Shown here piece by piece: positions 1 to 64,000 of a stretch of 64,000 bases of DNA. The notes under the pieces were generated by a model. That model was given only the letters and a program-made list of their open reading frames with translations, was not told the DNA's origin and did no database searches. The stretch covers positions 36,656 through 100,655 of the forward strand of contig JAFZUT010000011.1 of assembly GCA_017618175.1 (NCBI GenBank), given 5' to 3'. The translations under genes were made by a program, and so were the position numbers. The DNA comes from Alphaproteobacteria bacterium. GTDB taxonomy: Bacteria > Pseudomonadota > Alphaproteobacteria > Rs-D84. The number at the start of each line of letters is the position of its first letter. Positions within the stretch are counted from its first letter, which is position 1.

Positions 1-3000
1 ATTTATGATGGTGGTAATCATCAAAGTAATCGTCAGTTCAAAGGTCGCATTTACGATTTAAAGGTGTACGAAGACGGGGTGTTGGTTCACGATTTTGTTG
101 CTGCCCGCAGAAACCAAGATAGTGTCGTTGGTATGTATGATATTATAACCGACACGTTTTTGACCGGTACTGGCACATTTACCGCTGGGCCTGTCGCTGG
201 TGCTTGTTCGGACGTCGGTGTCGGGTACTATTCCAACGCATCACTTACCGATTATGGTTCGGTCGGTAACCGTATCTTGTGTACGAATGGTGCGGCACAC
301 TCACACTATACCGCGTCTGCCACATCTAATTCATGCCCATATGTGTGTGATGATAATTATGTTATGGAAAATGGCGTATGCGAATTCCAGGACAAATTTA
401 CCGTCACCACAACATCCGATGCAACACAATTACTGTTTGATATATCTGCGAAGGGCACGTTCTATGTCGATTGTGGTACCGATGGCGAATTGACTCAGAC
501 CGACTGGGACGGTGAAAATAGCGCAGTGGGAACCGTCGTTACACGTGTCAATACAACAAGCCGAACTTATTCGTGTGCGTGGCCAAATGCAGGTGTGCAT
601 ACAGTAAAATTTGCCGGTACTGCAACAGCATATGATGCAGAAAATATGAAACCCGCAATAGCTTTTTATAGTTCCAAGGCCACCACCGCTAGTAAAATCG
701 CGTCTATTTCTGGAACACTGGCCACAATATTCCCACAATTAGGCACGGCAAGCGGAAAGTTTCCACGTTTTTACCAGACATTCAGGGGAGCAACCAACCT
801 GACCAGTATTCCGTCAGGGTTGTTCACGGGCTTGAACCCCGGCGCAAATGCAACAAATATGTTTTATCAAACATTTTATGGTTGTTCGGGATTAAACACG
901 ATACCAGATGGATTATTCGCCAGTGTAACAACCAGTGCAACCGAAATGTTCCGCGAAACATTCAGTAATTGTACATCATTAACGGCAATTCCGGGTGATT
1001 TGTTTAGCAATGTAACTACTGCGGCCTCGGGGCTGTTTAGGGAAACATTCAAGGGGGCAACGAACCTGTCAAGTTATATTCCGACAACAACATTCGCGGG
1101 TCTGATTGCGAATAATTCGCCGACCGCAACTGACATGTGGACTGACACGTTTGCAAGCACACACGTCGCCACATCCTGTCCAACGGGCATGGATGAATAC
1201 CCATCTGGCTATGAATCCGCGTGGAGCCCACGCGTATCGTGTTATGTCGCATGTCCCGACGAGCCACCTGCAAACAGTGAATGGTTCGTTATCAATGATG
1301 CATGCGAATGGTTATGCGATGCAATGTATTACAGTGCAGACAACACATCTTGTACCGCAGTGGGGGATGGTTATTATTCTGCGGATGCGGACAATACACG
1401 CACAGCGTGCACCAATAAGCCGGCGAACAGCCACTATACTGGTTCGGCGACAACCAACGATTGCCCGTGGCAATGTGATACGGGGTATGGTATCGATAAT
1501 GGATCTTGTCGCGCATGCACTGCGGGCGAATTCTGGGCCAACGGTAGTTGCGAAACCGCAAAATTTACTATCACAACCACAAACAGTACAAGCCAATTTA
1601 AGTTTTTCATGTGGGAACCGACTGGAACATTCTATGTCGATTGGGGCGATGGCACCGTTGATACAATTACGCGAACCAGTTCCACTGGGAACACATATTC
1701 CCACACATATGCAACGGCCGGTTCATATACAATTCGCTTTGGTGGTGTTGCGACTGGATATGACGGAAACTCGGCACATACCACAATAAGTTTTTATGCA
1801 CAAACCGGCGGGACCCAGGATAAAATCGCATCTGTTTCGGGATCACTGGTTGCGTTGTTCCCGACCCCCAGCAACAGTGCTTTGCCGTACTTCCGCGAAA
1901 CGTTCAAGGGGGCAACAAATCTGCACTCGGTTCCCAATACATTGTTCAGCGGTCTAACCCGGACTCAGGGTCACATGTTTTATCGTACATTTGATGGTTC
2001 GGGCCTGACCGCGATTCCGTCGGATTTGTTCAGTGATGTTGGTTCATTGGGTATTGGTATGTTCGAATATACCTTTGCTAACTGCACTTCATTGAGCGCG
2101 ATTCCCAGTGGATTGTTTGATGATATGACGGCCAGTGGGGTGGCGGGCAATATGTTTGAGGGGACATTTGCGGGTTGCACATCGCTTGCCACGATACCGT
2201 CGGACTTGTTCGAAGATGTTATTAGTAATGCGGCCAATGGAACCGATAAAACAGGTTGGTTCAAGGACACATTTAACGGCTGTACGGGGCTTGCCGCGAT
2301 ACCGGATGGATTGTTTAGTGGTATAACCACTGGGGCCGAGAGTTTGTTTTCTGGTACATTTTATGGTTGTACGAATTTGTCGGGCTATATACCCCCAAGC
2401 ACATTTGCAGGTCTGATTTCGAACAACAGTCCAACTGATACAGATATGTGGGAAAATACGTTTGTTGGAACAAATTTGGCGACATTGTGTCCATCTGGAA
2501 CGACCCAGTATATCACGGGCTATGAAGGTTCAACAAACGGAACGACCTGGAACGGCAAGGTTTCGTGTGAACCGTGTGCGGCGGGAACGTATAAAGCATC
2601 GGCAGGTAATATGGCGTGCACCGCGTGCGAAAGTGGAACCTATGCTACTGGTGGTGCGGCGTTTTGCGCGGAATGTACCAATACTAAACCAGCAAATAGT
2701 TTATATACCGGTTCTGCGACGTCAAACAATTGTCCGTGGTCATGCGATGCAGGCTATTACAGCACGGACAACGCGTCATGCACCGCGGTTGGTGCCGGTT
2801 TCTATTCCGCCGCCGGGAACAATACGCGCACTGCATGCCCCGCCGGATTGACCACCGTGGGTTATGGTCATGGCGCGGATGAAGTGGCCGACTGTGGTCG
2901 TCAATTGCATTTTGGAGATTATGTTGTGTATACCAAAACAACCAAAGATACAACCCCATCCATCAATTTACAGATGAACGGAAATGAACGATATTATATA

Positions 3001-3129
3001 GGCCTTAGTCCCACAGACCACACTTTATCAAAATTGCATCTTAAGTATAACGGCCAAGAATATACTGCATATGATGATGGGTTGGCGTACGGTGAACGAA
3101 ACCCAACAACCGACGAACGAATACAGTAA
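1..3129 (+). CDS. large secreted/surface repeat protein, 5'-truncated by the window edge (tail-fibre-like module, then two copies of Cys-rich repeats + beta-sandwich-like module + BspA-type LRR block)
   Basis: Frame 1 is open from nt 1 (IYDGGNHQSNRQFKGRIYDLK...) into listed ORF 64..3129. It has repeated F-x-x-C-x-x-L-x-x-IP-x-x-LF units (FYGCSGLNTIPDGLF, FSNCTSLTAIPGDLF, FANCTSLSAIPSGLF, FAGCTSLATIPSDLF). It also has repeated Cys motifs (C.AVG.GYYS, CPW.CD.GY). The two halves are internally homologous. Confidence 0.6.
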   Translation: MYDGGNHQSNRQFKGRIYDLKVYEDGVLVHDFVAARRNQDSVVGMYDIITDTFLTGTGTFTAGPVAGACSDVGVGYYSNASLTDYGSVGNRILCTNGAAHSHYTASATSNSCPYVCDDNYVMENGVCEFQDKFTVTTTSDATQLLFDISAKGTFYVDCGTDGELTQTDWDGENSAVGTVVTRVNTTSRTYSCAWPNAGVHTVKFAGTATAYDAENMKPAIAFYSSKATTASKIASISGTLATIFPQLGTASGKFPRFYQTFRGATNLTSIPSGLFTGLNPGANATNMFYQTFYGCSGLNTIPDGLFASVTTSATEMFRETFSNCTSLTAIPGDLFSNVTTAASGLFRETFKGATNLSSYIPTTTFAGLIANNSPTATDMWTDTFASTHVATSCPTGMDEYPSGYESAWSPRVSCYVACPDEPPANSEWFVINDACEWLCDAMYYSADNTSCTAVGDGYYSADADNTRTACTNKPANSHYTGSATTNDCPWQCDTGYGIDNGSCRACTAGEFWANGSCETAKFTITTTNSTSQFKFFMWEPTGTFYVDWGDGTVDTITRTSSTGNTYSHTYATAGSYTIRFGGVATGYDGNSAHTTISFYAQTGGTQDKIASVSGSLVALFPTPSNSALPYFRETFKGATNLHSVPNTLFSGLTRTQGHMFYRTFDGSGLTAIPSDLFSDVGSLGIGMFEYTFANCTSLSAIPSGLFDDMTASGVAGNMFEGTFAGCTSLATIPSDLFEDVISNAANGTDKTGWFKDTFNGCTGLAAIPDGLFSGITTGAESLFSGTFYGCTNLSGYIPPSTFAGLISNNSPTDTDMWENTFVGTNLATLCPSGTTQYITGYEGSTNGTTWNGKVSCEPCAAGTYKASAGNMACTACESGTYATGGAAFCAECTNTKPANSLYTGSATSNNCPWSCDAGYYSTDNASCTAVGAGFYSAAGNNTRTACPAGLTTVGYGHGADEVADCGRQLHFGDYVVYTKTTKDTTPSINLQMNGNERYYIGLSPTDHTLSKLHLKYNGQEYTAYDDGLAYGERNPTTDERIQ

Positions 3130-3137
3130 TAAATTCC

Positions 3138-3167
3138 TTGAAATCTGGGATTTTATTTGCTTATAAT
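3138..3167 (+). promoter_or_regulatory. sigma70-like promoter upstream of guaC
   Basis: TTGAAA (3138-3143), 18-nt spacer, TATAAT (3162-3167); about 20 nt upstream of the guaC RBS. Confidence 0.45.
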
Positions 3168-3187
3168 GCCCTGTAAAAGGGGTTTTT

Positions 3188-4297
3188 ATGACGCAAATAT
3201 TACCGGAAGTTTATTTAGATTATTCTGATATTTTAATTCGACCCAAAATGGGCATAAATCTGAATTCACGTAAAGAAGTAAATTTGCAACGGGCTTTCAA
3301 ATTCAAACACGGTCAAACGCGCACCGGCCTTGGCGTGTTCAATGCTAATATGGCAACGGTTGGCAATTTTGTCGTGGCAAAAAAATTGTTGTCGCGTGGA
3401 ATGTTTGCAACTTTGCATAAACATTACAGTATTTTAGAAATTGGCGTTTTTTTGGATTCGTGCAGGGATGAAAATATTCCACTGGATAATTTGTTTATAA
3501 CCATCGGGTTAAAGAATGCCGATGCGGAAATTCGAAAATTGAAAGATTTGGAATCTAAACATAAATGGACGGCGCCACGTAACATATGTATCGATGCGCC
3601 AAATTTCTATATTCCAAATGCATTGGATGTTTTGGCGCGCGTTCGCGCCGAATTCCCGGACAGCGTGATTATGGCGGGTAATATCGCCAGTGGTGATATA
3701 TGTCTTAAACTTTTGGATTATGCGGACATTATTAAATGCGGCATTGGGTCTGGGTCTGCGTGTTTGACGCGTCGGCAAACGGGTTGCGGAACACCAATGG
3801 TATCATTGATTTTGGAATGTGCGGATATTGCGCATTCTGTGAACGGGCATATTTGTGCAGACGGTGGCATTGTCGATGTTGGTGATATGTGCAAGGCATT
3901 ATGCCTTAATGCAGACTTTGTTATGGCGGGTGGAATGTTTGCCGGCACGGACGAGGCAGAAGGCAACATCATTGAAAAGCATTTTGAAACGAACGAGATT
4001 ATTGACGGCGCGCACGTTATCCAAACAAAATATTTCAAGGCGTATTATGGTATGTCGTCTGAATATGCAAATAATAAATTTGCGGGCGGTATGGCGGACT
4101 ATAAAACATCTGAAGGACGCGAATTATTGATACCATACACCGGTCCAATTGATAAAATATTGCAAGATATCACCGGTGGAATTGCGTCTTGTTGCACATA
4201 TGTTGGCGCGACTTCGGTTAAACATTTATCAAAATGCGCTACAATTATTCAGGTTCACAATCAATTAAATAAAGTATTTGAAAAATATTCTGTGTGA
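3188..4297 (+). CDS. guaC: GMP reductase (IMPDH/GMPR family, no CBS insert)
   Basis: The N-terminus LDYSDILIRPK...FKFKH...ANMATVGNF...LHKHYS and the active-site region GIGSGSACLTRRQTGCGTP...ICADGGI line up with E. coli GuaC as I remember it. RBS AAAAGGGG precedes the ATG. Confidence 0.85.
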   Translation: MTQILPEVYLDYSDILIRPKMGINLNSRKEVNLQRAFKFKHGQTRTGLGVFNANMATVGNFVVAKKLLSRGMFATLHKHYSILEIGVFLDSCRDENIPLDNLFITIGLKNADAEIRKLKDLESKHKWTAPRNICIDAPNFYIPNALDVLARVRAEFPDSVIMAGNIASGDICLKLLDYADIIKCGIGSGSACLTRRQTGCGTPMVSLILECADIAHSVNGHICADGGIVDVGDMCKALCLNADFVMAGGMFAGTDEAEGNIIEKHFETNEIIDGAHVIQTKYFKAYYGMSSEYANNKFAGGMADYKTSEGRELLIPYTGPIDKILQDITGGIASCCTYVGATSVKHLSKCATIIQVHNQLNKVFEKYSV

Positions 4298-4320
4298 TAA
4301 TACAGATACGATATTTATAA

Positions 4321-4349
4321 TTGTCAAATTTGATGTTTTGTGGTAAAAT
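4321..4349 (+). promoter_or_regulatory. sigma70-like promoter
   Basis: TTGTCA (4321-4326), 17-nt spacer, TAAAAT (4344-4349), upstream of CDS 4374. Confidence 0.45.
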
Positions 4350-4373
4350 ACGCCATAGAAATAGGGGCGTATT

Positions 4374-5882
4374 ATGAAACAGGCAAAGAAAACAAAACTT
4401 ACGAAATCTGCATTGGGGGTTGCAACGGCTGCATTGGTCGCAGGCGGTGTTGCAATGCACGGTGGCAAACAAAAGACGCACGCCAAAGAAACCGTGCCGA
4501 ATGAACAAGACGTCACACCCAATCGCAATGAAATACAGAAAAATTTGACATTTGGTGAATACAAAGAAATGTTGGCACCGGTCACGCCTTATATTATGTT
4601 AGAATTGATTTTGAATGAAGGAATAAAACTGGATAAATCCGGAAAATATTGTGTCCCGTATAAAGATTCCCGTGGTGTTTGGACAATTGCGTTTGGCGTC
4701 ACCACAACCAGTGATGGAAAAAAGGTCACAAAAAATACGAAACCGATACCGATTGCGCGTGCGTGGGACGAATCTATACACTTTTTGGAATCGCGCGAGA
4801 CTTATTTTTTAATGTATTGCTATGATGTTGGGTGTGAAAATTTGCATTTAGATAATGCGGCGCGTGCGTGCGCGTTTGCATCCGTGTTCTATAATGCCGG
4901 AACAAAACTTATGGAAGAACCAAGTGATAAAAATCACCGTGAACGCAATGAAACCCTGCGCAATTTATACAAAGAATATGGCGATAATATCACCGCGGAT
5001 ATGGTGCGCGAATGCTTTGCGAAATATCCAATTGTTGCGCCACGTTCATTTGGCGCGCGTGCAATCGCCGGTGCATCGGATAAAGAATTGGCGGATATTC
5101 TTGGAATCTATACGGTTGGTGGGCGTGGTCTGTGGTCGCGGCGTTGGTTAGAAGGGCAAATTTTAATGGGGAACATCACACCCGAAGACTTTTTGAATTT
5201 GCCCGAACAAAGTCTTTATGAATTCTTTCGGTTGATGGGTGAAACACGTGAAGTGTTCTGGATTGGTAAAGACCAAGATACAGAAATAAATATGCAAACG
5301 TTGCTCGCGTTTAAGCAATGGATAAAAAATCCGGTCACGCACGATGGCAAAACAAAGTTTTCCGGGAAAACCATAGGGCAAATGTTGGAAAGTATGAACC
5401 CAACCATATTGGCCCAGTTCAATGGCGGCAAATATGAATTGGGTGATATTAAACAATTTGATAGACACCCGAATGTTAAATCAATGACGGATTCTTTATA
5501 TTTCTTGGCAAATGCGGATTTCTTGGCGGGCGATTATGCCGCCGCCGCGGAAAAGTTTGAAACTTTGGCGGAAAAAAATCCAAACAACGCGCAAATCTTT
5601 AATGATTTGGCCGCGACATATAACAATATGGGTGAACACGAACGCGCATTGGCCGCGGTAAATCATATTATCAAAGAAATCAAAGACAAATCCGCATTTG
5701 CGGCGGCATATTATAATGCCGGTGTTGCGCGCGAATCATTGGGTGAATTTGATAAAGCATTAATAAACTATAATAAAGCAATCGAAAACGGAAATAAATC
5801 GCCACGCGTTCCCGATGCGATTAAACGTGTTGAATTGAATAAAAACCTGGCAAGGCAAAATACAGGTCAAACTCACGTTTAA
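4374..5882 (+). CDS. membrane-anchored GH24 (phage-type) lysozyme-like protein with C-terminal TPR repeats
   Basis: N-terminal hydrophobic anchor (ALGVATAALVAGGVAM). LILNEGIKLD...YKDSRGVWTIAFGVT resembles the T4-lysozyme E...D...T catalytic stretch ([22 protein letters not shown]). The C-terminus has TPR-like repeats (AQIFNDLAATYNNMGEHERALAAVNHII; AAYYNAGVARESLGEFDKALINYNKAIE). Confidence 0.55.
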   Translation: MKQAKKTKLTKSALGVATAALVAGGVAMHGGKQKTHAKETVPNEQDVTPNRNEIQKNLTFGEYKEMLAPVTPYIMLELILNEGIKLDKSGKYCVPYKDSRGVWTIAFGVTTTSDGKKVTKNTKPIPIARAWDESIHFLESRETYFLMYCYDVGCENLHLDNAARACAFASVFYNAGTKLMEEPSDKNHRERNETLRNLYKEYGDNITADMVRECFAKYPIVAPRSFGARAIAGASDKELADILGIYTVGGRGLWSRRWLEGQILMGNITPEDFLNLPEQSLYEFFRLMGETREVFWIGKDQDTEINMQTLLAFKQWIKNPVTHDGKTKFSGKTIGQMLESMNPTILAQFNGGKYELGDIKQFDRHPNVKSMTDSLYFLANADFLAGDYAAAAEKFETLAEKNPNNAQIFNDLAATYNNMGEHERALAAVNHIIKEIKDKSAFAAAYYNAGVARESLGEFDKALINYNKAIENGNKSPRVPDAIKRVELNKNLARQNTGQTHV

Positions 5883-5909
5883 TCAACAAGATACTAATGA
5901 TTTTTGTGT

Positions 5910-5938
5910 TTGCAGCACATTGCATAATATGATAAAAT
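5910..5938 (+). promoter_or_regulatory. sigma70-like promoter upstream of the lipoprotein gene
   Basis: TTGCAG (5910-5915), 17-nt spacer, TAAAAT (5933-5938). Confidence 0.4.
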
Positions 5939-5989
5939 ATGCATCGTAGGTTTTATACAACAAGCAACAAATTAAAATGGAGGAATAAG

Positions 5990-7874
5990 ATGAGAAAACT
6001 AACAATCTTAACATCTATATTGGCATTGGCCGCATGCAGCAGTGGCGGCGGCGGTGGCACCGGCGGTGGATATACACACAGTGCATCCGGCACACCAACG
6101 CCAAGCACGTTCGTCCCTGTCCCCAGTATAAACGAAACAGAAACCGTTAATCCTTCAAATACGGGCGTGACGGGCATGACATCATCAACCGTTACGAACG
6201 AGGCCGAAGTTCGGTCGGCGACGGTTGATTATGTGGCGACCAAAATGCCGGACATTTATACAATCGAAAATTTGAATTCGCTTAATAGTGGTCGTGGCGC
6301 ATCAAATCGTTCGCGTTCGGGTGAACTGACCGATGAACAAAAGTTCTTTATTGCGAATACCAAAATAAACGCGATGAAGACAACATTAACCGAAATGGCG
6401 GATGCAGATGATAGGGGGGGCATATATTGCCGCGCATGAAACGGCGGTGGCCGAGGCTTTGTTGTTGTTTGGTGAAGATATCGATTTAGAAAATATCGAT
6501 CCGGAAACATTGTTGACAGATTTTAATACAATTGTTGATGGAACCACAATTGCGGCGGCGATTAATACATTTGAAAACGAAAACAATATGGTTTATGACC
6601 GCGCAATGTTGGATACTGTTCGTTTCCAAGATGCCGGCGATGCGAACGCATATTTCAAATTTCATCTGACCAATAATGTGATTGATCAGGTTGCAATGTT
6701 TGAAGGCGAAGGACCGAACGATTATGGTTGGTTTACCAAAACCGCCGATCCCGCCGGAAACATATTTGAGAAGACACTTTATTCATACAAGTTTGCAATG
6801 GGGACTTTGCCAACATCGGGCGAATTTACCGAAGAACAACTTGCTGCATTTGCCTGGTTTAATGGGGTGGATGGGAAAGACGATATCGTAAACCTGATAT
6901 TCCGCAGTGATAAGGGGAATACTGGCGATGGTGCTTTGACCAATTTGGAAAAGAAGAACGCAATGAAGACCCAAATAAACAAAGAATTTGATGATTTTAA
7001 AAATGGTCAACATGATAACACACACAATGACGAAATCGAATTGGCGCGCACTCAGTATCTTAAAATGATAGATGATGCGTTCGATGCATTGGGCACCGGT
7101 TGGGAAACGGGCGTAAATAATGTGTTGGGCCAAACAACAAATGATTTACAATTGACGGCAACAATGAATGGGGTCGGTAAAGATTTGGGATTAAAATATT
7201 CTGATTTAGGCTATGCCGATTTGAAAGATGTTCATGAAAAAGCGGATGGCAGTACGAAAGTAGAACATACATATGCGCCATATGCCGGTGGATATACCGA
7301 TCGTATAGTTGATCCGGGTAATAATACCGCAACATATACCGGAACCGCGGTTGTTGGTGTTGATTTAACAACCAAAGATGTAAATGGAGATACAGATCGT
7401 GACGGTATGTTGTTGACCAATACGGGCGCTACATTGCGATATGATGGTTCCACACATAAATCGTTGTTGACTATGAACAACCTGCGTAATGCCGATAACG
7501 AAAAATGGTATAATGTCACAGTAGAGGGCGATTTTAGTGGTTCTGCCGCGGATTCCAATTTGAAATTCACATTCAATGGAACCGGGAAAACAACCGATGA
7601 GGCATTTGATTTCATATCAAACCCAACCGAAGTTGCGTTTGCCGATACAGATTGGCAAGAAACCAATCAAATGTTCAAGCAAATCAATGCGGATGATTCG
7701 ACAATTGATTATCGTGGCAGTGCGGATGCAAATTACTATGGGCCGGTTGATACACCAACCGAGGCCGGTGCCACGTTCCATTTCAGCGAAGAACAACATT
7801 ACGTACCCAGTGGTGAATCCAATGAAGTGCATCACGAAATTGGTATGTATGGTGCGTTTGGGGGTAAAAAATAA
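5990..7874 (+). CDS. TbpB/fHbp-like surface lipoprotein, frameshifted as sequenced at a G7 tract (putatively phase-variable)
   Basis: RBS GGAGG, then a lipobox (MRKLTILTSILALAAC) followed by a Gly-rich linker. The frame breaks at 6414-6420 and continues as ORF 6402..7874; removing one G gives ...ADADDRGAYIAAHETAV.... The C-terminal part has TbpB-like strands (YTGTAVVGVDL, NLKFTFNGTGK, ANYYGPVDTPTEAGATFHF, GMYGAFGGKK at the end). Confidence 0.6.
6414..6420 (+). repeat. homopolymeric G7 tract inside the lipoprotein coding sequence
   Basis: gatgataGGGGGGGcatat. It sits exactly where the two overlapping ORFs (5939..6439 and 6402..7874) change frame. Confidence 0.95.
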
Positions 7875-7895
7875 TATCAATTGTGCAAATAGACT

Positions 7896-7923
7896 AAATC
7901 CGCCGGCATTGTTCGGCGGATTT
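7896..7923 (+). terminator. 10-bp stem-loop between the lipoprotein and Slam-like genes (no clear U-tract)
   Basis: AAATCCGCCG-gcattgtt-CGGCGGATTT. Confidence 0.35.
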
Positions 7924-7933
7924 AAGCAAGGTT

Positions 7934-9301
7934 TTGAATATAGTGAAACGAATAGTTTGTGTTTTTTTATTATGCATTGTGCCGAGTATTCTGGATGCGA
8001 CACCGCGCATTGAACACAAAACCGACAATACAACAGAGATTACAATGTCGGCATTGGATGCGGTCAAAATGGCGGGAAATTTGATTGATAGGGGCGATTT
8101 TGAACATGCATCACAAATATTAACCAAAATGCCGGAAACTAACAATTTACCTGTGGAAATTGAACGGTGGTATTTGATTGCGCAAATCGAGCAACGGCGT
8201 GGCAATATTGATGAAGCAATTAAAATCTATCGCAAATTGTTGGACGAGCAACCCGATTTGGTCAAGATTCGTTATGAATTGGCCCAATGCTATATGTTGC
8301 AAGAAAAATGGTATCGTGCCGATTATCATTTGCGCCTTGCGATGGCGGGTGATGATATTCCAGAACCGGTAAAGCGCAATATGATGTATTATCGTTATCT
8401 TGTGCGCCAAAATAAAAATTGGAATGTATGGTTTAATTTTGGTGCCGCCCCCGATAATAATATAAACCAGGTCGCCGGTGGTGAAGAATGTATCAAAAAC
8501 CAATGGGGTGTGTTTTGTCGTCAATTGCCCGAACCCGTATCCGCGGTTGGGTATAATATGACACTGGGTGGTGATTACGAATTCAAATTTGGCCAACATT
8601 GGCGTTGGAAAAGTGATGCCAATTTATACACCAACACATACAATAAACACGAATATGATGATTTGTATTTTGGTATGTCCACCGGTCCGCGCTATGTGTG
8701 GCAAAACGGCGATATTTGGTTGGCGGGAATCGGTTTGCGGCGACTTTATGGTTGGGATGGGTACAATTGGTCATATGGTGGCAAGGTAGATTTTAATTAC
8801 GATATATCACGCCGTTGGGCAACGGGATTAAACATTAGTTTTACGAATAATGTGTATGATGAATTCGCAGATTATATGAACGGTCAAACATATTCTGCAA
8901 ATCAAAGAATTTCTTATTCGTTTGATGCATCAAAATATTTAATTCTGCGTGGCGGGGTTGCACGTGAAAATGCGGCCAGTGATATATATAAAAATTGGCG
9001 ATATATGGCGTCTTTGGGTTTCGGCGCAGAATTGCCGTGGGGATTTCACGTATATCTGGAACCGTCCATTTCGTGGACAAATTATGATGGGGCGCGTTGG
9101 GCGGTTCAGAAAAATCATTTTACACAAATTACCGAACACGATGTAACGCAAAGATATACGATATCATTGTCAAACAATAAATTCGATATATGGGGATTTG
9201 TGCCGACAATAACATTCGGCTATACGCGGCGCGATTCAAATATTAAAAATCGTGGGTACGACAAAATGGTGGTGGAATTTACTATGCGCCAAAGATTTTA
9301 G
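7934..9301 (+). CDS. Slam-like (DUF560-type) outer-membrane protein: N-terminal TPR region plus C-terminal beta-barrel
   Basis: Signal-like MKRIVCVFLLCIVPSILDA (GTG at 7943 is an alternative start). TPR-like helices follow (RWYLIAQIEQRRGNIDEAIKIYRKLLDEQPDLVKIRYELAQCYMLQEKWYRADYHL). The rest is a Y/W/G/N-rich region of alternating strands ending ...VVEFTMRQRF. It lies directly downstream of a TbpB-like lipoprotein gene. Confidence 0.55.
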   Translation: MNIVKRIVCVFLLCIVPSILDATPRIEHKTDNTTEITMSALDAVKMAGNLIDRGDFEHASQILTKMPETNNLPVEIERWYLIAQIEQRRGNIDEAIKIYRKLLDEQPDLVKIRYELAQCYMLQEKWYRADYHLRLAMAGDDIPEPVKRNMMYYRYLVRQNKNWNVWFNFGAAPDNNINQVAGGEECIKNQWGVFCRQLPEPVSAVGYNMTLGGDYEFKFGQHWRWKSDANLYTNTYNKHEYDDLYFGMSTGPRYVWQNGDIWLAGIGLRRLYGWDGYNWSYGGKVDFNYDISRRWATGLNISFTNNVYDEFADYMNGQTYSANQRISYSFDASKYLILRGGVARENAASDIYKNWRYMASLGFGAELPWGFHVYLEPSISWTNYDGARWAVQKNHFTQITEHDVTQRYTISLSNNKFDIWGFVPTITFGYTRRDSNIKNRGYDKMVVEFTMRQRF

Positions 9302-9465
9302 CGCGATTGTTGTGATATGAATTCCCTGAATTCGATTAGGTAATTTTCCAGTGCAATTTTTTCGTCGGCCAAGACGTTTTGTGTATTTCCACTGGTGGTC
9401 ACATATTGCAACAACCATTTACCATTTTCGCTGTCCCATTTAATTGGATATACTTCCTTGACCAT
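9298..9465 (-). CDS. small hypothetical protein (55 aa, below the ORF-track cutoff)
   Basis: My own translation: ATG at 9465 preceded by GAAAGGAAAAAAGAA, giving MVKEVYPIKWDSENGKWLLQYVTTSGNTQNVLADEKIALENYLIEFREFISQQSR. It sits 20 nt downstream of the HAD-like gene on the same strand. Confidence 0.3.
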   Translation of the reverse strand: MVKEVYPIKWDSENGKWLLQYVTTSGNTQNVLADEKIALENYLIEFREFISQQSR

Positions 9466-9485
9466 TTCTTTTTTCCTTTCCTGTT

Positions 9486-10049
9486 TTATTCCCTGATTAT
9501 ACCGCGCCGGGTCAATGCCGTGATTAAATCCGGATAATGTTCAACGCGCCCGCGCAGGTGATGATTATACGGGGTGTCTTTATTTGAAATCATCACAATA
9601 TCAATATTATTTGTCAAACAGTCCGCGACCACAAGTGGCGAATCATCAAAGCATAAATTAATTTCATAATTGCGCAGAGCATCGATTTTAGGTTTATAAT
9701 TCACGACTTGATTTTTATCGCATTTTATTTCTGCGCGTTTTAATTGGCCGATATCCATATCTGCCGTGGCAATCGGGCGTTCCGTAATAAAATATACATC
9801 TGTATCTGGACGCGCCATTATCATATTTAGTGTCTCTGGGATTCTTTTATGCAAAACCGGCATATCGCGTAATTCGACAGAATCGAATGCCCCCATTATT
9901 GCATCTGCGACATGTTTGGGAACACATTGATAAGGATCATATGAAGTCAATAAATCAAAATCGACCCCGTTTCGCGTGCAAATATCGCGTATCATAATCG
10001 CCGTATTAAACACAGTGTTATCCAGATCGATTGCGATTTTTAATGTCAT
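9486..10049 (-). CDS. HAD-superfamily hydrolase, 5'(3')-deoxyribonucleotidase-like
   Basis: Internal ATG at 10049 with RBS AAGGGA. HAD motif I is IAIDLDNTV (DxDxT), with an acidic motif FDDSP near the C-terminus. The longer listed ORF (to 10211) has no RBS and a non-protein-like N-terminus. Confidence 0.5.
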   Translation of the reverse strand: MTLKIAIDLDNTVFNTAIMIRDICTRNGVDFDLLTSYDPYQCVPKHVADAIMGAFDSVELRDMPVLHKRIPETLNMIMARPDTDVYFITERPIATADMDIGQLKRAEIKCDKNQVVNYKPKIDALRNYEINLCFDDSPLVVADCLTNNIDIVMISNKDTPYNHHLRGRVEHYPDLITALTRRGIIRE

Positions 10050-10130
10050 AACGCTTCCCTTTTTCGCGGTATTATACACGCGGTATATGAACCCGCCAAG
10101 TAAAATTTGATATTTTTTTGCATAATTACT

Positions 10131-10159
10131 TTGACAATTGGAATAAAAACGTCCATAAT
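10131..10159 (+). promoter_or_regulatory. sigma70-like promoter of the lysS leader
   Basis: TTGACA (10131-10136), 17-nt spacer, CATAAT (10154-10159). A second TTGTTATAAT-type -10 element lies about 60 nt downstream. Confidence 0.45.
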
Positions 10160-10250
10160 GCGACCGTGTGCAAGGGCACGACGGGTAAAACAAAATGCGT
10201 ACATATGGCAAGAAATCTTTGTTATAATGGTGCGACCATAAAGTAATTTA

Positions 10251-10281
10251 CGGGCGCACTTTCACGGTGCCCCGTTTTTTT
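10251..10281 (+). terminator. intrinsic-terminator-like hairpin inside the lysS 5' leader (possible attenuator)
   Basis: CGGGCGCAC-tttcacg-GTGCCCCG (8 bp with one bulge) followed by T7. It ends 25 nt before the lysS ATG, and no upstream + strand gene needs it. Confidence 0.45.
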
Positions 10282-10305
10282 AAGAAAAACAAAAAGGAAA
10301 AACGT

Positions 10306-11775
10306 ATGTCAGAAAATGCAACAACAATGTCCACAAACGAACTTACGGCACGCCTGCAAAAGGCGGAAAATATCCGCGCGCGCGATGGTGTTGTATGGAA
10401 AGATAAATTTGATCGCACCCACACAATCGCGGAATCACGCGAATTGGCGGACGGAACGGCGGTGAAACTGTGCGGCCGTGTGACTGCATTGCGTTGGTTG
10501 GGCAAATTGATGTTTGGTCGCATTTATGACATAAACGGTGAAATTCAATTTTCTATGTCACGCGAAGAATTGGGCGAAGAAAACTATAAATTTATGAAGG
10601 CCAATGTTGATATGGGTGACTTTATCGGCATTACCGGCGAATTGTATCATACGACCGCCGGCGAATTGACGGTGCGTGTGTCGCAATATGAAATCTTGGC
10701 CAAGGCACTGCGTCCATTGCCGGAAAAGTTCCATGGCCTGACCGACATGGAAACGCGTTATCGCCAACGCTATCTGGATATTATTTCAAATCCGGAATCG
10801 CGTGCGGCACTGCTGGGGCGGTTCAAAATGACGCAACATCTGCGTGACTTTATGAACGACCATGGATTTTTGGAAATTGAAACTCCGATTATGCAAAATA
10901 TCGCGTCCGGGGCGGCGGCGCGTCCGTTTACAACGCATCACAATGCGTTGGATGCCGATTTTCAATTGCGTATTTCGCCGGAATTGTTCTTAAAGATGGC
11001 GATTGGTGCCGGATTTGACCGTGTGTACGAGGTTGCCAAAGATTTCCGTAACGAAGGTATGGATGCGATGCACCTGCAAGAATTCACAATGATTGAATGG
11101 TACGCGGCATATTGGGATTACAAACGTAATATCGAATTTACATGGAATTTGGTTCAAGATTTGATTAAACGCGCCCGTGGCACATTGCAAATTGAATACC
11201 AAGGCACCAAGTTGGATTTTTCAAAATATGAAATGATAGATTATACCGCGAAAATGAATGAATTGTTCGGGTGTGATATATTGGAATTTGACGATGTGAA
11301 CGCACTGCGCCAAAAATTGGTGGACGAAGGTATGTTCCCAATGGCCGAATTGGAAGATTTAAAATCGTTGCCGGCATTGGTTGATTACGTTTACAAACGC
11401 AAAATCCGTGGCAATATAATTCAGCCTACATTCCTGTACAATTATCCGGCGTATATGGTACCATTGGCACGTCGCAACAACGATGATGTTCGTCGGTTGG
11501 ATATGTATCAATTACTGGTTTGTGGTGGCGAATTGTGCAAGGGATATTCAGAATTGGTAAATCCAATTCAACAACTTGCCGCGTTTGAAGAGCAGGCCAA
11601 AAATATCGCCGATGGCGATGACGAAGCTTTCAACCCCGACAACGATTTTGTTCGTGCGATGGAACACGGATTTCCGCCAATTTCCGGTGTGGGTATGGGC
11701 ATAGACAGATTGGCAATGATTGTCTTTGACCAACCAACTGCGCGTGATGTCGTGTTGTTCCCAATTATGAAATAA
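10306..11775 (+). CDS. lysS: lysine--tRNA ligase, class II
   Basis: Class IIb motifs are present (FRNEGMDAMHLQEFTMIEWY, GMGIDRLAMIVF). An N-terminal OB region precedes the core. I take the start at MSENATT (10306), with RBS AAAAGGAAAAA. Confidence 0.9.
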   Translation: MSENATTMSTNELTARLQKAENIRARDGVVWKDKFDRTHTIAESRELADGTAVKLCGRVTALRWLGKLMFGRIYDINGEIQFSMSREELGEENYKFMKANVDMGDFIGITGELYHTTAGELTVRVSQYEILAKALRPLPEKFHGLTDMETRYRQRYLDIISNPESRAALLGRFKMTQHLRDFMNDHGFLEIETPIMQNIASGAAARPFTTHHNALDADFQLRISPELFLKMAIGAGFDRVYEVAKDFRNEGMDAMHLQEFTMIEWYAAYWDYKRNIEFTWNLVQDLIKRARGTLQIEYQGTKLDFSKYEMIDYTAKMNELFGCDILEFDDVNALRQKLVDEGMFPMAELEDLKSLPALVDYVYKRKIRGNIIQPTFLYNYPAYMVPLARRNNDDVRRLDMYQLLVCGGELCKGYSELVNPIQQLAAFEEQAKNIADGDDEAFNPDNDFVRAMEHGFPPISGVGMGIDRLAMIVFDQPTARDVVLFPIMK

Positions 11776-11786
11776 TGGATGGGTAA

Positions 11787-13172
11787 ATGGTTTCTCAAGA
11801 CGTCAACCTTTTAACCGCAGATCACGATCGGCACAATATCGCCTTTATTGACAAGGCGCGTGCCGCGGGACGCATAAACGATGAAGCGGCGGAATACCTG
11901 ACGCGGCTTTACAGTGATGGTATGCGTTCGTATCGCGAGGTTTTTCATGTCTTGGGAAAATGTTTTGGTGCACCCAAAACGGCGGTAACGGAATATGACC
12001 CGGTGACGGATTTGCCCGTAGATAAACCGATTAAGATTGCGGACATAAATCCACTGTCGTCATATTTGGTAAACCATCGTTTAGATGCGGACCCGATGCG
12101 AAATCAATTTTTTACTTCGGGTGCATCGCATAAAATTGATTTGTCTGTGTCTTCAATTGTGACGGTTATTGTGGCCGCCCAGAAAGATGTCGAACGTGCG
12201 GTGGACAAGGTCACCGGTAAATATTACCGTTTCTTTACCGAAGATGTTATCGATTCTGTGTGGCATGTTTTGTCGGGCGCGCGTGGTGAAAAATATGCGG
12301 GCGCGGTGGTCGAAAAAATTCGTAAATATTTTGCCACGCGGTATGTGACAGATGCATCCGAGGCGGTTTTGTCCATCGTAGATGATGCAGACAAAAAATT
12401 AATTGCAAACCTTGTGCGCGAATTGGACCAGATTAAAAAACCGTATCAACACTTAAACGATGTTTGGCGTGTGAAATGTTTGTTTGATTTGATACCCCAG
12501 GCGCGCACATTTATCGAACGGTTAAATGTTATGATGCCGGAACGCGTGCTGACGGTGCGTGATAAATTTTATGATATCGGTAATCCGCGCAATTATCGTG
12601 ATTCCAAGGTTATTGTGAATATCGGTACACCGGATTGTATTATCCCCATGGAAATTATATGCCAGGTTCGCACATTCTTTGAATTCGAACGCAAAACGCA
12701 CGAATATTATGCACTGATTCGCGAAAACCCAAATATGGAAAATGCCAAGATTGAAAAAGAATTGGCGGGATTTATGGAAAACGGAATCCGTGAATACAAC
12801 CTTATGATATGCAATTGTTTGGACGATTTGTTTGATAGGGTCGGGTGGAATATTTTATACAGTCGCGCCGGCGATGTCACACTGTTCGAAGGTTTTCCCC
12901 GCGAATGCAAGTTATATTACCCGGCGAGTATGTTGGAAACAATATTGACTAAATTGGACCGTGCGGTCAAGAACGAGATTTTCCATATTACCAATTCATC
13001 ATCGAAATTGGATTTAACGCAACAAATTGCGATTTTCCGTTTTATGGCGCGTTTTATCTTGGTTTCGGCATTGCCGCGTGCGCGTGCGGGTGCGAATATT
13101 CCGGGCGATGGTTTGGCGACGCGCCTGTTCAATTTTGTTATGAACGAAGTTTATCGGTATTACAAGAAGTAG
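11787..13172 (+). CDS. hypothetical protein; central region weakly resembles a RelA/SpoT-type nucleotidyltransferase domain
   Basis: 461-aa ORF starting 9 nt after the lysS stop. NDVWRVKCLFD...RDKFYDIGNPRNYRDSKVIVNIG...IPMEIICQVRTFFEFERKTHEYY loosely parallels the RSH synthetase pattern D..G.R.....DYI.....GYRS.H.......EIQIRT....WAE..H..YK. Confidence 0.35.
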   Translation: MVSQDVNLLTADHDRHNIAFIDKARAAGRINDEAAEYLTRLYSDGMRSYREVFHVLGKCFGAPKTAVTEYDPVTDLPVDKPIKIADINPLSSYLVNHRLDADPMRNQFFTSGASHKIDLSVSSIVTVIVAAQKDVERAVDKVTGKYYRFFTEDVIDSVWHVLSGARGEKYAGAVVEKIRKYFATRYVTDASEAVLSIVDDADKKLIANLVRELDQIKKPYQHLNDVWRVKCLFDLIPQARTFIERLNVMMPERVLTVRDKFYDIGNPRNYRDSKVIVNIGTPDCIIPMEIICQVRTFFEFERKTHEYYALIRENPNMENAKIEKELAGFMENGIREYNLMICNCLDDLFDRVGWNILYSRAGDVTLFEGFPRECKLYYPASMLETILTKLDRAVKNEIFHITNSSSKLDLTQQIAIFRFMARFILVSALPRARAGANIPGDGLATRLFNFVMNEVYRYYKK

Positions 13173-13304
13173 GGTGGGCCGGGGACAAATATCCTTTTGG
13201 TCATATATGATATTTTCTTGATTTTACATTTTAATTGTGACAAGATTCAATCAGATGCAACCAGACCCGGTTGAATCATAACAAAGGTAGCAAAGGAAAA
13301 AAAG

Positions 13305-13649
13305 ATGCGCCAAGGTAAAGTAAAATGGTATAACGGCAAAAAGTGTTTTGGTTTTATTGCGCCGGACACGCCAAACGAAGACGGCAATACAGATGATGTG
13401 TTTGTTCATTCCAGTTCTTTGAAAAATGCAGATTTGCGATTCCTTAACGAAGGTGATATTGTTGAATTTGAAGAAGAAGTTCGTAATGGCAAATTGTCTG
13501 TGACAACAATCAAGTTGATTCAGCGTGATGAAGAATCTGCAAAAAGATTCCAAGAACGTCGCGCCGAACGCAGACGCGCCCGCGAAGAAAGAAAAAGTCG
13601 CGAAGAACACAAAGAAAAAAAATCCGGCTTCGCGTTTTGGAAAAAATAA
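13305..13649 (+). CDS. cold-shock domain protein with a basic C-terminal tail
   Basis: GKVKWYNGKKCFGFIAPD...DVFVHSSSL carries RNP1/RNP2-like CSD motifs. The C-terminal 45 aa are R/K/E-rich. Confidence 0.85.
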   Translation: MRQGKVKWYNGKKCFGFIAPDTPNEDGNTDDVFVHSSSLKNADLRFLNEGDIVEFEEEVRNGKLSVTTIKLIQRDEESAKRFQERRAERRRAREERKSREEHKEKKSGFAFWKK

Positions 13650-13666
13650 AAATTTTTGAAATATGG

Positions 13667-13690
13667 CCGCGCAATTCCGCGCGGTTTTTT
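13667..13690 (+). terminator. rho-independent terminator after the csp-like gene
   Basis: CCGCGC-aattcc-GCGCGG followed by T6. Confidence 0.7.
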
Positions 13691-13751
13691 ATTGTTTGAT
13701 TTTAATATAAATTGTTATAAAATATACGCGAATAAAACAAAAGGATGAAAT

Positions 13752-14294
13752 ATGTGGACGGTAATTGGTATTGTGGCGGTTTTGGTTTTGTATGTTATCG
13801 CGGTTTACAATGGTCTTGTTTCCCGCCGGAACCAGGCACGCGAGGCATGGGCAACCATAGACACACAATTGAAACGGCGATATGATTTGATACCAAATCT
13901 TGTTGAAACGGTACGTGGTGCGGCGGCACATGAAAAAGATACTTTATCCGCGGTAATTGCGGCACGCAACAGCGCGATGTCCACAAATCCATTGGATGGT
14001 GCGTCGGCCGAACGTGGATTGACCGGTGCATTGAATAAACTGTTTGCGTTGGGCGAAGCATATCCGGCGTTGCGTGCCAATGAAAATTTCTTGGAATTGC
14101 AACGCGAATTGACGGACACAGAAACCAAGATTCAATCTGCACGGCAATTTTATAATACGGTTGTGATGGCATTGAATACCCAAATTCAACAGTTCCCATC
14201 CAATATTGTTGCGCGTATGTTTGGTATCACACCGGAAAAATTGTTCGAAATGGATGAAACCGAACGCCACGCCCCAAAGGTATCGTTTAAGTAA
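13752..14294 (+). CDS. lemA: LemA family protein
   Basis: N-terminal TM helix, then YNGLVSRRNQAREAWATIDTQLKRRYDLIPNLVETVRG...YPALRANENFLELQRELTDTETKIQSARQFYN, which is typical LemA sequence. Confidence 0.85.
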   Translation: MWTVIGIVAVLVLYVIAVYNGLVSRRNQAREAWATIDTQLKRRYDLIPNLVETVRGAAAHEKDTLSAVIAARNSAMSTNPLDGASAERGLTGALNKLFALGEAYPALRANENFLELQRELTDTETKIQSARQFYNTVVMALNTQIQQFPSNIVARMFGITPEKLFEMDETERHAPKVSFK

Positions 14295-14303
14295 AAAATA
14301 AAA

Positions 14304-14328
14304 ACCGGCGGTTTTCCGCCGGTTTTTA
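14304..14328. terminator. bidirectional rho-independent terminator
   Basis: A-run, ACCGGCGG-tttt-CCGCCGGT, T-run; lies between convergent genes. Confidence 0.75.
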
Positions 14329-14342
14329 TTAGCCACTAACAA

Positions 14343-14831
14343 CTAATCCGGCAAATTCCACAGTAAACAATTTTCACTGGTTTCTTCGGCGTTTTCAATA
14401 TACTGAACGCATACCTTCTTTTTCTGTTTAAGATTTATCCGTTCAAGATGACCCTCAAATGCCGAAGTGATAATTCCGGCAGGAATCACCCCATTTTTTA
14501 CGTCATCTTCGGTTAAACCTATAACGCTTGCGCGGTTTCCTAACGTATCAACTAAGGTCCCATTCTCTAAACCCATTACCATACCATTTTCATTCATTCT
14601 TAAAACGCCGGGGTCCAAAATTATACGTTTTGCGACTGTGCCATCTATGGTTGTATCGGTTATAACAGAATCTGGATACATTGCCGATGTTGAATGACCG
14701 GTGATTTTATCTTGCTTCAACGCGTCCGCCGTATCAACGTAATCCTGGGTCGTTATTGTGACCGGGTCCGCAAATGCATTTAATGTTAAAACCGATGCAA
14801 TTACACCGATACTAAGAATTGAAGTCCTCAT
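14343..14831 (-). CDS. secreted hypothetical protein, paralogous to the N-terminal module of CDS 15104..16096
   Basis: Start at MRTSILSIGVIASVLTLNAFA (signal peptide) with RBS AAGGAAGGGA. It shares QDYVDTADALKQDKIT and a C-terminal C..........SENCLLW motif with the divergent neighbour (KSYVDAEIATKQDKIT; C....SECLLM). Confidence 0.6.
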   Translation of the reverse strand: MRTSILSIGVIASVLTLNAFADPVTITTQDYVDTADALKQDKITGHSTSAMYPDSVITDTTIDGTVAKRIILDPGVLRMNENGMVMGLENGTLVDTLGNRASVIGLTEDDVKNGVIPAGIITSAFEGHLERINLKQKKKVCVQYIENAEETSENCLLWNLPD

Positions 14832-14881
14832 ATTGTCCCTTCCTTTTATTTTATGCTTGTTTGGTATGTATAAAGTGTAAC

Positions 14882-15079
14882 AAAAAGGTACCTTTATGAC
14901 CACCACTTCGGTCAAAAATTGGACCATTGAAATTACTGAAAAATTTTTTTGAAAAAAATGGTGGACATAAACGTACCTTTTTGTCCACCACTTTTTTTAG
15001 AAAGTGCGATTCAGTAAAATCAATGACTTACGAAATCTGATACCTGGTCACAAAAAAGGTACCTTTTTGTTACCATCTT
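14882..15079. repeat. three 27-nt direct repeats with a GGTACC-centred palindrome, spaced 85-86 nt apart in a divergent promoter region
   Basis: 14882 AAAAAGGTACCTTTATGACCACCACTT; 14967 ATAAACGTACCTTTTTGTCCACCACTT; 15053 AAAAAGGTACCTTTTTGTTACCATCTT. The middle copy lies in the hairpin GGTGGACA...TGTCCACC, which is flanked by an A-run and a T-run. Confidence 0.8.
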
Positions 15080-15103
15080 GTTATGTATAAAAGGACGGGA
15101 TTT

Positions 15104-16096
15104 ATGAGGAAATTTGTCGTATTCTTGGGGTGCATTTTTATGATTTTTTCTGCATTTGGTGTGGGTGAAAATATTCCAACAAGTAAAAGTTATGTGGATG
15201 CCGAAATTGCAACAAAACAAGACAAAATTACGGCAAATGATGGCACGCCTCAGGTTTTAACCAACACCGGAACATCCGGTGAATACGGCACAAAAGGTAT
15301 TTACGATTCGACGAATTCATATGCAACGCAAACCGATGCACTGATTGACGCCGTGACCATGAACACCGCAGTCCAAAATGCGATAGACAGCGAGTTTCAA
15401 TGTGTGGAATGGGCAAATCCCAACGACCACACCAGTGAATGTTTATTGATGGATGTCCGCGGCGAAACCGGGCAATCCGTTTTACCCACCGGATACACCG
15501 CGTTGGAATATATTGAAAGCACAGGGACACAGTATATTGATACAGGAATTAAAGGCAATTTGAATACAAAGGCAATATTAGATTTTCAGATACACAATTA
15601 TAGTGATAACGGTTATATCTTGGGTGGCAGAACGGGCCAAAATGCCAATGCTTTTATTATTGGTTCAAATAGCGGTCTGATGAAAAACAATACTTATCCT
15701 TTTGCTCAATTTGATACAATACAACCGAGACAGGTCGTGCGGCCGGCCAATTTTGATTTAAATCGTCATATTTATGAATTGTCATCTAATGGTTTTTACA
15801 TAGATGGAACGTTATATACAAGGTTTCCTAACCCGACTTCATTTACCACACAAGAAAACATCACATTGTTTGGCAGATATAGTTCCGGAGAATTTAAACT
15901 TGGTAATTTTATGTCATATGGTCTGAAACTTTATGAAGGTGGCAACTTAATACGCAACTTTATCCCCGCACGGCGTGATAGTGACAGCGAAATCGGAATG
16001 TATGATATGGTTAGTGGCACGTTCTTTACCAACGCGGGCAGTGGTGAATTTATCGCCGGGCCGGTTGTAAACTTGTATTTACCAAGCGGAAATTAA
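15104..16096 (+). CDS. secreted tail-fibre-like protein (family shared with 1..~190 and 46355..47149)
   Basis: Signal peptide MRKFVVFLGCIFMIFSAFG with RBS AAGGA. Contains LPTGYTALEYIESTGTQYIDTG. The C-terminal LKLYEGGNLIRNFIPARRDSDSEIGMYDMVSGTFFTNAGSGEFIAGPV matches LKVYEDGVLVHDFVAARRNQDSVVGMYDIITDTFLTGTGTFTAGPV at nt 1-190. Confidence 0.65.
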   Translation: MRKFVVFLGCIFMIFSAFGVGENIPTSKSYVDAEIATKQDKITANDGTPQVLTNTGTSGEYGTKGIYDSTNSYATQTDALIDAVTMNTAVQNAIDSEFQCVEWANPNDHTSECLLMDVRGETGQSVLPTGYTALEYIESTGTQYIDTGIKGNLNTKAILDFQIHNYSDNGYILGGRTGQNANAFIIGSNSGLMKNNTYPFAQFDTIQPRQVVRPANFDLNRHIYELSSNGFYIDGTLYTRFPNPTSFTTQENITLFGRYSSGEFKLGNFMSYGLKLYEGGNLIRNFIPARRDSDSEIGMYDMVSGTFFTNAGSGEFIAGPVVNLYLPSGN

Positions 16097-16098
16097 AT

Positions 16099-16128
16099 CA
16101 AAAAAACGCCCGATTGGGCGTTTTTTTT
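16099..16128. terminator. bidirectional rho-independent terminator
   Basis: A7-ACGCCC-gatt-GGGCGT-T8, between convergent genes. Confidence 0.8.
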
Positions 16129-16130
16129 GA

Positions 16131-16337
16131 TTAGAATCCGAAAACCATTCTTTGTTTTGATTGACGTTTCTTTTCGTTGCGAACGGCTTCTTCTTTCAAA
16201 CGTTTGCGCTTTGTTGTTGGTTTTTCATAACGCTGGCGTTCTTTCATTTCGCGATACAATCCTTCTTTTTGGGATTTGCGTTTTGCAACGCGCAATGCCT
16301 GTTCGACGTTATTATCACGTACAAGAACCTTGACCAT
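16131..16337 (-). CDS. rpsU: 30S ribosomal protein S21
   Basis: [21 protein letters not shown]...[20 protein letters not shown] is typical S21. Confidence 0.92.
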
Positions 16338-16422
16338 AAAATATTCACCCCCTTTTGGTGATTTGGTGTTTTATTATTTTTACTGTCTGCAACGCAAGAC
16401 TTCGCGATTGCTCCGTTTGGGT

Positions 16423-16444
16423 TCCCGGTCTGCGCCGGGATGAC
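16423..16444 (-). repeat. REP-like hairpin GTCATCCCGG-N6-CCGGGA
   Basis: The reverse complement reads GTCATCCCGGCGCAGACCGGGA. A second copy at 25800-25822 reads GTCATCCCGGGCTTGGTCCGGGA. Confidence 0.6.
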
Positions 16445-16519
16445 GCGTGCGCGTTACGCACTCCGCCGCGGCACTCAATTTTTTTAATCGTGCGCCTTGC
16501 GCGCGATAACAAAAATTGG

Positions 16520-16596
16520 TGGTGGAGCTGATGGGACTCAAACCCACGACCTCCTGAATGCAAATCAGGCGCTCTAATCAACTGAGCTACAACCCC
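16520..16596 (-). tRNA. tRNA-Ala (anticodon UGC)
   Basis: The reverse complement folds as a cloverleaf: GGGGTTG TA GCTC AGTTGATTA GAGC G CCTGA TTTGCAT TCAGG AGGTC GTGGG TTTGAGT CCCAT CAGCTCC A CCA. The G3:U70 Ala identity pair and an encoded CCA are present. Confidence 0.95.
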
Positions 16597-16694
16597 ATAA
16601 CTCTGTGCCGCGTATTCTATGCGGTTTTAGGTTAAAAGTCAATAAAAAAATAAATCTTTACACGCACGCGGCGAATTTCTATAATTGGTTCACT

Positions 16695-18491
16695 ATGAGA
16701 AAAATTATAAACGCAATTAGAAAATTTATTCGTGGCGATGAATCAAACGCCCGTATTAAATGGTCTTTGTATGGTCGCATCTGGAACGAGATTGGTAAAC
16801 CACAATGGAAATGGTTGACCGCCGGAATTATCGCAACAATTTGCGCCGCCGGTGCCGAAGGTTATACCATAACATTGGTTCAACGCGTTGTGGACCAGGC
16901 ATTTATCGAAAAAAATATGCAATCAACATATATCGTTGGGGTGTTGATTATACTGGCGTTCGGCCTTAAAGGGGCGTTTGGATATGCGCGGTCGTTGCTT
17001 ATGGCCAAGGCGGGATTGACCGCATCTGCGCACCTGCAAAAACGTATTTATTCGCATATGATGCATATGGATATTGCCGGATTTTATGGGGATGGCATCG
17101 GCAAATACCTTAACTATTTCGGGGTCCAAGCGGGTGCGGTTTTGAACCTGGTGACCAGTACGATTGTTAAAACAATTCAGCAAATTGCGACTTTGGCGAT
17201 TACATTGGGATTGATGGTGTATTATGCGCCACAATTGTGCGCGGTGCTGGTGTTCTTGGTGCCGGCGTTATTGGTGCCGATGGTCGCCATTATGCGCAGA
17301 CGCAGAAAATTATCACGTCAATCGTTCGGCATCGCCAATAACGTATCGCAACATCTGAATCAAACACTGCGCGGAATGAAGACTATTCAGGCGTTTTCAA
17401 ATCAAAATACAGAAATCAAAAGATTTGAACACGTTTTGAATGATGCCATGGTCAATTCATATAAAAGTACCCAGGCCAACGGTCTGCGTTCGCCGTTGAT
17501 GGAATTGGTTATTTCGATTGGGTTGTGCCTGGCCATGATTTTGGGCGGACATTTTATTGTCAGTGGCGCAATCTCAACCGGTGATTTCACGGCGTTCTTG
17601 TTGGCGTTGACCGCCGCGTATAAGCCCGCAAAATCTATCACGGGCGTGGGTGACACGGTTCAACACGGGCTTTTGGCGGCGGAAATCCTGTTTAATTTCT
17701 TGGATACTAAGCCGACAATTCGTGATGCACGTGACGCAATAGAATTGCGCGCGGTGCAACCTTCGGTGGAATTTCGTGATGTAAGTTTTTCCTATGTTCC
17801 CGAAGAACCGGTCTTGCACGATATAAATCTGCGCGTGCCGGCGGGCTGTGTCTGCGCACTGGTCGGCCCCAGTGGCGGTGGCAAGACGACCATGTTCAAC
17901 CTGCTGGAGCGGTTTTATGAGCCACAAACCGGCATTATCGCAATAAATGGCCGCGATATACGGAAATTCACCCTGGATTCACTGCGGCGCAATATTTCTG
18001 AGGTTTCCCAGGACGTGTTCTTGTTCAATGACACGATAGAGGCAAACATTAAATATGGCGCGCCAAACGCGACACACGACCAAGTGGTCGCCGCCGCAAC
18101 GGCCGCAAACGCACACGATTTTATTATGGATTTCCCCAAAGGTTATGAATCAAATGTTGGCGAAGGCGGCGCATTGTTATCGGGGGGGCAAAAACAACGC
18201 ATCGCAATTGCGCGCGCAATATTGAAAAATGCCCCGATTCTGTTGCTGGACGAGGCAACATCCGCACTGGACACCGAAAGTGAAAAATTGATTCAGGCGG
18301 CGTTAAAGGATTTAATGCGCGGCCGTACAACCTTTGTTATTGCGCACAGGTTATCAACCATATTGGATGCGGACATAATTTGCGTTATCAAAGACGGCCA
18401 CATAATTGAACAAGGAACAGATGCAGAATTGGTCGCGTTGGGCGGCGAATATAAAAAACTGCGTGACATTCAGTTCAAATCAAAAAAATAA
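16695..18491 (+). CDS. ABC transporter permease/ATPase fusion, MsbA-like exporter
   Basis: About 300 aa with six TM helices, then an NBD with Walker A GPSGGGKTT, signature LSGGQKQRIAIARA and Walker B ILLLDEATSALD. I take the start at MRKIINAIRKF (16695). Confidence 0.85.
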   Translation: MRKIINAIRKFIRGDESNARIKWSLYGRIWNEIGKPQWKWLTAGIIATICAAGAEGYTITLVQRVVDQAFIEKNMQSTYIVGVLIILAFGLKGAFGYARSLLMAKAGLTASAHLQKRIYSHMMHMDIAGFYGDGIGKYLNYFGVQAGAVLNLVTSTIVKTIQQIATLAITLGLMVYYAPQLCAVLVFLVPALLVPMVAIMRRRRKLSRQSFGIANNVSQHLNQTLRGMKTIQAFSNQNTEIKRFEHVLNDAMVNSYKSTQANGLRSPLMELVISIGLCLAMILGGHFIVSGAISTGDFTAFLLALTAAYKPAKSITGVGDTVQHGLLAAEILFNFLDTKPTIRDARDAIELRAVQPSVEFRDVSFSYVPEEPVLHDINLRVPAGCVCALVGPSGGGKTTMFNLLERFYEPQTGIIAINGRDIRKFTLDSLRRNISEVSQDVFLFNDTIEANIKYGAPNATHDQVVAAATAANAHDFIMDFPKGYESNVGEGGALLSGGQKQRIAIARAILKNAPILLLDEATSALDTESEKLIQAALKDLMRGRTTFVIAHRLSTILDADIICVIKDGHIIEQGTDAELVALGGEYKKLRDIQFKSKK

Positions 18492-18588
18492 TATCAATAA
18501 ATGAAAAATGATATTTTTATGATTTTTTCTTGATTTTTTATAAAAGTATGTCATAATTTGCCCCGAACTGCTGGAAAAAGGAAGTTCT

Positions 18589-18664
18589 GGGGCTATAGCT
18601 CAGTTGGTAGAGCAAATGACTTTTAATCATTGGGTCCAGGGTTCGAGTCCCTGTGGCCCCACCA
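18589..18664 (+). tRNA. tRNA-Lys (anticodon UUU)
   Basis: GGGGCTA TA GCTC AGTTGGTA GAGC A AATGA CTTTTAA TCATT GGGTC CAGGG TTCGAGT CCCTG TGGCCCC A CCA. Confidence 0.95.
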
Positions 18665-18676
18665 AAGAAAACTGTT

Positions 18677-18711
18677 AACCCACGCACCGATGCGTGGGTT
18701 TAGAATTTTTT
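18677..18711 (+). terminator. rho-independent terminator after tRNA-Lys
   Basis: AACCCACGCA-ccga-TGCGTGGGTT followed by TAGAATTTTTT. Confidence 0.7.
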
Positions 18712-18804
18712 AGTGTCGCGCCGTAGTATTTTTCATATGAAAGAAAATTTGTTATATTTTCGCACGCAGCCGGACAAAAATCAAAAACCGACTTTATGTC
18801 GGTT

Positions 18805-19548
18805 TTAATTTTGGTTTTGACCCGCGGATTGGGCGGGCGTATTTGCCGCATTCAAAACTGCATCAAAGTCTTTTGCGATATCTGCCCCAGAATCCAGCCA
18901 ATCATTGATTTCGCCAATTATGTTTTTAATGTGTCGTGCCACAATACGCCGATTCCCGCCCAGGCTGTGCATTGCAACCAAACGCGACATATCCCGCGCA
19001 AGGGTGGACATAAGGCTAAGTTGATCCGGCGACATGGTGTTTTCTTTGCCAAACCCGATAATCAGGTGTTCTAATTCTTCGTAATATTGACGCAGCAAAT
19101 CGATATATTCTTTGCGAATCTGCATTTTTTCGGCGATACGGCCTTCGGTCCAGTTTCGCATAGCCATTACACCGCCACTTGTCAGGCGCCCGCGCATCTT
19201 TAACATTTTCCGCAGAATCAAAATTACGTGCAGAATAATCGTGTCAATTTTGTCGTCCATACCCGCAATCAGGGTTTCTTGTAACCGGCGCGACACACGT
19301 TTCGTCGTGTAATCGTACAGCAAAAAAACCAAAGGTATCGCCAACAATGACGCAGAAATATTACTTATTAACGCTTCGACCGCCGGGTCATGCACATTGT
19401 CCAAAGATATAGAAAACAAAATCACGCCGCCGGCGATAGATATAAGGTAAGGCAGACTGCGCAAAGCAAAATTTCTAAGATTTTTCCACATATTGCACAT
19501 TATGCCATACTCCACCCGCATTGTCATTGTGATTAGATTCCCTTTCAC
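18805..19548 (-). CDS. hypothetical membrane protein (two N-terminal TM helices plus a soluble domain); start uncertain
   Basis: TM segments LPYLISIAGGVILFSISL and LISNISASLLAIPLVFLLY. No recognisable catalytic motif. Confidence 0.5.
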   Translation of the reverse strand: MKGNLITMTMRVEYGIMCNMWKNLRNFALRSLPYLISIAGGVILFSISLDNVHDPAVEALISNISASLLAIPLVFLLYDYTTKRVSRRLQETLIAGMDDKIDTIILHVILILRKMLKMRGRLTSGGVMAMRNWTEGRIAEKMQIRKEYIDLLRQYYEELEHLIIGFGKENTMSPDQLSLMSTLARDMSRLVAMHSLGGNRRIVARHIKNIIGEINDWLDSGADIAKDFDAVLNAANTPAQSAGQNQN

Positions 19549-19633
19549 AGGGGAAAACTTATAAACCTTGAATTTCTACACATTTTATACTATAATACGC
19601 GTGTGTGTGGCAACGCATCCAAAGGAGTCGGTC

Positions 19634-21784
19634 ATGGCAATGAGTATGAAAGATTTTTTGTTTGCTTATTACAAACAACTTCATTTTGATGATATGTCGC
19701 CAGAGGTGCGCGCGCGTTTTGATGATTACGCTAAAAATGAAGATTTTGCCGGTGATATGAAAGATTGGTATACAAACCTTGATGGAAAATCACTGCCGGA
19801 TGCCAACACCGAATTAAATAATGAAGATTGGGAAAAACTGTTCAATGTTTTCAATACGGCACTTGGGCGTATGTCCCAGGATAAAGACGGTTTGGCCGAT
19901 AATAAAAAGGCCCGTGATTTTGTAAATGAATATTATGGCCTTGGAAAATTGTTTTCAATTGAACCTGTTGATGGTGGTACCGAAAGAGAGATAAATAATC
20001 TAAAAACTAATATTGATGCTCTTAAGGGGGCAATTCAAAACTTTTTGCCCGAAGACGCGTCTTTCGAACAATTTAAAAAAGATTTAAATAGCGGCAAATA
20101 CAACACCGATGAAAAATTTAGGGACCTTGTATTGCGGGTAGTCGATAGATTAGATTCTGCAAAACAATGGGGGTTGGATGGCGCAAGTCAGGAAGCAATA
20201 AATGCTTTGAATGCCATTGATACGGCAAAAATTGTCGCCGGATTTGAACAAAAACCAAACCCCGGCAAACTTGCATCTTTTAAACAAGAATACAAAAGTA
20301 TACTGAACAGGCTACATGACGAGTCGAAATTACGCGAAATGTTTGCTCAATACGATAACGGCAAAATTTCTAAACCGTTAAACAAAGCTCTGGATAAAGT
20401 TGCGTATGATAACAAAGATTCAAAAAGTTATGTTCACCCCAAAACTGAAGATGAGCTGAATCTGTTACAGCAAGTCAAAAAATGGGTTGGTGACACATAT
20501 GAAAATCATCTTAAAAAATATGCCACATTGCGTGGTGATAGAATGTTTTTTTCTATGCCTGCACAAATGATTTGTCGTGGCATAGACAGTGCAAAAATCA
20601 AACCAACTGATGGTATAGCGGCCGTTCTGGATAATGCCGATAAGATTAAAAAAGGTATGCAATATAAATCTAATGCGGCCGTTAGTCATTTTGATTGGTT
20701 TGTCAAGGAAATGAATGTATTAAAGGACGCAATGCCCAAGGCGTTTGAGGGTGGTTTAAGAAACGGCCCGCAACTGCGTCATTTGATTGAAAAATTGATA
20801 GCCGATGCAATTGAACAAAACAAGATAGAAGAAGCCAAAACCGCAATGGAGGTTTTGTCTGTTATCAAGTATGCAAATACAACCAGTAAAATTATGGACG
20901 CAATCAAAGAAGATAAAGATTTGTTTACTTTGATGTCAAATAAAGATTTGTCTTGGAATAAAAACGAAGGGGTTAAATTCGTTACCACCGCATTAGACAA
21001 AAGTGTTCGTGCGGCATTTATTGGTTTAGGATACGGCGCAACAATGGCAATAAATGGTATACGAAAATCACGCAGCAAGATTAATCGCCCTGGAAAAACA
21101 TTAAACAAAGCACACGAAGATTGGAAAGCGAAACTTGATTCGAAAAAACAAGACACACAAAATATGCATGATCGGGCCGAACGTCGCAAAACATGGGCAG
21201 AACGGTTTGTAAATAATTCTCGATCACAAACAGATATTCAAAATGATATCACGCAATGGGAAATGGATATTACCAATACAAAAAATAATCTTCAACCTAT
21301 GGTTGGCAGATTACGTAATGTATTGCAACAATTGTTAAACGATCCGCAAACTGCTAATGACCCGGATGTCGCGGTTATTGATGATTATTTACAAAAGATA
21401 AGAAATAATGAAACAAACATTCCAAGGCCTCAATTGGGTGGTGCCGCGGCCGGCCAACAAAATTTAATTGATCAAATTGATGCTCTGCGGAATATATTAT
21501 CGACCCAAAATGAACAATTGAATACAACACAAGAAGAATTGCAGGATGTTTTAGGGGGGATAGCCGTAATAAATGCCGCAGATCAACAAATCCAAGACAC
21601 CCAAGCCAAACTTAGGACTTGGGATAATGACCATAAAGATCAATATAAAGAACTTATCAATTTCTGGAATCGTTTGGAAACTGGGCGGGATTCGCATACC
21701 GGTGAAATGTACAGTTGGCGACCGGGCAGCGCCAAAAAGAAACAAACCGATTTTTGGCGAGATCAAGGCGGTCGCGGAATATAA
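19634..21784 (+). CDS. large hypothetical protein (716 aa), K/D/N/Q-rich and probably coiled-coil
   Basis: Start MAMSMKDF with RBS AAAGGAG. There is no signal peptide, TM helix or enzymatic motif I can recognise. Confidence 0.55.
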   Translation: MAMSMKDFLFAYYKQLHFDDMSPEVRARFDDYAKNEDFAGDMKDWYTNLDGKSLPDANTELNNEDWEKLFNVFNTALGRMSQDKDGLADNKKARDFVNEYYGLGKLFSIEPVDGGTEREINNLKTNIDALKGAIQNFLPEDASFEQFKKDLNSGKYNTDEKFRDLVLRVVDRLDSAKQWGLDGASQEAINALNAIDTAKIVAGFEQKPNPGKLASFKQEYKSILNRLHDESKLREMFAQYDNGKISKPLNKALDKVAYDNKDSKSYVHPKTEDELNLLQQVKKWVGDTYENHLKKYATLRGDRMFFSMPAQMICRGIDSAKIKPTDGIAAVLDNADKIKKGMQYKSNAAVSHFDWFVKEMNVLKDAMPKAFEGGLRNGPQLRHLIEKLIADAIEQNKIEEAKTAMEVLSVIKYANTTSKIMDAIKEDKDLFTLMSNKDLSWNKNEGVKFVTTALDKSVRAAFIGLGYGATMAINGIRKSRSKINRPGKTLNKAHEDWKAKLDSKKQDTQNMHDRAERRKTWAERFVNNSRSQTDIQNDITQWEMDITNTKNNLQPMVGRLRNVLQQLLNDPQTANDPDVAVIDDYLQKIRNNETNIPRPQLGGAAAGQQNLIDQIDALRNILSTQNEQLNTTQEELQDVLGGIAVINAADQQIQDTQAKLRTWDNDHKDQYKELINFWNRLETGRDSHTGEMYSWRPGSAKKKQTDFWRDQGGRGI

Positions 21785-21790
21785 TTTATT

Positions 21791-21812
21791 TCCCCCACTT
21801 GGGGGATTTTTT
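21791..21812 (+). terminator. rho-independent terminator
   Basis: TCCCCC-actt-GGGGGA followed by T6. Confidence 0.75.
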
Positions 21813-21880
21813 GTGTTGAAATCGCGCAGACTGGGTGCTAAGATTCCCGCGTAATAATTTCTCAACCAAAAGGAAAGAAT

Positions 21881-23128
21881 ATGTATATTATGGCGTTGAA
21901 CTGCGGTTCTTCCAGTTTGAAATATCAAATCTTTGACGCGGATTCTAAAAAGCAAATTGTCGGTGGAAATGTCGAAAAAATCGGGTCGCCGGATTCTTTT
22001 ATTACGCAAAAATATCCAGACGGCACAAAACAGAAAAAAGAAGTCCCAATGAAAAACCATAACGAGGCATTAAATGTCGTTATGGGAATGCTGCGCGAAG
22101 CATCCATTGATATGAACGAAATTCGTGGTGTTGGGCATCGTGTTGTTATGGGCGGTTCTAAATTCGCTTCGTCTGTTGAAATTACCGATGATGTTATGCG
22201 CGAAATTCAAAACTGGCGCGATTTGATGCCGTTGCATATTCCGGCGTCCCTGATGGGAATTGAAAGTGCGCGCCAAATGTTGCCAAATGCGACCCAGGTT
22301 GCCGTGTTTGATACCGCGTTCTTGCAAACTATGCCGGAAAGTTCATACAGATATGCAATACCCGAGGCATGGTATAAAAACCTTGGGGTGCGCCGCTATG
22401 GTTTCCACGGAACCAGCCACCTGTACGTTTCCAAACGCGCGGCGGCAATGCTGGGCAAACCGGCCGATAAATGCAATTTGATTACTATGCATATTGGTTC
22501 GGGTGCATCGGGCGTTGCAATTAAAAACGGTGTTGCGGTTGATACCACATTGGGTATGACACCGACCGCGGGTTTGGTTATGGGAACACGTCCCGGCGAT
22601 GTTGATGCGGGCGCGTTGCTGTATGTGATGGAAAAACTGAATTTGACACCAGCGCAGATGACCAAACATATGAACAAAGATTCTGGGTTAATGGGTATTA
22701 CAAAATGCTTTGCCGACCGCCGCGATGTAGAAAGCAACCGCGAAACAAACCCAGATTGTAAATTGGCATTGGAAATCGAAGTTCATAATGTCAAAAAATA
22801 TATTGGTGCGTTTATGGCGGAACTGGGGCATGTTGATGCGTTGGTCTTTACCGCGGGCGTTGGTGAAAACGATAATTACCTGCGTGCAAAATATTGTGAA
22901 GGCTTGGAAGAATTGGGAATCAAAATTGACCCGGCCAAGAACGACAAGGCTTTGGCGCGCCTGGATGCCGGCGAATGCGAGATTTCTGCACCCGACAGCC
23001 GCGTAAAAATCTTTATGATTCCAACAAACGAAGAAATTGTTATTGTGGAAGACACAATTGGCATTATGAACAAAACATACGATGCCAACCATTTGAAAAT
23101 GAATTATTCGTTTGCCAAAATGAACTAA
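21881..23128 (+). CDS. ackA: acetate kinase
   Basis: LALNCGSSSLKYQIFD at the N-terminus, then GHRVVMGG, YGFHGTSH, HIGSGASG and VFTAGVGEN; these are the canonical acetokinase motifs. Confidence 0.92.
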   Translation: MYIMALNCGSSSLKYQIFDADSKKQIVGGNVEKIGSPDSFITQKYPDGTKQKKEVPMKNHNEALNVVMGMLREASIDMNEIRGVGHRVVMGGSKFASSVEITDDVMREIQNWRDLMPLHIPASLMGIESARQMLPNATQVAVFDTAFLQTMPESSYRYAIPEAWYKNLGVRRYGFHGTSHLYVSKRAAAMLGKPADKCNLITMHIGSGASGVAIKNGVAVDTTLGMTPTAGLVMGTRPGDVDAGALLYVMEKLNLTPAQMTKHMNKDSGLMGITKCFADRRDVESNRETNPDCKLALEIEVHNVKKYIGAFMAELGHVDALVFTAGVGENDNYLRAKYCEGLEELGIKIDPAKNDKALARLDAGECEISAPDSRVKIFMIPTNEEIVIVEDTIGIMNKTYDANHLKMNYSFAKMN

Positions 23129-23151
23129 AAGCAGAAATAGTGGTTATTGGA

Positions 23152-23175
23152 AACGGCGCGTTGCGCCGTTTTTAA
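23152..23175 (+). terminator. rho-independent terminator after ackA
   Basis: ACGGCGC-gtt-GCGCCGT followed by T5. Confidence 0.7.
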
Positions 23176-23181
23176 TTTTTC

Positions 23182-23210
23182 TTGTATTTTATATAAATTT
23201 TCTGTATTAT
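23182..23210 (+). promoter_or_regulatory. sigma70-like promoter of rnj, followed by a ~130-nt structured leader
   Basis: TTGTAT (23182-23187), 17-nt spacer, TATTAT (23205-23210). The leader holds a 10-nt perfect inverted repeat, CCGCAATCAC (23248-23257) and GTGATTGCGG (23305-23314). Confidence 0.4.
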
Positions 23211-23347
23211 CTCACTTGTGGTGCGATTGGTATGGCACCGCACAGCCCCGCAATCACAGATTCACTGCAAATAAAGCAAACTGCTCTATTGGTAATGAAT
23301 TCGCGTGATTGCGGAAATGTTTAATTACAAAAAAAGGATTTTATTAA

Positions 23348-25180
23348 ATGGTTAAATTACATAAACATATTGAACCAGAATTGGTTGAAGATATTGATAC
23401 CGGTGATGAAGATTTAAGTGTCCATGTTTCTGCGGACAAATCCGGAGATTCAAAAAAACATACCAACCCAGAATCAGATGAAAACGACGACAAAGTATAT
23501 TTTATGGCTCTGGGCGGATTGGAACACGTTGGGCAAAATATGTACCTGTATAAATACAAAGGTAAATTCTTGGTTGTCGATTGCGGTATGGGTTTTTTGG
23601 AAGAAGAAATCGGTGCCGGCGATGTGCAATATTGTGACACAACTTGGCTTGAAAAACGCAAGAAAGACGTGGTTGCTTTTGTCGTGACCCACGGCCACGA
23701 AGACCATATTGGCGCATTGAAATACATTTGGCCAAAGTTCAAGAAACCAATTTATTGCACGCGGTTTCCGGCAGAAGTTCTGCGCCGCACTTTCCGCGGG
23801 ATAGAATTGGATTTCGACCCCAAGAAAGATATTGTGGAATTTGACGCGGCGGGCGCAACGTTGGATTTGAAACCATTCACCGTTGAAACTTTCCACGTTA
23901 GCCATTCTGTACCCGAAGCGCAAATGTTGATTATCAAAACCGGTGCCGGGAAAATTCTGCATACCGGCGATTGGACATTTAATGACGACAACCCGATTGA
24001 GCCCGGAACTGACTATGCGCGTTTGCGTGAAATTGGGGCCGACCCGAAATTGTTGGCATGCGCGTGCGATTCAACTTCGTCTTCACGGCAAACCGTTCAA
24101 ACGACCGAGGTTCAAGTTCGTGATACATTGACCGAAATTATGCGTAATGCCCCGGGACGCGTTATCGTAACGGGATATTCGCGCAGTTTGGCACGACTTA
24201 AAATGTTTGCCGATGCCGCACATGCGGTGGGACGCGTTGCCGCAATCAAAGAACGCAGCAACCCAAGTCCCGTGCCATATGTCGGTCTGCCCGAATTCCG
24301 CGAAATGGGTGTAGAATTCAAATATTTGGACGAAGGCGATATATATCAATTTTCGGAAATCAAAGATTTACCGGCCGAAAAACAGGCAATATTCTTGACC
24401 GGGTCCCAAGGCGAAAAGTTCGCAATGCTGACCCGTCTGTGCCGTGGCCAGGTAAAAGAAATGAAACTTATGCCGACCGATACAGTGGTGTTCAGTTCTA
24501 TTATTATTCCGGGCCGCGAACAAGATGTATCGTTCCTGTATAACAAATTGGCGCGGATGGGGATTCGCACGCATACTATTTACGACACGGACCATGTTCA
24601 CGCCAGTGGCCACGCCGGCCGGCCGGAATTCGAACGGTTCTATGATATGGTTCATCCCCAGGTTTCAATCCCGATGCATGGCGATTATATCAATGAAATG
24701 CTGAACGGGAAAATGGCGATGGAACGTGGTGGCGCGAAACATATGATGTTGGTTCGCAACGGCGAAATGGTCGCATTGGCCGATGGCGCGGAACCATATG
24801 TTTGTGAAACAATAGAAACAGGATTCGTTGTTATGGAAGGCGAAACCGAACGCAGCGCCAATGACCAAGTCTATAAGAACCGCAAGAAAATCGCATCAAA
24901 CGGCGCAATATTTGTGACTTTGCCGGTCGATAAACGCGGTTTTTTGAAAGGAACGCCCGAGGTTTCCAGTGCCGGTATTTTCGAATCTGACACAACCGGG
25001 TTTATGAAACGGCAAATTCAAATTGAAATAACACGGGCGATTGACGCATTATCCAAGGCCGAAAGAAAATCGCAAGACAACCTGGCTCGCACGGTCCAAA
25101 CCGCCGCAAACAAAGTTGTGCGGGCGTCATTGGGGGCGGATAAAAAGCCGCAATACAGTGTGCATTTCGTTCAAAAATAG
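23348..25180 (+). CDS. rnj: ribonuclease J (beta-CASP metallo-beta-lactamase)
   Basis: HGHEDHIGAL motif, then HVSHSVPE and HASGHA; length is right and it has the C-terminal domain. The ~50-aa acidic N-terminal extension leaves the start uncertain. Confidence 0.88.
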   Translation: MVKLHKHIEPELVEDIDTGDEDLSVHVSADKSGDSKKHTNPESDENDDKVYFMALGGLEHVGQNMYLYKYKGKFLVVDCGMGFLEEEIGAGDVQYCDTTWLEKRKKDVVAFVVTHGHEDHIGALKYIWPKFKKPIYCTRFPAEVLRRTFRGIELDFDPKKDIVEFDAAGATLDLKPFTVETFHVSHSVPEAQMLIIKTGAGKILHTGDWTFNDDNPIEPGTDYARLREIGADPKLLACACDSTSSSRQTVQTTEVQVRDTLTEIMRNAPGRVIVTGYSRSLARLKMFADAAHAVGRVAAIKERSNPSPVPYVGLPEFREMGVEFKYLDEGDIYQFSEIKDLPAEKQAIFLTGSQGEKFAMLTRLCRGQVKEMKLMPTDTVVFSSIIIPGREQDVSFLYNKLARMGIRTHTIYDTDHVHASGHAGRPEFERFYDMVHPQVSIPMHGDYINEMLNGKMAMERGGAKHMMLVRNGEMVALADGAEPYVCETIETGFVVMEGETERSANDQVYKNRKKIASNGAIFVTLPVDKRGFLKGTPEVSSAGIFESDTTGFMKRQIQIEITRAIDALSKAERKSQDNLARTVQTAANKVVRASLGADKKPQYSVHFVQK

Positions 25181-25182
25181 TT

Positions 25183-25208
25183 AACGCCCCGTTTGGGGCG
25201 TTTGTTTT
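25183..25208 (+). terminator. rho-independent terminator after rnj
   Basis: ACGCCCC-gttt-GGGGCGT followed by TTGTTTT. Confidence 0.7.
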
Positions 25209-25278
25209 ATCAAAAAAATTCTGGACATTAAAATTTAATTTTTATAAAATGAATTTGTCAAAACCAAAGGAAGGAAAT

Positions 25279-25671
25279 ATGCCAAAGACAACAAAGACAA
25301 CTAAACGCACCACGACAAAATGTGTCGTAAAGCCCGCCGCGGCTCCGGCACCGGAATTGCACGAAATGCATTGCGGTTGTAAATGCACACCGTTGAAAAA
25401 GACGTTTTATTTGGGTGGAATGTTTATACTGGGATTTTTGGTTTCACACTTTTTCGTGTCCCCATGCCATCATAACGGCCCAAAAATGCCGCATATGCAC
25501 CCGGTATTTGTGAACGGATGTTTGGATATGGAATCTGTTAAATGTCCAAAAATGCAGGAAGCATTGGCGGTTGCCGATGTTGATGCAAACGGTTGCGTGA
25601 CCGAAGAAGAATTTCGCGCGGTAAAACGTGCAATGCGCCGTGATATGCGCGGACATAAAATGGAAGATTAA
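25279..25671 (+). CDS. hypothetical Cys/His-rich membrane protein with an EF-hand-like loop
   Basis: Start MPKTTK with RBS AAGGAAGGA. One TM helix (FYLGGMFILGFLVSHFFV). HEMHCGCKC and CHHNGPKMPHMH are metal-ligand-like. DVDANGCVTEEEF fits the D-x-D-x-(D/N)-G-x-x-x-x-x-E calcium loop. Confidence 0.45.
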   Translation: MPKTTKTTKRTTTKCVVKPAAAPAPELHEMHCGCKCTPLKKTFYLGGMFILGFLVSHFFVSPCHHNGPKMPHMHPVFVNGCLDMESVKCPKMQEALAVADVDANGCVTEEEFRAVKRAMRRDMRGHKMED

Positions 25672-25688
25672 TTCTGTTGAAAATAAAA

Positions 25689-25713
25689 ACACCCGCATTT
25701 GCGGGTGTTTTTA
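25689..25713 (+). terminator. rho-independent terminator
   Basis: ACACCCGC-attt-GCGGGTGT followed by a T-run. Confidence 0.75.
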
Positions 25714-25797
25714 TTATTACAAACTGTCTGGAATTATCAAACAACTGGAAGTTTCCAGATGGTTTATTATTTTTCCTGATATTTAATATCCAAAGAA

Positions 25798-25961
25798 TTG
25801 TCATCCCGGGCTTGGTCCGGGACAGAGTCTATAAATCTGTGATGAATATTACAGAATTATTACGCGGCCCGCGTCACAAACTGCCTGGCCCTATGGCGGA
25901 CCCCGGGGCCCGCAAAAATGCGTTCGCTTTTTTGTGGGTGGGTTCTTGCCCGCCATGACAG
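25798..25961. repeat. GC-rich ~165-bp intergenic element with imperfect terminal inverted repeats (MITE/REP-like)
   Basis: The left end is TTGTCATCCCGGGCTTG. The reverse complement of the right end is CTGTCATGGCGGGCAAG (12 of 17 match). The left end contains the GTCATCCCGG..CCGGGA hairpin also seen at 16423-16444. Confidence 0.35.
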
Positions 25962-26071
25962 TTTTTTTGACCAGTTTGAAAATAAAAAAATTGAATAATC
26001 AAATAAAAAAATTGCAATTGATGCATATTCATATATACTGAACTTCCAAAGTTATTAAAAAAGGTGTGTTT

Positions 26072-26785
26072 ATGCGTCCATCTTTAAGAAAACCAAACCA
26101 GATGCGACCCGTTTCAATGGAAACTGGGGTCAACAAGTGGGCCGAAGGCTCGTGCCTGATAAAAATGGGCGGAACAATCGTGTTGTGTACTGCAACCGTT
26201 GATTTGAACCAACCAACGTGGAAACGTATGCAAAATAAAACCGGCGGATGGGTTACGGCGGAATATTCAATGTTGCCGCGGGCGAATGCAATGCGCAAAA
26301 CACGCGAAAATATTATGCGCGACCACCGTGGTGCCGAAATCTCACGTATTATCGGGCGCGCCCTGCGCAGTGTGGTTGATATGGAAATTCTGGGGCGGCA
26401 CACAATCACAATTGACTGTGACGTGATTCAGGCAGATGGTGGAACGCGGTGCGCATCGGTGACCGCCGGGTTCGTTGCGCTTACATTGGCCGTACGTTGG
26501 CTTTTGGGCACAGGGCGCATACACGAAAACCCTATACGCGAACACGTTGCCGCGGTTTCCGCGGGACTGTGGAATAACGAATTGGTATTAGATTTAGATT
26601 ATGACGAAGACAGTGCGGCCGAATTAGACGCGAATTTCGTGGTTGCTGAATCTGGACGATTTATTGAAGTCCAATCCACCGGCGAACAGCATCCGTTTGA
26701 AAAAGCACAACTTGGACAATTGATGGATATGGCGGCGAATGGCGCACAAAAACTGATTGAATTGCAAAAACAGGTTTTGGCGTAA
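26072..26785 (+). CDS. rph: ribonuclease PH
   Basis: MRPSLRKPNQMRPVSMETGVNKWAEGSCLIKMGGTIVLCTATV...DCDVIQADGGTRCASVTAGFVAL is typical RNase PH. ATG at 26072 follows AAGGTG. Confidence 0.9.
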   Translation: MRPSLRKPNQMRPVSMETGVNKWAEGSCLIKMGGTIVLCTATVDLNQPTWKRMQNKTGGWVTAEYSMLPRANAMRKTRENIMRDHRGAEISRIIGRALRSVVDMEILGRHTITIDCDVIQADGGTRCASVTAGFVALTLAVRWLLGTGRIHENPIREHVAAVSAGLWNNELVLDLDYDEDSAAELDANFVVAESGRFIEVQSTGEQHPFEKAQLGQLMDMAANGAQKLIELQKQVLA

Positions 26786-26791
26786 CGTCCG

Positions 26792-28090
26792 CTATTTTTC
26801 ACCGTTTAATATATCCTTGGACTTTATGTATTCGGGCGTGCCGGGTTTAAGGCGACTTTTTGCACGACGTGCATATTCGCGTGATTTTTCCCGATTGTTT
26901 TGCAAACGGTAAAATTCCGCCATTGCCCAATCTGCGCGACCATCATCCGCACCAAATGTGCGCGCCAACACCCAATATGCAACCGGTGAGGGGTCGGTTA
27001 AGATAACACGCCGACACAATTCCGCCGCACGATCAACATCATCGTTTTTCGCGCGTTCGACCAAGACCAATGCCAATGCTGTTTCTATCTGGGGCGAATT
27101 TGGACGCAATTTCAACGCGTGTTCGTATGCGGTGATTGCATCATCATAATGGCCGTAACGATATTCTAAATCGCCCAACAATTCATAAAAATACGGATTG
27201 TTGGGATTGCGCGATACCAATGTTCGTGTACCGACCGCCGCGCCCGACAAATTTCCCCATCGCATATTTGCAATCGCGCGGGCATAAATTGCCGCATCCG
27301 TCTTGTCCGCCGATGGATATAGAGTTTTTACACGCGTTGCATCATCCAAGTACCCAACCAATTTTGCACGCACCATGTCATATTTTTTAACAATTGTGGC
27401 AGAATCGGTTTTGAATTGTTTGGATTTAATATCTGCGGTGGCCAATTTATCGCGCACGTTTTTTAATCTTTCGGATGTCAATGGATGGTTTATCGCATTT
27501 GGGTTTACACGTGATTCGATATGCGCCGTCATGTCATTCATTTGTTCAAATACATCCAAGAACCCATTTGGGTTATATCCTGCGCGCACCATTAAATCAA
27601 AACCCATATCATCGGCAACACGTTCTTCGTCACGCGAAAACGCCAACATAGATTGCCGTGCAATGCCGGATGCACCCGCCATAACGCCCGCACCCAAAGA
27701 TGGATTTCCGCCCGCCAACATTAAACCGATGCCTAACGCCTGAATCATCATTGTGCGTTTTATTTCCGATTCCATACGCGCAGACATTTGCGCCATATGT
27801 CCACCAATTGTATGTCCCAATTCGTGTGCGATAACCGCCCGCAATGCGTTCGGTGTACGAACCCGTGTCAGCAACCCGGTATAGATATAAATATCGGTCC
27901 CGCCCATAACAAATGCATTAAAATTATCGTCATTTACTATGCGGATTTGTGTATCGGGAATATTTGCCACGGTTGTTATGGGTTTAATAATTTCCGCAAT
28001 AACAGATTCTATTTCGGTGTCTTGGATTACAGATGCCGCGTGTGCGGGCAATGTGAACATGCATATCAAAATCGCAATTATTTTCCGCAT
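26792..28090 (-). CDS. M48-family zinc metalloprotease with C-terminal TPR domain (BepA/YfgC-like)
   Basis: Signal peptide MRKIIAILICMFTLPAHA and HELGHTIGGH (HExxH). The C-terminus has TPR-like repeats (YELLGDLEYRYGHYDDAITAYEHALKLRPN...). Confidence 0.8.
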   Translation of the reverse strand: MRKIIAILICMFTLPAHAASVIQDTEIESVIAEIIKPITTVANIPDTQIRIVNDDNFNAFVMGGTDIYIYTGLLTRVRTPNALRAVIAHELGHTIGGHMAQMSARMESEIKRTMMIQALGIGLMLAGGNPSLGAGVMAGASGIARQSMLAFSRDEERVADDMGFDLMVRAGYNPNGFLDVFEQMNDMTAHIESRVNPNAINHPLTSERLKNVRDKLATADIKSKQFKTDSATIVKKYDMVRAKLVGYLDDATRVKTLYPSADKTDAAIYARAIANMRWGNLSGAAVGTRTLVSRNPNNPYFYELLGDLEYRYGHYDDAITAYEHALKLRPNSPQIETALALVLVERAKNDDVDRAAELCRRVILTDPSPVAYWVLARTFGADDGRADWAMAEFYRLQNNREKSREYARRAKSRLKPGTPEYIKSKDILNGEK

Positions 28091-30141
28091 TATGCCCCCA
28101 ATGTTGCCGTTCGGTCAAAGACGAACATTAAATCGCGCACCCATGGTTCTATGGTCACCATATCGGTCGCCGCACGTGTTGCCAATTTGAATAAATCCCG
28201 ATGTGCGCGGTAATCAACAAAGTGATAATTTATCCAACCGCTTTGGCGCGTGCCCAATAATTCGCCAACGCCGCGCATCATTAAATCTTGTTCCGCGATA
28301 ACAAAGCCATCATCGGTATCACACAACACATCCAACCGTTTAAGTCCATCCGCCGAAACGGCGTTTCCATACAGCAATATACAAAACGATTGTGCCGAAC
28401 CACGCCCCACACGCCCGCGCAATTGGTGCAGCGCCGCCAAACCGAACCTGTCTGCGTTTTCAATAACCATTATCGTTGCATCGGGGACATCAATTCCAAC
28501 CTCGATAACCGTGGTTGCAACCAGTATTTTAATATCACCGTTCGGCCGCGCAAATTCCGTCATAATTTTATCACGTTCTTCACGTGACATTTGACCATGA
28601 ACCAAGCCGACACATGTGAAATGTTTGCACAGTTCCCTGTATCTTTCTTCGGCGGCGGTTGCGTCCGTTCCATCAGATTCCGCCACCAACGGACACACCC
28701 AGAAAACCTTGGCCCCCGATACAATTTGCGGACGCAGGCGGTCAATCAATGCATCAATGCGCGCCAATGGCAATTTGGTGGTTTTAATTGGTATACGACC
28801 GGCGGGTTTTTCATTGATAATGGAAATATCCATATCGCCGTAAATCGTCATAGAAAGTGTCCGCGGAATTGGTGTTGCAGAAAGCGCAAGAACATCCGGA
28901 TTTGCCCCCTTGTCCCGCAGGGCTTCGCGCTGGGAAACGCCGAAACGATGCTGTTCATCAACGATAACCAGCCCCAAATCTTTGTATTCTACATCATTTG
29001 AAAACAGCGCATGTGTGCCAACAACCAATCGCGTGCGCCCCGAACGCAACGAAGTCAATTTTTCGCGGCGAATGGCGCCTTTGTCGCGACCGGTCAAGAT
29101 ATCGCAAACCAAACCCAATTTGTCGCAAATCGGTTTTAATTTAGCATAATGTTGCCCCGCCAATGTGTCGGTCGGCGCAAGAAGCGCCGTTTGCCCGCCC
29201 GATTCCGCCATCATTATCATTGCCGCCGCCGCAACCATAGTTTTTCCACAACCAACATCACCCTGGATAAGGCGCATCATTGGAAATTCGCGTGACATAT
29301 CGGTGGCGATATCGCCAATGGCGGATTTTTGCGCGCCCGTCAAATCAAACGGCAAAGACGCATAAAACTTTTCCATTAAATCATATTTTTTGGCTCGCAC
29401 CACACGGCGATGACGCGCATCGGTTCGGGTGCGACGACTGATTGCTATGGCAGTTTGGTGCGCCAATAATTCAAAGTACGCCAATTTAACAATGTCGTCC
29501 GCCATCGGGGATAAATCTTCATTTTTTTCCGCAAAGTGTGCACGGCGCAGCGCATCGAAAAATTCCGCAATTTGCGCATCTGCACCGACCAATTTATCGG
29601 GCAGGGTGGCAAAAACCTGGTCCCGGATATTCATAAATGTTTTTTGGGTTATACCTTCGCCGGAACGATAAATCGCCTGGACCCGCGGAATTTTGTTGGC
29701 GTTATCGGGTTCTTCAATAAAATCCGGATGATTTATCGTGGGGGTGCGCCCCGCTTCCAATTTACCACTGATAATCCGCCATTCGCCAATCGGCAGTTTT
29801 TTAAGCCAATAATCCAAATAATTCACATTAAAGAATTGCACAACAAATGTTTGTCCCGCCCGGTCAACGCAGGTTATGCGCGTAGGACTGCGCCGGCGAC
29901 CAAATGTACGGCCCGCCTTGTGCGATTTAACCATTGCCATAACCGTCACAACTTCGCCGGGTGTTGTGGTCGCAATAGAATCTGTCATGCCGCGGTCTTT
30001 GACATAGACAGGTATATGCAACATAAAATCCAAAATTCGCCGACCACCCAACAAATCCGCGAAGCGCGCAGCCAACACCGGTCCCACCCCGCGAATAAAT
30101 TGCAGGTCCGTGTTTAGAAAATCGAACAGTTCTTTTTTCAT
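28090..30141 (-). CDS. recG: ATP-dependent DNA helicase RecG
   Basis: N-terminal wedge/OB region. Helicase motifs GDVGCGKT, DEQHRFG, SATPIPRT and QLRGRVGRG are present, as is the C-terminal TRG-like GELLGTRQSG. Confidence 0.92.
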   Translation of the reverse strand: MKKELFDFLNTDLQFIRGVGPVLAARFADLLGGRRILDFMLHIPVYVKDRGMTDSIATTTPGEVVTVMAMVKSHKAGRTFGRRRSPTRITCVDRAGQTFVVQFFNVNYLDYWLKKLPIGEWRIISGKLEAGRTPTINHPDFIEEPDNANKIPRVQAIYRSGEGITQKTFMNIRDQVFATLPDKLVGADAQIAEFFDALRRAHFAEKNEDLSPMADDIVKLAYFELLAHQTAIAISRRTRTDARHRRVVRAKKYDLMEKFYASLPFDLTGAQKSAIGDIATDMSREFPMMRLIQGDVGCGKTMVAAAAMIMMAESGGQTALLAPTDTLAGQHYAKLKPICDKLGLVCDILTGRDKGAIRREKLTSLRSGRTRLVVGTHALFSNDVEYKDLGLVIVDEQHRFGVSQREALRDKGANPDVLALSATPIPRTLSMTIYGDMDISIINEKPAGRIPIKTTKLPLARIDALIDRLRPQIVSGAKVFWVCPLVAESDGTDATAAEERYRELCKHFTCVGLVHGQMSREERDKIMTEFARPNGDIKILVATTVIEVGIDVPDATIMVIENADRFGLAALHQLRGRVGRGSAQSFCILLYGNAVSADGLKRLDVLCDTDDGFVIAEQDLMMRGVGELLGTRQSGWINYHFVDYRAHRDLFKLATRAATDMVTIEPWVRDLMFVFDRTATLGA

Positions 30142-30236
30142 CTGTGTTAAAAATACTAAATTTTCGGCCGATATATCAAGAGAAAAGAAAAATCTTGAAA
30201 ACCGAATATTTTAATGATAGACTGCACCTCGCACAT

Positions 30237-30314
30237 GGCGGATGTAGCTCAGCTGGTTAGAGCGTCGGTTTGTGGTACCGAATGTCGCCGGTTCGAATCC
30301 GGTCATCCGCCCCA
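30237..30314 (+). tRNA. tRNA-His (anticodon GUG) with a genome-encoded G-1
   Basis: G(-1) GCGGATG TA GCTC AGCTGGTTA GAGC G TCGGT TTGTGGT ACCGA ATGTC GCCGG TTCGAAT CCGGT CATCCGC C CCA. G-1 can pair with C73. Confidence 0.92.
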
Positions 30315-30346
30315 TCCGTCTTTGCCGTCGGCAAAGCCGCGATTTG
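30315..30346 (+). repeat. conserved 32-nt tRNA 3'-trailer hairpin (copy 1)
   Basis: TCCGTCTTTGCCGTCGGCAAAGCCGCGATTTG directly abuts the CCA of tRNA-His. A near-identical copy abuts tRNA-Ser at 46158-46189 in the same orientation relative to the tRNA. Confidence 0.85.
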
Positions 30347-30543
30347 GCGGGTTTAGCGCGTTGCAAAACGGAATGCCGCGGCTTTTTAGTCGCAGTTTTT
30401 TTATAAAAAACAAGACAAAAAGACGGGCCAATCATATTGATTCTCATTTGCGGTATTGGCGAAGCAATCCAGTCATAATCATTTGACAACAGCCAAATTC
30501 TTTTTATACTTTTACATAACAAAAATTAAAACAAGGACACGAT

Positions 30544-31056
30544 ATGGAAAATCTTATTGATATGTATGCGACATTGGAAAAATATCCGGTAAATGTATCA
30601 TATCCCGCCGGGCAAATCGCCCCAGATGCCGACAGCATCAAACTGCATGATTTCAAATATGCCAATGATTTTATAACATACTATACATTTGGACCGTATA
30701 AAATGGAACATCGTGAAATCGCGCGTCAGTATGAATATGTTCGTGGATACGGCAAAACGCTGTGTTTCACAAAATGTGATACAACAATGTACAAACAGGT
30801 TTGTGTCAATAAACGCATATCAAATATTGATAAAATGTTCGTTAGTTTAGCAAAAAATATCATTGCCAAAGCCAACGGAAAAACATTTACGAACGTTTTT
30901 GAAAAACAGATTGCCGATAATACATCAGATCTTATGTACTATTTGCGTAATATGCCCGGTACAATAATGCCGGCTGATGAAGTCGATGCATTGATGAATC
31001 AATTGGAAGAAATTAAACGCAAATTGTTGCTGACACAAAATATAAAATTTATGTAA
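30544..31056 (+). CDS. hypothetical protein (170 aa)
   Basis: Intact ORF followed by a strong terminator. No motif recognised. Confidence 0.5.
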   Translation: MENLIDMYATLEKYPVNVSYPAGQIAPDADSIKLHDFKYANDFITYYTFGPYKMEHREIARQYEYVRGYGKTLCFTKCDTTMYKQVCVNKRISNIDKMFVSLAKNIIAKANGKTFTNVFEKQIADNTSDLMYYLRNMPGTIMPADEVDALMNQLEEIKRKLLLTQNIKFM

Positions 31057-31060
31057 AACG

Positions 31061-31088
31061 AAAAACCGCCGATATTCGGCGGTTTTTT
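31061..31088. terminator. bidirectional rho-independent terminator
   Basis: A5-CCGCCGA-tat-TCGGCGG-T6, between convergent genes. Confidence 0.8.
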
Positions 31089-31102
31089 ATATGCATCGAT
31101 TT

Positions 31103-31630
31103 TTATTTCTTAATCTTTACAATCTTTTTTAATTTCTTGATACCTTTGTTCAAATCACTTTCTTCGGCCGGTTTTACTTCGCCCGGTGTCAGAGATGAAC
31201 AGCAATGTGGGCATTTTGTTGCGGTAATATCGACACTTTGTTTACAATATGGACATGTTGTTGTTGTGACCGCCTTTTTGCTTTTCATCTTGTTGACGGT
31301 GCGCACAATCAAGAACGCCGCAAACATTGTAATAATAAAACTGATTACCGTGTTCAAGAACACACCCAGATTCAAAGTGGTGGCACCTGCGGCCTGGGCT
31401 TCGGCAATAGTGTTAAATGTTTGACCATCACCGCCCGCCAACACAAAGAACCATTGCGAAAAATCAACACCACCAATCAAAAGCCCTATTGGGGGCATAA
31501 TAACATCTTTGACCAATGAATTGACAACGCTGGTCATCACCGAACCTACGATGATACCAATCGCCATATCGATTGCATTACCGCGTTCCGCAAAACTGCG
31601 AAATTCTTTTAGAAAATTACTTACTGCCAT
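31103..31630 (-). CDS. mscL: large-conductance mechanosensitive channel MscL with a C-terminal zinc-ribbon extension
   Basis: FKEFRSFAERGNAIDMAIGIIVGSVMTSVVNSLVKDVIMPPIGLLIGGVDFS is the canonical MscL TM1/loop. The extra C-terminus carries CPYC-x12-CPHC. Confidence 0.88.
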   Translation of the reverse strand: MAVSNFLKEFRSFAERGNAIDMAIGIIVGSVMTSVVNSLVKDVIMPPIGLLIGGVDFSQWFFVLAGGDGQTFNTIAEAQAAGATTLNLGVFLNTVISFIITMFAAFLIVRTVNKMKSKKAVTTTTCPYCKQSVDITATKCPHCCSSLTPGEVKPAEESDLNKGIKKLKKIVKIKK

Positions 31631-32189
31631 TTTTTTGTTCCTTTTGATTCAAATGTTGTTCCAAAGCGGCAACAACCTTGGCCAACGTTTTTCGAAGATT
31701 TTCGTCAAACGTTTCAACGGTTATATCCGCCAACGCATATGTGTTATACCGCTCTGCAATCAATTGGGCAAGGATTTTTTTACTATCCGTGTGCAAAAGT
31801 TGCGGGCGTGTATCACGAAAACGGGTTCGTTTCACCAACAAATCCAAATCCGCCTTTAACCATATGCTGACCGCCTGGGTCAAGATTTTGTCCCGAACCG
31901 CAGGCGTTATGAACGCGCCTTCACCAGTGGACAAAACCTTGGGCACCGGCGGCGTATCCAACAGACGCGATACAACCTGTTGTTCAACGCGCCTGAATTC
32001 TTTTTCACCATAAAGCGAGAATATATCAACAACACTGCAACCGGCGGCACGTTCGATTTCTTTGTCCGAATCGACAAACGGTACCCCCAAATGGTGCGCC
32101 AACGCGCGACCAACACTGGTCTTGCCGGCACCCATAAGGCCAACCATAACAATCGGTCGGTCCAATTTAATTGCAGATTCTTTTTTCAT
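31617..32189 (-). CDS. aroK: shikimate kinase
   Basis: IVMVGLMGAGKTSVGRALAHHLGVPFVDSDKEIE (P-loop plus the shikimate-binding D-S-D). I take the start at MKKES (32189). Confidence 0.85.
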   Translation of the reverse strand: MKKESAIKLDRPIVMVGLMGAGKTSVGRALAHHLGVPFVDSDKEIERAAGCSVVDIFSLYGEKEFRRVEQQVVSRLLDTPPVPKVLSTGEGAFITPAVRDKILTQAVSIWLKADLDLLVKRTRFRDTRPQLLHTDSKKILAQLIAERYNTYALADITVETFDENLRKTLAKVVAALEQHLNQKEQKNGSK

Positions 32190-32297
32190 GCCGGTAATTT
32201 TAGATAAAAAATTAAATTTTAACAATAAAAACTTTTCAAATGATATTTTTATGTGCTAAGATAAATTTACCGTAAAAGAAAAACAGGGGGAAACCTT

Positions 32298-33350
32298 ATG
32301 AAAATACATTATTTCACAATCGGTTTGATTGCGGTCTTGGGCGGACGCGCCGCAAATGCGACCGAATTTCAATATATGGTCAATGGCGTTGCCGCGCATA
32401 ACATTATGGCGATGCAGCATAACATTTCAAATCGCGCCGTTGTTTTACCGCCGCGAACCAAGGTGATGCGTACCAAAAATGATGTTGCAAATACAGATGC
32501 AGACGAATATGGTGAAATGATATATTACGGTGAATATGGCGATGACACCGGGATTCTGCCATTGATTGGGCGCAGCGGTGGCGATTTTGCAACCGCATAT
32601 GTTAGCGCGGATTGGCAACATTTTGATGAAACGGTTCAATTCAAATCTTATTCGCATACGAACACAAAAATGGATTTGGGAATGGTTGAATTCGGCAACA
32701 ACCACGAAACATTAAATGGAAATCCGTTGGATATGAAGTTCTTTGGCGGATATGTCGGTGGCACAATTAAAAACAGTGATATTAGTATGGGCCAAGATGG
32801 CGGATTTATCGGCGCGGCGGCGCATCAACAAATTGAAAATTTTGATATCAGTGTAATCGCAAATCTGGGGCTGATGGTAAATAATGTTCGCAGACCCACA
32901 ACCACAGACGATTTTAATAATATCTGGGCGGCGGCGACTTTGGATGCGGCGTATAACATCGCACTGGATAAAAATGTCGTTTTGCGTCCAAATTTCCGTG
33001 CGGGATATATGTGGATTTATTCACCCAACTATGTATTGAACGATGGGCGGGATGTGAATAACAAAAACCTTGGGGTGTTGGAATTGACCCCGGGGCTTGA
33101 TTTGAATGCAAATATCGGTGATGGTTGGTCGATTGGTGCGCGTGGCGCATATATTATAAATTTTGTGAACGGTGGCGAAACATACCTGGAATATTCAAAA
33201 TTGCCAAAACTTAGATCCAAAGATTATTTTGAATATGGCATCAATATTGAAAAATCCGTTGATAATTTGAATTTCGGCCTGAACGTGGGACGCCACGATG
33301 GCGGACGCAGTGGTTGGTTCGGCGGCGCCAGGATAAGGTATTTGTTTTAG
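32298..33350 (+). CDS. outer-membrane beta-barrel protein (hypothetical)
   Basis: Signal peptide MKIHYFTIGLIAVLGGRAANA. The body is an alternating aromatic/Gly-rich strand pattern. The C-terminus is ...GGARIRYLF, with the terminal Phe typical of OMPs. Confidence 0.55.
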   Translation: MKIHYFTIGLIAVLGGRAANATEFQYMVNGVAAHNIMAMQHNISNRAVVLPPRTKVMRTKNDVANTDADEYGEMIYYGEYGDDTGILPLIGRSGGDFATAYVSADWQHFDETVQFKSYSHTNTKMDLGMVEFGNNHETLNGNPLDMKFFGGYVGGTIKNSDISMGQDGGFIGAAAHQQIENFDISVIANLGLMVNNVRRPTTTDDFNNIWAAATLDAAYNIALDKNVVLRPNFRAGYMWIYSPNYVLNDGRDVNNKNLGVLELTPGLDLNANIGDGWSIGARGAYIINFVNGGETYLEYSKLPKLRSKDYFEYGINIEKSVDNLNFGLNVGRHDGGRSGWFGGARIRYLF

Positions 33351-33421
33351 TATTAGTCCGTCCCGGCGCCATTTGGTGCCGCGGCCGCGACGGGTGTTAA
33401 TGGTTAGTGGGTAGTGGGTAT

Positions 33422-33450
33422 AAAAAAACGGTGCCTGGCACCGTTTTTTA
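33422..33450. terminator. bidirectional rho-independent terminator
   Basis: A7-ACGGTGC-ctg-GCACCGT-T6. Confidence 0.75.
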
Positions 33451-33675
33451 TTTTTTGTTACCCAATTGACGTTTTAATTCCGCAATTTCTTGGTCACGCA
33501 ATTTAATCTCGTTTCTAAGGCGCGGTATTGCGCCATCAATCGACCAAAACAATGGCATATAATTACACGTTATAAAATATATGCATTCGTTTATGTCCGA
33601 CAATGTAGGTTTATAATTTTTATGCGTTTGTAAAAATTTATTCATCGCATCTGCCAGTGTTAGTTTCTGTTGCAT
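33448..33675 (-). CDS. hypothetical protein (75 aa)
   Basis: ATG preceded by GGAGTAAAAAAA. The C-terminal heptad-like stretch is RLRNEIKLRDQEIAELKRQLG. Confidence 0.45.
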   Translation of the reverse strand: MQQKLTLADAMNKFLQTHKNYKPTLSDINECIYFITCNYMPLFWSIDGAIPRLRNEIKLRDQEIAELKRQLGNKK

Positions 33676-33699
33676 TTTTTTACTCCATTTTCATAAAAT

Positions 33700-33865
33700 A
33701 AAAAACCACCAAAAAATATTTCTAGTGGTTGGAGGTCGATAGCAACATCAAGTATTGCGTGCCTATTCAATATATTACGCACCCTCCAACCCTGAGTTGG
33801 AGTTTTTGCCGTATTGGCAACTTGATATGGAGCTATCGCGCTCCACCGACGGAATACCCGCCGAC
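33700..33865 (-). ncRNA. candidate structured RNA or 5' leader (class unknown)
   Basis: Minus-strand promoter TTGCGT, 16-nt spacer, TATGAT (33899-33872). A long closing helix forms (33732-33753 pairs with 33820-33845: GGAG/CGATAGC/ATCAAGT with ACTTGAT/GCTATCG/CTCC). It encloses three hairpins (TGCC..GGCA, CTCCAAC..GTTGGAG, TGCGT..ACGCA). It ends in a weak hairpin plus a U-run just upstream of CDS 33675. Confidence 0.3.
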
Positions 33866-33914
33866 AATTTAATCATATCAAATAATTACATAAACGCAAT
33901 GAATTTTTACACAC

Positions 33915-33942
33915 TAAAACACCGCCCGATGCGGGCGGTGTT
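33915..33942 (-). terminator. rho-independent terminator after hup
   Basis: CACCGCCCG-cat-CGGGCGGTG followed by TTTT on the minus strand. Confidence 0.7.
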
Positions 33943-33963
33943 GAACATAAATCAAACCATAGT

Positions 33964-34236
33964 TTAATTCAAAGCATCTTTCAAAGCTTTGCCAGGTTTA
34001 AATTTCGGCTGAGTAGAAGCCGGAATTTTGATGGCGGCACCCGTTTGCGGGTTGCGGCCTGTTGTGGCTTTACGCTTTGCGGTTGTGAATGTACCAAAAC
34101 CGACCAAACGAACATCACCTTTCTTTTTCAATACTTTGGTGACAGTGTTGATAAATGCATCCAAGCATGCCGCAGCGGTTGCCTTGGTTACATCTACTTC
34201 GTTTGCGATTGCTTCAATCAATTGTTGTTTGTTCAT
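33964..34236 (-). CDS. hup: DNA-binding protein HU
   Basis: MNKQQLIEAIA...VRLVGFGTFTTAKRKATTGRNPQTGAAIKIPASTQPKFKPGKALKDALN is the canonical HU/IHF fold sequence. Confidence 0.92.
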   Translation of the reverse strand: MNKQQLIEAIANEVDVTKATAAACLDAFINTVTKVLKKKGDVRLVGFGTFTTAKRKATTGRNPQTGAAIKIPASTQPKFKPGKALKDALN

Positions 34237-34443
34237 ATGTTTCTCCTTTCATAAATTTATTTAAGGTGTCCCAGCACCACATGGCAATGTCCACAAAAAC
34301 CATATTTTACGCCCAATTCAACAAAACAATTTGCCAAATCAAACCATTTCTGTGGGCATTGCCTGTGTTGCCTAAACGAATCGTAGAGAATTCCGCCATT
34401 TAAGTCAAGATTTATTTATAATATTTGAAAATTTTTTATTTTC

Positions 34444-34923
34444 TCATTTTCTGTGGACCAAGTCGCTGCGCACGACAATCGCGCCCGGCGAAGTGTTTTC
34501 ACACAAAACATAATCGCCCGATTTACCGGTCACTTCGACCGCCCGATAACGATTCGGTGTGTTGAAAATCAATATCAATATTACACCCGCCCAAAATAAC
34601 AACTTGGTAAATCCCCATGGTTTGGAAAAGGCGTCTTTATTAAACGAATCTTTCAACAGGTTTTGATACAACGCCCATCCCCACATAAATGCCAAAACAA
34701 TCGCCGCAAAAAAGAATATTATTAAAATGTAACGCGTGAAAAACGAAAATCCCGCCGCGATTGTGTCCCAAAAACTGCTTGCCGCAGGGCACACGAAAAG
34801 TGCGCGACCACTTATATCCGGGGGCAACTGAATTGGGGGCGAACCATCCAACGAAAAATCAAACGAAGCCATCAACACGATGATGGTCAACAAAACTATC
34901 GCGAAAAGCATTGATTTTTTCAT
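34444..34923 (-). CDS. hypothetical integral membrane protein
   Basis: Four predicted hydrophobic helices; no other motif. Confidence 0.5.
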   Translation of the reverse strand: MKKSMLFAIVLLTIIVLMASFDFSLDGSPPIQLPPDISGRALFVCPAASSFWDTIAAGFSFFTRYILIIFFFAAIVLAFMWGWALYQNLLKDSFNKDAFSKPWGFTKLLFWAGVILILIFNTPNRYRAVEVTGKSGDYVLCENTSPGAIVVRSDLVHRK

Positions 34924-35005
34924 TTTATCCGTCCCACTGTATGCATATTATATCATAAATAACTAACCAATTGCAATTCTTGTAAGTTTTATTTACAATT
35001 TAACT

Positions 35006-35815
35006 ATGTTTGGCCATAAACCACATCTTGTTGTTGCCATAACCACCATGGATTTGGATGCGCTGCGCGTGTCATTGCCACCACTGCGCCGGTTGCGGCA
35101 AAAATTTACTTTGGTTATTCATAATGATAATCCGGTAATGCAATTGGGGCGGGGAATGGTTCGCAGAATGTATCCGCGGGGCAAATTGCACATTATAAAC
35201 ACTGACCAAAACCTTGGGGAATTAGAATCGCGAATTAAAACAATTGAATATATTCGTGATAACAAGATTCCGTGCGATTGGATTATCTTTGCAGATGATG
35301 ACGATGTATTGATTGATGTTGGTATCCCAAGTGTGGGCGAAAATATATTTGCAATTGTCCAAGATGCAACCACGATTTATGAATCGTTGACCGATATATT
35401 CAAGATATCAAATAAATGGACACTGGGCGCGCCCGTTGGTAAAACCGGACCACATTTTGATATAACGGGCACAATGATACGCGCAAAAATCTTGTTTGAA
35501 TTTGCCGAATTTATGCGCGGAATTATACCAGATGCAGATAAATTGTTGGCAAATACGAAATACAGGGTGCCGATTTCAACGCTGTTGTGGGCGGGGCTGA
35601 ATGCGTTTGCGCGTGTGCGTCATCCGGATATGTCAGCCATATATATGAATCGAACAAATTATGTCGCAATAAAAATGGGACGTGCAACAACCAAGTATGG
35701 GCGCACAATTCCAAATAATACAACGGCGCACAAGGCGATATCTGAAACAATTAAGAAATTTACCGGATTAATAGATACGGTCGCCGCGCAAAATATAGTT
35801 GCGGAAAATCAATAA
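35006..35815 (+). CDS. hypothetical protein, possibly a GT-A-fold glycosyltransferase
   Basis: N-terminal VVAITTMD...LVIHNDN and an acidic IIFADDDDVLID stretch are reminiscent of the GT2 DxD region. This is weak. Confidence 0.3.
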   Translation: MFGHKPHLVVAITTMDLDALRVSLPPLRRLRQKFTLVIHNDNPVMQLGRGMVRRMYPRGKLHIINTDQNLGELESRIKTIEYIRDNKIPCDWIIFADDDDVLIDVGIPSVGENIFAIVQDATTIYESLTDIFKISNKWTLGAPVGKTGPHFDITGTMIRAKILFEFAEFMRGIIPDADKLLANTKYRVPISTLLWAGLNAFARVRHPDMSAIYMNRTNYVAIKMGRATTKYGRTIPNNTTAHKAISETIKKFTGLIDTVAAQNIVAENQ

Positions 35816-35854
35816 AGTTCTATAATCCGGGCATAAAAACAAGGAAATCACACT

Positions 35855-37930
35855 ATGACATATGATGAAATAAGAAAACTGTTTTTGAATTATTTTGAAT
35901 CGCATGGACACAAAATCGTTCCGTCTGCATCATTGATACCGAATGACCCAACATTATTATTCACGGTTGCGGGCATGGTGCCGTGGAAGAATATATTTTT
36001 GGGTACCGAAAATCCGCCGGCCCCACGTGTGGCCGATGTACAAAAATGCATCCGTGCGGGTGGAAAACACAACGATTTGGAAGATGTCGGTTTTGACGGT
36101 CGTCATCATACATTCTTTGAAATGTTGGGAAATTGGTCTTTTGGTGACTATTTCAAAGAAGGCGCAATTGAAATGTCGTGGGATTTGTTAACCAATGTTA
36201 TTGGAATTGACCCGGCGCGATTGGTTGTGACCGCGCATGAAAGCGATGATGAAGCCGCGGCAATTTGGAAAAAAGTTGCCGGCAAAGAGGCAATTCGTTT
36301 GGGTAAAGACAATTGGTGGTCGGCCGGGGATACCGGTCCGTGCGGCCCGTGCAGTGAAATTTTCTATGATTTCGGCGAAAATGTTCCGGGCGGCCTGCCG
36401 GGCAGTCCGGATGAAGACGGTGGCCGATATGTCGAAATTTGGAATGATGTTTTTATGCAATATGACCGTGATGCGAATGGGAACTTGACGCCACTGCCCA
36501 AGAAAAACGTTGATACGGGTGCGGGTTTGGAACGTTGGGCCGCAATGTTGCAGGGTAAAATTGACAACTATGATACCGATTTGTTTGTAAATCTTAAACG
36601 CGCGGTCAGTGATGTCACCGGCGTGCGCGAGACACCAAACAATATCACCAGTTTCAAGGTTATTACCGACCACTTGCGTTCCGTTGGATTCGCAATCGCG
36701 GATGGTGTTATCCCGTCAAACAGTGACCGTGGTTACGTGATTCGTCGTATTTTGCGGCGCGCAATGCGACACGGACAAATATTGGGGCATAATGGCGCAT
36801 TGTTGTCGCGGCTTTATCCGGCGTTGGTGGAACAAATGGGTGCGGCGTATCCAGAATTACGCACGAACGCGGCACACGTTATGGAAATTATCACGAACGA
36901 AGAAAATTCTTTTGCCGATATGTTGAACAATGGTATGAAATTATTGGAGAATGAATTACCAAAAATTCACGGCAATGTGTTACCGGGTTCTGTTGCATTC
37001 AAACTGTTTGATACATATGGGTTCCCATTGGATTTAACGCAAATGATTCTGCGCGACAAAAATATAACTGTTGATGTCGCCGGGTTTGAATCCGAGATGG
37101 CGGCACAAAAGGAACGCAGTCGTGCGAACACACGCGGAACAAAAATATTCTGGGAATCGCGTGCTGATTTGCCGGCAACGATTGACGCGGCAAAATACGC
37201 ACCGGATGAAAATATGGAATCAAAAGTCTTGGCAATATTGCGAAATGGCGAATTTGTGGATTCGGCCGATGCGGGCGATGAAGTCGAAGTTGCATTGGAT
37301 AAAACAAATTTCTATGGCACCCAGGGCGGCCAGGTCGGCGACAGTGGCGAGATAAAAATTGGCGACACAAATGTGATGAACGTGACCGAGGCCGCACGTG
37401 CGGATGGCATAGTTCTGCATCGCGGGGTGGCCGCGGGCAAGATTTCCGTTGGCGATGCTGTGCGACCAATTGTAAATATGCAAAATCGCAACGCGACCGC
37501 ACGCGCACATACCGCAACACATTTATTGCAATCTGCATTGCGCCAGGTTTTGAATACGGATGTGGAACAACGCGGGTCCAAGGTCAGTCCGGATTCTGTG
37601 CGTTTTGACTTTTCATTTGGGCGTGCGATGACGGACGATGAAAAGGCCGCGGTGGAAAAATTGGTGAACGAATGGATTGATGCCGATATGAATGTTGCAC
37701 ACGAAGAAATGCCTATTGAGGTGGCAAAAAAACGCGGTGCGATGGCGTTGTTTGGTGAAAAGTACGGAGATATGGTCCGTGTTATAACGGCGGGTGATGT
37801 GTCGTGCGAACTGTGTGGCGGAACGCATATCAATCATACCGGCGAAATTATCCGGGCGAAAATAAACAAAGAAAAATCTATCAGCAGCGGCATCCGCCGC
37901 ATCACAATGTCTGTTGGTGCACTTGCGTGA
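35855..37930 (+). CDS. alaS: alanine--tRNA ligase, short form lacking the C-Ala/DHHA1 domain
   Basis: Catalytic core present (FTVAGMVPWK, RAGGKHNDLEDVG, FFEMLGNWSFGDYFK). Editing-domain motifs HTATHLL and CGGTH are present. The ORF stops about 40 aa after CGGTH, at 691 aa. Confidence 0.88.
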   Translation: MTYDEIRKLFLNYFESHGHKIVPSASLIPNDPTLLFTVAGMVPWKNIFLGTENPPAPRVADVQKCIRAGGKHNDLEDVGFDGRHHTFFEMLGNWSFGDYFKEGAIEMSWDLLTNVIGIDPARLVVTAHESDDEAAAIWKKVAGKEAIRLGKDNWWSAGDTGPCGPCSEIFYDFGENVPGGLPGSPDEDGGRYVEIWNDVFMQYDRDANGNLTPLPKKNVDTGAGLERWAAMLQGKIDNYDTDLFVNLKRAVSDVTGVRETPNNITSFKVITDHLRSVGFAIADGVIPSNSDRGYVIRRILRRAMRHGQILGHNGALLSRLYPALVEQMGAAYPELRTNAAHVMEIITNEENSFADMLNNGMKLLENELPKIHGNVLPGSVAFKLFDTYGFPLDLTQMILRDKNITVDVAGFESEMAAQKERSRANTRGTKIFWESRADLPATIDAAKYAPDENMESKVLAILRNGEFVDSADAGDEVEVALDKTNFYGTQGGQVGDSGEIKIGDTNVMNVTEAARADGIVLHRGVAAGKISVGDAVRPIVNMQNRNATARAHTATHLLQSALRQVLNTDVEQRGSKVSPDSVRFDFSFGRAMTDDEKAAVEKLVNEWIDADMNVAHEEMPIEVAKKRGAMALFGEKYGDMVRVITAGDVSCELCGGTHINHTGEIIRAKINKEKSISSGIRRITMSVGALA

Positions 37931-38084
37931 CGGATTTTTGAAAAACGCTGCGTGTAATGCGGCAATCAATACCGATATGATGCAACGTATTGAAAACGGG
38001 TTCAAAAAACAGTGTTGTAAATAGGTATTGCCATTTGGTGTTTTCCGTGCTATGATTTTCCCACATAACCAAAAGGAAAGTAAT

Positions 38085-38897
38085 ATGTTATTAAAAGGTA
38101 AAAAGATTTTAATCACGGGTGTTGCGAATGATTGGTCTATGGCGTGGGCAATTGCAAAACGCGCACATGAAAACGGGGCGGAAATTGCCATGCCGTATGC
38201 TATGCCGGCGTTGGAAAAACGCGTGCGGCCGTTGGCGGAATCAATCGGTGCAAAATTCGTCCAAGAATGCAATGTGCAGAACGATGAACAAATGGATTCT
38301 TTGTTTGCAAATATCGAACGCGAATGGGGGCATTTGGACGGAATGCTGCACGCGATTGCGTTTTCCGATAAAAATGAATTGATGGGGCGCTATGTCGATA
38401 CTACGCGTGAAAATTTCAAAAACACAATGGATATTTCCGTATATTCTTTGGTTGATTTGACACGCCGGGCATCTAAGTTAATGACGGACGGCGGTTCAAT
38501 TGTGACATTGACATATTTCGGTGGGGAGAAGTCTGTGCCGAATTATAATGTTATGGGCGTGGCCAAGGCCGCGTTGGATGCATCGGTGCGTTATTTGGCA
38601 TCGGACCTGGGACGCGATAAAATTCGCATTAACGCAATCAGCGCCGGCCCAATTTTGACCTTGGCGTCCAGTGGCGTTGGCGGAATTAAAACTATGTTGC
38701 GCCTGAACGCGGAACAAACCCCATTGCGCCGCAATATGACATTGGACGATGTATCGGGTGCCGCGATGTATTTGTTCAGTGATTTGTCATCCGCCGTCAC
38801 CGGCGAAGTGCATCACGTTGATTGTGGTTATTCCACAACCGGTATGATGCCAAACGAATTAAAAGATGTTTTATTAAAGGCATTGGATAATCAGTAA
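38085..38897 (+). CDS. fabI: enoyl-[acyl-carrier-protein] reductase (NADH), FabI type
   Basis: MLLKGKKILITGVANDWSMAWAIAK...HAIAFSDK...YNVMGVAKAALDASVRYLA (Y-x6-K) ...SAGPI. RBS AAAAGGAAAG. Confidence 0.9.
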   Translation: MLLKGKKILITGVANDWSMAWAIAKRAHENGAEIAMPYAMPALEKRVRPLAESIGAKFVQECNVQNDEQMDSLFANIEREWGHLDGMLHAIAFSDKNELMGRYVDTTRENFKNTMDISVYSLVDLTRRASKLMTDGGSIVTLTYFGGEKSVPNYNVMGVAKAALDASVRYLASDLGRDKIRINAISAGPILTLASSGVGGIKTMLRLNAEQTPLRRNMTLDDVSGAAMYLFSDLSSAVTGEVHHVDCGYSTTGMMPNELKDVLLKALDNQ

Positions 38898-38901
38898 AAA
38901 C

Positions 38902-38927
38902 AAAAACCCGCATAATGCGGGTTTTTA
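38902..38927. terminator. bidirectional rho-independent terminator
   Basis: A-run, AACCCGCA-taa-TGCGGGTT, T-run. Confidence 0.8.
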
Positions 38928-38930
38928 TAA

Positions 38931-39251
38931 CTATTTTTTATTGGTAAAAATCTTTTCCGGATGCTTGATATTTACAATGCCAACAATCAGGTCAACCAAA
39001 GCCCAAATACAAACCGCAAAGCCCGGCACAATCAACAACCACCCAATTGTCCCCATCAATAACATCGCGATGCCTTGACCGTTTTTCCCGGCATAAAACT
39101 TATGCACACCCAATATGCCCAAGAACCATACCAAAACAAGGTATATCAGCATTGATTTGTCTGCGTCAAACGCGACATAACCACATTTGGGGCATGCCTT
39201 GGCCCGGTCGCTGTGCCGCGCGCCACATTCACGACAATAAATCATCGCCAT
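38931..39251 (-). CDS. TM2-domain membrane protein with an N-terminal zinc ribbon
   Basis: MAMIYCRECG-x10-CPKCG, then LVWFLGILGVHKFYAGKNGQGIAMLL, which is the TM2-domain signature. Confidence 0.7.
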   Translation of the reverse strand: MAMIYCRECGARHSDRAKACPKCGYVAFDADKSMLIYLVLVWFLGILGVHKFYAGKNGQGIAMLLMGTIGWLLIVPGFAVCIWALVDLIVGIVNIKHPEKIFTNKK

Positions 39252-39342
39252 ATTTAATCCTTTTTTTATGATTATGTTCACATTTTATCATATTTTTTGC
39301 GCTTTTTCAATTGTGTTTGCGTGCAAGATTTTCTATAATTAA

Positions 39343-43110
<3,768 letters not shown>

Positions 43111-43111
<1 letters not shown>

Positions 43112-43136
43112 AAAAATCCGCCGGGTGCCGGCGGAA
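43111..43136. terminator. rho-independent terminator (better on the minus strand)
   Basis: A7-TCCGCCGG-gtg-CCGGCGGA. Confidence 0.65.
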
Positions 43137-43157
43137 TACAGGTATTTTCGGTTTAGA

Positions 43158-43361
43158 TTACCGTGTCGGTCTTTCAATGAACATCAATATCAACCATATA
43201 ACCGCGGCAATACCAATGATTGCATAGACGATATTAGATACCATCGTGGCGGGACCAAACAACCATGCGACCAAATCAAAGCCGAATATGCCGACCAGTC
43301 CCCAATTTATCGCACCAATGAATGTTAGTGGCGCAAGAACGTAATCTGTTAACCCTTTCAT
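43158..43361 (-). CDS. DUF378-family small membrane protein
   Basis: MKGLTDYVLAPLTFIGAINWGLVGIFGFDLVAWLFG... carries the characteristic IGAINWGLVG motif. RBS GGGAGA. Confidence 0.75.
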   Translation of the reverse strand: MKGLTDYVLAPLTFIGAINWGLVGIFGFDLVAWLFGPATMVSNIVYAIIGIAAVIWLILMFIERPTR

Positions 43362-43555
43362 TTTATTCTCCCATATTGTTGGTTTTGTCATAATTGACAT
43401 TGGCATTATACCGCGTGTAGGGAACGCATACAATACGAACAAATACCTATTAGTCTATTGGTGGTTAGTGTTGGTGGTTCCACTAACCACTACTTGCTTT
43501 TTATTTGTGTGGGTGATAGAATTCACCCGTAAATAACATAAAAGGGGATAAGATA

Positions 43556-43834
43556 ATGAAACGTTCTGATATTATTCGCACTATCCAGGTTCATTTTAAA
43601 CGTATGCGCCTGCATGATGCGGCCGTGGTTGTAGATACGGTTATGGAATCGATGATCAATTCTGTGGCCGCGGGTGACCGTATCGAAATTCGTGGATTTG
43701 GCACTTTTCAGCCGCGTCCACGTGCGACCAAGGTTGGATATAATCCGGTGACCGGCAAACCGATGAATTTGCCGGCAAATACCACGATTCTGTTCAAGCC
43801 CAGTCGTGAACTAACCAAAAGAATGAATGGATAA
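43556..43834 (+). CDS. ihfB: integration host factor subunit beta
   Basis: MKRSDIIRTI...GDRIEIRGFGTFQPRPRATKVGYNPVTGKPMNLPANTTILFKPSRELTKRMN is an IHF-type HU fold. Confidence 0.85.
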   Translation: MKRSDIIRTIQVHFKRMRLHDAAVVVDTVMESMINSVAAGDRIEIRGFGTFQPRPRATKVGYNPVTGKPMNLPANTTILFKPSRELTKRMNG

Positions 43835-43837
43835 GTT

Positions 43838-45577
43838 ATGTTGTTCGGTAAAAAATCCGGAATTAAAAACAAAAATCGTGAAAGATACGACCGCGTGCGC
43901 AAATTGATGTGGATAAAATGTGAAGCATGCGACAAATTGGTATATTACAAAGATTATAAAGATAACCATTATATATGTCCGCGGTGTGGACGCGCGTTCA
44001 TTATGAACCCAAAACAGCGTTTTGATTTGCTGTTCGACGACCGCACGTGGGAAAAAATAACGTTGCCGACCATGCCGGACGACCCATTAAAATTTGTGGA
44101 CCGAATACCGTACAAGGAACGTTTAGAAGAAGGGCGCAGCGATACAGGATACAATGACGCGGTTACGACCGCAGACGGTACAATCGGCGGAATCCCAACA
44201 ACAATTTGTGTTTTGAACGGCGAATTTATGATGGGGTCTATGGGACGTGTCGCCGGCGAGGCAATCGTGGCCAGTGCCGAACACGCAATCAAAACACATC
44301 ACCCAATGATTATGGTCGCGTGCAGTGGTGGGGCGCGGATGCAGGAAAACATACTGTCGTTAATGCAGATGGCGCGTACGACTGTTGCGGTCAACAAATT
44401 GCATGCGGCGGGAATTCCGTATATTGTGCTGCTGACGGACCCGACCTATGGCGGGGTGACGGCATCTTTTGCTATGTTGGGCGACATAAATATTGCGGAA
44501 TCTGGTGCGCGGATTGGGTTTGCCGGTCGCCGCGTAATTGAACAGAATATTCGTGAAAAATTGCCGTCTAATTTCCAAACGGCGGACTATCTGTATGAAC
44601 ACGGTATGGTCGATATGGTTGTGCCGCGTGGCGAATTAAAATCGCGTCTTGAAAAGATTTTGGCGGTCTTGATGCACCGGCCCCACGCGCCCCACGAAAT
44701 AACTGTCACGACACCGGACGCGTCCGATACATCTAAAAAGTCGCGTGGCATGGGTGAAAACCCGGCTTATGATAAAGTGTTGTTGGCACGAAACGAAAAT
44801 CGCCCGCACTTTTTGGACTATATAAACGGCATTGTGGACGATTGGACATATCTGGCCGGCGACCGGCTGTTTGGTGAAGACCCGGCGATGTGTGGTGGTT
44901 TGGGATATTGGAACGGGTTCCCGGCGGTGATTTTGGGCCAAGAAAAGGGTCGCACAATTGAAACACGTCAATTGCATCGCTTCGGCATGCCGAACCCCGA
45001 AGGCTATCGCAAAGCGCAGCGTTTGATGCGTCTGGCGGAACAATTCAAATTGCCGGTTGTGTCTTTGTTTGATACGGCGGGTGCCTTTGCGGGTAGTGCG
45101 GCCGAAGAACGTGGCCAATCCCAGGCGGTGGCATCATCAATTCAAACCGGGCTTTCCATTAAAACACCATATATCGCCGTTAATGTAGGCGAGGGCGGAT
45201 CCGGTGGTGCCATTGCAATTGGCACCGGTGACCGGGTGTTAATGTTGGAAAACGCGATTTATTCGGTAATTGCGCCGGAATCCTGCGCAAGTATTCTGTG
45301 GAAAGATAATAAATTCCGGGCAACTGCGGCGGCGGCAATGAAACTGACCGCGGCGGATATGATGGAAATGGGTGTAATTGATAAAATTATCGCGGAACCG
45401 GATGGTGGCGCACATAAAGATTGGCAAAAAACAATGGAAAATTTGTCAACTGCGGTTGGCGAGCAAATAAAACTGCTTAGTAAAACCGACCCGTCAAAAT
45501 TACCAGAGTTGCGCGCCGAAAAATTCCTTAAAATGACGCGCAAAATTGATGCGACACCGGCCAAGAAAACGAAATAA
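43838..45577 (+). CDS. acetyl-CoA carboxylase carboxyltransferase, fused beta (AccD) and alpha (AccA) subunits
   Basis: N-terminal AccD zinc ribbon CEAC-x15-CPRCG and GGARMQE. The C-terminal half is AccA-like (RPHFLDYI, GRTIETRQLHRFGMPNPEGYRKAQRLMRLAEQFKLPVVSLFDTAGA, GEGGSGGA). It is one uninterrupted 579-aa ORF. Confidence 0.88.
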   Translation: MLFGKKSGIKNKNRERYDRVRKLMWIKCEACDKLVYYKDYKDNHYICPRCGRAFIMNPKQRFDLLFDDRTWEKITLPTMPDDPLKFVDRIPYKERLEEGRSDTGYNDAVTTADGTIGGIPTTICVLNGEFMMGSMGRVAGEAIVASAEHAIKTHHPMIMVACSGGARMQENILSLMQMARTTVAVNKLHAAGIPYIVLLTDPTYGGVTASFAMLGDINIAESGARIGFAGRRVIEQNIREKLPSNFQTADYLYEHGMVDMVVPRGELKSRLEKILAVLMHRPHAPHEITVTTPDASDTSKKSRGMGENPAYDKVLLARNENRPHFLDYINGIVDDWTYLAGDRLFGEDPAMCGGLGYWNGFPAVILGQEKGRTIETRQLHRFGMPNPEGYRKAQRLMRLAEQFKLPVVSLFDTAGAFAGSAAEERGQSQAVASSIQTGLSIKTPYIAVNVGEGGSGGAIAIGTGDRVLMLENAIYSVIAPESCASILWKDNKFRATAAAAMKLTAADMMEMGVIDKIIAEPDGGAHKDWQKTMENLSTAVGEQIKLLSKTDPSKLPELRAEKFLKMTRKIDATPAKKTK

Positions 45578-45599
45578 ACCGCCAAACGGCGGTTTTTTT
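45578..45599. terminator. rho-independent terminator
   Basis: ACCGCC-aaac-GGCGGT followed by T7. Confidence 0.75.
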
Positions 45600-46059
45600 A
45601 TGCTTTTTGTGAATCTTTGGCCCAACGGTATATGATGTTTGCGGTGTGAAAATCTGGAAATGGATTTTTCTTTTTTAATTTTTTCAGTTTGAATTCTTCT
45701 TTGATATTATGCACCAATTCTTCCAACGAAATTTGCCGGTCAATTTGAATTGTTGGCGCGCCACACTGGGTCAACCCGCGAAAATCATCGCATTTTTGTT
45801 TAATAACCGGCCCAATAGGTGTTATTTCATATATGGCAATTTTATCGGTCGGTTTGGTCAAAATTTCGTACCACATCAATGTTTCGAAGGCCGTTTCTGA
45901 AAAATGAATAACCGGCACATCGGATTTTATACAAACGCTTTTATCGTACGGATTATTTGCGGTGAATCGCGTACCAACCGTCACCGCTGTCACATCGGGG
46001 ATATTATATTCACCTGCAAAATGCGAGTTGTTCGTAATAATTTTATAGTATTTCGACAT
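45598..46059 (-). CDS. hypothetical protein (153 aa)
   Basis: Intact ORF with no motif recognised. Confidence 0.45.
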   Translation of the reverse strand: MSKYYKIITNNSHFAGEYNIPDVTAVTVGTRFTANNPYDKSVCIKSDVPVIHFSETAFETLMWYEILTKPTDKIAIYEITPIGPVIKQKCDDFRGLTQCGAPTIQIDRQISLEELVHNIKEEFKLKKLKKKNPFPDFHTANIIYRWAKDSQKA

Positions 46060-46157
46060 TTCATCATCCTATACCAGATATATAGTGCGCAAAACACATT
46101 TGTCAAATGATGGAATTGTTTGGGAATCACTTTTGCAACAGAGTAAGCGAAAGCGGA

Positions 46158-46189
46158 CAAGTCGCGGCTTTGCCGTCGGCAAAGACGGA
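46158..46189 (-). repeat. conserved 32-nt tRNA 3'-trailer hairpin (copy 2)
   Basis: The reverse complement, TCCGTCTTTGCCGACGGCAAAGCCGCGACTTG, directly follows the CCA of tRNA-Ser. It matches 30315-30346 at 30 of 32 positions. Confidence 0.85.
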
Positions 46190-46278
46190 TGGCGGAGCGT
46201 ATAGGACTCGAACCTATGGACCGCTATAACACGGTCACGGATTAGCAATCCGCTGCATTACCACTCTGCCAACGCTCC
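46190..46278 (-). tRNA. tRNA-Ser (anticodon GCU), long variable arm
   Basis: The reverse complement is GGAGCGTTGGCAGAGTGGTAATGCAGCGGATTGCTAATCCGTGACCGTGTTATAGCGGTCCATAGGTTCGAGTCCTATACGCTCCGCCA. The anticodon loop is TTGCTAA. Confidence 0.9.
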
Positions 46279-46354
46279 GGAGCAGTGTGACGATTATAAC
46301 AAACCCCGCGGCCAAAAATCAAGACAAATTTACAATATTTTTACGCATATATTA

Positions 46355-47149
46355 CTATTCGGCCGGGTCAACACCATAGCCCATCTGTCCGGTTCCCGCC
46401 GGCAGATATACCTGTTTGCTGACCGTGTCCCACATAGCATTCGTTGGTACCGTGTATCCACAAATATCCGTTCCCGCCGCCACCGGTTGGTAATTGTGGA
46501 TCATTGTGCCACTGCTGTTATACAGTTTGATATTATATAATTTTATTCCATCACTTAAGGCTGGATTTACCCCTGTTATATAATCATTATTTAACACCAA
46601 CATGGTATTTGTTCCAGTGCAATTGGTAACTTTTTTACTGATATTGCTTAACTTGGTGCCATTGACATAGATATATTTATTTGTATAGGTGGTCGCGGTG
46701 CTTGCTGTTTGGGTGCTGTATGTGTTCTTGCCGTTTGGTTGGGCATCAACAAGTGGGTATGTCGTACTGCCGTTTGTCGACATTGATACGCCCAGTTTGC
46801 TGTTTTGATTTAATGTCATATCGTATTTGCATGTGGCATTCAATGTACCGAATATGCGTGCGTTGGCACCATTGGCAACCTGCATTGTCACAGATATATT
46901 GTTTTTGGAATTGATCGGCACCTTTGTATCAAAATACTGATTTCCATCGGACAGCAAATATGCATTTGAATTTGTCTGGGTCCAATCACAACTGGATGGT
47001 AATTGTTCGGGTTCGGGTGGAACTTCCGGCATTACGTATTCTTCACCGCCACCACGCAAAATGGCGTTAAACACAACCCTAAAAATACCAGCAACCTCCT
47101 CAAAATCCTTGCCTTTCGGGGTATTACAACAGTCGTGGCACAATACCAC
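46355..47149 (-). CDS. tail-fibre-like protein, third member of the family (start uncertain, no obvious signal peptide)
   Basis: AYLLSDGNQYFDT parallels LEYIESTGTQYIDT of CDS 15104. The C-terminal IKLYNIKLYNSSGTMIHNYQPVAAGTD..GYTVPTNAMWDTVSKQVYLPAGTGQMGYG parallels LKLYEGGNLIRNFIPA...GMYDMVSGTFFTNAGSGEFIAGP. Confidence 0.5.
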   Translation of the reverse strand: MVLCHDCCNTPKGKDFEEVAGIFRVVFNAILRGGGEEYVMPEVPPEPEQLPSSCDWTQTNSNAYLLSDGNQYFDTKVPINSKNNISVTMQVANGANARIFGTLNATCKYDMTLNQNSKLGVSMSTNGSTTYPLVDAQPNGKNTYSTQTASTATTYTNKYIYVNGTKLSNISKKVTNCTGTNTMLVLNNDYITGVNPALSDGIKLYNIKLYNSSGTMIHNYQPVAAGTDICGYTVPTNAMWDTVSKQVYLPAGTGQMGYGVDPAE

Positions 47150-47275
47150 TCGTACTCAGTGTAGAAAAATTATATAAACCGGGGCAAGTGTTATTTTTAT
47201 CTGAGGTATATTTTTTATATTGTTTGAAATATACGCGAATATATATTACAATCGTCACAGACAAGGATGCTTTTA

Positions 47276-47596
47276 ATGCCATCAACCAAGGGATATATGG
47301 ATTTTGTTATGGACCAATTGTCAGACATAAATGATGTGTCGTATCGCGCGATGATGGGCGAATATGTGATATATTATCGTGGCAAAGTTGTTGCGGGTGT
47401 TTATGATGATCGGTTTTTGGTTAAACCTACGTCGGGGGCCAAGGCCCTGTTACCAAATGCGCCTATGGAGATTCCGTACCCCGGTGGCAAACCGATGATA
47501 ATGGTTGATGATATCGAAAATCGCGAATTGCTGTGCGATGTGTTTAACGTCATTTACACCGATTTGCCGACACCAAGGCCCAAGTTAAAACAATAA
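47276..47596 (+). CDS. TfoX N-terminal-domain family protein
   Basis: YMDFVMDQLSDINDVSYRAMMGEYVIYYRGKVVAGVYDDRFLVKPT fits the TfoX_N pattern (..RRMFGGYGLY.DG..FA.I.DD.LYLK). Confidence 0.6.
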   Translation: MPSTKGYMDFVMDQLSDINDVSYRAMMGEYVIYYRGKVVAGVYDDRFLVKPTSGAKALLPNAPMEIPYPGGKPMIMVDDIENRELLCDVFNVIYTDLPTPRPKLKQ

Positions 47597-47629
47597 TAAA
47601 AAACGCGGCACATTTACCGCGTTTTATTA

Positions 47630-48199
47630 TTATCGTACTTTTTCGATTGTTCGTGACATCAGTTGTGTTAGTGCAACGGGTGGTTGGCCCGTTTTAACCG
47701 GCCAAATTTGATTCAGGGCCGTATCAACAACAATATCATTTGTATACCCGTCCTGGGCCAGGGGTCTATATTTCGCATCTTGTCCGTCAAAATATTCCAA
47801 ATATATTGGTCTGGACATATCAATGAATTTTTTGTTTTTTAGCAGAAAATTTGGAAATTCTGCATTAAACATCGGTTCAATATCTGACGCATACAACAAT
47901 TTATCGGTTGTAGACAAAATTATCGATAAATTCATATCGGGAAAGATTACAGATTTGAAAAATTTCCTGTCGTCCATGTCGGTGATGGTCACCCGGCGGG
48001 CCAAATTGATGCTGTATGTGGTTTTGTCCACGCCGGATTTAGCAAAGTCTGTAAAACTAGCAATAAATTCACGGAATTGTTCCAGGCTGTCTATAACTTT
48101 TTCATATTCACGCAGCCCCAAAAATCGTCCATCCGGCGTGCGGGTTTCAACCACAAATTTCGTTGTCAAATCAAAATTGACTTTACTGACCAAATCCAT
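47630..48199 (-). CDS. hypothetical protein (start chosen at MDLVSK by RBS AAAGGA)
   Basis: ORF 47630..48316. The internal ATG at 48199 has the best RBS. No motif recognised. Confidence 0.4.
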   Translation of the reverse strand: MDLVSKVNFDLTTKFVVETRTPDGRFLGLREYEKVIDSLEQFREFIASFTDFAKSGVDKTTYSINLARRVTITDMDDRKFFKSVIFPDMNLSIILSTTDKLLYASDIEPMFNAEFPNFLLKNKKFIDMSRPIYLEYFDGQDAKYRPLAQDGYTNDIVVDTALNQIWPVKTGQPPVALTQLMSRTIEKVR

Positions 48200-48328
48200 G
48201 CGCAATCCTTTCTTGTATATTTCATAAATATCACAAATTTGAATCATGTCAAATACATTGTGCTTTTGTTCTTGTTGTGTTTGTGGGTGGTCGATAATAG
48301 CATGATATATAACCAAAGGGGGGCATAT

Positions 48329-48880
48329 ATGAAAATTGCAAAAATATTACCATTAACTTTGCCGATAATGTTTGGTGCATCCGCAAATGCGGTGCCGGCA
48401 AATCCGCGTGTTTTGGTTGCTTATTACTCATTGACCGGAAAAACAGAACGGGTTGCCAATGCAATCGCAGACGCATCTGGTGGGCAATTATATCAAATAA
48501 AGGTGGCCAAGGCCTATCCAGATGATACCAAGGCGCGCCGCGACATACTGGAACAAGAAATCGAGGAAAATTATTTGCCACCGTTACAGGCAACAAATAT
48601 CAACCCGGAAAATTACGATATTATATTCCTTGGGTCACCGGTGTGGGCAAATCATATATCACAACCAGTGAAAAGTTTTTTGGCAAAATATAATCTTGCG
48701 GGCAAACGCGTGATTCCTTTTGTCACGCACAGTGGTGGTGGCCGTGGGCAAAGTTTTGATGATGTTGCGGCATTGTGTGCCGGTTGTGTGGTTGATATGG
48801 ACGGATGGTCAAATTGGGGTTCCGGTACAGGCCGCAAATTAAACAAATGGGTCCAAGAACAAATTAAAAATATGGAATAA
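48329..48880 (+). CDS. flavodoxin-like protein with an N-terminal signal-like sequence
   Basis: MKIAKILPLTLPIMFGASANA, then VLVAYYSLTGKTERVA (flavodoxin phosphate-binding loop S/T-x-T-G-x-T) and DIIFLGSPVW. Confidence 0.65.
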   Translation: MKIAKILPLTLPIMFGASANAVPANPRVLVAYYSLTGKTERVANAIADASGGQLYQIKVAKAYPDDTKARRDILEQEIEENYLPPLQATNINPENYDIIFLGSPVWANHISQPVKSFLAKYNLAGKRVIPFVTHSGGGRGQSFDDVAALCAGCVVDMDGWSNWGSGTGRKLNKWVQEQIKNME

Positions 48881-49022
48881 AAAATGCCTATGTTGAAAAT
48901 CGGGCGTTTTGACATTATCACCTAATTGAACTGTGCCGCGTATTTTGCAATCTCATTTTTTAAACTGGGGTCTGCGGGCAGTTCTGCAATTTTCTGCAGA
49001 AATCCGCCGTATTTTACATAGG

Positions 49023-49057
49023 TGGCTCACCAAGGAAAATGACACACGAATTAACAG
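49023..49057 (-). pseudogene. decayed remnant of the tRNA-Asn 3' end plus a degenerate att core (outermost junction of the island array)
   Basis: TGGCTC-accaaggaaaa-TGACACACGAATTAACAG. TGGCTC matches the first 6 nt of the fragment at 62358. The core matches TGACATACGGATTAACAG at 16 of 18 positions. Confidence 0.45.
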
Positions 49058-49261
49058 TGGCCCCCAGAAAATCGCAAAAATTTTATACGCGCCTTCGCAA
49101 TACTGCGGAATCTGCGGGTTTAAGCGTGTGTAGCTGTGTATCCACTGTGTAGCAAAAAAAATTGCACTATGATGTGTTTGTATGGCTTTAAAAACACCCA
49201 AAACCACATACTAAAAATCATTATAAAGGTATTTTGGTTTTAAATGAGACGTATAAACATA

Positions 49262-49289
49262 TTGACTTTGCTTTATTTTGTTCTACACT
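49262..49289 (+). promoter_or_regulatory. sigma70-like promoter of the ProRS-like operon
   Basis: TTGACT (49262-49267), 16-nt spacer, TACACT (49284-49289). Confidence 0.4.
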
Positions 49290-49312
49290 AGTGTTAGACA
49301 AGAGGTTGATTG

Positions 49313-50509
49313 ATGCGGCTATCATCTGTGCCATATTCTCAAAATATAACTTTTAATAACTTGTCTTCGTCGCTTTCCTGCAATCAAATATTATCGGATA
49401 CCAAATTGGTTCAACAGAGCAACGCTGGGCATATCATTTATACACCAATTATTCAAAAAATTAAAAGAAACGTAGAAAACATAATATTATCACATGCCGA
49501 ATCATACGGATTCAATGAGATGCTGTTTCCTGTTTTAATGGATGCAAAATTATTAGATATATCAGGGAAAACGGATGAATATGCAAACGAATTTTATGAT
49601 ATATCTGATAAAAATGCAAATCTGGTGGTTTCGCCTACAACCGAAGAACGGCTTATAGATTTTGTTTCACGTAATGGAACTTTATCACACAAAAATTTAC
49701 CTATGCGTTTTTCACAGGTTTCGAATGTATATAGAAATTTAAAAAGACCAGAAGGATTATATAAATCACGTGAAATTTCTTGTGTGGTTTTGACGGCTGT
49801 TGATGCGGGGCGTCAACAGTATTTAGAAACAATGAAAGATTTCAGACTATTATGCGAAGAAACATTCGCCGATATTGGCATTCCTAATTTTTATATTCAA
49901 GATAAAATGTCCGGGGCAATAGAGTTTTTCTATGAAACAGAATTGGCTGACCGACCGTTGGATAAAAGTATCATAAATAATTTTGGCAACAAGAACATTT
50001 TTGATACCCAGAAACAGTATGGCAGTTTATCTATGGGGTATCCCTTTTATCAAAGTGAAAAGTTTAATTTATTTTATACCGACAAAGACGGAACACGAAA
50101 ACAGCCAATTGTAAGTACGTACGGTATCGGAACCCAACGTTGTATTTTGGTAATGTTTGAATATGCCAAGAACGGCAAACCAGATGCTTTTAAGCAAAAG
50201 GTCAGACCATTTGATGTTGATATCGTTGTGTTGGCTAAGGATAAATATAATTCACACATTCAAACACTGGCGGATAAATTGCGTCAGAATGGTGTTCAAT
50301 ATTGCATAGATGATCGTAACAACAGCATGCGAGACAAGATGCGTTTTTCTGAATTTTTTTCAGTTCCTTGTCGAATTATTATCGGTGACAAAGAGATTCA
50401 ACAAAACCAATATGCTATCAAGCCGTTGGGAGATAATGAAGTAATAACGGCAAATTTTGACAGTGCATTAAACATAGCTAAACAATTAACACAGGAGAAA
50501 GTACGATGA
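49313..50509 (+). CDS. divergent prolyl-tRNA-synthetase-like class IIa paralogue with an anticodon-binding domain
   Basis: IIYTPIIQKIKRNVENIILSHAESYGFNEMLFPVLMD...VVSPTTEERLIDFV...HKNLPMRFSQVSNVYRNLKRPEGLYKSREI parallels ProRS motifs 1 and 2, but YRNL replaces FRDE. Motif 3 is GIGTQRCILVMFE. The C-terminal HGTP-type domain is VDIVVLAKD...LRQNGVQYCIDDRNNSMRDKMRFSEFFSVPCRIIIGDKE. Confidence 0.6.
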   Translation: MRLSSVPYSQNITFNNLSSSLSCNQILSDTKLVQQSNAGHIIYTPIIQKIKRNVENIILSHAESYGFNEMLFPVLMDAKLLDISGKTDEYANEFYDISDKNANLVVSPTTEERLIDFVSRNGTLSHKNLPMRFSQVSNVYRNLKRPEGLYKSREISCVVLTAVDAGRQQYLETMKDFRLLCEETFADIGIPNFYIQDKMSGAIEFFYETELADRPLDKSIINNFGNKNIFDTQKQYGSLSMGYPFYQSEKFNLFYTDKDGTRKQPIVSTYGIGTQRCILVMFEYAKNGKPDAFKQKVRPFDVDIVVLAKDKYNSHIQTLADKLRQNGVQYCIDDRNNSMRDKMRFSEFFSVPCRIIIGDKEIQQNQYAIKPLGDNEVITANFDSALNIAKQLTQEKVR

Positions 50510-51510
50510 TAAAACCGGCATCTTCTTGGAAACAACCAGAACAACATTTAGAACAATTGCTAACAACACCATGGTATCGTGCTCTTAACAAAATATTTTC
50601 TCAAATTTTATTGTTAACGCACGATTTTTATAAAACAGAAAATATCACACCAACAATTTTCCCAATAACGACAGGTTCTGTTAGCAGCCCGTTTGGTTTG
50701 GGTAGTGATTCTTTGCCGGTTAAAATCAATATTAAAAATAATGATATGTTTTTGGCAGATTCTATGCAATTTTCGTTAGAAATAGCAACCCGTTTGAACG
50801 ACAAGGGGGCATATTATATTATGCCGTCTTTTCGTGGTGAAAATATGGATGCGCGTCATCTTAATGAATTCGTCCATTCCGAAGTGGAAATCAAGGGTGG
50901 TTTGGATGATGTTATGTCTTTGGCAGAACGCTATATTAAATATTTAATTCGTGGTTTGAAAGATACTTGTTCCAAAGAAATAATGGAAATTTGTGGCACA
51001 ACAGAACATCTGGATAAAGTGTTAAATAAACCTTTTTATAAAATAAGATTTGAAGACGCTATGTGTGAATTGGATAGTGTTTCCAATGCATTTAAAGAAT
51101 TGGATAAAGATTTATATGCGATAACATCTGTTGGGGAACGCGCTTTGATAGATAAATATGGCGATTTTACGTGGATTACGCATATGCCATATAAGTCAGT
51201 CCCGTTTTATCAAGCCAAAGAAACAGGTACAGATTTTTCAATGACAGGTGATTTGTTGGCTGGTATTGGCGAAACGTTGGGTTGCGGTCAGCGTGTATTA
51301 AGTTCACAGGATGCTATTAACTCGCTGGATGAACACAATGTTGATAAATCTGGCTATCAATGGTATATAGATATGCGTGACATCCAACAAATCCAAACAG
51401 CTGGATTCGGTATGGGTATAGAACGCTTTATTTTGTGGTTGCTAAAACACAATGACATCCGCGATTGCACACTTTTGTTGCGCGATCATAACAATGTCGT
51501 TTTTCCTTAA
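50506..51510 (+). CDS. AsnRS/AspRS-type class IIb catalytic-core protein without the OB anticodon-binding domain
   Basis: Motif 2 is SFRGENMDARHLNEFVHSEVE. Then comes YQWYIDMRDIQQIQTAGFGMGIERFILWLLKHNDIRDCTLLLRD, compared with YxWYLDLRRYGTxPHxGFGLGFERLV....NIRDVIPFPR in AsnRS. The protein starts directly at the motif-1 region. The ATGA start/stop overlap with the upstream gene implies translational coupling. Confidence 0.65.
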   Translation: MIKPASSWKQPEQHLEQLLTTPWYRALNKIFSQILLLTHDFYKTENITPTIFPITTGSVSSPFGLGSDSLPVKINIKNNDMFLADSMQFSLEIATRLNDKGAYYIMPSFRGENMDARHLNEFVHSEVEIKGGLDDVMSLAERYIKYLIRGLKDTCSKEIMEICGTTEHLDKVLNKPFYKIRFEDAMCELDSVSNAFKELDKDLYAITSVGERALIDKYGDFTWITHMPYKSVPFYQAKETGTDFSMTGDLLAGIGETLGCGQRVLSSQDAINSLDEHNVDKSGYQWYIDMRDIQQIQTAGFGMGIERFILWLLKHNDIRDCTLLLRDHNNVVFP

Positions 51511-52475
51511 TGTTTTATAACAGTTAAAGAACCATCTGATATATTAACCGTCCCGCCCAACGGTAAAACTGTCATTGGATAGGTATGTCCAAAATCCACA
51601 TTAGCAATAACAGGGATATTTTTTAATTCTGGATGAATATTAAATATAGAAACTATATCATCTTTTGATATCTCACTTTTGCTTTCTGTACGACCAATTA
51701 TCAATCCGCGAACATTCTTAAACCACGGTTGATGAATAGTAGATTGCAGAATTCTGTCTAAGATGTGTTTATTACCACCTTCTATTTCTAATGCCAAAAT
51801 TAAATTATTATCAGTTGGTATATATTGTGTGCCATATAATAATTGAAATGTTGTCATTTCACCGCCAATCAAAGCCCCAGTGGCAGAACCAGAATTTATA
51901 ACCCAAAATCCATCGTTTTTATTAAAATGTCTGTCTTCTTGATTCATAAACCATTCTGGATCGTCGCTCCATTCCTGACATGATTGAACGGAAAATTCTG
52001 AATCATCAAATAAAATTCGTCTTAAATAATCAAGAGTATAATCTGCGCCATATTTCATACCAAGGCTGGAAAAATGTGGCCCATAATATGAAACAATACC
52101 TGTTTTTGCCAATATCGCGTTTTGTAATGCCGCGATATCAGAATATCCGATTAACATTTTTGGATTTTGCTTTATCAGTTCATAATCTATTGAATCTAAT
52201 AATTGGTTTGAATTAAAACCGCCAATAACAGTAAAGATTGCTTTTACATTCTTATCAGTATACGCATCGTGCAAATCTTGTATTCTGGCATCAATTGGGG
52301 ACGAAACAAAAGAATCAATGATACCTAAATTTTTACCAAAAGATACTTTTAATTCCATTTGTTCAAGACGTTCTGTAGCAATTTTTCTAACATCTTCACC
52401 TATGATTTGGTATGAAAAAGCAGGAGCAATAATGCGCACTTCATCGCCTGCTTTTAATTTTCGTGGAAAAATCAT
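51507..52475 (-). CDS. S66-family serine peptidase (LD-carboxypeptidase / microcin C7 immunity MccF family)
   Basis: LKAGDEVRIIAPAF near the N-terminus, nucleophile motif IGYSDIAAL, and C-terminal NVDFGHTYPMTVLPLG (catalytic His). I cannot tell LdcA from MccF by eye. Confidence 0.7.
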   Translation of the reverse strand: MIFPRKLKAGDEVRIIAPAFSYQIIGEDVRKIATERLEQMELKVSFGKNLGIIDSFVSSPIDARIQDLHDAYTDKNVKAIFTVIGGFNSNQLLDSIDYELIKQNPKMLIGYSDIAALQNAILAKTGIVSYYGPHFSSLGMKYGADYTLDYLRRILFDDSEFSVQSCQEWSDDPEWFMNQEDRHFNKNDGFWVINSGSATGALIGGEMTTFQLLYGTQYIPTDNNLILALEIEGGNKHILDRILQSTIHQPWFKNVRGLIIGRTESKSEISKDDIVSIFNIHPELKNIPVIANVDFGHTYPMTVLPLGGTVNISDGSLTVIKH

Positions 52476-52489
52476 TCTCGTCTCCTTGT

Positions 52490-53314
52490 TTAATTGTTTG
52501 TTCCAAATACAAAGATATTATTGCCACGTGCCGCAATATCGCCATTTTTGATATGTTGTTTTTCCATATCAAAAATTTGTTTAAATATTTTTTTATTTTC
52601 CAGTATGTCAGCAATTTCGCCCGTTTGTCCACGTAATTGTGTTTCTTGGTAACCCGGATAAATCAAATTTGGAAACCCTGAACAAAAATCTACTTTGATA
52701 TTATGCTTTTCCATTATGTTTTTAATACTGTCTGGTGAAAACATATTGATATAAGGCATTTGGTCTGTAAAACGTCCAGAACCAGATAAACATTTGTTTG
52801 CTTCGTCTACGTTGCCCAGTTTCGTATTAAAGAACGCAGCATGATACATATTTGGAGCCAGTGTGCAAATTATGCCACCTTTTTTAGTTATAGATTTTAA
52901 TTGGTCAAAGAAATTATCAATATCTGGTCCAACAAAACCGATAACATTGTGAAAATTGAACACGAAATCAAATTGTTGTTTTATATCTGATAAATCATTC
53001 AGATCTTGTAATATAAAGTTCCATCTGTCTTTATATGGTGCGGATTTTTGTTTTGCGACATCTAGCATTTCTTTGGAAAAGTCTATGGTAACACCAGAGC
53101 ATTCAGGAAATTCTTGTAATAATTTTTGTGACCATCGACCAGTTCCGCCACCCGCATCACAAAATCTAAAATTTTTCGGTAATTTTGGAATGATATATGT
53201 TTTTATAGAGTCCCATAACAAAGCATCAGATAAACGCCAGTAACTTTGATTTTCTACAAGATCATATTCAGAGGCTTTGTCGGCAAAATATTTTAATACG
53301 GATTCTTTGTACAT
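52490..53314 (-). CDS. class I SAM-dependent methyltransferase
   Basis: Motif I FCDAGGGTGRW, acidic post-I residue in VTIDFS, and motif II-like FDFVFNFHNVIGFV. Confidence 0.75.
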   Translation of the reverse strand: MYKESVLKYFADKASEYDLVENQSYWRLSDALLWDSIKTYIIPKLPKNFRFCDAGGGTGRWSQKLLQEFPECSGVTIDFSKEMLDVAKQKSAPYKDRWNFILQDLNDLSDIKQQFDFVFNFHNVIGFVGPDIDNFFDQLKSITKKGGIICTLAPNMYHAAFFNTKLGNVDEANKCLSGSGRFTDQMPYINMFSPDSIKNIMEKHNIKVDFCSGFPNLIYPGYQETQLRGQTGEIADILENKKIFKQIFDMEKQHIKNGDIAARGNNIFVFGTNN

Positions 53315-53330
53315 GCTTCACCCCTTTTGC

Positions 53331-54608
53331 TTATTTGCATTTGGTTTTTGTTACAAGTTGAATTAAATCAGAAACGCTCATTTGTTGAGTATTTCCTGTG
53401 GCACGGTCTTTTATTTCCAAATTACCGGTATTGAAAAAGTTTTTCCCGGCAATTATTTTATTTGGGATACCAATCAAATCGCTTTCTGCAAATTTATTTC
53501 CACCACGAACATTTTGCCGATCATCATACAGCAAATCAAAATTCGCGTTTTGTAATTGATGATATAAATTTTCAACCTGTGCCATTTCGGCATCTTTAAT
53601 CGCTAAAGAAATTAAATGCCATTCAAACGGGGCTATTTTTTCCGGCCACACCAAACCTTTATCGTCACTTAGACATTCTGCAACAGTTCCCATAACGCGA
53701 CTTGGGCCAATACCATAACACCCCATAATAACAGGTTTTGTTTGACCGTCTTTATCAACAAAATTGGCATTAAATGGTCCTGTAAAACGTGTGCCCAGTT
53801 TAAATATATTTCCTACTTCTACGGCGCGTCTTTGTTCAAAAGAATTTTCCATACCATCTGTGTAATTTGGAACAATGTCTCTTAAAGCCGCCTTGTCATC
53901 AATGATTTCGCGATTGATGGCTATTTTCGTTCCTGGTAAAATAAAGATTGTATCTTCACCGGCATCAGTCAATGTTTGAAATTCATGTGAATATTTTGCA
54001 AAAGCACCACCACTGGCATATGTAAAATATGTTTTATCGCCAATGCCGCAATTGGTATAAAACTTCATATACATTTCTGCCACCTTATCATAGTAAGAAT
54101 CTAAATCTTCTTGTGATGCGTGAAACGAATATAAGTCATTCATTCTAAATTCTTTACAACGAAACAACCCAGATTTAGAACGTGGTTCGTCCCTGAATTT
54201 ATTTTGAATTTGAAATACAGACATTGGTAAATCTTTATAAGAAGAAATAAAATTTGTCACAAATGGCGTAACAACTTCTTCGTTCGTTGGGCTTAAAGCA
54301 TAATCTTTATCGCCATGACCTTTTATTTTATATAAAACATCTATTTTATCCCAGCGTCCTGTTTTGTGCCATACATCTGCAGGTTGCAAAACAGGCATAA
54401 TAACTTCTTGACCATTTACTGTCATCATATACTGACGGATTAAATTTTCAATTTTGTTTAATGTTCTATAGCCCAACGGCATATACGAATAAATTCCGCC
54501 CATCAATTTATGAATAAAGCCCGCGCGTGTAAGCAGCTGGGCATTTTTAGACATTTCTTGGTTGTTAAATTCTTTTTGGGTTTTATAAAATAAACTACTT
54601 TGACGCAT
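53331..54608 (-). CDS. proS: proline--tRNA ligase, short bacterial form without the INS editing domain
   Basis: AGFIHKLMGGIYSYMPLGYRTLNKIENLIR...ALSPTNEEVVT...YKDLPMSVFQIQNKFRDEPRSKSGLFRCKEFRMNDLYSF (motif 2), GCYGIGPSRVMG (motif 3), and a C-terminal HGTP anticodon-binding domain. 425 aa. Confidence 0.85.
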   Translation of the reverse strand: MRQSSLFYKTQKEFNNQEMSKNAQLLTRAGFIHKLMGGIYSYMPLGYRTLNKIENLIRQYMMTVNGQEVIMPVLQPADVWHKTGRWDKIDVLYKIKGHGDKDYALSPTNEEVVTPFVTNFISSYKDLPMSVFQIQNKFRDEPRSKSGLFRCKEFRMNDLYSFHASQEDLDSYYDKVAEMYMKFYTNCGIGDKTYFTYASGGAFAKYSHEFQTLTDAGEDTIFILPGTKIAINREIIDDKAALRDIVPNYTDGMENSFEQRRAVEVGNIFKLGTRFTGPFNANFVDKDGQTKPVIMGCYGIGPSRVMGTVAECLSDDKGLVWPEKIAPFEWHLISLAIKDAEMAQVENLYHQLQNANFDLLYDDRQNVRGGNKFAESDLIGIPNKIIAGKNFFNTGNLEIKDRATGNTQQMSVSDLIQLVTKTKCK

Positions 54609-54828
54609 AGTATAGGCCTTTTTGTATGTTCTTTTAGTACCTACCTCTCTTTTGATTAGAGTAGCATGGCAAAGAAAAAAAGCAAGTTTTTTAAAAATGG
54701 TTTTACTGTGTAGCTAATATGTAGATTTTTTGCTTTTGGTGGTAATTAGCCACAAAAACACAAAAAAATTAGCAGACACACGGACTAAGGTTCGGTTTTC
54801 TTCGGTTTTTAAGAGGTTGTTTGTTGTG

Positions 54829-54850
54829 ACATACGGACTAGTCCGTATGT
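54829..54850. repeat. perfect 22-nt palindrome built from half of the att core
   Basis: ACATACGGACT|AGTCCGTATGT. With the preceding TG it shares TGACATACGGA with the 18-nt core TGACATACGGATTAACAG. Confidence 0.9.
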
Positions 54851-54964
54851 TTTGATATGTTTTTTGTAAAAATGGACATTTTTTGACTTTTGCAAACAGT
54901 TAATATTTAAACGAAATTCCGCAGAAATCCGCAATATTCAGCGTATGTAATTTGTCTATAAAAC

Positions 54965-54982
54965 TGACATACGGATTAACAG
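54965..54982. repeat. 18-nt att-core direct repeat (copy 2 of 3)
   Basis: TGACATACGGATTAACAG, identical to 62385-62402. It is the reverse complement of the tRNA-Asn anticodon-loop/variable region CTGTTAATCCGTATGTCA. Confidence 0.9.
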
Positions 54983-55260
54983 CTGCCCCTCAATGAATAT
55001 TTATTTTAATGTGCTTGAGTGTAAACCTAACGCCTTGTGTGCCACAGATGCCGTGGTGTTGAGGGATTTGGTTTTGTTTGGATTTGACTTAAAATGACAC
55101 AAAAATTTGTTCTAAAATTGTCCCAAAATATAACCTCTGTGTAGACCTTTTTTAAGATAGCAAAAAAGCCTTACAAAGCCCGATTTGACTGGATGTGACT
55201 GTATAAAGATAGTGTAGATTTGTATTTAAAAATTCACTTTATTTGTTAACAGAAATTCTA

Positions 55261-55289
55261 TTGCAAAAAACATAATTTTTTATTATGTT
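55261..55289 (+). promoter_or_regulatory. sigma70-like promoter
   Basis: TTGCAA (55261-55266), 17-nt spacer, TATGTT (55284-55289). Confidence 0.4.
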
Positions 55290-55324
55290 AAATTTGAAAA
55301 AATAATCTAAAGAGGTATATGATA

Positions 55325-55753
55325 ATGACGTGGTCTGATTTCTTTTCGTCTCAATTATTTGGGATTATTCTTGGGGCATTATTGACATCCGGTTTTACAT
55401 GGTTTGTAGACTTTTTAAAAAGCAAACGAGATAGGGGACTTTATATAAAACAAAAACGAGAAGAATTATATATCAATGTGTGCCAGGTTTTAATGGAACA
55501 TGAAAAGTATCGTCGTTCCCATGAATGGCCAAAGAAATGTAAAACAATGTTTAATGCATTGCAGGGGCAAATGTTGATATATGCATCTAAGAAGATTTAC
55601 GGTGCATACTATGCTTTGGATACAGAAATATGTAATTGTTACGATACAATGCGTAGTCAAAAGCAGATAGAAGCAAAATCAAATGAAATAGCAGATAAGA
55701 TAGTAAAACTAGCAACTAAAATGCGTAAAGAGTTGGGGATAAAGGGGGGGTGA
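55325..55753 (+). CDS. hypothetical single-pass membrane protein
   Basis: The second ATG is chosen for its spacing from AGAGG. TM helix LFGIILGALLTSGFTWFV, then a helical K/E-rich domain. Confidence 0.5.
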   Translation: MTWSDFFSSQLFGIILGALLTSGFTWFVDFLKSKRDRGLYIKQKREELYINVCQVLMEHEKYRRSHEWPKKCKTMFNALQGQMLIYASKKIYGAYYALDTEICNCYDTMRSQKQIEAKSNEIADKIVKLATKMRKELGIKGG

Positions 55754-55965
55754 TGTTGTGTTTCTGTGAATCGTGTATGTTTTCTCAAAAAATATATACT
55801 AATTTCAGCACGAAAATCACATCTAAAATCTAACCTGAAATCAAGATTGATAATTTAGTTAATAACAATACTGATTTCTAGAAAAAATAAAATTTCTGTT
55901 TTTGTACGGGTGTGTCAGAGGAAAAAACAATTTTTAATATTTTCTGTTAAAAACGAAAAAGACTA

Positions 55966-55993
55966 TTGAAAAATATGGTTTTTTTGTTATATT
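55966..55993 (+). promoter_or_regulatory. sigma70-like promoter of the three-gene operon
   Basis: TTGAAA (55966-55971), 16-nt spacer, TATATT (55988-55993). Confidence 0.4.
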
Positions 55994-56018
55994 TCATATT
56001 GAAAAAGGATATTTGATA

Positions 56019-56633
56019 ATGAGAAATTGGTGGTATTCATTTGTTGAACATTTTAGAACTTGTTCCTCATGGTTTGGGGCGATAGTTTCTTGGTTGGCTA
56101 TTTTTTTCGTTTTTATTACAGCGATGGTTGTTTTTGCTAAGCCGTATGTATCTCGGATTTATGCAGATACTTATATAGTGGCAGATACAGATATAAATTT
56201 AGTTACAGAAAAAGATAGAAAATCGATAAATAATTTAATAATGAAAAACAAAATTGTGCCGGTTTCGATTGTATATGAAGATACACTTAGGTATTATGAG
56301 GAAATAATAGCAATTTTAATAGCTTTATTAGGTGTGTTTGCGGTTGTTTCTTGGTTTTTTATGGGTGGACGTATGCGAGAGGGCTTGCACAAAGAAATTC
56401 AATCAAAATGGTTTGATATTTGTTTAAATGACAAGATGTCCAAATTATTAAAGTCTGATATGGGGGATTATTTAGCTGAACAATTTGATGATGAAAAAAT
56501 TCGAAGTATAGCACGTGAAGAATTTGAAGGTATGACTAATAAGCTTTCCGATGATTTACAAGAAAAGAATAATGCTGTGCTGCATCTTAAACGAAATTTG
56601 CGGGTAAGATCAAAAAAAGTGGGAGGTAAATAA
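56019..56633 (+). CDS. hypothetical two-pass membrane protein (first gene of the ImmA/beta-protein operon)
   Basis: ATG 56019 lies 9 nt after AAGGA. TM helices FGAIVSWLAIFFVFITAMVVF and IIAILIALLGVFAVVSWFF. Its stop overlaps the next start (TAATG). Confidence 0.5.
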   Translation: MRNWWYSFVEHFRTCSSWFGAIVSWLAIFFVFITAMVVFAKPYVSRIYADTYIVADTDINLVTEKDRKSINNLIMKNKIVPVSIVYEDTLRYYEEIIAILIALLGVFAVVSWFFMGGRMREGLHKEIQSKWFDICLNDKMSKLLKSDMGDYLAEQFDDEKIRSIAREEFEGMTNKLSDDLQEKNNAVLHLKRNLRVRSKKVGGK

Positions 56634-57199
56634 TGGCTACAGATTTGTCTAATTGGTCAAATTTTATCTCAAATAAAGATATTGAAACTTATGCAAAAAA
56701 ACAGAAAAAGAACAACGTATCTAAGACGTTAAGTGCTCAAGATGTCTGGACCGCTGCGTTAGAAGCAAAAAAAACAGAACCGTTAGATATAGAATGGGTT
56801 GCAGAAAAATTATTTGGCTTAAATGTTGTGAAAAGGGATTTAGGAGAAGCTTCAGGTTTTTTAAATGTGTTGGATGATCAGTGGTGTATTTTTGTTAATA
56901 AATTTGAAAACGAACGGAGACAACGTTTCACTATTGCTCATGAACTAGGACATTTCGTATTGCATAAAGACAAGAGCATAACCTCAAAAGATATTATATT
57001 TTTTAGAGATGAGAATACCAATATTGAAGAACAAGAAGCAAATAATTTTGCTTCAGAGTTATTGATGCCTGAAAGAAAGATTCGTGAATATATAAAAGAG
57101 GGATATAATACAATATCTTTGTTGGCAGATAAGTTTTGTTTGTCGACACCTGCAGTGCGTTATAGACTTTACAAACTTGGTTTAATATCGGAGTATTGA
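56633..57199 (+). CDS. ImmA/IrrE-family (M78, DUF955) zinc metallopeptidase
   Basis: FTIAHELGHFVLH (HExxH) followed by EEQEANNFASELLMPERKI, the family's second signature. Confidence 0.8.
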   Translation: MATDLSNWSNFISNKDIETYAKKQKKNNVSKTLSAQDVWTAALEAKKTEPLDIEWVAEKLFGLNVVKRDLGEASGFLNVLDDQWCIFVNKFENERRQRFTIAHELGHFVLHKDKSITSKDIIFFRDENTNIEEQEANNFASELLMPERKIREYIKEGYNTISLLADKFCLSTPAVRYRLYKLGLISEY

Positions 57200-57201
57200 T
57201 T

Positions 57202-58332
57202 ATGTCAAAATATTGTTATTTCCCGATACTGAAAACACGCCCGTCAGAAGTCAATGCTTACGACTCTTTGGCAGATAATATTAAAGAAGAGGTGTTGCCT
57301 ATTATTGAAATGACGGGAGAACTTGGTTATACATATTCTAAAAATTGTAAAGATGAAAATTGCAGAGGAGTTAGACGCCCTGGGGATATAAATAAAAAAA
57401 TTACGAAAATTTTAGATTTTATGGGGAATAAAAGGTTTGTTTTAGATATAACAGATGATTCATCTTTGAAATATGATGGTTTAAGCGCCACAGGGAGTGG
57501 TTTGTTGAATCCAAATAATGGATATAGAAATTGGCTAGATTTTTTACAACGAAACGATACTTTTAAACGTTTAGTAATTCCTACAATTCAATTTGACACA
57601 ACCTATCGGCAAGATGTACAAATGCAGATAGAAGAATTAAAAAATCATTTTGATTATATGGCTATAAAATTACCATCTACAACGGATGCCAAGATTATAA
57701 ATCAGGTTATAGATTTTGTTACTAATATTATAGGGGTAAATAAATTATTTGTGATATTAGATTTTGATTTTATAAAATCTTTTACCCAAAAAGAAACGTC
57801 TGAATATGTAAAGCCAATCGATGTATCAAAAATAAAAGCTTTGATCCCTGTCTCTTCTAGTTTTCCTGCATCGGTTATACACATAGATAAAATTTGTGGT
57901 AGTATAGATATTTTAGAAAACCAACTCAGTGATTGTATAAGACAAACCTTGGGAAATAAGGTTTTTCATGGTGATTTTTCTTCTATACACCCAACTCGTT
58001 ATGAGATGGGCGGCGGAGGTTGGTACCCAAGAATAGATTATATAGAGAGAGATTTACGAACAAAAAAACCTATTAAATATCATTTCTTTAGAGGAACTGG
58101 CCGAAATACCAGTTCTGAATATGTTGAGTTAGCAAAACGGGTAACAGAAGCTAAAAACTATGTTCCCATAAGCGAATTTAATGTAGCCGGAGATTTGCAA
58201 ATTAAGAAAAAAGCCAAAGGAGAAATGGAAGGTAAGGCACCTTCTTATTGGATTGCTGTAAGATCTAATCTTTATCTAACCATGCAGTATTTATATTTGA
58301 GAAGACAACCGGATGCTTTTTTGTATTTGTAA
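57202..58332 (+). CDS. 'beta protein'-like (PF14350 / sce7725-like) protein of unknown function
   Basis: The N-terminus YCYFPILKTRPSEVNAYDSLADNIKEEVLPIIEMTG fits the Y.P.LK.K.GE..AL..L.......PLIE pattern I remember for this family. GGAG lies 8 nt upstream of the ATG, and the gene is coupled to the ImmA-like gene. Confidence 0.45.
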   Translation: MSKYCYFPILKTRPSEVNAYDSLADNIKEEVLPIIEMTGELGYTYSKNCKDENCRGVRRPGDINKKITKILDFMGNKRFVLDITDDSSLKYDGLSATGSGLLNPNNGYRNWLDFLQRNDTFKRLVIPTIQFDTTYRQDVQMQIEELKNHFDYMAIKLPSTTDAKIINQVIDFVTNIIGVNKLFVILDFDFIKSFTQKETSEYVKPIDVSKIKALIPVSSSFPASVIHIDKICGSIDILENQLSDCIRQTLGNKVFHGDFSSIHPTRYEMGGGGWYPRIDYIERDLRTKKPIKYHFFRGTGRNTSSEYVELAKRVTEAKNYVPISEFNVAGDLQIKKKAKGEMEGKAPSYWIAVRSNLYLTMQYLYLRRQPDAFLYL

Positions 58333-58942
58333 TATAATTTAAATCCTCAAGTATGACCTTTTGCCCTTTTTCTTTAAGAAATAATTTATAGCCATCTCCA
58401 TAGCGTCTTTGTAAAGATATGATTATTTGATTTTGAATGTTCACTGTCGTGCATTCTTCGATAGCTCTTTGTTTAAGTTGTTCAAATGCGGATTTTTTAT
58501 ATTTTGGTAGCAACTTTTCTAAATCTTTGCGCCATAGAACAGAAGTCATATATGTTTTATCTAAGGAAATTTTTTTCCTTGCTTTTCTTTTTAATATTAA
58601 CTTGTTGTCGGAGCTTATTACTATAAGGCCTATGTTTTTTGGTAGTTTAGTAAGTTCCTTAGATTTTGCAAATTTGCACGAGTAAACCAAATAAACAAAA
58701 TTGAAAGTTTTTCGGTAATCTGATATTTGATCTAGCATAGTTTTAAGATTGTCGTATTTGCTTTTAATTTCAAAACCTATGGACATTCCATTATTTATCG
58801 CGACAAGATCTGCAGAACGTTTACAGCACAAAAACGGCAATTCGTTTACTATCAGCTCATATTTAGCGTGTTTAAGCAGAAAGTCAATAAGCTCTGCTTT
58901 GATAAAATTTGCTTCTCCGTATTTCCCCTTTTTTAATCCCAT
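58265..58942 (-). CDS. PD-(D/E)xK-fold nuclease-like protein (MmcB / sce7726-like)
   Basis: RSADLVAINNGMSIGFEIKSKYD gives a D...E-x-K arrangement. It is the last gene of the minus-strand operon. Its 3' end overlaps the convergent gene by 68 nt. Confidence 0.45.
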   Translation of the reverse strand: MGLKKGKYGEANFIKAELIDFLLKHAKYELIVNELPFLCCKRSADLVAINNGMSIGFEIKSKYDNLKTMLDQISDYRKTFNFVYLVYSCKFAKSKELTKLPKNIGLIVISSDNKLILKRKARKKISLDKTYMTSVLWRKDLEKLLPKYKKSAFEQLKQRAIEECTTVNIQNQIIISLQRRYGDGYKLFLKEKGQKVILEDLNYITNTKKHPVVFSNINTAWLDKD

Positions 58943-58983
58943 GACACGCTCTCGTAATTTTATGATGTTATATATGTGTTATT

Positions 58984-59526
58984 TTAATGTTGTGTTGGAA
59001 CAGGTAAACCAAACTTTTGTAATGGGATATATTCAAAATAATATGAACAACCGACCGAAACTATATAATCTAAGACATCTTGATAACAAGGTTGTTTGAA
59101 CCAGTCGCTTAATAAGTAAATATACTCAACTTCCATGTTCAACTGTGACAACAATTTTTTATATTGTTTTTTCTTGAAATCACAAGTTTGCAATTTTTCG
59201 TCTACAGAACCGGCAACACGTTGAAACTTACATTCAATAACAAAAAACGTGTTGTTTATAACAACATAAATAGAATCATCCGGTAATAATTTCTTAGATA
59301 AAATAGATTTCCAATCAATTCCACGATATTCTAAAAATTTATATAAAGCAGATTTCTTGAATATTGATGCGACTTCTTCGCCTTTATATAACACTGACAC
59401 CCAACCGCGTTTATCATCAACACAATTGTACCCTGGTTGTGAACATAAAAATGTACGCAAATCAGTTTTACCTTCAAAAACTAAACCTGTTTTGGTATTT
59501 GCTCCGCCAATTCCGTTCGCTTTCAT
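58984..59526 (-). CDS. putative type II restriction endonuclease (PD-(D/E)xK motif)
   Basis: LPDDSIYVVINNTFFVIECKFQ (D...E-x-K). Its ATGA overlaps the upstream methylase gene, in the position dpnB occupies in DpnII-type cassettes. Confidence 0.45.
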   Translation of the reverse strand: MKANGIGGANTKTGLVFEGKTDLRTFLCSQPGYNCVDDKRGWVSVLYKGEEVASIFKKSALYKFLEYRGIDWKSILSKKLLPDDSIYVVINNTFFVIECKFQRVAGSVDEKLQTCDFKKKQYKKLLSQLNMEVEYIYLLSDWFKQPCYQDVLDYIVSVGCSYYFEYIPLQKFGLPVPTQH

Positions 59527-60308
59527 TTTTTATCCTTTTTTTCAGATATATCATATAACCTTTTTTCAGCCAGTTCAACAAATTGTGGCTCTTGGTCTAT
59601 ACCCACAAATAGACGGCCATGTTTTAATGCTGCAACCCCCGTCGTTCCACTGCCCATAAACGGATCTAAAATCAAGTCGCCTGGATTTGTAGAAGCCAAA
59701 ATAATGCGTTCCAACAATTCCACTGGTTTTTGAGTCGGGTGTTTGCCAAATTTCTTTTCTTCTTTGGTTGGCGTTCCAATAGCCCAAACACTTCGCATTT
59801 GGCAACCTGGCTTTTTAATAAAGTCTTTTTGGAAATCTCCATTTTTCATGGCTTCATAATTAAATGTGTGTTTTGCTTTTTTATTTTTGCGCGCCCAAAG
59901 CAATGTCTCGTGGCTTGCGGTAAAGTACCTGCAGGACATATTCGGACTGGCATTTGGCTTAAACCAAGTTATGTCGTTCAAAATATGAAAACCAAGTAAT
60001 TGCATAGCAAATCCGCACGAATATATGCTGTGGTATGTGCCGCTAATCCACAATGTTCCATTTGGTTTCAAAACACGATGACATGCACAAAGCCACTTTT
60101 TATGAAATTCAAAATCATCACTAAGACCATGTGATTTATCCCAATCGCCTTTGTTTACAGACACAACGCAACCATTTTGACATGTGATACCACCATTAGA
60201 AAGCATGTATGGAGGGTCCGCAAAAATCATATCAAATGTATTTTCTGGAAGTTCAAGCAACTTTTCAAGGCAATCTGCACAATAAAGACGATACTGTTTC
60301 TTAGTCAT
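59523..60308 (-). CDS. beta-class N6-adenine/N4-cytosine DNA methyltransferase (DpnA-like)
   Basis: Motif IV FADPPY comes first. The SAM-binding motif LDPFMGSGTTGVAA is near the C-terminus, which is the beta-class order. Confidence 0.8.
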   Translation of the reverse strand: MTKKQYRLYCADCLEKLLELPENTFDMIFADPPYMLSNGGITCQNGCVVSVNKGDWDKSHGLSDDFEFHKKWLCACHRVLKPNGTLWISGTYHSIYSCGFAMQLLGFHILNDITWFKPNASPNMSCRYFTASHETLLWARKNKKAKHTFNYEAMKNGDFQKDFIKKPGCQMRSVWAIGTPTKEEKKFGKHPTQKPVELLERIILASTNPGDLILDPFMGSGTTGVAALKHGRLFVGIDQEPQFVELAEKRLYDISEKKDKK

Positions 60309-61233
60309 AATTTGTAATCAATAATTCACGAATTGCATCACGACCGTCTGCCTTGGAATTGATAAGACGTCTGGCCAAAATACGGTTAATTTTATAATCT
60401 TTGTATAAATCATCAAAGAACGGGTCTTCAATATAATTGGTTGGGTCTGAATTGCTCAACATCTGCAAAGCCCCCATTTGGTGACATGTGTCAAAGACCT
60501 GTTTCAAACGTTCCTGTTCAGCATCGTCAAAATCACCCACGGCATAAGAATTGAAAGATGATGTTTCACGAATTGGACGATATGGAGGGTCATAATAAAT
60601 GAATGTGTCAGCTTTTACATAATCTGGTGTTGCGCCAAAGTCTGCTTGTATAATAGTAGCAATTTGCAAAGCTTCGGATACGTTGCGTAAGTTTTCTTCG
60701 TCCAAGATACGTGGGTTTGTATATTTGCCCATCGGAACATTGAATTTGTTTTTGCTGTTTACGCGGAACAAACCATTAAAGCATGTCCGGTTCAAGAATA
60801 TCGTTAGGGCAGCGCGGCGAACAAAACTTGTGCGGTATACATTGGCATCAACATTTTTATCACAATCGTTATATTCATCGCGTCTGGCATAATAATACGC
60901 CTTTGTATCATCTGTATGTCTGTATTCGGTCTGAATCTTGGTCAACTCAACAATCAAACTTTCCACATCGCGTTTTATAACGTTGTAAAGAATCACTAAT
61001 TCTGGATTGATATCAAATAAAAACGCTTCCTGGATTTGATATCTATTGTATATGTCAAAGAATACGGCACCGCCACCAACAAAGGGTTCTATATACCGTT
61101 TGATGCCCCCCATCTTTAGTTTCAAAGGAAGTTTTTGTTCAATTTGTTCCAACAATTGCCCTTTGCCGCCGGCCCATTTTAACACAGGGCGGCATTCTGT
61201 ATAATCTGGCAATCTGGCTGGTATCGCTATCAA
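60301..61233 (-). CDS. Dam-family (alpha-class, D12) DNA adenine methyltransferase
   Basis: LKWAGGKGQLL, EPFVGGGAVFF (motif I), then YYDPPY (motif IV). The start is TTG, 6 nt after GGAAAGGA. Confidence 0.85.
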   Translation of the reverse strand: MIAIPARLPDYTECRPVLKWAGGKGQLLEQIEQKLPLKLKMGGIKRYIEPFVGGGAVFFDIYNRYQIQEAFLFDINPELVILYNVIKRDVESLIVELTKIQTEYRHTDDTKAYYYARRDEYNDCDKNVDANVYRTSFVRRAALTIFLNRTCFNGLFRVNSKNKFNVPMGKYTNPRILDEENLRNVSEALQIATIIQADFGATPDYVKADTFIYYDPPYRPIRETSSFNSYAVGDFDDAEQERLKQVFDTCHQMGALQMLSNSDPTNYIEDPFFDDLYKDYKINRILARRLINSKADGRDAIRELLITNYD

Positions 61234-61293
61234 AACTCATCCTTTCCTTGTTGATATATTAGAACAAAATGCCGTATAAAATCAAGGGGTTTA

Positions 61294-62025
61294 TTAGAAT
61301 TTTAATATAACATCGGCTATCTGTTTCACGTCTTTCAAAGTCATACTAGCCTGCATATTCAAGCCCCTTGGAACATTGATTTCAAGTATCTTATCAGCAG
61401 TTTCTTGTGTGATATTTAACCAATTTATTATCTTCGTAGTATCAACGATAAAAATATTTTGAATATAAGTTTTATTTTTATCTGGGATAAAGAAACAGGT
61501 TATGGTTTCGGGACCATGATGCTTAACTATTTCCGCGTACCGCCTCAAGTCCAACCATATGCTATTCCCCTTTTTTATTTCTATATTTACCCCATTGCAA
61601 ACAGCATCGAAATATCTGTTTTCTTGGTCTTGCCATAGTGTTTCTTTGCATAAATCTTTTTCATAGGTGTTAGGGCGCTTTACCCAATCACCAACAAGCT
61701 TTTTATCTAATGTCGAAATTATCAGTTCTTTCCAATTACTTTGCACTTTACAAATCCTATACGACATAATTCTATCATATATGACATGTTTTTGCAATTG
61801 TGATGTATCCGTATTTATGTGTATGTGTTTCCACAAAGCAGCCATTTGAAATAATTTGTAATACAAACGGCGAAATAACCAAGTTTGTTTGCAAGTTAGG
61901 TTGTCGTTTTGTTTATGGCGCACATTCGATTCCAATTCGCGCAAAGATCGGCATGCTGCGAAGTAGAGCATGATGAAATCGGTTTTGTGGTTTGGTTTGA
62001 TATCTTTAAAATGTTTATACTTCAT
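61294..62025 (-). CDS. hypothetical protein with a PD-(D/E)xK-like motif (first gene of the methylase operon)
   Basis: RYFDAVCNGVNIEIKKG (D...E-x-K). RBS AAAGGGGTGG. Confidence 0.35.
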   Translation of the reverse strand: MKYKHFKDIKPNHKTDFIMLYFAACRSLRELESNVRHKQNDNLTCKQTWLFRRLYYKLFQMAALWKHIHINTDTSQLQKHVIYDRIMSYRICKVQSNWKELIISTLDKKLVGDWVKRPNTYEKDLCKETLWQDQENRYFDAVCNGVNIEIKKGNSIWLDLRRYAEIVKHHGPETITCFFIPDKNKTYIQNIFIVDTTKIINWLNITQETADKILEINVPRGLNMQASMTLKDVKQIADVILKF

Positions 62026-62311
62026 GTGCCACCCCTTTAAAAGTTGTTGTATTTGTCCTTATCTTTCAACAAAAGTCCAGTCATTTCTTGAAATTCTGAT
62101 AATTAAAAATGTATACATTTTGTATACAGCAGATATACGGACTTCGTTCCGTTGTTCTCAGGGCTGTATAATCTTCTGAAAGGCTTATAAATACTGGGTT
62201 GGCTATCATTTTTATAGGCGTTTTTTCTACAGGTCGTGTATAACTCCGGTATAATTGTTTGCTATTTTTAACACTTTTTTGCGTTTTATACCAGAACAAA
62301 TTGCCGCAAGC

Positions 62312-62350
62312 AAAAACAAAAGAAAATGCCGTAATTCCAAAGAATTACGG
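62312..62350 (-). terminator. rho-independent terminator following the tRNA-Asn 3' fragment
   Basis: On the minus strand: GCCGTAATTC-ttg-GAATTACGGC followed by ATTTTCTTTTGTTTTT. Confidence 0.65.
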
Positions 62351-62357
62351 CTAATTT

Positions 62358-62402
62358 TTGGCTCGGGCAACTGGACTCGAACCAGTGACATACGGATTAA
62401 CA
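62358..62402 (-). pseudogene. 3' fragment of tRNA-Asn(GUU), anticodon loop through CCA; an att junction, not a complete tRNA
   Basis: The reverse complement is CTGTTAATCCGTATGTCACTGGTTCGAGTCCAGTTGCCCGAGCCA. The loop, variable region and T-arm match E. coli tRNA-Asn as I recall it. The sequence 5' of it (gattttatcattaggt) cannot form the anticodon stem, D-arm or acceptor strand. Confidence 0.8.
62385..62402. repeat. 18-nt att-core direct repeat (copy 3 of 3)
   Basis: TGACATACGGATTAACAG, identical to 54965-54982. Confidence 0.9.
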
Positions 62403-62788
62403 GACCTAATGATAAAATCAAAAAATCTGCTGTAAGCCACAGGTTCCGCCGGTTTCCCGTTCTTAACATGTTTTCAGTGTGCGGATTAGTGCGCCTCACC
62501 CCAAAAACATGTCTGAGCCAGCCATATAGCACATGATATTTTATATGAAATCATTTCTGATATCAATATAAAAATGCCTGTGGATATCATTCACGATTTC
62601 AAATATGAAACAAATGCCGATTATTTATCCGATTTTGAAAATGGTTCTTATATGAAATCAAAAATAACATACCAGATTTGAAGAACGATTTATAAAAAAC
62701 AATGTAGATATTTTTAGATATTTGTGAATAGAAAAATCCGATTTTATCCATACCATAAAAAATGTACAACAAACCAAAAGGACACATC

Positions 62789-62977
62789 ATGAATCCAAAA
62801 GAACCATTGTTAACACCAAAACAAGTTGCAAAAATTATTGGAATATCCGAATACAGCATCGCCAGATATAGAAAACTGGGGATTGGACCAAAATATTTGC
62901 GTTTTGGGGAAAAATTGATCCGGTACAGAAAAGAAGATGTTGAAGAATGGCTGAACCGGTTCAATGATGAATTATAA
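62789..62977 (+). CDS. AlpA/excisionase-family helix-turn-helix protein
   Basis: MNPKEPLLTPKQVAKIIGISEYSIARYRKLGIGPKYLRFGEKLIRYRKEDVEEWL is the typical AlpA/Xis MerR-like wHTH. RBS AAAGGA. Confidence 0.75.
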   Translation: MNPKEPLLTPKQVAKIIGISEYSIARYRKLGIGPKYLRFGEKLIRYRKEDVEEWLNRFNDEL

Positions 62978-63058
62978 AAAATCGCACAACCCGTTCTTTT
63001 TACTTGCTTTTTAGTTTTTTAATGGCAGTGTGTGTGTCGCAACAAAGAGGTATGCAAA

Positions 63059-64000
63059 ATGACTGAATGGAAATGCAAAAGAAGAATTTTTAAGGATTCA
63101 TGGATTGCACAATTAAAATCCGATGTGAATCTGCAAATTATGGATGGAACCATTCCGGGCCTGCAGTTAAGATATTATGCAAAAACCAAAGGGATCAGTT
63201 TTTTTCTTAATTGCAGAGTAGGAACAGGTCATGAAAGAAAAACTTTAATGCTGGGCAAATGGGCCGATTTTGTGGATGTGGGGGAAGTTTATAAAAGAGC
63301 CAAAGACATCCGCGCAATGATACTTAAAAACAAAGTATTAGCCACAGTAAGAGGCACAGCAACAAATGATGATGCCACAGAAACGGCGAAAGGATTGATC
63401 CGTAATGCACAAGAGAAAATATTTGAAAACGCTTTCGCGGTTTATATGGACAAGTATGCATCTGTACACAAAAAACCAAGTACGCAGCAATTAAATCAAT
63501 TGCATTTCAGATTGTATTTAAGACCGGTATTTGGAAAAAGATATTTGGAAGATCTTACAGAAAGAGATATCATGGATGCATATACCGAATGGGCCAAGAA
63601 AACATCTTTTTCAACCGCGAATAAAATATTGTCGTTGTTATCAAATTTTTGGGATTGGTGTGAATCATATGGATATATGCCAAGACGATCAAATTTATGT
63701 GGATTTATTAAAAAAGGTCATGGGCCAAAATATAGAGCCACAGTATTGGATTTGGATGGATATAAACGACTGTTCAAATCATTGGATAATGGCCCGGCAA
63801 AATCGAGAATGCATCCAAGATTATTCCGGGTATTAAAAGTTTTGGCATTGACCGGATGTCGTTGTTCAGAAATTCGGGATTTGGAAATGGATGAGGTATC
63901 ATTGCCAGAAAAGAAAATCCACTTGAAAGATAGTAAAACTGGGCCAAGAGATGTGATGCTATCAGATGATGCAATAAAAGAATTGGAATTTGCAATGAAA
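63059..64000 (+). CDS. int: tyrosine recombinase / phage-type integrase, 3'-truncated by the window edge
   Basis: My own translation (the ORF has no stop in the window, so it is absent from the track). ATG 63059 lies 8 nt after AAGAGG, and 314 codons are open to nt 64000. The N-terminal arm-binding-like region is GLQLRYYAKTKGISFFLNCRVGTGHERKTLMLGKW. The core-binding region is YMDKYASVHKKPSTQQ..LHFRLYLRPVFGKRYLEDLTERDI. Catalytic box I is LKVLALTGCRCSEIRDLEMDEVSLPEKKIHLKDSKTGPRDVMLS. Confidence 0.85.
   Translation, partial: MTEWKCKRRIFKDSWIAQLKSDVNLQIMDGTIPGLQLRYYAKTKGISFFLNCRVGTGHERKTLMLGKWADFVDVGEVYKRAKDIRAMILKNKVLATVRGTATNDDATETAKGLIRNAQEKIFENAFAVYMDKYASVHKKPSTQQLNQLHFRLYLRPVFGKRYLEDLTERDIMDAYTEWAKKTSFSTANKILSLLSNFWDWCESYGYMPRRSNLCGFIKKGHGPKYRATVLDLDGYKRLFKSLDNGPAKSRMHPRLFRVLKVLALTGCRCSEIRDLEMDEVSLPEKKIHLKDSKTGPRDVMLSDDAIKELEFAMK

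Follow-up and report, generated by a model that had tools for sequence, protein, structure and literature searches.

Islands stacked behind a tRNA-Asn gene and a prophage that appears to have split it in a rumen alphaproteobacterium

What assembled the AT-rich DNA that begins at 49.0 kb in this contig of a rumen alphaproteobacterium, and what became of the tRNA gene at which it accumulated? The window, by which we mean the whole 64,000-nt stretch of contig JAFZUT010000011.1 (assembly GCA_017618175.1) that was analysed, comes from an organism with a genome of ~0.9 Mb that is known only as a MAG (completeness 95.9%). The array region occupies 49.0-64.0 kb. The AT-richness that the initial annotation had placed from ~49.06 kb onward is confirmed: G+C ranges from 0.40 to 0.51 up to 49 kb and from 0.30 to 0.385 beyond it as far as the window end, with a step at 49.0 kb from about 0.45 to about 0.33. 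This region represents the downstream flank of an integration hot spot at tRNA-Asn(GUU). Fragments of tRNA-Asn, 5' or 3', are common across 40 relatives, and contigs often break at tRNA-Asn. These fragments, together with breakpoints at the core sequences discussed below and the accessory nature of the first segment, bear out the idea of repeated integration at one tRNA-Asn. ARAGORN finds no tRNA-Asn in the 64-kb window. Overall, we consider it probable that two islands, segments 1 and 2, are stacked behind a tRNA-Asn 3' half, and that a prophage, Phi, split the gene without mending it.

The tRNA gene in question, here termed N, is present in two pieces. Its 3' half and terminator lie at 62328-62403 on the minus strand. 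The half itself (62359-62403, reading CTGTTAATCCGTATGTCACTGGTTCGAGTCCAGTTGCCCGAGCCA on that strand) comprises the 45 nt of tRNA-Asn(GUU) positions 32-76 and is followed by an intrinsic terminator with a 10-bp stem and a T-run (62351-62328). The initial annotation had correctly described such a fragment, with its terminator and lacking an adjoining 5' half; its coordinates, 62358-62402, are corrected here. No 5' half adjoins 62403, and the DNA to the right of it holds none. The 5' half is found, inverted, on contig C16 of the MAG (C16:418-455), where C16:455-418 reads TCGGGCATAGTTCAGTCGGTAGAACAACGGACTGTTAA downstream of a TTGACT-17-TATACT promoter. Its stem sequence ACGGA pairs with TCCGT in the fragment at 62359-62403, and joining the halves gives a sequence identical at 76/76 positions to the intact gene of congeners G001, G007, G009 and G017. 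The sole sequence common to both halves is CTGTTAA, a 7-bp core in the anticodon loop (62397-62403, minus strand; second copy C16:418-424) that marks the crossover site. At the 3' half the junction reads ...cattaggt|CTGTTAATCCGT, and at the 5' half, which is joined to non-tRNA DNA, ACGGACTGTTAA|aattgacc. Because only this 7-bp loop is common to the partners, gene N was cut and not rebuilt. The Phi side holds no tRNA sequence past the loop, the place where a classical reconstituting prophage has an attP with the tRNA 3' part; a short common core with no functional tRNA rebuilt at either junction is instead the pattern of tRNA-dependent lysogeny. The proposal that segment 3 regenerates the tRNA 3' half does not stand, as Phi splits N at the loop and the 5' half is on C16.

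Segment 3 is, judged by its gene content, a P2/Mu-like temperate myovirus prophage. The integrase-proximal end of Phi (62404-64000, plus strand) consists of a left arm (62404-62761), an alpA gene with an AlpA/HTH_17 match (62762-62977, plus strand) and a tyrosine integrase with Phage_integrase and SAM-like domains (63032-64309, plus strand, running past the window end); an AlpA-like gene and a tyrosine integrase had indeed been annotated behind the junction. The integrase starts 629 bp from the anticodon-loop junction, beside an att site that overlaps the host tRNA gene. The remainder of Phi is distributed over the tail of C2 and contigs C12, C8/C4, C27 and C18, with C8 and C4 representing two overlapping phage variants. 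The MAG itself holds pieces of the phage; by precomputed Pfam families, near-identical contigs encode a ParB-MTase, GpA-type terminase, portal, S49 protease and Mu gpT-like capsid, as well as baseplate V/W/J/I, fibre, sheath, tube, tape measure and gpU/X/D, which is the full packaging, head, contractile-tail and baseplate set of a P2/Mu-like tailed temperate phage. The junction TTAACAG|ACCTAATG was found in 11 independent contigs, and this Phi end is joined to five different left-hand contexts. Its partners comprise 3' halves, both those of N, accompanied by other islands, and those of two further tRNA-Asn alleles, along with an orphan core of 17 nt. On the right-hand side, the contiguous G041/scaffold_27 assemblies show no tRNA half in the ~20 kb that follow the last conserved phage gene, and the attP junction was not found in IMG/VR or JGI contigs.

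The single intact tRNA-Asn that ARAGORN detects in the MAG, 4% of which is missing, is a variant, V, with the stem ATGGA/TCCAT where N has ACGGA/TCCGT, a compensated change at the 28:42 pair. The distance from V to the 5'-half junction is 340 bp; V is inverted relative to the 5' half and is transcribed towards the junction. C16 starts 2 nt before V and C2 ends inside Phi, and the MAG contigs contain no join of Phi and V. An intact tRNA-Asn with the same core had been expected at the far end of segment 3; the nearby intact copy turns out to be a different allele in inverted orientation. Comparison among genomes marks the cassette of N 5' half, spacer and V as mobile: the block is 97-99% identical in G148 and G160, where the flanking chromosome is only 74-86% identical, and in G022 an identical V is flanked by an integrase of 47% identity on one side and an N 3' fragment on the other.

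Read from these junction sequences, the tyrosine integrase of Phi would have recombined with the anticodon loop of N, so that the 3' half and terminator stayed at 62328-62403 and the promoter and 5' half came to lie, inverted, at C16 418-455. Asn decoding would then have been taken over by V, whose position is observed and whose origin we infer. In this respect V, as a substitute for N, resembles the replacement tRNA of tRNA-dependent lysogeny, and the promoter-V-spacer-core cassette may likewise have entered with the inserted DNA; alternatively, it could derive from a second element or from the chromosome.

V and its spacer may not be part of the phage, a possibility we take seriously while leaning against it. 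The two could come from a second island that lies, in tandem next to Phi, between the N halves, or V could be chromosomal, with an integrase-mediated inversion between N and a Phi att beside V. At least 13 kb upstream of V on a 100%-identical scaffold carries acetyltransferases, a lysozyme-like gene and a 1249-aa gene and is devoid of phage structural genes, and part of this gene set adjoins uppS in another strain. The neighbours upstream of V vary among genomes, and V and a further allele, W, serve as Phi integration targets elsewhere. Phi also occurs without the V-linked spacer (at >=85% identity) in three samples, one of which still has V, another spacer and then an inverted 5' half. Inversion between cores is itself documented in G041, where two inverted cores next to alpA-int enclose a coherent tRNA-Asn 3' half and spacer in inverted orientation; with that inversion undone, the order becomes tRNA, spacer, core, alpA, int, which counts towards a link between spacer and phage. 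One G041 contig also places homologues of the V-upstream genes between Phi and V, and the spacer matches the phage in depth in run X2 (spacer 21.8, Phi 20.7, chromosome 26.5-27.7). Motifs common to the spacer and the phage arm, including a 14-nt inverted word that was reached in 1/300 shuffles for spacer and Phi left arm, also point towards the phage, and a reciprocal exchange at N demands the DNA now joined to the 5' half as the partner of the Phi left end.

A broader and rather unlikely scenario is that the tRNA-Asn function of this clade has been handed to a mobile cassette composed of promoter, intact tRNA, ~340-bp spacer and loop core, with integrases of the Phi family shuffling all anticodon-loop cores. 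If so, host genes, cassette copies and orphan halves would all be shuffled, giving splits and nested insertions, and a 380-bp invertible segment of the G041 type would break or restore the cassette tRNA. This would amount to a recombinase-operated tRNA switch, or to a dependence module that binds the cell to mobile DNA.

To the left of N, the array is delimited by copies of an 18-mer, TGACATACGGATTAACAG, which is exact at 54965-54982 and 62386-62403 and matches at 16/18 positions at 49040-49057, all three in one orientation. Search and shuffling confirm this recurrence, which the initial annotation had reported for the two inner sites: three copies are observed where 0.03 chance matches are expected, and 0/100 shuffles contained three. 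The copies at 49040 and 54965 were also claimed to have related left-hand flanks, and over 70 nt these do share a gapless match of 37/70 (null 17.8 +/- 3.7), a score reached in only 3/35,860 windows. Common to both flanks is the motif GCAGAAATCCGC, which on the tRNA strand is a weak hairpin resembling a terminator (54934-54919). The outermost att-type copy (48975-49057, minus strand) contains the degenerate core at 49040-49057, a terminator-like motif, GCGGATTTCTGC, and, at 49023-49028, an acceptor-like remnant GAGCCA, which is the previously noted TGGCTC of the plus strand. Two other same-species assemblies have a NUDIX gene in place of 48993-49251. The middle att-type copy (54900-54982, minus strand) consists of the exact core at 54965-54982, 31 nt and the hairpin at 54934-54919.

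These copies bear on a classical model in which each attP brings a tRNA 3' half, rebuilds the gene and displaces older 3' halves outward, with an intact N-type gene closing segment 3. Several features agree with this model: the fragment at 62359-62403 is complete with its own terminator, a terminator-like hairpin lies at about the expected distance in both inner copies, and some elements in congeners have an intact tRNA-Asn at one end and a 3' fragment of 45-51 nt at the other (for example G004, G014 and G007:C15). We nevertheless judge it unlikely, since the 5' half is not right of 62403 but elsewhere and joined to non-tRNA DNA, the sole intact tRNA-Asn of the MAG is a different allele, and the inner copies lose identity sharply past position 49. 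For segment 3, the split halves of N refute it, while segment 2 may have entered with an attP of this classical kind. The inner cores span only tRNA positions 32-49, and as both end abruptly after 18 nt, they are not simply decayed complete 3' halves, an explanation that we rejected on account of this edge. The edge is puzzling in its own right, being an ill fit to elements that rebuild the tRNA.

Segment 1 (49058-54964) is an integrase-less island of five genes, annotated here with Pfam and NCBIfam. It encodes a class II aaRS-like protein (49310-50509, plus strand), an AsnA/AsnRS-core-like protein (50506-51510, plus strand), an MccF-like S66 LD-carboxypeptidase (51507-52475, minus strand), a SAM methyltransferase (52490-53314, minus strand) and a second ProRS (53331-54608, minus strand), a paralogue that shares 38% identity with the C9 copy. 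GTGTAGC arm-like repeats at 49128, 49147 and 54708 account for 3/11 genome copies of this motif. Orthologues of the segment occur in 13/201 congeners, making it accessory; it abuts a tRNA-Asn 5' half in G056 and adjoins a P4-type integrase in G215. Segment 2 (54983-62327), a defence island that varies among strains, likewise lacks an integrase. Two ORFs of unknown function (55319-55753 and 56013-56633) are followed by an M78 peptidase (56633-57199) and a Beta protein (57196-58332), together resembling PD-Lambda-2 B/C, and by a P4 cII-like/sce7726 protein (58265-58942, minus strand). In a comparison with DpnII-type R-M systems, the D12 (60301-61233, minus strand) and N6_N4 (59523-60308, minus strand) methyltransferases score strongly, and the candidate endonuclease, a 180-aa PD-(D/E)XK protein (58984-59526, minus strand), weakly at 24.6 bits. 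The last gene encodes 243 aa (61294-62025, minus strand), and its homologues lie directly downstream of tRNA-Asn in G004, G009 and G014.

Comparing strains for missing segments, as had been proposed, gave a divided result. In two assemblies, L100 and L102, unrelated DNA replaces segment 2 and similarity ends exactly at 54983, a swap that identifies the cores as real recombination junctions. Logan depth of segment 2 is also below that of its flanks (7.5 vs 10; 18 vs 27.7). Segment 1 is kept in 16/16 same-species contigs found, and its left att remnant alone varies. As in an accretion array, then, direct copies of a tRNA-derived att core delimit the segments, and segments vary independently among strains with breakpoints at cores (segment 2, Phi junction). 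A joint skipping segment 1 or segment 2 between cores was not seen in Logan contigs from four runs, contigs that drop rare forms, nor was any excised form or empty site seen for either segment, and the suggestion that the two are satellites mobilised in trans finds nothing in its support. Segment 1, whose boundaries are observed, would be an older island that lost its integrase, flanked by two homologous att-type copies that each combine the 18-nt core, ~31 nt of flank and a weak terminator. Segment 2, likewise bounded, would have accreted earlier than Phi at the same site and probably supplied the present N 3' half and terminator. The whole array would thus represent tandem site-specific accretion with a non-reconstituting newest event.

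It is very unlikely that the inner 18-mers are copies of a scattered protein-binding motif, TGACATACGGA, and not att scars. The 11-mer TCCGTATGTCA does form inverted repeats at 54826-54850, and L088, a related phage contig, has numerous copies of it next to its att region, but both inner copies of the 18-mer include the loop heptamer, carry 70 nt of homologous flank in register and, at 54983, coincide with the strain breakpoint. An assembly or binning artefact, with halves from different strains or a collapsed or chimeric assembly around a repeated tRNA, has slightly less still to commend it: the MAG is fragmented at the locus with C16 starting at a tRNA, C8 and C4 overlap as phage variants and tRNA unitigs in Logan are common to many organisms, yet the 5'-half/spacer/V junction was assembled independently in G148, G160, scaffold_6045 and scaffold_27, the 3'-half/phage junction recurs in at least 7 other assemblies, and both junction unitigs are present at similar depth in source-like runs.

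The locus is a main entry point of these 0.9-Mb genomes, through which defence systems and an unusual aaRS-paralogue/MccF cluster come in. For annotation, an island should be named classical only after any half-tRNA beside its integrase has been matched with its counterpart across contigs. The asn tRNA genes of Enterobacteria are recurrent landing sites of islands with P4-type integrases and short direct repeats, such as the Yersinia HPI and Klebsiella ICEKp, which recombine at the tRNA 3' end and keep the tRNA intact. The tRNA-Asn target is alike here, whereas the crossover lies in the anticodon loop. Integrative elements and CIMEs (cis-mobilizable elements) have been described as accumulating in tandem by site-specific accretion at a tRNA gene (Pavlovic 2004; Bellanger 2011; via PMC5704250). 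CIME accretion likewise involves head-to-tail segments delimited by att-core copies of one target gene, inner segments without integrase but with att-type ends, an integrase-bearing element at one end and independent variation among strains. Unlike that case, the present array lacks conjugation or mobilisation genes, its integrase-bearing partner is a tailed phage, excision or cis-mobilisation was not seen, the inner cores correspond to tRNA positions 32-49 and the newest event breaks the target. In the small genome of Dehalococcoides, tandem genomic islands at ssrA (PMC3146451) similarly reflect site-specific integration that recurred at one small-RNA gene, the target there being tmRNA. The tRNA-dependent lysogeny of actinobacteriophages (Fionnbharth/K4, cluster L and others; Guerrero-Bustamante & Hatfull 2024, PMC10865867) shares with Phi a tyrosine integrase, an attB overlapping a host tRNA gene, a very short common core (7 bp here vs about 10 bp), a tRNA that is not rebuilt and an intact tRNA of the same isotype accompanying the insertion. 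Unlike in actinobacteriophages, the host here is a Gram-negative alphaproteobacterium, the phage is P2/Mu-like and would carry the tRNA only by inference, the replacement copy sits at the att junction inverted to the core, and orphan halves and other alleles also serve as targets. Splitting, non-reconstituting integration is thereby extended past its only described setting (actinobacteriophages, 2024) to uncultured, genome-reduced gut Alphaproteobacteria and a P2/Mu-like myovirus, and is layered upon an ordinary accretion array. The locus adds one more case to each of two known phenomena, accretion in tandem at a tRNA gene and non-reconstituting integration, and is not a new type of element.

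On the minus strand, positions 62403-62359 read CTGTTAATCCGTATGTCACTGGTTCGAGTCCAGTTGCCCGAGCCA, the portion of a tRNA-Asn(GUU) gene running from the anticodon loop to CCA, with an intrinsic terminator (10-bp stem, 62351-62328) on its 3' side; ARAGORN detected no tRNA-Asn in the window. The only intact tRNA-Asn of the metagenome-assembled genome (MAG), a variant termed V with the anticodon stem ATGGA/TCCAT, lies at the very start of another contig (C16:3-78). Beyond a spacer of ~340 bp, on the opposite strand to V, C16:455-418 reads TCGGGCATAGTTCAGTCGGTAGAACAACGGACTGTTAA, a tRNA-Asn 5' half in which ACGGA is complementary to TCCGT in the fragment from the window. When joined, the halves from C16 and the window match the intact tRNA-Asn of four congeners (G001, G007, G009 and G017) at 76 of 76 positions. 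Both halves of this gene, termed N, retain the loop heptamer CTGTTAA, no other sequence is common to N and the inserted DNA, and a strong promoter lies upstream of the 5' half. These alignments indicate that N is split, rather than rebuilt, by insertion of the element to its right, here called Phi. The initial annotation had recorded the fragment and its terminator, with the fragment placed one base off, and had predicted that an intact tRNA-Asn with the same core would end this outermost element; as stated, that prediction fails, the MAG's only intact tRNA-Asn being a different allele and the matching 5' half lying on C16.

To the right of 62403, an AlpA gene is followed by a 425-aa tyrosine integrase. 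Contigs with an identical integrase run on into ParB-methylase, GpA-type terminase, portal and Phd/ParE genes, and also encode an S49 protease, a Mu gpT-like capsid, gpV/W/J/I, fibre, sheath, tube, tape measure and gpU/X/D; to judge from these genes, Phi is a P2/Mu-like temperate myovirus. Its pieces in the source MAG (892 kb, 29 contigs, 95.9% complete, with the window at C2:36656-100655) are the tail of C2 together with C12, C8, C4, C27 and C18. C8 and C4 overlap, each carrying its own version of the phage head-to-baseplate region at 95-96% identity to reference contigs; their source is a pair of related prophages or a mixture of strains. Close records come from the forestomach of goat, sheep and buffalo, and the runs containing the window sequence are ruminant gut metagenomes.

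The junction TTAACAG followed by ACCTAATG occurs with five distinct neighbours on its left: N 3' halves and then other islands (L067, L070, L071), an orphan core of 17 nt (L069, L072), the 3' half of another tRNA-Asn allele, W (L068, L074, L076, L077 and genome G041), the V 3' half (L096) and, in this window, the island termed seg2. Phi is therefore mobile, with the tRNA-Asn anticodon stem-loop as its target. A JGI scan for attP patterns returned one true match, Phi joined to the V 3' half, while the predicted spacer-core-alpA junction and the V patterns had no match in IMG/VR, where relatives of the Phi integrase are just 54-67% identical and differ in att style. At the other end, walked in G041, the assembly scaffold_27 and contig L142, conserved phage DNA stops ~220 bp past a PLD-like gene and variable cargo lies beyond. 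A GC-rich, hairpin-dense conserved stretch of ~220 bp upstream of the PLD-like gene (L084:9741-9964; L142:8745-9006) marks this boundary, and the cargo past it comprises resolvase and ABC transporter genes in one lineage and Dnd-like genes in another.

The chances that V is phage-borne are about even. The competing explanation is that V is not phage DNA: it would belong to another element lying in tandem with Phi, or it would be a chromosomal gene next to a phage att site, the junctions having arisen when the integrase inverted the DNA between that site and N. A scaffold 100% identical to C16, reached through an Ogt neighbour as anchor, favours a non-phage V: over at least 13 kb upstream of V it carries acetyltransferases, one lysozyme-like gene and a gene of 1249 aa, with no phage structural genes, and part of this gene set adjoins uppS in another strain. 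Logan contigs (k=31) do not span the tRNA and leave DNA upstream of V unreadable from runs. Likewise, three samples contain Phi without this spacer, and the search for a right att site found no tRNA half within ~20 kb to the right of the phage in G041/scaffold_27 or in L142. Against a non-phage V, identity to G148 and G160 is 97-99% across the block that comprises the N 5' half, the spacer and V but 74-86% in the adjoining chromosome, so the block moved recently; an identical V in G022 has a 47%-identical integrase on one side and an N 3' fragment on the other; and depth in sequencing run X2 is similar for spacer (21.8) and phage (20.7), both below the chromosome (26.5-27.7). The spacer and the phage arm also have in common an inverted word of 14 nt, a length that 1 of 300 shuffles attained. 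Finally, the two W halves in G041, which make up a coherent allele, are arranged as W5(+)-core-spacer(-)-W3(-)-core-alpA, a 380-bp inversion between inverted cores whose reversal yields tRNA, spacer, core, alpA and int in order.

In G041 (C20, loci L117-L120, flipped coordinates 5594-6013), the W 3' half and a 337-bp spacer are inverted between inverted CTGTTAA cores beside the phage alpA-int, which looks like an integrase-made inversion that broke the tRNA gene. Inversion of the whole prophage was rejected, since it would imply mismatched chimeric tRNAs; the local 380-bp event fits perfectly. The same inverted block occurs at L074:1181-1600, here after an N-type 5' half.

Two exact copies of the 18-mer TGACATACGGATTAACAG lie at 54965-54982 and 62386-62403, and a third, at 49040-49057, matches at 16 of 18 positions. 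The 70 nt to the left of the two inner copies match in register at 37 positions, ~5 sd above the null, and have in common a GCAGAAATCCGC motif that, on the tRNA strand, forms a weak hairpin resembling a terminator. At 49 kb, G+C falls from 0.40-0.51 on the left to 0.30-0.385 on the right. A chance or scattered-motif origin of the cores was rejected on the expectation of 0.03 matches in the window, the flank homology and a strain breakpoint at 54983. The abrupt end of tRNA identity in the inner copies after position 49 suggests elements that at no time rebuilt the tRNA, or whose landing site was a fragment already displaced. Inverted repeats TGACATACGGA/TCCGTATGTCA (tRNA positions 39-49), scattered around att regions (54826-54850; L088:230-920), may be binding sites for the integrase or an accessory protein. 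The initial annotation had reported the recurring core, the related flanks, the G+C drop and the AlpA and integrase genes, all of which were found; its tandem array is a real structure, correctly located and of the right general process, though its outermost element works differently, by splitting N.

In two contigs of the same species (L100, L102), seg1 (49058-54964) and the 18-nt core are followed by unrelated DNA from exactly 54983, which makes seg2 (54983-62327) a replaceable unit bounded by the core. Seg2 encodes an M78 peptidase plus a Beta protein, both PD-Lambda-2 B/C-like, a P4 cII-like/sce7726 protein, N6_N4 and D12 methyltransferases and, as a weak candidate only, a PD-(D/E)XK gene. 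Its tRNA-proximal 243-aa gene follows tRNA-Asn in G004, G009 and G014.

Seg1 encodes a class II aaRS-like protein, an AsnA/AsnRS-core-like protein, an S66 (MccF-family) peptidase, a SAM methyltransferase and also a ProRS, which is additional to the ProRS on C9 and 38% identical to it. In detail, the cluster at 49310-54608 comprises a divergent ProRS/ThrRS-like protein, an OB-less AsnRS/AsnA-like core and the extra ProRS, and resembles a gene set for the biosynthesis of, or immunity to, an inhibitor of the aminoacyl-nucleotide type. A 445-aa AsnRS homologue is present in ~35 of 201 congeners and was not found in a search of the whole source MAG, where transamidation is presumably the route to Asn-tRNA; its absence makes the AsnRS-core-like gene more curious. 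The cluster is patchy in the genus and carried by differing islands (just 13 of the 201 genomes have an orthologue of the AsnA-like gene): the complete five-gene set adjoins a tRNA-Asn 5' half in G056 and lies beside a P4-type integrase in G215, and 5' halves also occur nearby in G082 and G172. Within the species, seg1 is present in all 16 contigs found, two of which have a NUDIX gene in place of the left att remnant (48993-49251). GTGTAGC repeats at both seg1 ends account for 3 of 11 genome copies and also occur at the end of the element substituting for seg2.

Among congeners, tRNA-Asn lies directly upstream of a homologue of 38028-38897 (88-91% amino acid identity) in G017, G003 and G013 (L056-L058), which is not so in the source genome; the chromosomal position of tRNA-Asn has thus changed within the genus. 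Flavodoxin was dropped as a synteny anchor, being too variable. In L045 (G007:C2:115, 3683, 7392, 15157) and L161 (G172:C29:2077, 5594), a promoter with a tRNA-Asn 5' half is repeated in tandem upstream of an intact gene, and an IMG/VR phage contig (L087:1-90) has the same pair directly beside alpA-int, with a 54%-identical integrase; in this mirror-image style, it is the 5' half, not the 3' half, that comes from the element. At the same hot spot, G022 has an island (L051, C33:8591-15999) with an integrase of the Phi family, an intact tRNA-Asn variant and a two-partner-secretion/filamentous-haemagglutinin-like gene (>1986 aa).

The phenomenon at this tRNA-Asn site falls within known kinds: tandem accretion at a tRNA gene and, for the newest event, integration that does not reconstitute the gene. 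Seg1 and seg2 read as accreted islands without their own integrase, in the sense of the CIME concept for such islands (PMC5704250). In tRNA-dependent lysogeny, a tyrosine integrase acts on a core of ~10 bp, the tRNA is not reconstructed and a tRNA with matching isotype comes from the phage (PMC10865867), a pattern that the split N, with its 7-bp core and an intact variant tRNA-Asn of possible phage origin, resembles.

Follow-up and report, generated by a model that had tools for sequence, protein, structure and literature searches.

A mobile five-gene cassette with an AgnA-type core and two ProRS-related proteins: a candidate aminoacyl-nucleotide biosynthesis and immunity module

Five genes at positions 49313–54608 of a 64,000-nucleotide stretch of contig JAFZUT010000011.1 (the window) raise the question of why two aaRS-like proteins, a full ProRS, a methyltransferase and an S66 peptidase should be encoded together in an uncultured gut alphaproteobacterium. 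The preliminary description read them as an antibiotic or immunity system based on an aminoacyl-nucleotide. That reading is supported directly by gene B: along its entire length, the product shares 46% identity with AgnA (E = 2e-111), the pAgK84-encoded “agrocin 84 synthetase”. With chances a little better than even, the five genes are a compact AgnA-type module for biosynthesis and immunity that was acquired horizontally; its product would most likely be an N-prolyl nucleoside 5′-phosphoramidate acting as a ProRS inhibitor. This account is built on homologies, on the five genes being strictly inherited together, on a modular gene family, a mobile context and residue patterns.

Organization, boundaries and co-inheritance

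Genes A (49313–50509; 398 residues from ATG, or 399 if TTG at 49310 is the start) and B (50506–51510; 334 residues) lie on the plus strand and overlap by 4 nt (ATGA), an arrangement by which B is predicted to be translationally coupled to A. A candidate sigma-70-type promoter and RBS, called by consensus match only, is found directly 5′ of A on the same strand (49262–49306; TTGACT, 16 nt, TACACT; AAGAGG). Genes C (51507–52475; 322 residues), D (52490–53314; 274 residues) and E (53331–54608; 425 residues) occupy the minus strand. The five genes form two convergent operons with overlapping stop codons, as previously described, TTAA at 51507–51510 being common to both stops. The first island segment had been said to consist solely of these genes, and an 18-nt att-like repeat indeed flanks exactly this set (left copy, 49040–49057, plus strand, TGACACACGAATTAACAG; right copy, 54965–54982, plus strand, TGACATACGGATTAACAG).

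Read on the opposite strand, the left repeat corresponds to the anticodon loop, 3′ anticodon stem and variable loop of tRNA-Asn(GTT); it belongs to an imperfect repeat of approximately 90 nt common to the right boundary. The third att copy, at the end of island segment 2, is the 3′ half of a tRNA-Asn gene, present as its reverse complement and without the 5′ half (62342–62403, plus strand). These three copies in the window compare with 0.01 matches expected by chance. The 18-mer is also present inside the intact tRNA-Asn of locus L030, and in two further loci (L009 and L023) the cassette is bracketed by repeats in the same way. No recombinase was seen near the array other than a tyrosine integrase (63059–64000, plus strand; Phage_int_SAM_3 and Phage_integrase), its gene cut by the window end. 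GC3 is 0.21–0.30 across the five genes (0.27 for E) and 0.47–0.52 in core genes. With its tRNA-Asn-derived att repeats and foreign composition, the cassette looks like mobile, horizontally acquired DNA. It is fixed among the sampled strains of the species, and all those whose flanking AccD-AccA gene is identical carry it.

Failure of the five genes to co-occur elsewhere had been set beforehand as a possible refutation. All five genes were found, in the same order and orientation, in 13/13 related loci long enough to tell, and the set is retained down to 47% identity in A; this co-occurrence is far beyond chance. The cassette and its conserved flanks contain neither exporter genes nor genes for an uptake moiety.

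The five gene products and the AgnA-type family

B contains a tRNA-synt_2 domain without an OB domain and is classed by homology as an AgnA-type class IIb aaRS core. The earlier description of an AsnRS/AspRS-type core holds as regards the absent OB domain, but not in its AsnA-like reading: assignment as asparagine synthetase A was rejected, B reaching 238 bits where cut-offs of 322 and 389 apply. Across 11 cluster-borne B homologs, 77 columns are invariant, including motif 2 (SFRGE) and motif 3 (GFGxGxER). The B pocket is invariant among clusters of differing aaRS specificity, which suggests that its substrate is probably the nucleotide portion that they have in common.

AgnA-type genes, for which metagenomes gave at least 534 hits, form a modular family with recurring kinds of partner, commonly an S66 peptidase (21/26 well-flanked loci in a census, 81%), a methyltransferase and a degenerate aaRS-like protein. 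In many cases they are joined by a full aaRS copy, which may be LeuRS, AlaRS or, in the cassette, ProRS. A true LeuRS, with 42% identity to AgnB2, is encoded at a Xenorhabdus locus together with a ProRS-like paralog, an S66 peptidase, an MFS transporter and an enzyme of the MccD-like kind; Exiguobacterium and locus L029 combine a degenerate AlaRS-like protein with a real AlaRS, and locus L084 a HisZ-like paralog with a real ProRS. The AgnB1-type partners resemble MccD (E = 9e-21), the enzyme that alkylates microcin C at its phosphoramidate oxygen.

Domain searches place A (tRNA-synt_2b and HGTP_anticodon) far under every proS cut-off, and it is best described as a degenerate, ProRS-like member of class IIa that has both a catalytic and an anticodon-binding domain. 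Its AlphaFold2 model (pLDDT 85) is closest in the PDB to the INS-less ProRS of R. palustris (TM 0.78). A retains 39/126 ProRS-invariant positions, including R141, R276 and PTxEE, and keeps both ATP-phosphate arginines. Several ATP-site residues are lost; the motif-2 Glu, the adenine-stacking Phe and approximately 25 residues are absent. The YRNL sequence noted earlier stands where FRDE/FRNE would be expected; it was confirmed, and it does not vary across the A family, which is rare. A is under strong purifying selection and has invariant motifs of its own, so that it is not decaying. That A and B are more than ordinary duplicates is borne out by these arginines in A and by the class II motifs 2 and 3 kept in B.

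E scores 414 bits against the proS model TIGR00409 and so clears its cut-off of 307, keeps all ProRS-invariant positions and can be assigned as a full INS-less bacterial-type ProRS. To this extent it is the normal-looking enzyme first described. It carries, however, the cassette-specific substitutions H109N (SPTNEE) and L149F, with G151C and R152K in part of its clade. These clade-specific changes are located in the PTHEE and motif-2 loops of the adenylate pocket, and E is therefore not entirely ordinary. Since ProRS-like partners are paired with LeuRS in Xenorhabdus and in locus L101, the assignment of proline is taken solely from E.

C comprises the N- and C-terminal Peptidase_S66 domains and belongs, as had been proposed, to the MccF clade and not with LdcA: E-values are 1e-90 for BA_5613 and Lmo1638, 1e-37 for B. 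anthracis MccF and 1e-14 for LdcA, and its score against the LdcA model (79 bits) falls under the cut-off of 378. In alignments S112 (in GYSD), the triad Glu and His, and both loop Trp residues match. C is 29% identical to AgnC5 (E = 2e-40). The domain search likewise agrees with the initial assignment of D as a class I SAM methyltransferase, which can be placed in a CmoM/BioC/UbiE-like lineage; CmoM is its nearest solved structure (E = 1e-8). Membership of the MccD/AgnB1 lineage was rejected, D scoring no more than 37 bits to AgnB1-type enzymes that score 130–270 bits mutually. D-type methyltransferases adjoin AgnA-type genes repeatedly in other loci.

Proposed pathway and alternative explanations

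From its homology to AgnA, B would use ATP to build a nucleotide P–N (phosphoramidate) scaffold. A would transfer a prolyl group to the phosphoramidate nitrogen, the donor probably being Pro-tRNA(Pro), as for AcmF and SbzA; activation of proline by A itself is the less likely alternative. The kept anticodon-binding domain and lost ATP-site residues of A match the AcmD/AcmF pattern, and a role as AcmF-like aminoacyl transferase is more probable for A than one as a second activating enzyme. D may methylate the product; the site could be, for example, a phosphate oxygen, as it is with phosmidosine, or else a carboxyl or amine group. As a drug-insensitive ProRS with an altered adenylate pocket, E would confer self-resistance, keep translation running and supply Pro-tRNA, as does AcmD, while C would protect the cell by stripping the aminoacyl group (at the aminoacyl-N(P) amide bond) from product building up inside it. 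If this is correct, the product is a non-hydrolysable prolyl-AMP mimic that inhibits the ProRS of competing bacteria, with its own host protected.

It is fairly unlikely that the cassette is a resistance-only island, in which E and C guard against the prolyl-nucleotide antibiotic of others and A, B and D salvage or detoxify it. B is a full-length homolog of a biosynthetic enzyme with its catalytic motifs kept, A and the apparently coupled B are retained in 13/13 loci, and the same kinds of gene occur in the characterized agn and acm producer clusters; these observations outweigh the absence of an exporter, the frequency of resistance-conferring stand-alone MccF homologs, and the stand-alone nature of BA_5613 and Lmo1638, the closest relatives of C. 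The absence of an exporter would also suit an anti-phage or conflict system that makes a toxic nucleotide analog in the cell upon infection, comparable to the chain terminators of viperins. Defense-type neighbors are indeed present in the window (CapP/ImmA-like, ‘beta’/PD-Lambda-2_C-like, cll and DNA methyltransferases), at L006 (GmrSD and KAP NTPase) and at L029 (GmrSD and SLFN), but such islands also collect bacteriocin and antibiotic loci. A resistant ProRS would moreover rescue the translation of phage as well as host, no cassette copies were found on viral contigs, and PADLOC gave a convincing match for none of the five proteins (D alone matched, to the mad2 methyltransferase region). A defense role is accordingly judged unlikely.

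Linked genes of ordinary metabolism, with E as the sole proS, B an archaeal-type asparagine synthetase, C an enzyme of murein-peptide recycling and A a decaying ProRS duplicate, are a very unlikely explanation. The NCBI pipeline does name AgnA homologs ‘asparagine synthetase A’, the cassette is fixed in the species and E keeps all ProRS invariants; against this stand the sub-threshold scores of B and C, the purifying selection on A, the foreign GC3 of all five genes with their att-repeat boundaries, and a proS in housekeeping context (rimM-proS-lolC/E) with host-like GC3 in the same sample series (P0041). The relationship of D to the tRNA methyltransferase CmoM, its nearest characterized relative, and the anticodon-binding domain of A could point to modification of tRNA or aminoacyl-tRNA, whereby A binds tRNA(Pro), D methylates, and B and C add or trim a group that changes decoding or protects tRNA(Pro). 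The similarity to CmoM is weak and reflects the generic class I fold only, and the homology to AgnA, the MccF-clade peptidase and the parallel LeuRS and AlaRS versions would be left unexplained, making this highly improbable.

Comparison with known systems

Phosmidosine of Streptomyces is prolyl 8-oxoadenosine methyl phosphoramidate, a Pro-AMP mimic, and its prolyl, methyl and phosphoramidate parts would correspond to A/E, D and B, respectively; the cassette lacks a hydroxylase for 8-oxoadenine. The literature searched names no phosmidosine gene cluster. A Streptomyces plasmid cluster with an AgnA-like gene, an MccD-like SAM enzyme, an FAD/molybdopterin hydroxylase, an A-like ProRS paralog (166 bits to A) and an S66 peptidase lends indirect support to the suggested phosmidosine-like product, a link that we infer.

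The cassette shares with microcin C (mccABCDEF) an MccF-clade peptidase for immunity and, as proposed, an aminoacyl-adenylate mimic with a phosphoramidate as product; SAM enzymes beside AgnA in sister clusters are MccD-like. It differs in having neither a precursor peptide nor an MccB/ThiF adenylyltransferase, in a proposed target of ProRS instead of AspRS, and in D not being MccD-like.

In ascamycin biosynthesis, AcmD has been shown experimentally to charge tRNA and to be the more resistant aaRS copy. Such a canonical, tRNA-charging copy, found for both ascamycin and SB-203208, resembles the role proposed for E, and the degenerate aaRS-like protein with a tRNA-recognition domain (SbzA for SB-203208), which moves an amino acid from aminoacyl-tRNA to a nucleoside-linked -NH2, resembles that proposed for A. 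AcmE, a proposed hydrolase removing the amino acid, parallels C, but is an alpha/beta hydrolase instead of an S66 peptidase. Both pathways have AlaRS or IleRS specificity and a sulfamate or sulfonamide scaffold, in contrast to the phosphoramidate proposed here, and lack an AgnA-type enzyme.

A close parallel to the proposed module is agrocin 84 (pAgK84, Rhizobium rhizogenes K84). The preliminary description knew of no described system with this gene set; one that follows the same logic does exist in the agn cluster, which encodes AgnA, the MccF-like AgnC5, a resistant LeuRS (AgnB2) and SAM enzymes. AgnA corresponds to B, AgnC5 to C and, if E confers immunity, AgnB2 to E; both systems include SAM-dependent enzymes, lie on mobile DNA and, as proposed for the cassette, yield an aminoacyl-AMP mimic with an N-acyl phosphoramidate. 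The AgnA reaction itself is proposed and was never demonstrated, and a review describes the exact pathway as unknown. The agn cluster has 17 genes and the cassette five, with ProRS in place of LeuRS; the AgnG exporter is missing from the cassette, as are genes for the opine-like uptake group and the 3′-deoxy sugar. D is not of the AgnB1/MccD type, A has no detectable homology to AgnC1, and the host is an uncultured gut alphaproteobacterium. If the proposed function is correct, the cassette represents a stripped-down relative of the agrocin 84 pathway in uncultured gut Alphaproteobacteria.

Layout, boundaries and inheritance of the five-gene cassette

The cassette consists of two convergent operons. 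On the plus strand, the gene for the ProRS-like protein A (49313-50509, 398 aa) runs through an ATGA overlap into that for B, an AsnRS/AspRS-type core (50506-51510, 334 aa). The minus strand encodes the S66 peptidase C (51507-52475, 322 aa, with both S66 domains), the class I SAM methyltransferase D (52490-53314, 274 aa) and the ProRS E (53331-54608, 425 aa), which passes a proS model. A TTAA at 51507-51510 is common to the convergent stop codons of B and C. The ORF coordinates and this shared TTAA bear out the preliminary description of five ORFs in two convergent operons with overlapping stops, and its domain calls are reproduced by Pfam and NCBIfam. The 4-nt overlap is kept across the family, with equivalent sites in three comparison loci (L001, L004, and L006). 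Because the conserved overlap leaves no space for terminators, transcription of each operon must run into the other. No additional ORFs of ≥80 aa are present inside the cassette segment, and an Rfam search for regulatory RNAs returned tRNA only.

Base composition changes abruptly at ~49 kb, where GC drops from 0.42–0.50 to 0.30–0.36. GC3 is 0.21–0.30 in all five genes, compared with 0.47–0.52 in core genes (AlaRS, AccD-AccA). AccD and AccA are fused here (43838-45577, 579 aa), as they also are near the cassette in L004 and L005, two more distant loci.

Against a chance expectation of 0.01 copies, the 18-mer TGACAYACGRATTAACAG is found three times (49040, 54965, and 62386). Its reverse complement corresponds to the anticodon loop, stem, and variable loop of tRNA-Asn(GTT), of which an intact gene is found in locus L030; the window contains no intact tRNA-Asn. 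The third copy (62342-62403) runs to the 3′ end of the tRNA; after it comes a tyrosine integrase gene (63059-64000), which the window end truncates. The repeat positions and tRNA-Asn fragments indicate that the low-GC island consists of att-bounded segments in tandem. Segment 1 coincides exactly with the cassette; as first described, it holds the five genes only, and it has no recombinase of its own. The same att bracketing is seen in L009 and L023. A tRNA-Ser (46190-46278) was considered as the integration site and rejected, as the cassette lies on the 5′ side of this tRNA and the real repeats derive from tRNA-Asn. A CGCAGAAATCCGC motif is common to the first two att copies (49040-49057 and 54965-54982), ~45 nt upstream of each. 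Segment 2 (54983-62385) carries defence-type genes encoding a CapP/ImmA-like metallopeptidase (56633-57199), a 'beta'/PD-Lambda-2_C-like protein (57196-58332), a cll-like protein (58265-58942), a PD-(D/E)XK protein (58984-59526), and two DNA methyltransferases (59523-60308 and 60301-61233, the latter of the D12 class).

All five genes are found in identical order and orientation in 13 of the 13 loci long enough to tell, confirming that they co-occur elsewhere. Identities to the window reach 100%; the lowest values are 47% (A), 65% (B), 54% (C), 58% (D), and 66% (E). Flanking genes vary: an integrase adjoins E in L006 and L007, where GmrSD and a KAP NTPase lie upstream, and L001 has other genes. 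The A family comprises only ~30 clusters at 90% identity and, at E ≤ 1e-30, 30 representatives among 1.84 billion; its genome matches are MAGs of Candidatus Enterousia and of gut and rumen Alphaproteobacteria. No cassette copies were found on viral contigs, and a PADLOC search for known defence systems gave no convincing match for A, B, C, or E.

Residue patterns of proteins A to E

B aligns over its full length with AgnA, the "agrocin 84 synthetase" of the agn cluster (46% identity over 334 aa, E=2e-111). Pfam and NCBIfam define it as a class IIb core without an OB domain; its motifs 2 and 3 are invariant. Homologues number 890 by word index, with at least 534 matches in metagenome contigs. 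B-type sequences from clusters differing in aaRS specificity share 77 invariant columns. This strong conservation suggests the shared nucleotide part of the product as the site of B's action, with specificity set by the aaRS-like partner.

That partner, A, combines a class IIa core with an HGTP anticodon domain. Its best proS model scores are 116–139 bits against cut-offs of 307–558, and 39 of the 126 ProRS-invariant positions are kept, including the motif-2 and motif-3 arginines (both phosphate-binding arginines are retained) and PTxEE. Substitutions affect the motif-2 Glu, the adenine-stacking Phe, and a Glu that precedes motif 3; ~25 residues are deleted. A's own motifs are invariant throughout its family. 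The AlphaFold2 model is confident (pLDDT 85); it retains an intact anticodon-binding domain and matches best the INS-less ProRS of R. palustris (TM 0.78). A may be a transferase of the type of AcmF (ascamycin pathway) and SbzA (SB-203208 pathway): it has kept a tRNA-binding domain and lost activation residues, and the canonical ProRS E adjoins, but its two phosphate-binding arginines fit this pattern less well. Sequence homology between A and AcmF is not expected, because AcmF is AlaRS-like.

E scores 414 bits against the TIGR00409 cut-off of 307, keeps the positions invariant in alpha-type ProRS (catalytic and anticodon-domain residues), and, like R. palustris ProRS, has no INS domain. The curated model and invariant residues support its earlier identification as a ProRS, but "normal-looking" is too simple a term, given clade-specific changes in the adenylate pocket. 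All cassette-linked E copies have H109N (GPTHEE to SPTNEE) and L149F; the subclade of the window's E additionally has, in its motif-2 loop, G151C and R152K. H109N and L149F, both specific to the cassette, are concrete candidate resistance determinants. The nearest non-cassette relative of E, P0041 (L111, 2613-3869; 64% identity), derives from the metagenome series that also yielded the cassette contigs. Its gene context is rimM-proS-lolC/E, its GC3 is 0.53, and the canonical His109 is kept; it may be the hosts' native proS. These data fit, without proving, a native proS alongside an acquired E in the hosts. An empty-site allele showing E to be dispensable was sought, and the cassette was present on every contig with identical AccD-AccA. 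In a search for a second proS in a cassette-bearing MAG, both NCBI-sourced ProRS examined belonged to other assemblies.

C falls in the MccF rather than the LdcA clade: it matches B. anthracis MccF at E=1e-37 and LdcA at E=1e-14, and the LdcA model scores 79 bits against a cut-off of 378. S112, the triad Glu and His, and two loop Trp residues align with B. anthracis MccF. In E. coli MccF, W186 stacks on adenine (review), and on our reading of the alignment the loop Trp residues of C are probably equivalent. C is 29% identical to AgnC5 (E=2e-40). Its identity to stand-alone genes of Bacillus and Listeria is 44–55%, compared with only 28–29% to the S66 proteins of sister clusters.

Several other assignments were weighed. 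A recent duplication of E as the origin of A was rejected, as A scores 62–87 bits against the E clade and a median of 72 bits against other ProRS. Homology of A to AgnC1, a remotely ProRS-like protein according to a 2021 review, was likewise rejected on a BLASTP E of 0.47 and an hhalign probability of 0.2%, values obtained with a single AgnC1 sequence and hence of limited sensitivity. B as an asparagine synthetase A of the archaeal AS-AR type falls below the cut-offs (NF005055, 238.7 bits vs. 389; NF005053, 237.6 vs. 322). D shares the SAM motif alone with AgnB1 and AgnC3, and orthology to either was dismissed; it reaches at most 37 bits against the AgnB1/MccD group, whose members score 130–270 bits among themselves. 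The AgnB1/MccD place is taken in the cassette by D, a methyltransferase of another lineage.

A modular family of AgnA-type loci

The cassette belongs to a much larger modular family, not described in the literature searched. In Xenorhabdus bovienii (L013/L014, 8001-17080), an AgnA-like protein is encoded with an MccD-like enzyme, an S66 peptidase, a nucleoside phosphorylase, an MFS transporter, a ProRS-like paralogue, and a true extra LeuRS, which scores 1091 bits and shares 42% identity with AgnB2. L048, L050, and L101 are also agrocin 84-like clusters of this kind, outside Rhizobiales. Since a ProRS-like partner occurs together with LeuRS in both Xenorhabdus and L101, the target predicted for the window's cassette rests on E, not on the ancestry of A.

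Other members differ in their aaRS-like components. An Exiguobacterium plasmid (L021) encodes a degenerate AlaRS-like protein, an MccD-like enzyme, an AgnA-like protein, a full AlaRS, and an MFS transporter. L029, L030, and L015 combine AlaRS-like, S66, AgnA-like, methyltransferase, and ATP-grasp proteins, L029 with a second AlaRS-type gene. In these four AlaRS-directed versions, a degenerate AlaRS-like protein is matched with a functional AlaRS copy beside an AgnA-like gene, and the two resemble AcmF and AcmD of ascamycin in a phosphoramidate setting. L084 (573-6139) encodes a HisZ/HisRS-like paralogue, an AgnA-like protein, a D-type methyltransferase, an S66 peptidase, and a true ProRS. It is a second ProRS-linked architecture, in which the degenerate partner is HisZ/HisRS-like, not ProRS-like; its methyltransferase belongs to the same D-type (CmoM-like) lineage as D. 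A plasmid of Streptomyces sp. NBC_01707 (L019, 11971-20113; NZ_CP109191.1, ~269–277 kb) carries genes for AgnA-like and MccD-like proteins, an S66 peptidase, FAD and molybdopterin subunits of a hydroxylase, and an A-like ProRS paralogue scoring 166 bits against A and 78 bits against E; an MFS gene is close by. The set matches what phosmidosine, a prolyl 8-oxoadenosine methyl phosphoramidate, would require, which makes this locus a candidate cluster for it. A two-gene variant on Pantoea agglomerans plasmids (L022, 8413-11236) has an AgnA-like domain at the C-terminus of a GNAT acetyltransferase, followed by an MFS transporter alone.

Partners were counted within 8 kb in 26 metagenome loci with at least 5 kb on each side. 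S66 genes are present in 21 (81%), MccD-like methyltransferases in 11, and D-type methyltransferases in six. The enzymes adjoining AgnA form one orthologous group, whose nearest solved relative is MccD (E=9e-21). Given the 81%, S66 was considered as an obligatory biosynthetic partner; this was not adopted as the main reading, because S66 genes are polyphyletic relative to B and some clusters have none nearby. The census suggests a programmable route to aaRS inhibitors against different synthetases; ProRS is a validated drug target.

Proposed mechanism and comparison with known systems

Homology, co-inheritance, and residue patterns are established; the following scheme is proposed by analogy with the ascamycin pathway. 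B would form a nucleoside phosphoramidate, and A would prolylate its nitrogen, probably from Pro-tRNA. D would methylate the product, which C may detoxify; E would both supply Pro-tRNA and resist the product. The missing exporter is the main weakness of this biosynthesis model: no transporter or uptake-moiety genes were found between the att repeats or in the conserved flanks. Speculatively, a methylated, uncharged phosphoramidate might do without one.

A more novel reading, which we consider rather unlikely, would make the cassette the smallest member of a large, unrecognised, modular nucleotide-antibiotic family working without ribosomal peptides or NRPS. An invariant AgnA-type enzyme would make the nucleoside phosphoramidate, possibly with asparagine as nitrogen donor and a near-universal MccF-type peptidase to release AMP-NH2. 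Interchangeable degenerate aaRS-like transferases would load amino acids from aminoacyl-tRNA, directing products to ProRS, LeuRS, AlaRS, or other targets, and that of the gut version would be a mimic of Pro-AMP, methylated and neutral, needing neither exporter nor Trojan-horse carrier.

With one clear specificity signal (ProRS), the five-gene version is close to the simplest system for working out AgnA-type P–N bond formation and aminoacyl attachment. Its hosts are uncultured gut and rumen Alphaproteobacteria, in which almost nothing is known of bacterial antagonism.

The finding is real and non-random, and its initial interpretation as a candidate aminoacyl-nucleotide antibiotic or immunity system is largely right. 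The accompanying statement that this gene set is known from no described system should be amended, as the agn cluster of pAgK84 has AgnA, an MccF-like peptidase, SAM enzymes, and a resistant aaRS. In that cluster, agnC5 is annotated as an "MccF-like protein" and is a homologue of C, and one of the SAM-dependent enzymes (agnB1) adjoins agnA. The agrocin-resistant synthetase there is the LeuRS AgnB2, whereas the window's cassette carries the full ProRS E. An AgnB1/MccD-like enzyme, an AgnC1 homologue, an exporter (AgnG/MFS), and uptake-moiety genes have no match in the cassette. According to the 2021 review, agrocin 84 is the only member of its class to have been characterised, and how it is made is unsolved; the clusters listed there are limited to one from Ensifer and some from actinobacteria with a link to MetRS. 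The literature searched contained no post-2021 work on agrocin-type biosynthesis or on a connection between AcmF-like enzymes and AgnA.

The microcin C system has an MccA precursor peptide and a ThiF-type adenylyltransferase, MccB. As first described, the cassette has no such genes: A to E contain no ThiF domain, and the segment includes no other ORF of ≥80 aa. The closest biochemical precedent for the proposed mechanism is ascamycin. In published work on that pathway, AcmD, a canonical and more resistant AlaRS, makes Ala-tRNA, from which the degenerate AlaRS-like AcmF moves Ala to the NH2 of a nucleoside sulfamate; the hydrolase AcmE is predicted to remove the alanyl group again. SbzA, an extra IleRS in SB-203208 biosynthesis, has a similar published mode of action. 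The cassette is best filed as a minimal, ProRS-directed variant of agrocin 84-type aminoacyl-nucleotide systems.

Follow-up and report, generated by a model that had tools for sequence, protein, structure and literature searches.

The window, the whole stretch of 64,000 nucleotides analysed here, carries four closely packed genes that encode a two-pass membrane protein (X, or protein B), an M78-family metallopeptidase, a beta-family protein and, on the opposite strand, a cII/sce7726-family protein (Table 1). The original prediction had described the first three as coupled genes, and the open reading frames and junctions obtained on re-reading the sequence matched that description. The stop codon of X and the start codon of the peptidase share TAATG (56631-56635), and the peptidase stop codon TGA (57197-57199) is separated from the ATG of beta by a gap of 2 nt. 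Given these overlapping or adjacent stop and start codons, the X, M78 and beta genes are translationally coupled. The coding regions of beta and cII are convergent, and their 3' ends overlap by 68 nt.

Table 1 Positions of the cassette genes and flanking features in the window
Feature	Position	Strand	Basis or remark
18-nt direct repeat, left copy	54965..54982	+	TGACATACGGATTAACAG
Gene A, 142 aa	55325..55753		Upstream of cassette
Putative promoter and 5' region of operon	55961..56018	+	Sigma-70-like match
X (protein B), 204-aa two-pass inner-membrane protein, putative effector	56019..56633	+	Transmembrane prediction, cassette position
Stand-alone M78 (ImmA/IrrE/CapP-like) zinc metallopeptidase, 188 aa	56633..57199	+	PF06114
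Beta-family protein, 376 aa, homologue of phage P4 beta	57202..58332	+	PF14350
cII/sce7726-family protein, 225 aa	58265..58942	-	sce7726_fam, PADLOC cll
18-nt direct repeat, right copy	62386..62403	+	TGACATACGGATTAACAG, identical to left copy

A sigma-70-like scan placed TTGAAA-16-TATATT with a TG extension at 55966-55993. As the counts of promoter and terminator sites in the region were no higher than in shuffled sequences, this match is used as a pointer and no claim about transcription is built on the scan. The 5' region of X and the region upstream of gene A have in common the motifs CTATTGMAAAAA...TTTTTTRTTATRTT and TGATAATGA, the last forming the start context of both genes. Gene A had been proposed as a single-pass membrane protein with a promoter and start context similar to those of X; the reading frame, the shared motifs and one borderline, N-terminal hydrophobic segment all stand, but the gene is not a conserved component. 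It is strain-specific: apart from contigs belonging to the same strain, none of the other loci (about 35) carries it, and it was rejected as a member of the cassette. The predicted repeat-bounded island was found as described, with exact copies of the 18-nt repeat on both sides, and a third copy with 89% identity lies at 49040-49057. On a longer contig (L003), the right repeat is followed by an HTH_17 gene and a tyrosine integrase (13588-15108, corresponding to about 62789-64309 of the window).

Protein X contains two strong hydrophobic, predicted transmembrane segments (residues 21-39 and 96-114), which are separated by a loop of roughly 55 aa and followed by a charged tail that is probably cytoplasmic and coiled-coil. 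It gave no match in Pfam, PADLOC, NCBIfam or PHROG, and no RelE/HigB-type match was obtained for gene A or X in Pfam, PADLOC or NCBIfam. X homologues take the first cassette position in most other loci, and the family comprises 82 clusters at 50% identity among 1.84 billion representatives. The possibility that X is a remote homologue of Gop of phage P4 was rejected: all-versus-all BLASTP was non-significant, hhalign gave a probability of 0.8% for the X family and Gop, and the two proteins are alike in topology alone (two transmembrane segments plus a coiled-coil tail). Furthermore, the PADLOC gop model, matched by P4 Gop itself at 5e-70, found no protein of the window. Since homology between X and Gop is not detectable, toxicity of X would be an analogy only.

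The second protein had been assigned to the ImmA/IrrE family from its HELGH motif, an assignment that is supported by a match to Peptidase_M78 (PF06114, E=1.2e-24). HELGH is present, as is the downstream glutamate of EANNFASELLMP, and the HExxH motif (H103-E104-x-x-H107) together with the zinc ligand E133 lies within the M78 domain. Residues H103, E104, H107, H111, R125 and E133 are invariant across 33 peptidase homologues. The best PADLOC match was capP (6e-32), accompanied by RmrA models and by PD-Lambda-2_B (7e-6), the latter confined to model positions 292-365 of 402, in the peptidase portion; among PDB entries, CapP (7t5t, 2e-6) was the best match, and IrrE (3dte) was also matched. CapP and IrrE measure about 290-300 aa; at 188 aa, the protein is devoid of their C-terminal sensor domain. 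Pfam detected no HTH domain in the peptidase or any other cassette protein, no HTH reading frame was found in 54609-56012, and a cognate HTH repressor is absent beside the peptidase and at most related loci, which agrees with the predicted lack of an XRE/HTH partner. The idea that the peptidase is itself a divergent Gop was discarded as well (no BLASTP similarity; P4 Gop is a 133-aa membrane/coiled-coil protein).

The third protein had been likened to the 'beta protein'/sce7725-like family, of which the first half holds: it belongs to Beta_protein (PF14350, E=1.5e-31) but does not match the NCBIfam sce7725 model, as is also the case for P4 beta and two distant beta proteins at an E-value limit of 10. 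It matched the PADLOC models beta (5e-47, 158 bits) and PD-Lambda-2_C (1.2e-11; 42 bits with PD-lambda-2 models), and aligned with P4 beta by tblastn at 27.7% identity over 95% of its length (E=6e-25). Residues conserved between this clade and P4 beta include E16, D82, D187, D258, R277, D279, R297 and R354, and the motifs YxYFPILKT[RK], GGGW[IY]PRID and G[KN]APSYWI are kept as well. The AF2 model (pLDDT 94.4) retrieved TIM-barrel proteins as its sole fold matches, all of them weak (TM-score on query 0.25-0.39, E about 1e-3), and beta is accordingly modelled as having a TIM-barrel-like fold. The conserved charged residues on such a fold suggest that beta may be an enzyme rather than a passive antitoxin; our literature search found no paper giving a mechanism for beta.

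The convergently encoded protein had been predicted to be an MmcB/sce7726-like PD-(D/E)xK protein, and both sequence and fold comparisons point the same way. It scored 101 bits against NCBIfam sce7726_fam (cutoff 70) and 1.6e-25 against PADLOC cll, its precomputed annotation is PF26915 Phage_P4_cII, and it comprises an MmcB-like PD-(D/E)xK nuclease-fold domain and a helical C-terminal domain. Its AF2 model (pLDDT 85.5) adopts a predicted PD-(D/E)xK, restriction-endonuclease-like fold, with Foldseek matches to 3dnx (7e-5), XisH, Hjc, SfsA, Cas4 and Bax1. Among 34 homologues, E34, D45 and E58-x-K60 are invariant except that a single sequence deviates at E34. Conservation extends to D64 and Q72. 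Searches of PDB chains with the beta and cII sequences returned nothing significant, and for these two proteins the fold search alone was informative.

Co-occurrence of the genes in other genomes had been set beforehand as a test of the prediction, and the complete X-M78-beta-cII set was present in 27 of 31 species-representative genomes. These genomes represent Alphaproteobacteria, Margulisiibacteriota, Opitutales, Melainabacteria, Elusimicrobia, Endomicrobia, Bdellovibrionota, Campylobacter, Gammaproteobacteria and Desulfobacterota, and the cassette also occurs on one Persicobacter and one Neorhizobium plasmid and in two IMG/VR viral contigs. The arrangement goes far beyond what chance would give, as dozens of unrelated genomes have an identical four-gene order. 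Judged by sequence identity, the four proteins co-diverge, their pairwise identities being correlated across loci (r=0.83-0.92). On the Neorhizobium plasmid, the genes for M78, beta and cII are preceded by one for a 160-aa membrane protein that has a charged, coiled-coil-like tail reminiscent of Gop and does not match the X model. A Gop-like, non-X protein in this position supports the view that X and Gop are interchangeable effectors. Neighbouring genes include restriction-modification systems, GmrSD, SLFN-like helicase/PDC-S41, AbiEii-like ATPases, Fic, integrases and conjugation genes, and many loci lie amid housekeeping genes. These neighbourhoods were assessed by a plain tally with no background model, so the enrichment of defence genes around the cassette is treated as suggestive.

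Taken together, the explanation that we favour, with moderate confidence, is that 56019-58942 is a four-gene, toxin-antitoxin-like abortive-infection cassette of the gop-beta-cII family, related to PD-lambda-2 and carried as cargo by an integrase-associated, low-GC island that adjoins a type II restriction-modification system. The host is an uncultured alphaproteobacterium: housekeeping proteins of the window group with proteins of Alphaproteobacteria MAGs, and a Bacteroidota host, at which promoter-like motifs had hinted, was set aside. The cassette is real and a role in abortive-infection defence is probable; its mechanism is what we infer from the relatives and the conserved residues. The suspicion of a defence or abortive-infection module was judged right. 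Both relatives are validated anti-phage systems. The gop-beta-cII system of phage P4 protects against lambda and P1 (Rousset 2022, PMC9122126), its cell death is triggered by the phage gene orf184 (bioRxiv 10.1101/2023.04.06.535777), and, as P4 genetics is recounted at second hand, Gop is toxic when beta is absent (PMC9122126). For systems of this type, anti-phage activity and a first-gene toxicity that beta relieves are known from E. coli/P4 alone. In the favoured scheme, X, M78 and beta are co-translated and cII is expressed convergently. X, which occupies the position of Gop and has the same topology, would by analogy be a cell-killing effector kept inactive by beta. The peptidase, whose catalytic residues are intact in all homologues and which is without the HTH substrate and sensor domain of ImmA/IrrE/CapP, may be a trigger-responsive switch that cleaves beta or the tail of X upon a phage cue. 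Released X would then damage the membrane and abort the infection. The conserved PD-(D/E)xK site of cII would suit either the detection of phage DNA or a nucleolytic role as second effector.

A different logic within the same family, which we consider rather unlikely, would make beta the active component, as an enzyme or ligand sensor acting on a small molecule or nucleic-acid feature by making, destroying or binding it. X would then be a regulator, anchor or secondary effector, and M78 would tune beta or cII instead of releasing X. The high-confidence beta model with matches exclusively to TIM-barrel enzymes is in keeping with this, as are the eight charged residues and three motifs kept between the clade and P4 beta and the fact that beta is the sole component common to gop-beta-cII, PD-lambda-2 and the cassette. 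In E. coli PD-lambda-2, a validated system in whose core a beta-family protein comes after an M78 peptidase (Vassallo 2022, PMC9519451), beta is needed for defence and dispensable for neutralising toxicity, and the peptidase protein itself is toxic (PMC9519451). Such behaviour does not agree with a simple division of roles between beta as antitoxin and the protease as releaser. Nevertheless, the weak fold matches identified no specific enzyme family or cofactor site, and P4 Gop, in the second-hand account, kills solely without beta, which is classic antitoxin behaviour.

An improbable alternative is that the cassette serves mainly as an addiction module, stabilising the island, plasmid or prophage by post-segregational killing, with any anti-phage effect incidental. 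Its toxin-antitoxin-like operon organisation would suit that role, as would its presence on a repeat-bounded, integrase-linked island, on plasmids, beside conjugation genes and in viral contigs; pseudogenised copies (loci L024 and L035) and a frameshifted X in one metagenome also agree with it. However, both nearest characterised relatives were isolated or tested as anti-phage systems, one of them being triggered by a phage protein, several loci are chromosomal with zero mobile-element genes within 5 kb (e.g., L009 and L014), and four conserved parts including a protease and a nuclease exceed what simple addiction needs. Least probable is an ImmA/ImmR-type switch for induction or excision of the island, in which the peptidase would cleave a repressor: its type (ImmA/IrrE/CapP) and the integrase and excisionase-like HTH_17 gene about 4 kb away would fit, but no HTH repressor lies in or beside the cassette, the peptidase is coupled to X, beta and cII and never to a repressor in the 27 of 31 genomes, and the cassette also occurs without a nearby integrase.

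Among known systems, the cassette is a widely distributed variant of P4 gop-beta-cII that also resembles E. coli PD-lambda-2. With gop-beta-cII, represented in PADLOC by the models gop, beta and cll and named Rst_gop_beta_cll in the literature, it shares a PF14350 beta; a convergent cII/sce7726 protein in which the same E-D-ExK residues are conserved; tight coupling of beta to a preceding same-strand gene, whose product is a small protein that spans the membrane twice and has a coiled-coil tail; and a location on a mobile element. Beta and an adjacent convergent cII are thus present, whereas a Gop homologue upstream of beta is not; that these two make up two-thirds of gop-beta-cII had been overlooked in the original prediction. 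The cassette further differs in the extra M78 gene between the membrane protein and beta, in the non-homologous and larger X (about 200 aa versus 133 aa, with the loop of about 55 aa between transmembrane segments), in the identity of merely 26-28% of its beta and cII to the P4 proteins, and in the overlapping 3' ends of beta and cII, which a terminator separates in P4.

PD-lambda-2 likewise has an M78 gene directly upstream of a beta-family gene, an effector-like first gene and a three-gene co-directional operon. Its first gene, however, is HigB-like whereas that of the cassette encodes a membrane protein, its peptidase carries a fused Xre HTH, in contrast to our stand-alone protein, and no cII-type protein is described there; moreover, the P4-type model gives the cassette beta a far higher score than the PD-lambda-2 models do. 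The cassette therefore has the beta-like third component directly after the peptidase and neither the HigB-like first component nor the Xre-HTH fusion. The protease-repressor switches CapP/CapH, ImmA/ImmR and IrrE/DdrO, as well as RmrA of RosmerTA, have the same M78 catalytic domain (HExxH and downstream Glu), but the cassette has no partner HTH repressor, no fused HTH and no CapP/IrrE C-terminal domain.

The combination had been thought uncharacterised and unnamed. As far as we found, the four-gene form, in which M78 stands alone and the membrane protein is not Gop, is indeed unnamed, and the literature search found no paper on an M78-beta-cII variant, but beta with convergent cII is the gop-beta-cII layout and M78-beta the PD-lambda-2 core. 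Since two of three gop-beta-cII models and two of three PD-lambda-2 components match, defence-annotation tools may miss this variant. The two systems have so far been treated as separate, and the cassette bears features of both: by joining the beta and cII of one to the M78-before-beta of the other, it suggests one family built around beta, in which the effector can be exchanged and the protease switch may be present or absent. Residues that this view offers for testing are H103, E104, H107 and E133 of M78, E34, D45, E58 and K60 of cII, and E16, D82, D187, D258, R277, D279 and R354 of beta. We tentatively propose, as a possibility that falls short of the favoured explanation, that beta may be the catalytic or ligand-sensing TIM-barrel core of one abortive-infection superfamily with swappable effectors (Gop, X or HigB-like) and an optional M78 gate, in which X-M78-beta-cII would be the 'complete' form, widespread over many bacterial lineages, and gop-beta-cII and PD-lambda-2 would be derivatives lacking the protease and cII, respectively.

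The ORFs and junctions that the original prediction listed between 55,300 and 59,000 were all present in the sequence. Four of the genes form a cassette that encodes a membrane protein (X, the product of gene B), a Peptidase_M78 protein, a beta protein and, convergently, a cII protein. Co-translation signals connect the first three: the stop codon of X overlaps the start codon of the peptidase gene (TAATG at 56631-56635), and the ATG of beta follows the TGA of the peptidase gene (57197-57199) after 2 nt. The 3' ends of beta and cII overlap by 68 nt in the window (58265-58332), whereas P4, the source of the gop-beta-cII system, has a terminator between these genes. Overlaps of 4-68 nt were seen in almost all loci with a downstream cII, and two pseudogenised cassettes are among the few exceptions. 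Antisense regulation or transcriptional interference is a possible consequence of the overlap.

Features of the cassette and of the same repeat-bounded segment (window positions)
Feature	Position	Strand	Description
Gene A	55325-55753	+	142 aa; single borderline hydrophobic segment, N-terminal
X (gene B)	56019-56633	+	204 aa; two strong hydrophobic segments (21-39, 96-114)
M78 peptidase	56633-57199	+	188 aa; PF06114
beta	57202-58332	+	376 aa; PF14350
cII	58265-58942	-	225 aa; sce7726 / Phage_P4_cII
Type II restriction-modification block (probable)	58984-61233	-	Dam-family 310 aa, N6_N4 261 aa, then 180-aa protein
ORF	61294-62025	-	243 aa; no family match in Pfam, PADLOC, NCBIfam or PHROGs

Neither X nor gene A had a match in Pfam, PADLOC, NCBIfam or PHROGs. 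Their upstream regions have promoter-like motifs in common and an identical start context (TGATAATGA), and the gene A product has a helical region besides its borderline transmembrane segment. Gene A had been proposed as a member of the module, but it was found solely on contigs of the same strain and was therefore placed outside the cassette; perhaps this single gene is cargo in its own right. In X, a loop of approximately 55 aa separates the hydrophobic segments and a charged tail follows. X is the fastest-evolving protein of the cassette (mean identity 20% versus 31-38% for the other three, across 32 loci), and its family is small, with 82 clusters at 50% identity among 1.84 billion representatives. 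An otherwise identical X gene in Logan assembly SRR30827650 (locus L007, 1070-1683) has a 1-nt deletion at window position 56375, which truncates the protein just past the second transmembrane segment and removes the cytoplasmic tail. This deletion could be an assembly error or the natural inactivation of a toxic effector.

The second cassette protein matched Peptidase_M78 (1.2e-24), and its H103, E104, H107 and E133, like H111 and R125, were invariant across 33 sequences, bearing out its initial assignment as an ImmA/IrrE-family metallopeptidase. Among PADLOC models, CapP scored best (6e-32), ahead of many RmrA models and PD-Lambda-2_B, and the closest solved structures were CapP (7t5t) and IrrE. 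CapP and IrrE are approximately 290-300 aa long, and the 188-aa protein has no room for their C-terminal domain.

The third protein, predicted to be a 'beta protein'/sce7725-like member, matched Beta_protein (1.5e-31) and thus retains the first half of that description; the second half was not supported, as no sce7725 model in NCBIfam matched. Further, it matched the PADLOC models 'beta' (5e-47) and PD-Lambda-2_C (1e-11), and tblastn against phage records retrieved P4 beta (27.7% identity, 95% of the query, 6e-25). The predicted model has an alternating beta/alpha fold (pLDDT 94.4, pTM 0.92). Foldseek matches were confined to TIM-barrel proteins (old yellow enzyme, KDO8P/DAHP synthases, TrpA, TGT and glycosidases) and were weak (E approximately 5e-4 to 1e-2, TM-score on the query 0.25-0.39); the model also matched one uncharacterised phage protein (TM 0.69), and the beta profile had no matches among PDB sequences. 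Residues kept in this clade, P4 and phage Pmp11 beta include Y6, E16, D82, W111, D187, D258, R277, D279, R297, W350 and R354, while the motifs YxYFPILKT[RK], GGGW[IY]PRID and G[KN]APSYWI are kept within the alignment of this clade. The pattern of conservation suggests a catalytic or ligand-binding site.

For cII, the predicted MmcB/sce7726-like identity was confirmed by the NCBIfam sce7726 model (101 bits, cutoff 70), a predicted nuclease fold and the retained E58 and K60. The protein also matched PADLOC 'cll' (1.6e-25) and is assigned to PF26915 (Phage_P4_cII) in public annotation. Its predicted model (pLDDT 85.5) combines an alpha-beta-beta-beta-alpha-beta nuclease core with a helical domain, and its fold matches were 3dnx, XisH, Hjc, SfsA, Cas4, Bax1 and Cdn1. 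Besides E58 and K60, residues E34, D45, D64 and Q72 are conserved, and the conservation of all six extends to P4 cII.

We traced beta homologues with 27-74% identity back to their own contigs, where the order was a protein of approximately 185-240 aa without a Pfam match, an M78 protein (170-196 aa), beta and a convergent Phage_P4_cII. A scan of one genome per GTDB species yielded 31 loci, which were searched with HMMs built from the first loci. The co-occurrence elsewhere that the original prediction called for was found, with all four genes intact and strictly linked in 27 of the 31. cII was convergent and downstream in 25 loci and upstream on the same strand in two; the latter, ordered cII-X-M78-beta, belong to a Campylobacter MAG (L033) and a Bdellovibrionales MAG (L042). 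The incomplete loci were two pseudogenised, fragmented cassettes (L024 on a Melainabacteria chromosome and L035 in a Bdellovibrionota MAG), a 1.6-kb contig (L025) and L043, in which cII was not detected. Hosts comprised Alphaproteobacteria, Margulisiibacteriota, Opitutales, Melainabacteria/Gastranaerophilales, Elusimicrobia, Endomicrobia, Bdellovibrionota, Campylobacter, several Gammaproteobacteria and Desulfobacterota; the cassette was also present on a Persicobacter (Bacteroidota) plasmid and, close to the contig ends, in two IMG/VR viral contigs. Across 32 loci, the four proteins were correlated in their pairwise identities (r = 0.83-0.92) and therefore travel as a unit. On plasmid pNCHU2750c of Neorhizobium sp. 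NCHU2750 (CP030830.1, L046), the first gene differs: its product is a membrane protein of 160 aa whose tail is charged and coiled-coil-like; this protein is reminiscent of Gop and had no match to the X model, which shows that the cassette can exchange its first gene. An unannotated 166-aa M78 ORF (L046 2968-3468) lies between it and beta.

The source is an uncultured alphaproteobacterium, as the RNase J and RecG of the window belong to 90%-identity clusters in which the named members are MAG proteins from Alphaproteobacteria. From approximately 49 kb on, the GC content of the window falls from 0.40-0.50 to 0.30-0.36. An 18-nt repeat, exact at 54965 and 62386 and with an 89% copy at 49040, divides this low-GC region into segments, and its last copy is followed by a gene for an HTH_17 protein and one for a tyrosine integrase. 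The probable type II restriction-modification system lies in the same segment as the cassette, and its gene order resembles that of the DpnII cassette (two methylases, then the endonuclease); the 180-aa protein had only a marginal 21-residue PDDEXK_11 match. A second MAG (L008; beta 74% identical) carries this block together with the cassette. Among the neighbours elsewhere are a pair of Dam methyltransferases with RE_AlwI and GmrSD, SLFN-type helicases/PDC-S41, type I restriction-modification subunits, AbiEii-like ATPases, Fic, integrases and NikA/TraG/TrbC, and some loci are flanked by housekeeping genes. This tally is only suggestive of an association with defence islands.

Two further parts of the low-GC region were inspected. 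Over its first approximately 66 residues, the 243-aa ORF shares 49% identity with a small ORF that occupies the equivalent place in two related loci (L008 and L015). Between the repeat copies at 49040 and 54965, the low-GC stretch 49310-54608 encodes two ProRS-like paralogues (tRNA-synt_2b and HGTP_anticodon), a 334-aa class-II aaRS core (tRNA-synt_2 is its sole recorded domain match), a Peptidase_S66/MccF-like LD-carboxypeptidase and a SAM methyltransferase. Possibly these genes serve self-resistance to an aminoacyl-nucleotide (microcin C-like) antibiotic, or its biosynthesis.

The model names 'beta' and 'cll' in PADLOC trace to phage/satellite P4, in whose record gop (133 aa) and beta (355 aa) are followed by a convergent cII annotated as sce7726 family; Pasteurella phage Pmp11 carries the same trio. 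Rousset et al. 2022 (PMC9122126) showed that gop-beta-cII guards E. coli against lambda and P1, and they cite the toxicity of Gop in the absence of beta. Silas et al. (bioRxiv 10.1101/2023.04.06.535777) found that cell death by gop-beta-cII is set off by orf184, an accessory gene of a phage. By homology, beta and cII of the cassette correspond to parts of this validated system. In PD-lambda-2 of E. coli, also validated, the components are a HigB-like protein, an M78 peptidase fused to Xre, and beta, which is described as 'related to a P4 phage antitoxin' and is needed for defence (Vassallo et al. 2022, PMC9519451). Given beta/cII in the former and M78-beta in the latter, both halves of the cassette have validated, named precedents. 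The defence or abortive-infection reading originally proposed is reasonable, but the module is not without precedent.

The cassette is most likely a toxin-antitoxin-like abortive-infection system. Because Gop is toxic when beta is missing, X would by analogy be a membrane-damaging effector, which beta may restrain. The M78 peptidase, devoid of an HTH domain, could act as the switch, cleaving beta or the tail of X upon a phage cue, and cII might sense or attack DNA. In the foremost competing mechanism, beta itself is an enzyme or sensor, for which its conserved charged residues and the genetics of PD-lambda-2 (PMC9519451) speak. An addiction module or an ImmA/ImmR-type regulatory switch is less likely, because some copies of the cassette lie outside mobile elements and no repressor is present; the lack of an XRE/HTH partner had been noted before, and our check of upstream ORFs likewise found no small HTH-type ORF.

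Compared with gop-beta-cII, X occupies the position of Gop and has the same general topology, but it lacks sequence or profile similarity to Gop. The M78 peptidase was considered as the Gop equivalent and rejected: P4 Gop is small, is not a peptidase and combines two hydrophobic segments with a coiled-coil tail, and the peptidase gene is therefore an additional one. Unlike in PD-lambda-2, the peptidase is not fused to Xre, the first gene encodes a membrane protein rather than a HigB-like protein, and a cII gene is included. Our literature search found no paper on a four-gene variant with M78-beta-cII. The variant is new, has apparently not been named, and joins features of gop-beta-cII and PD-lambda-2.
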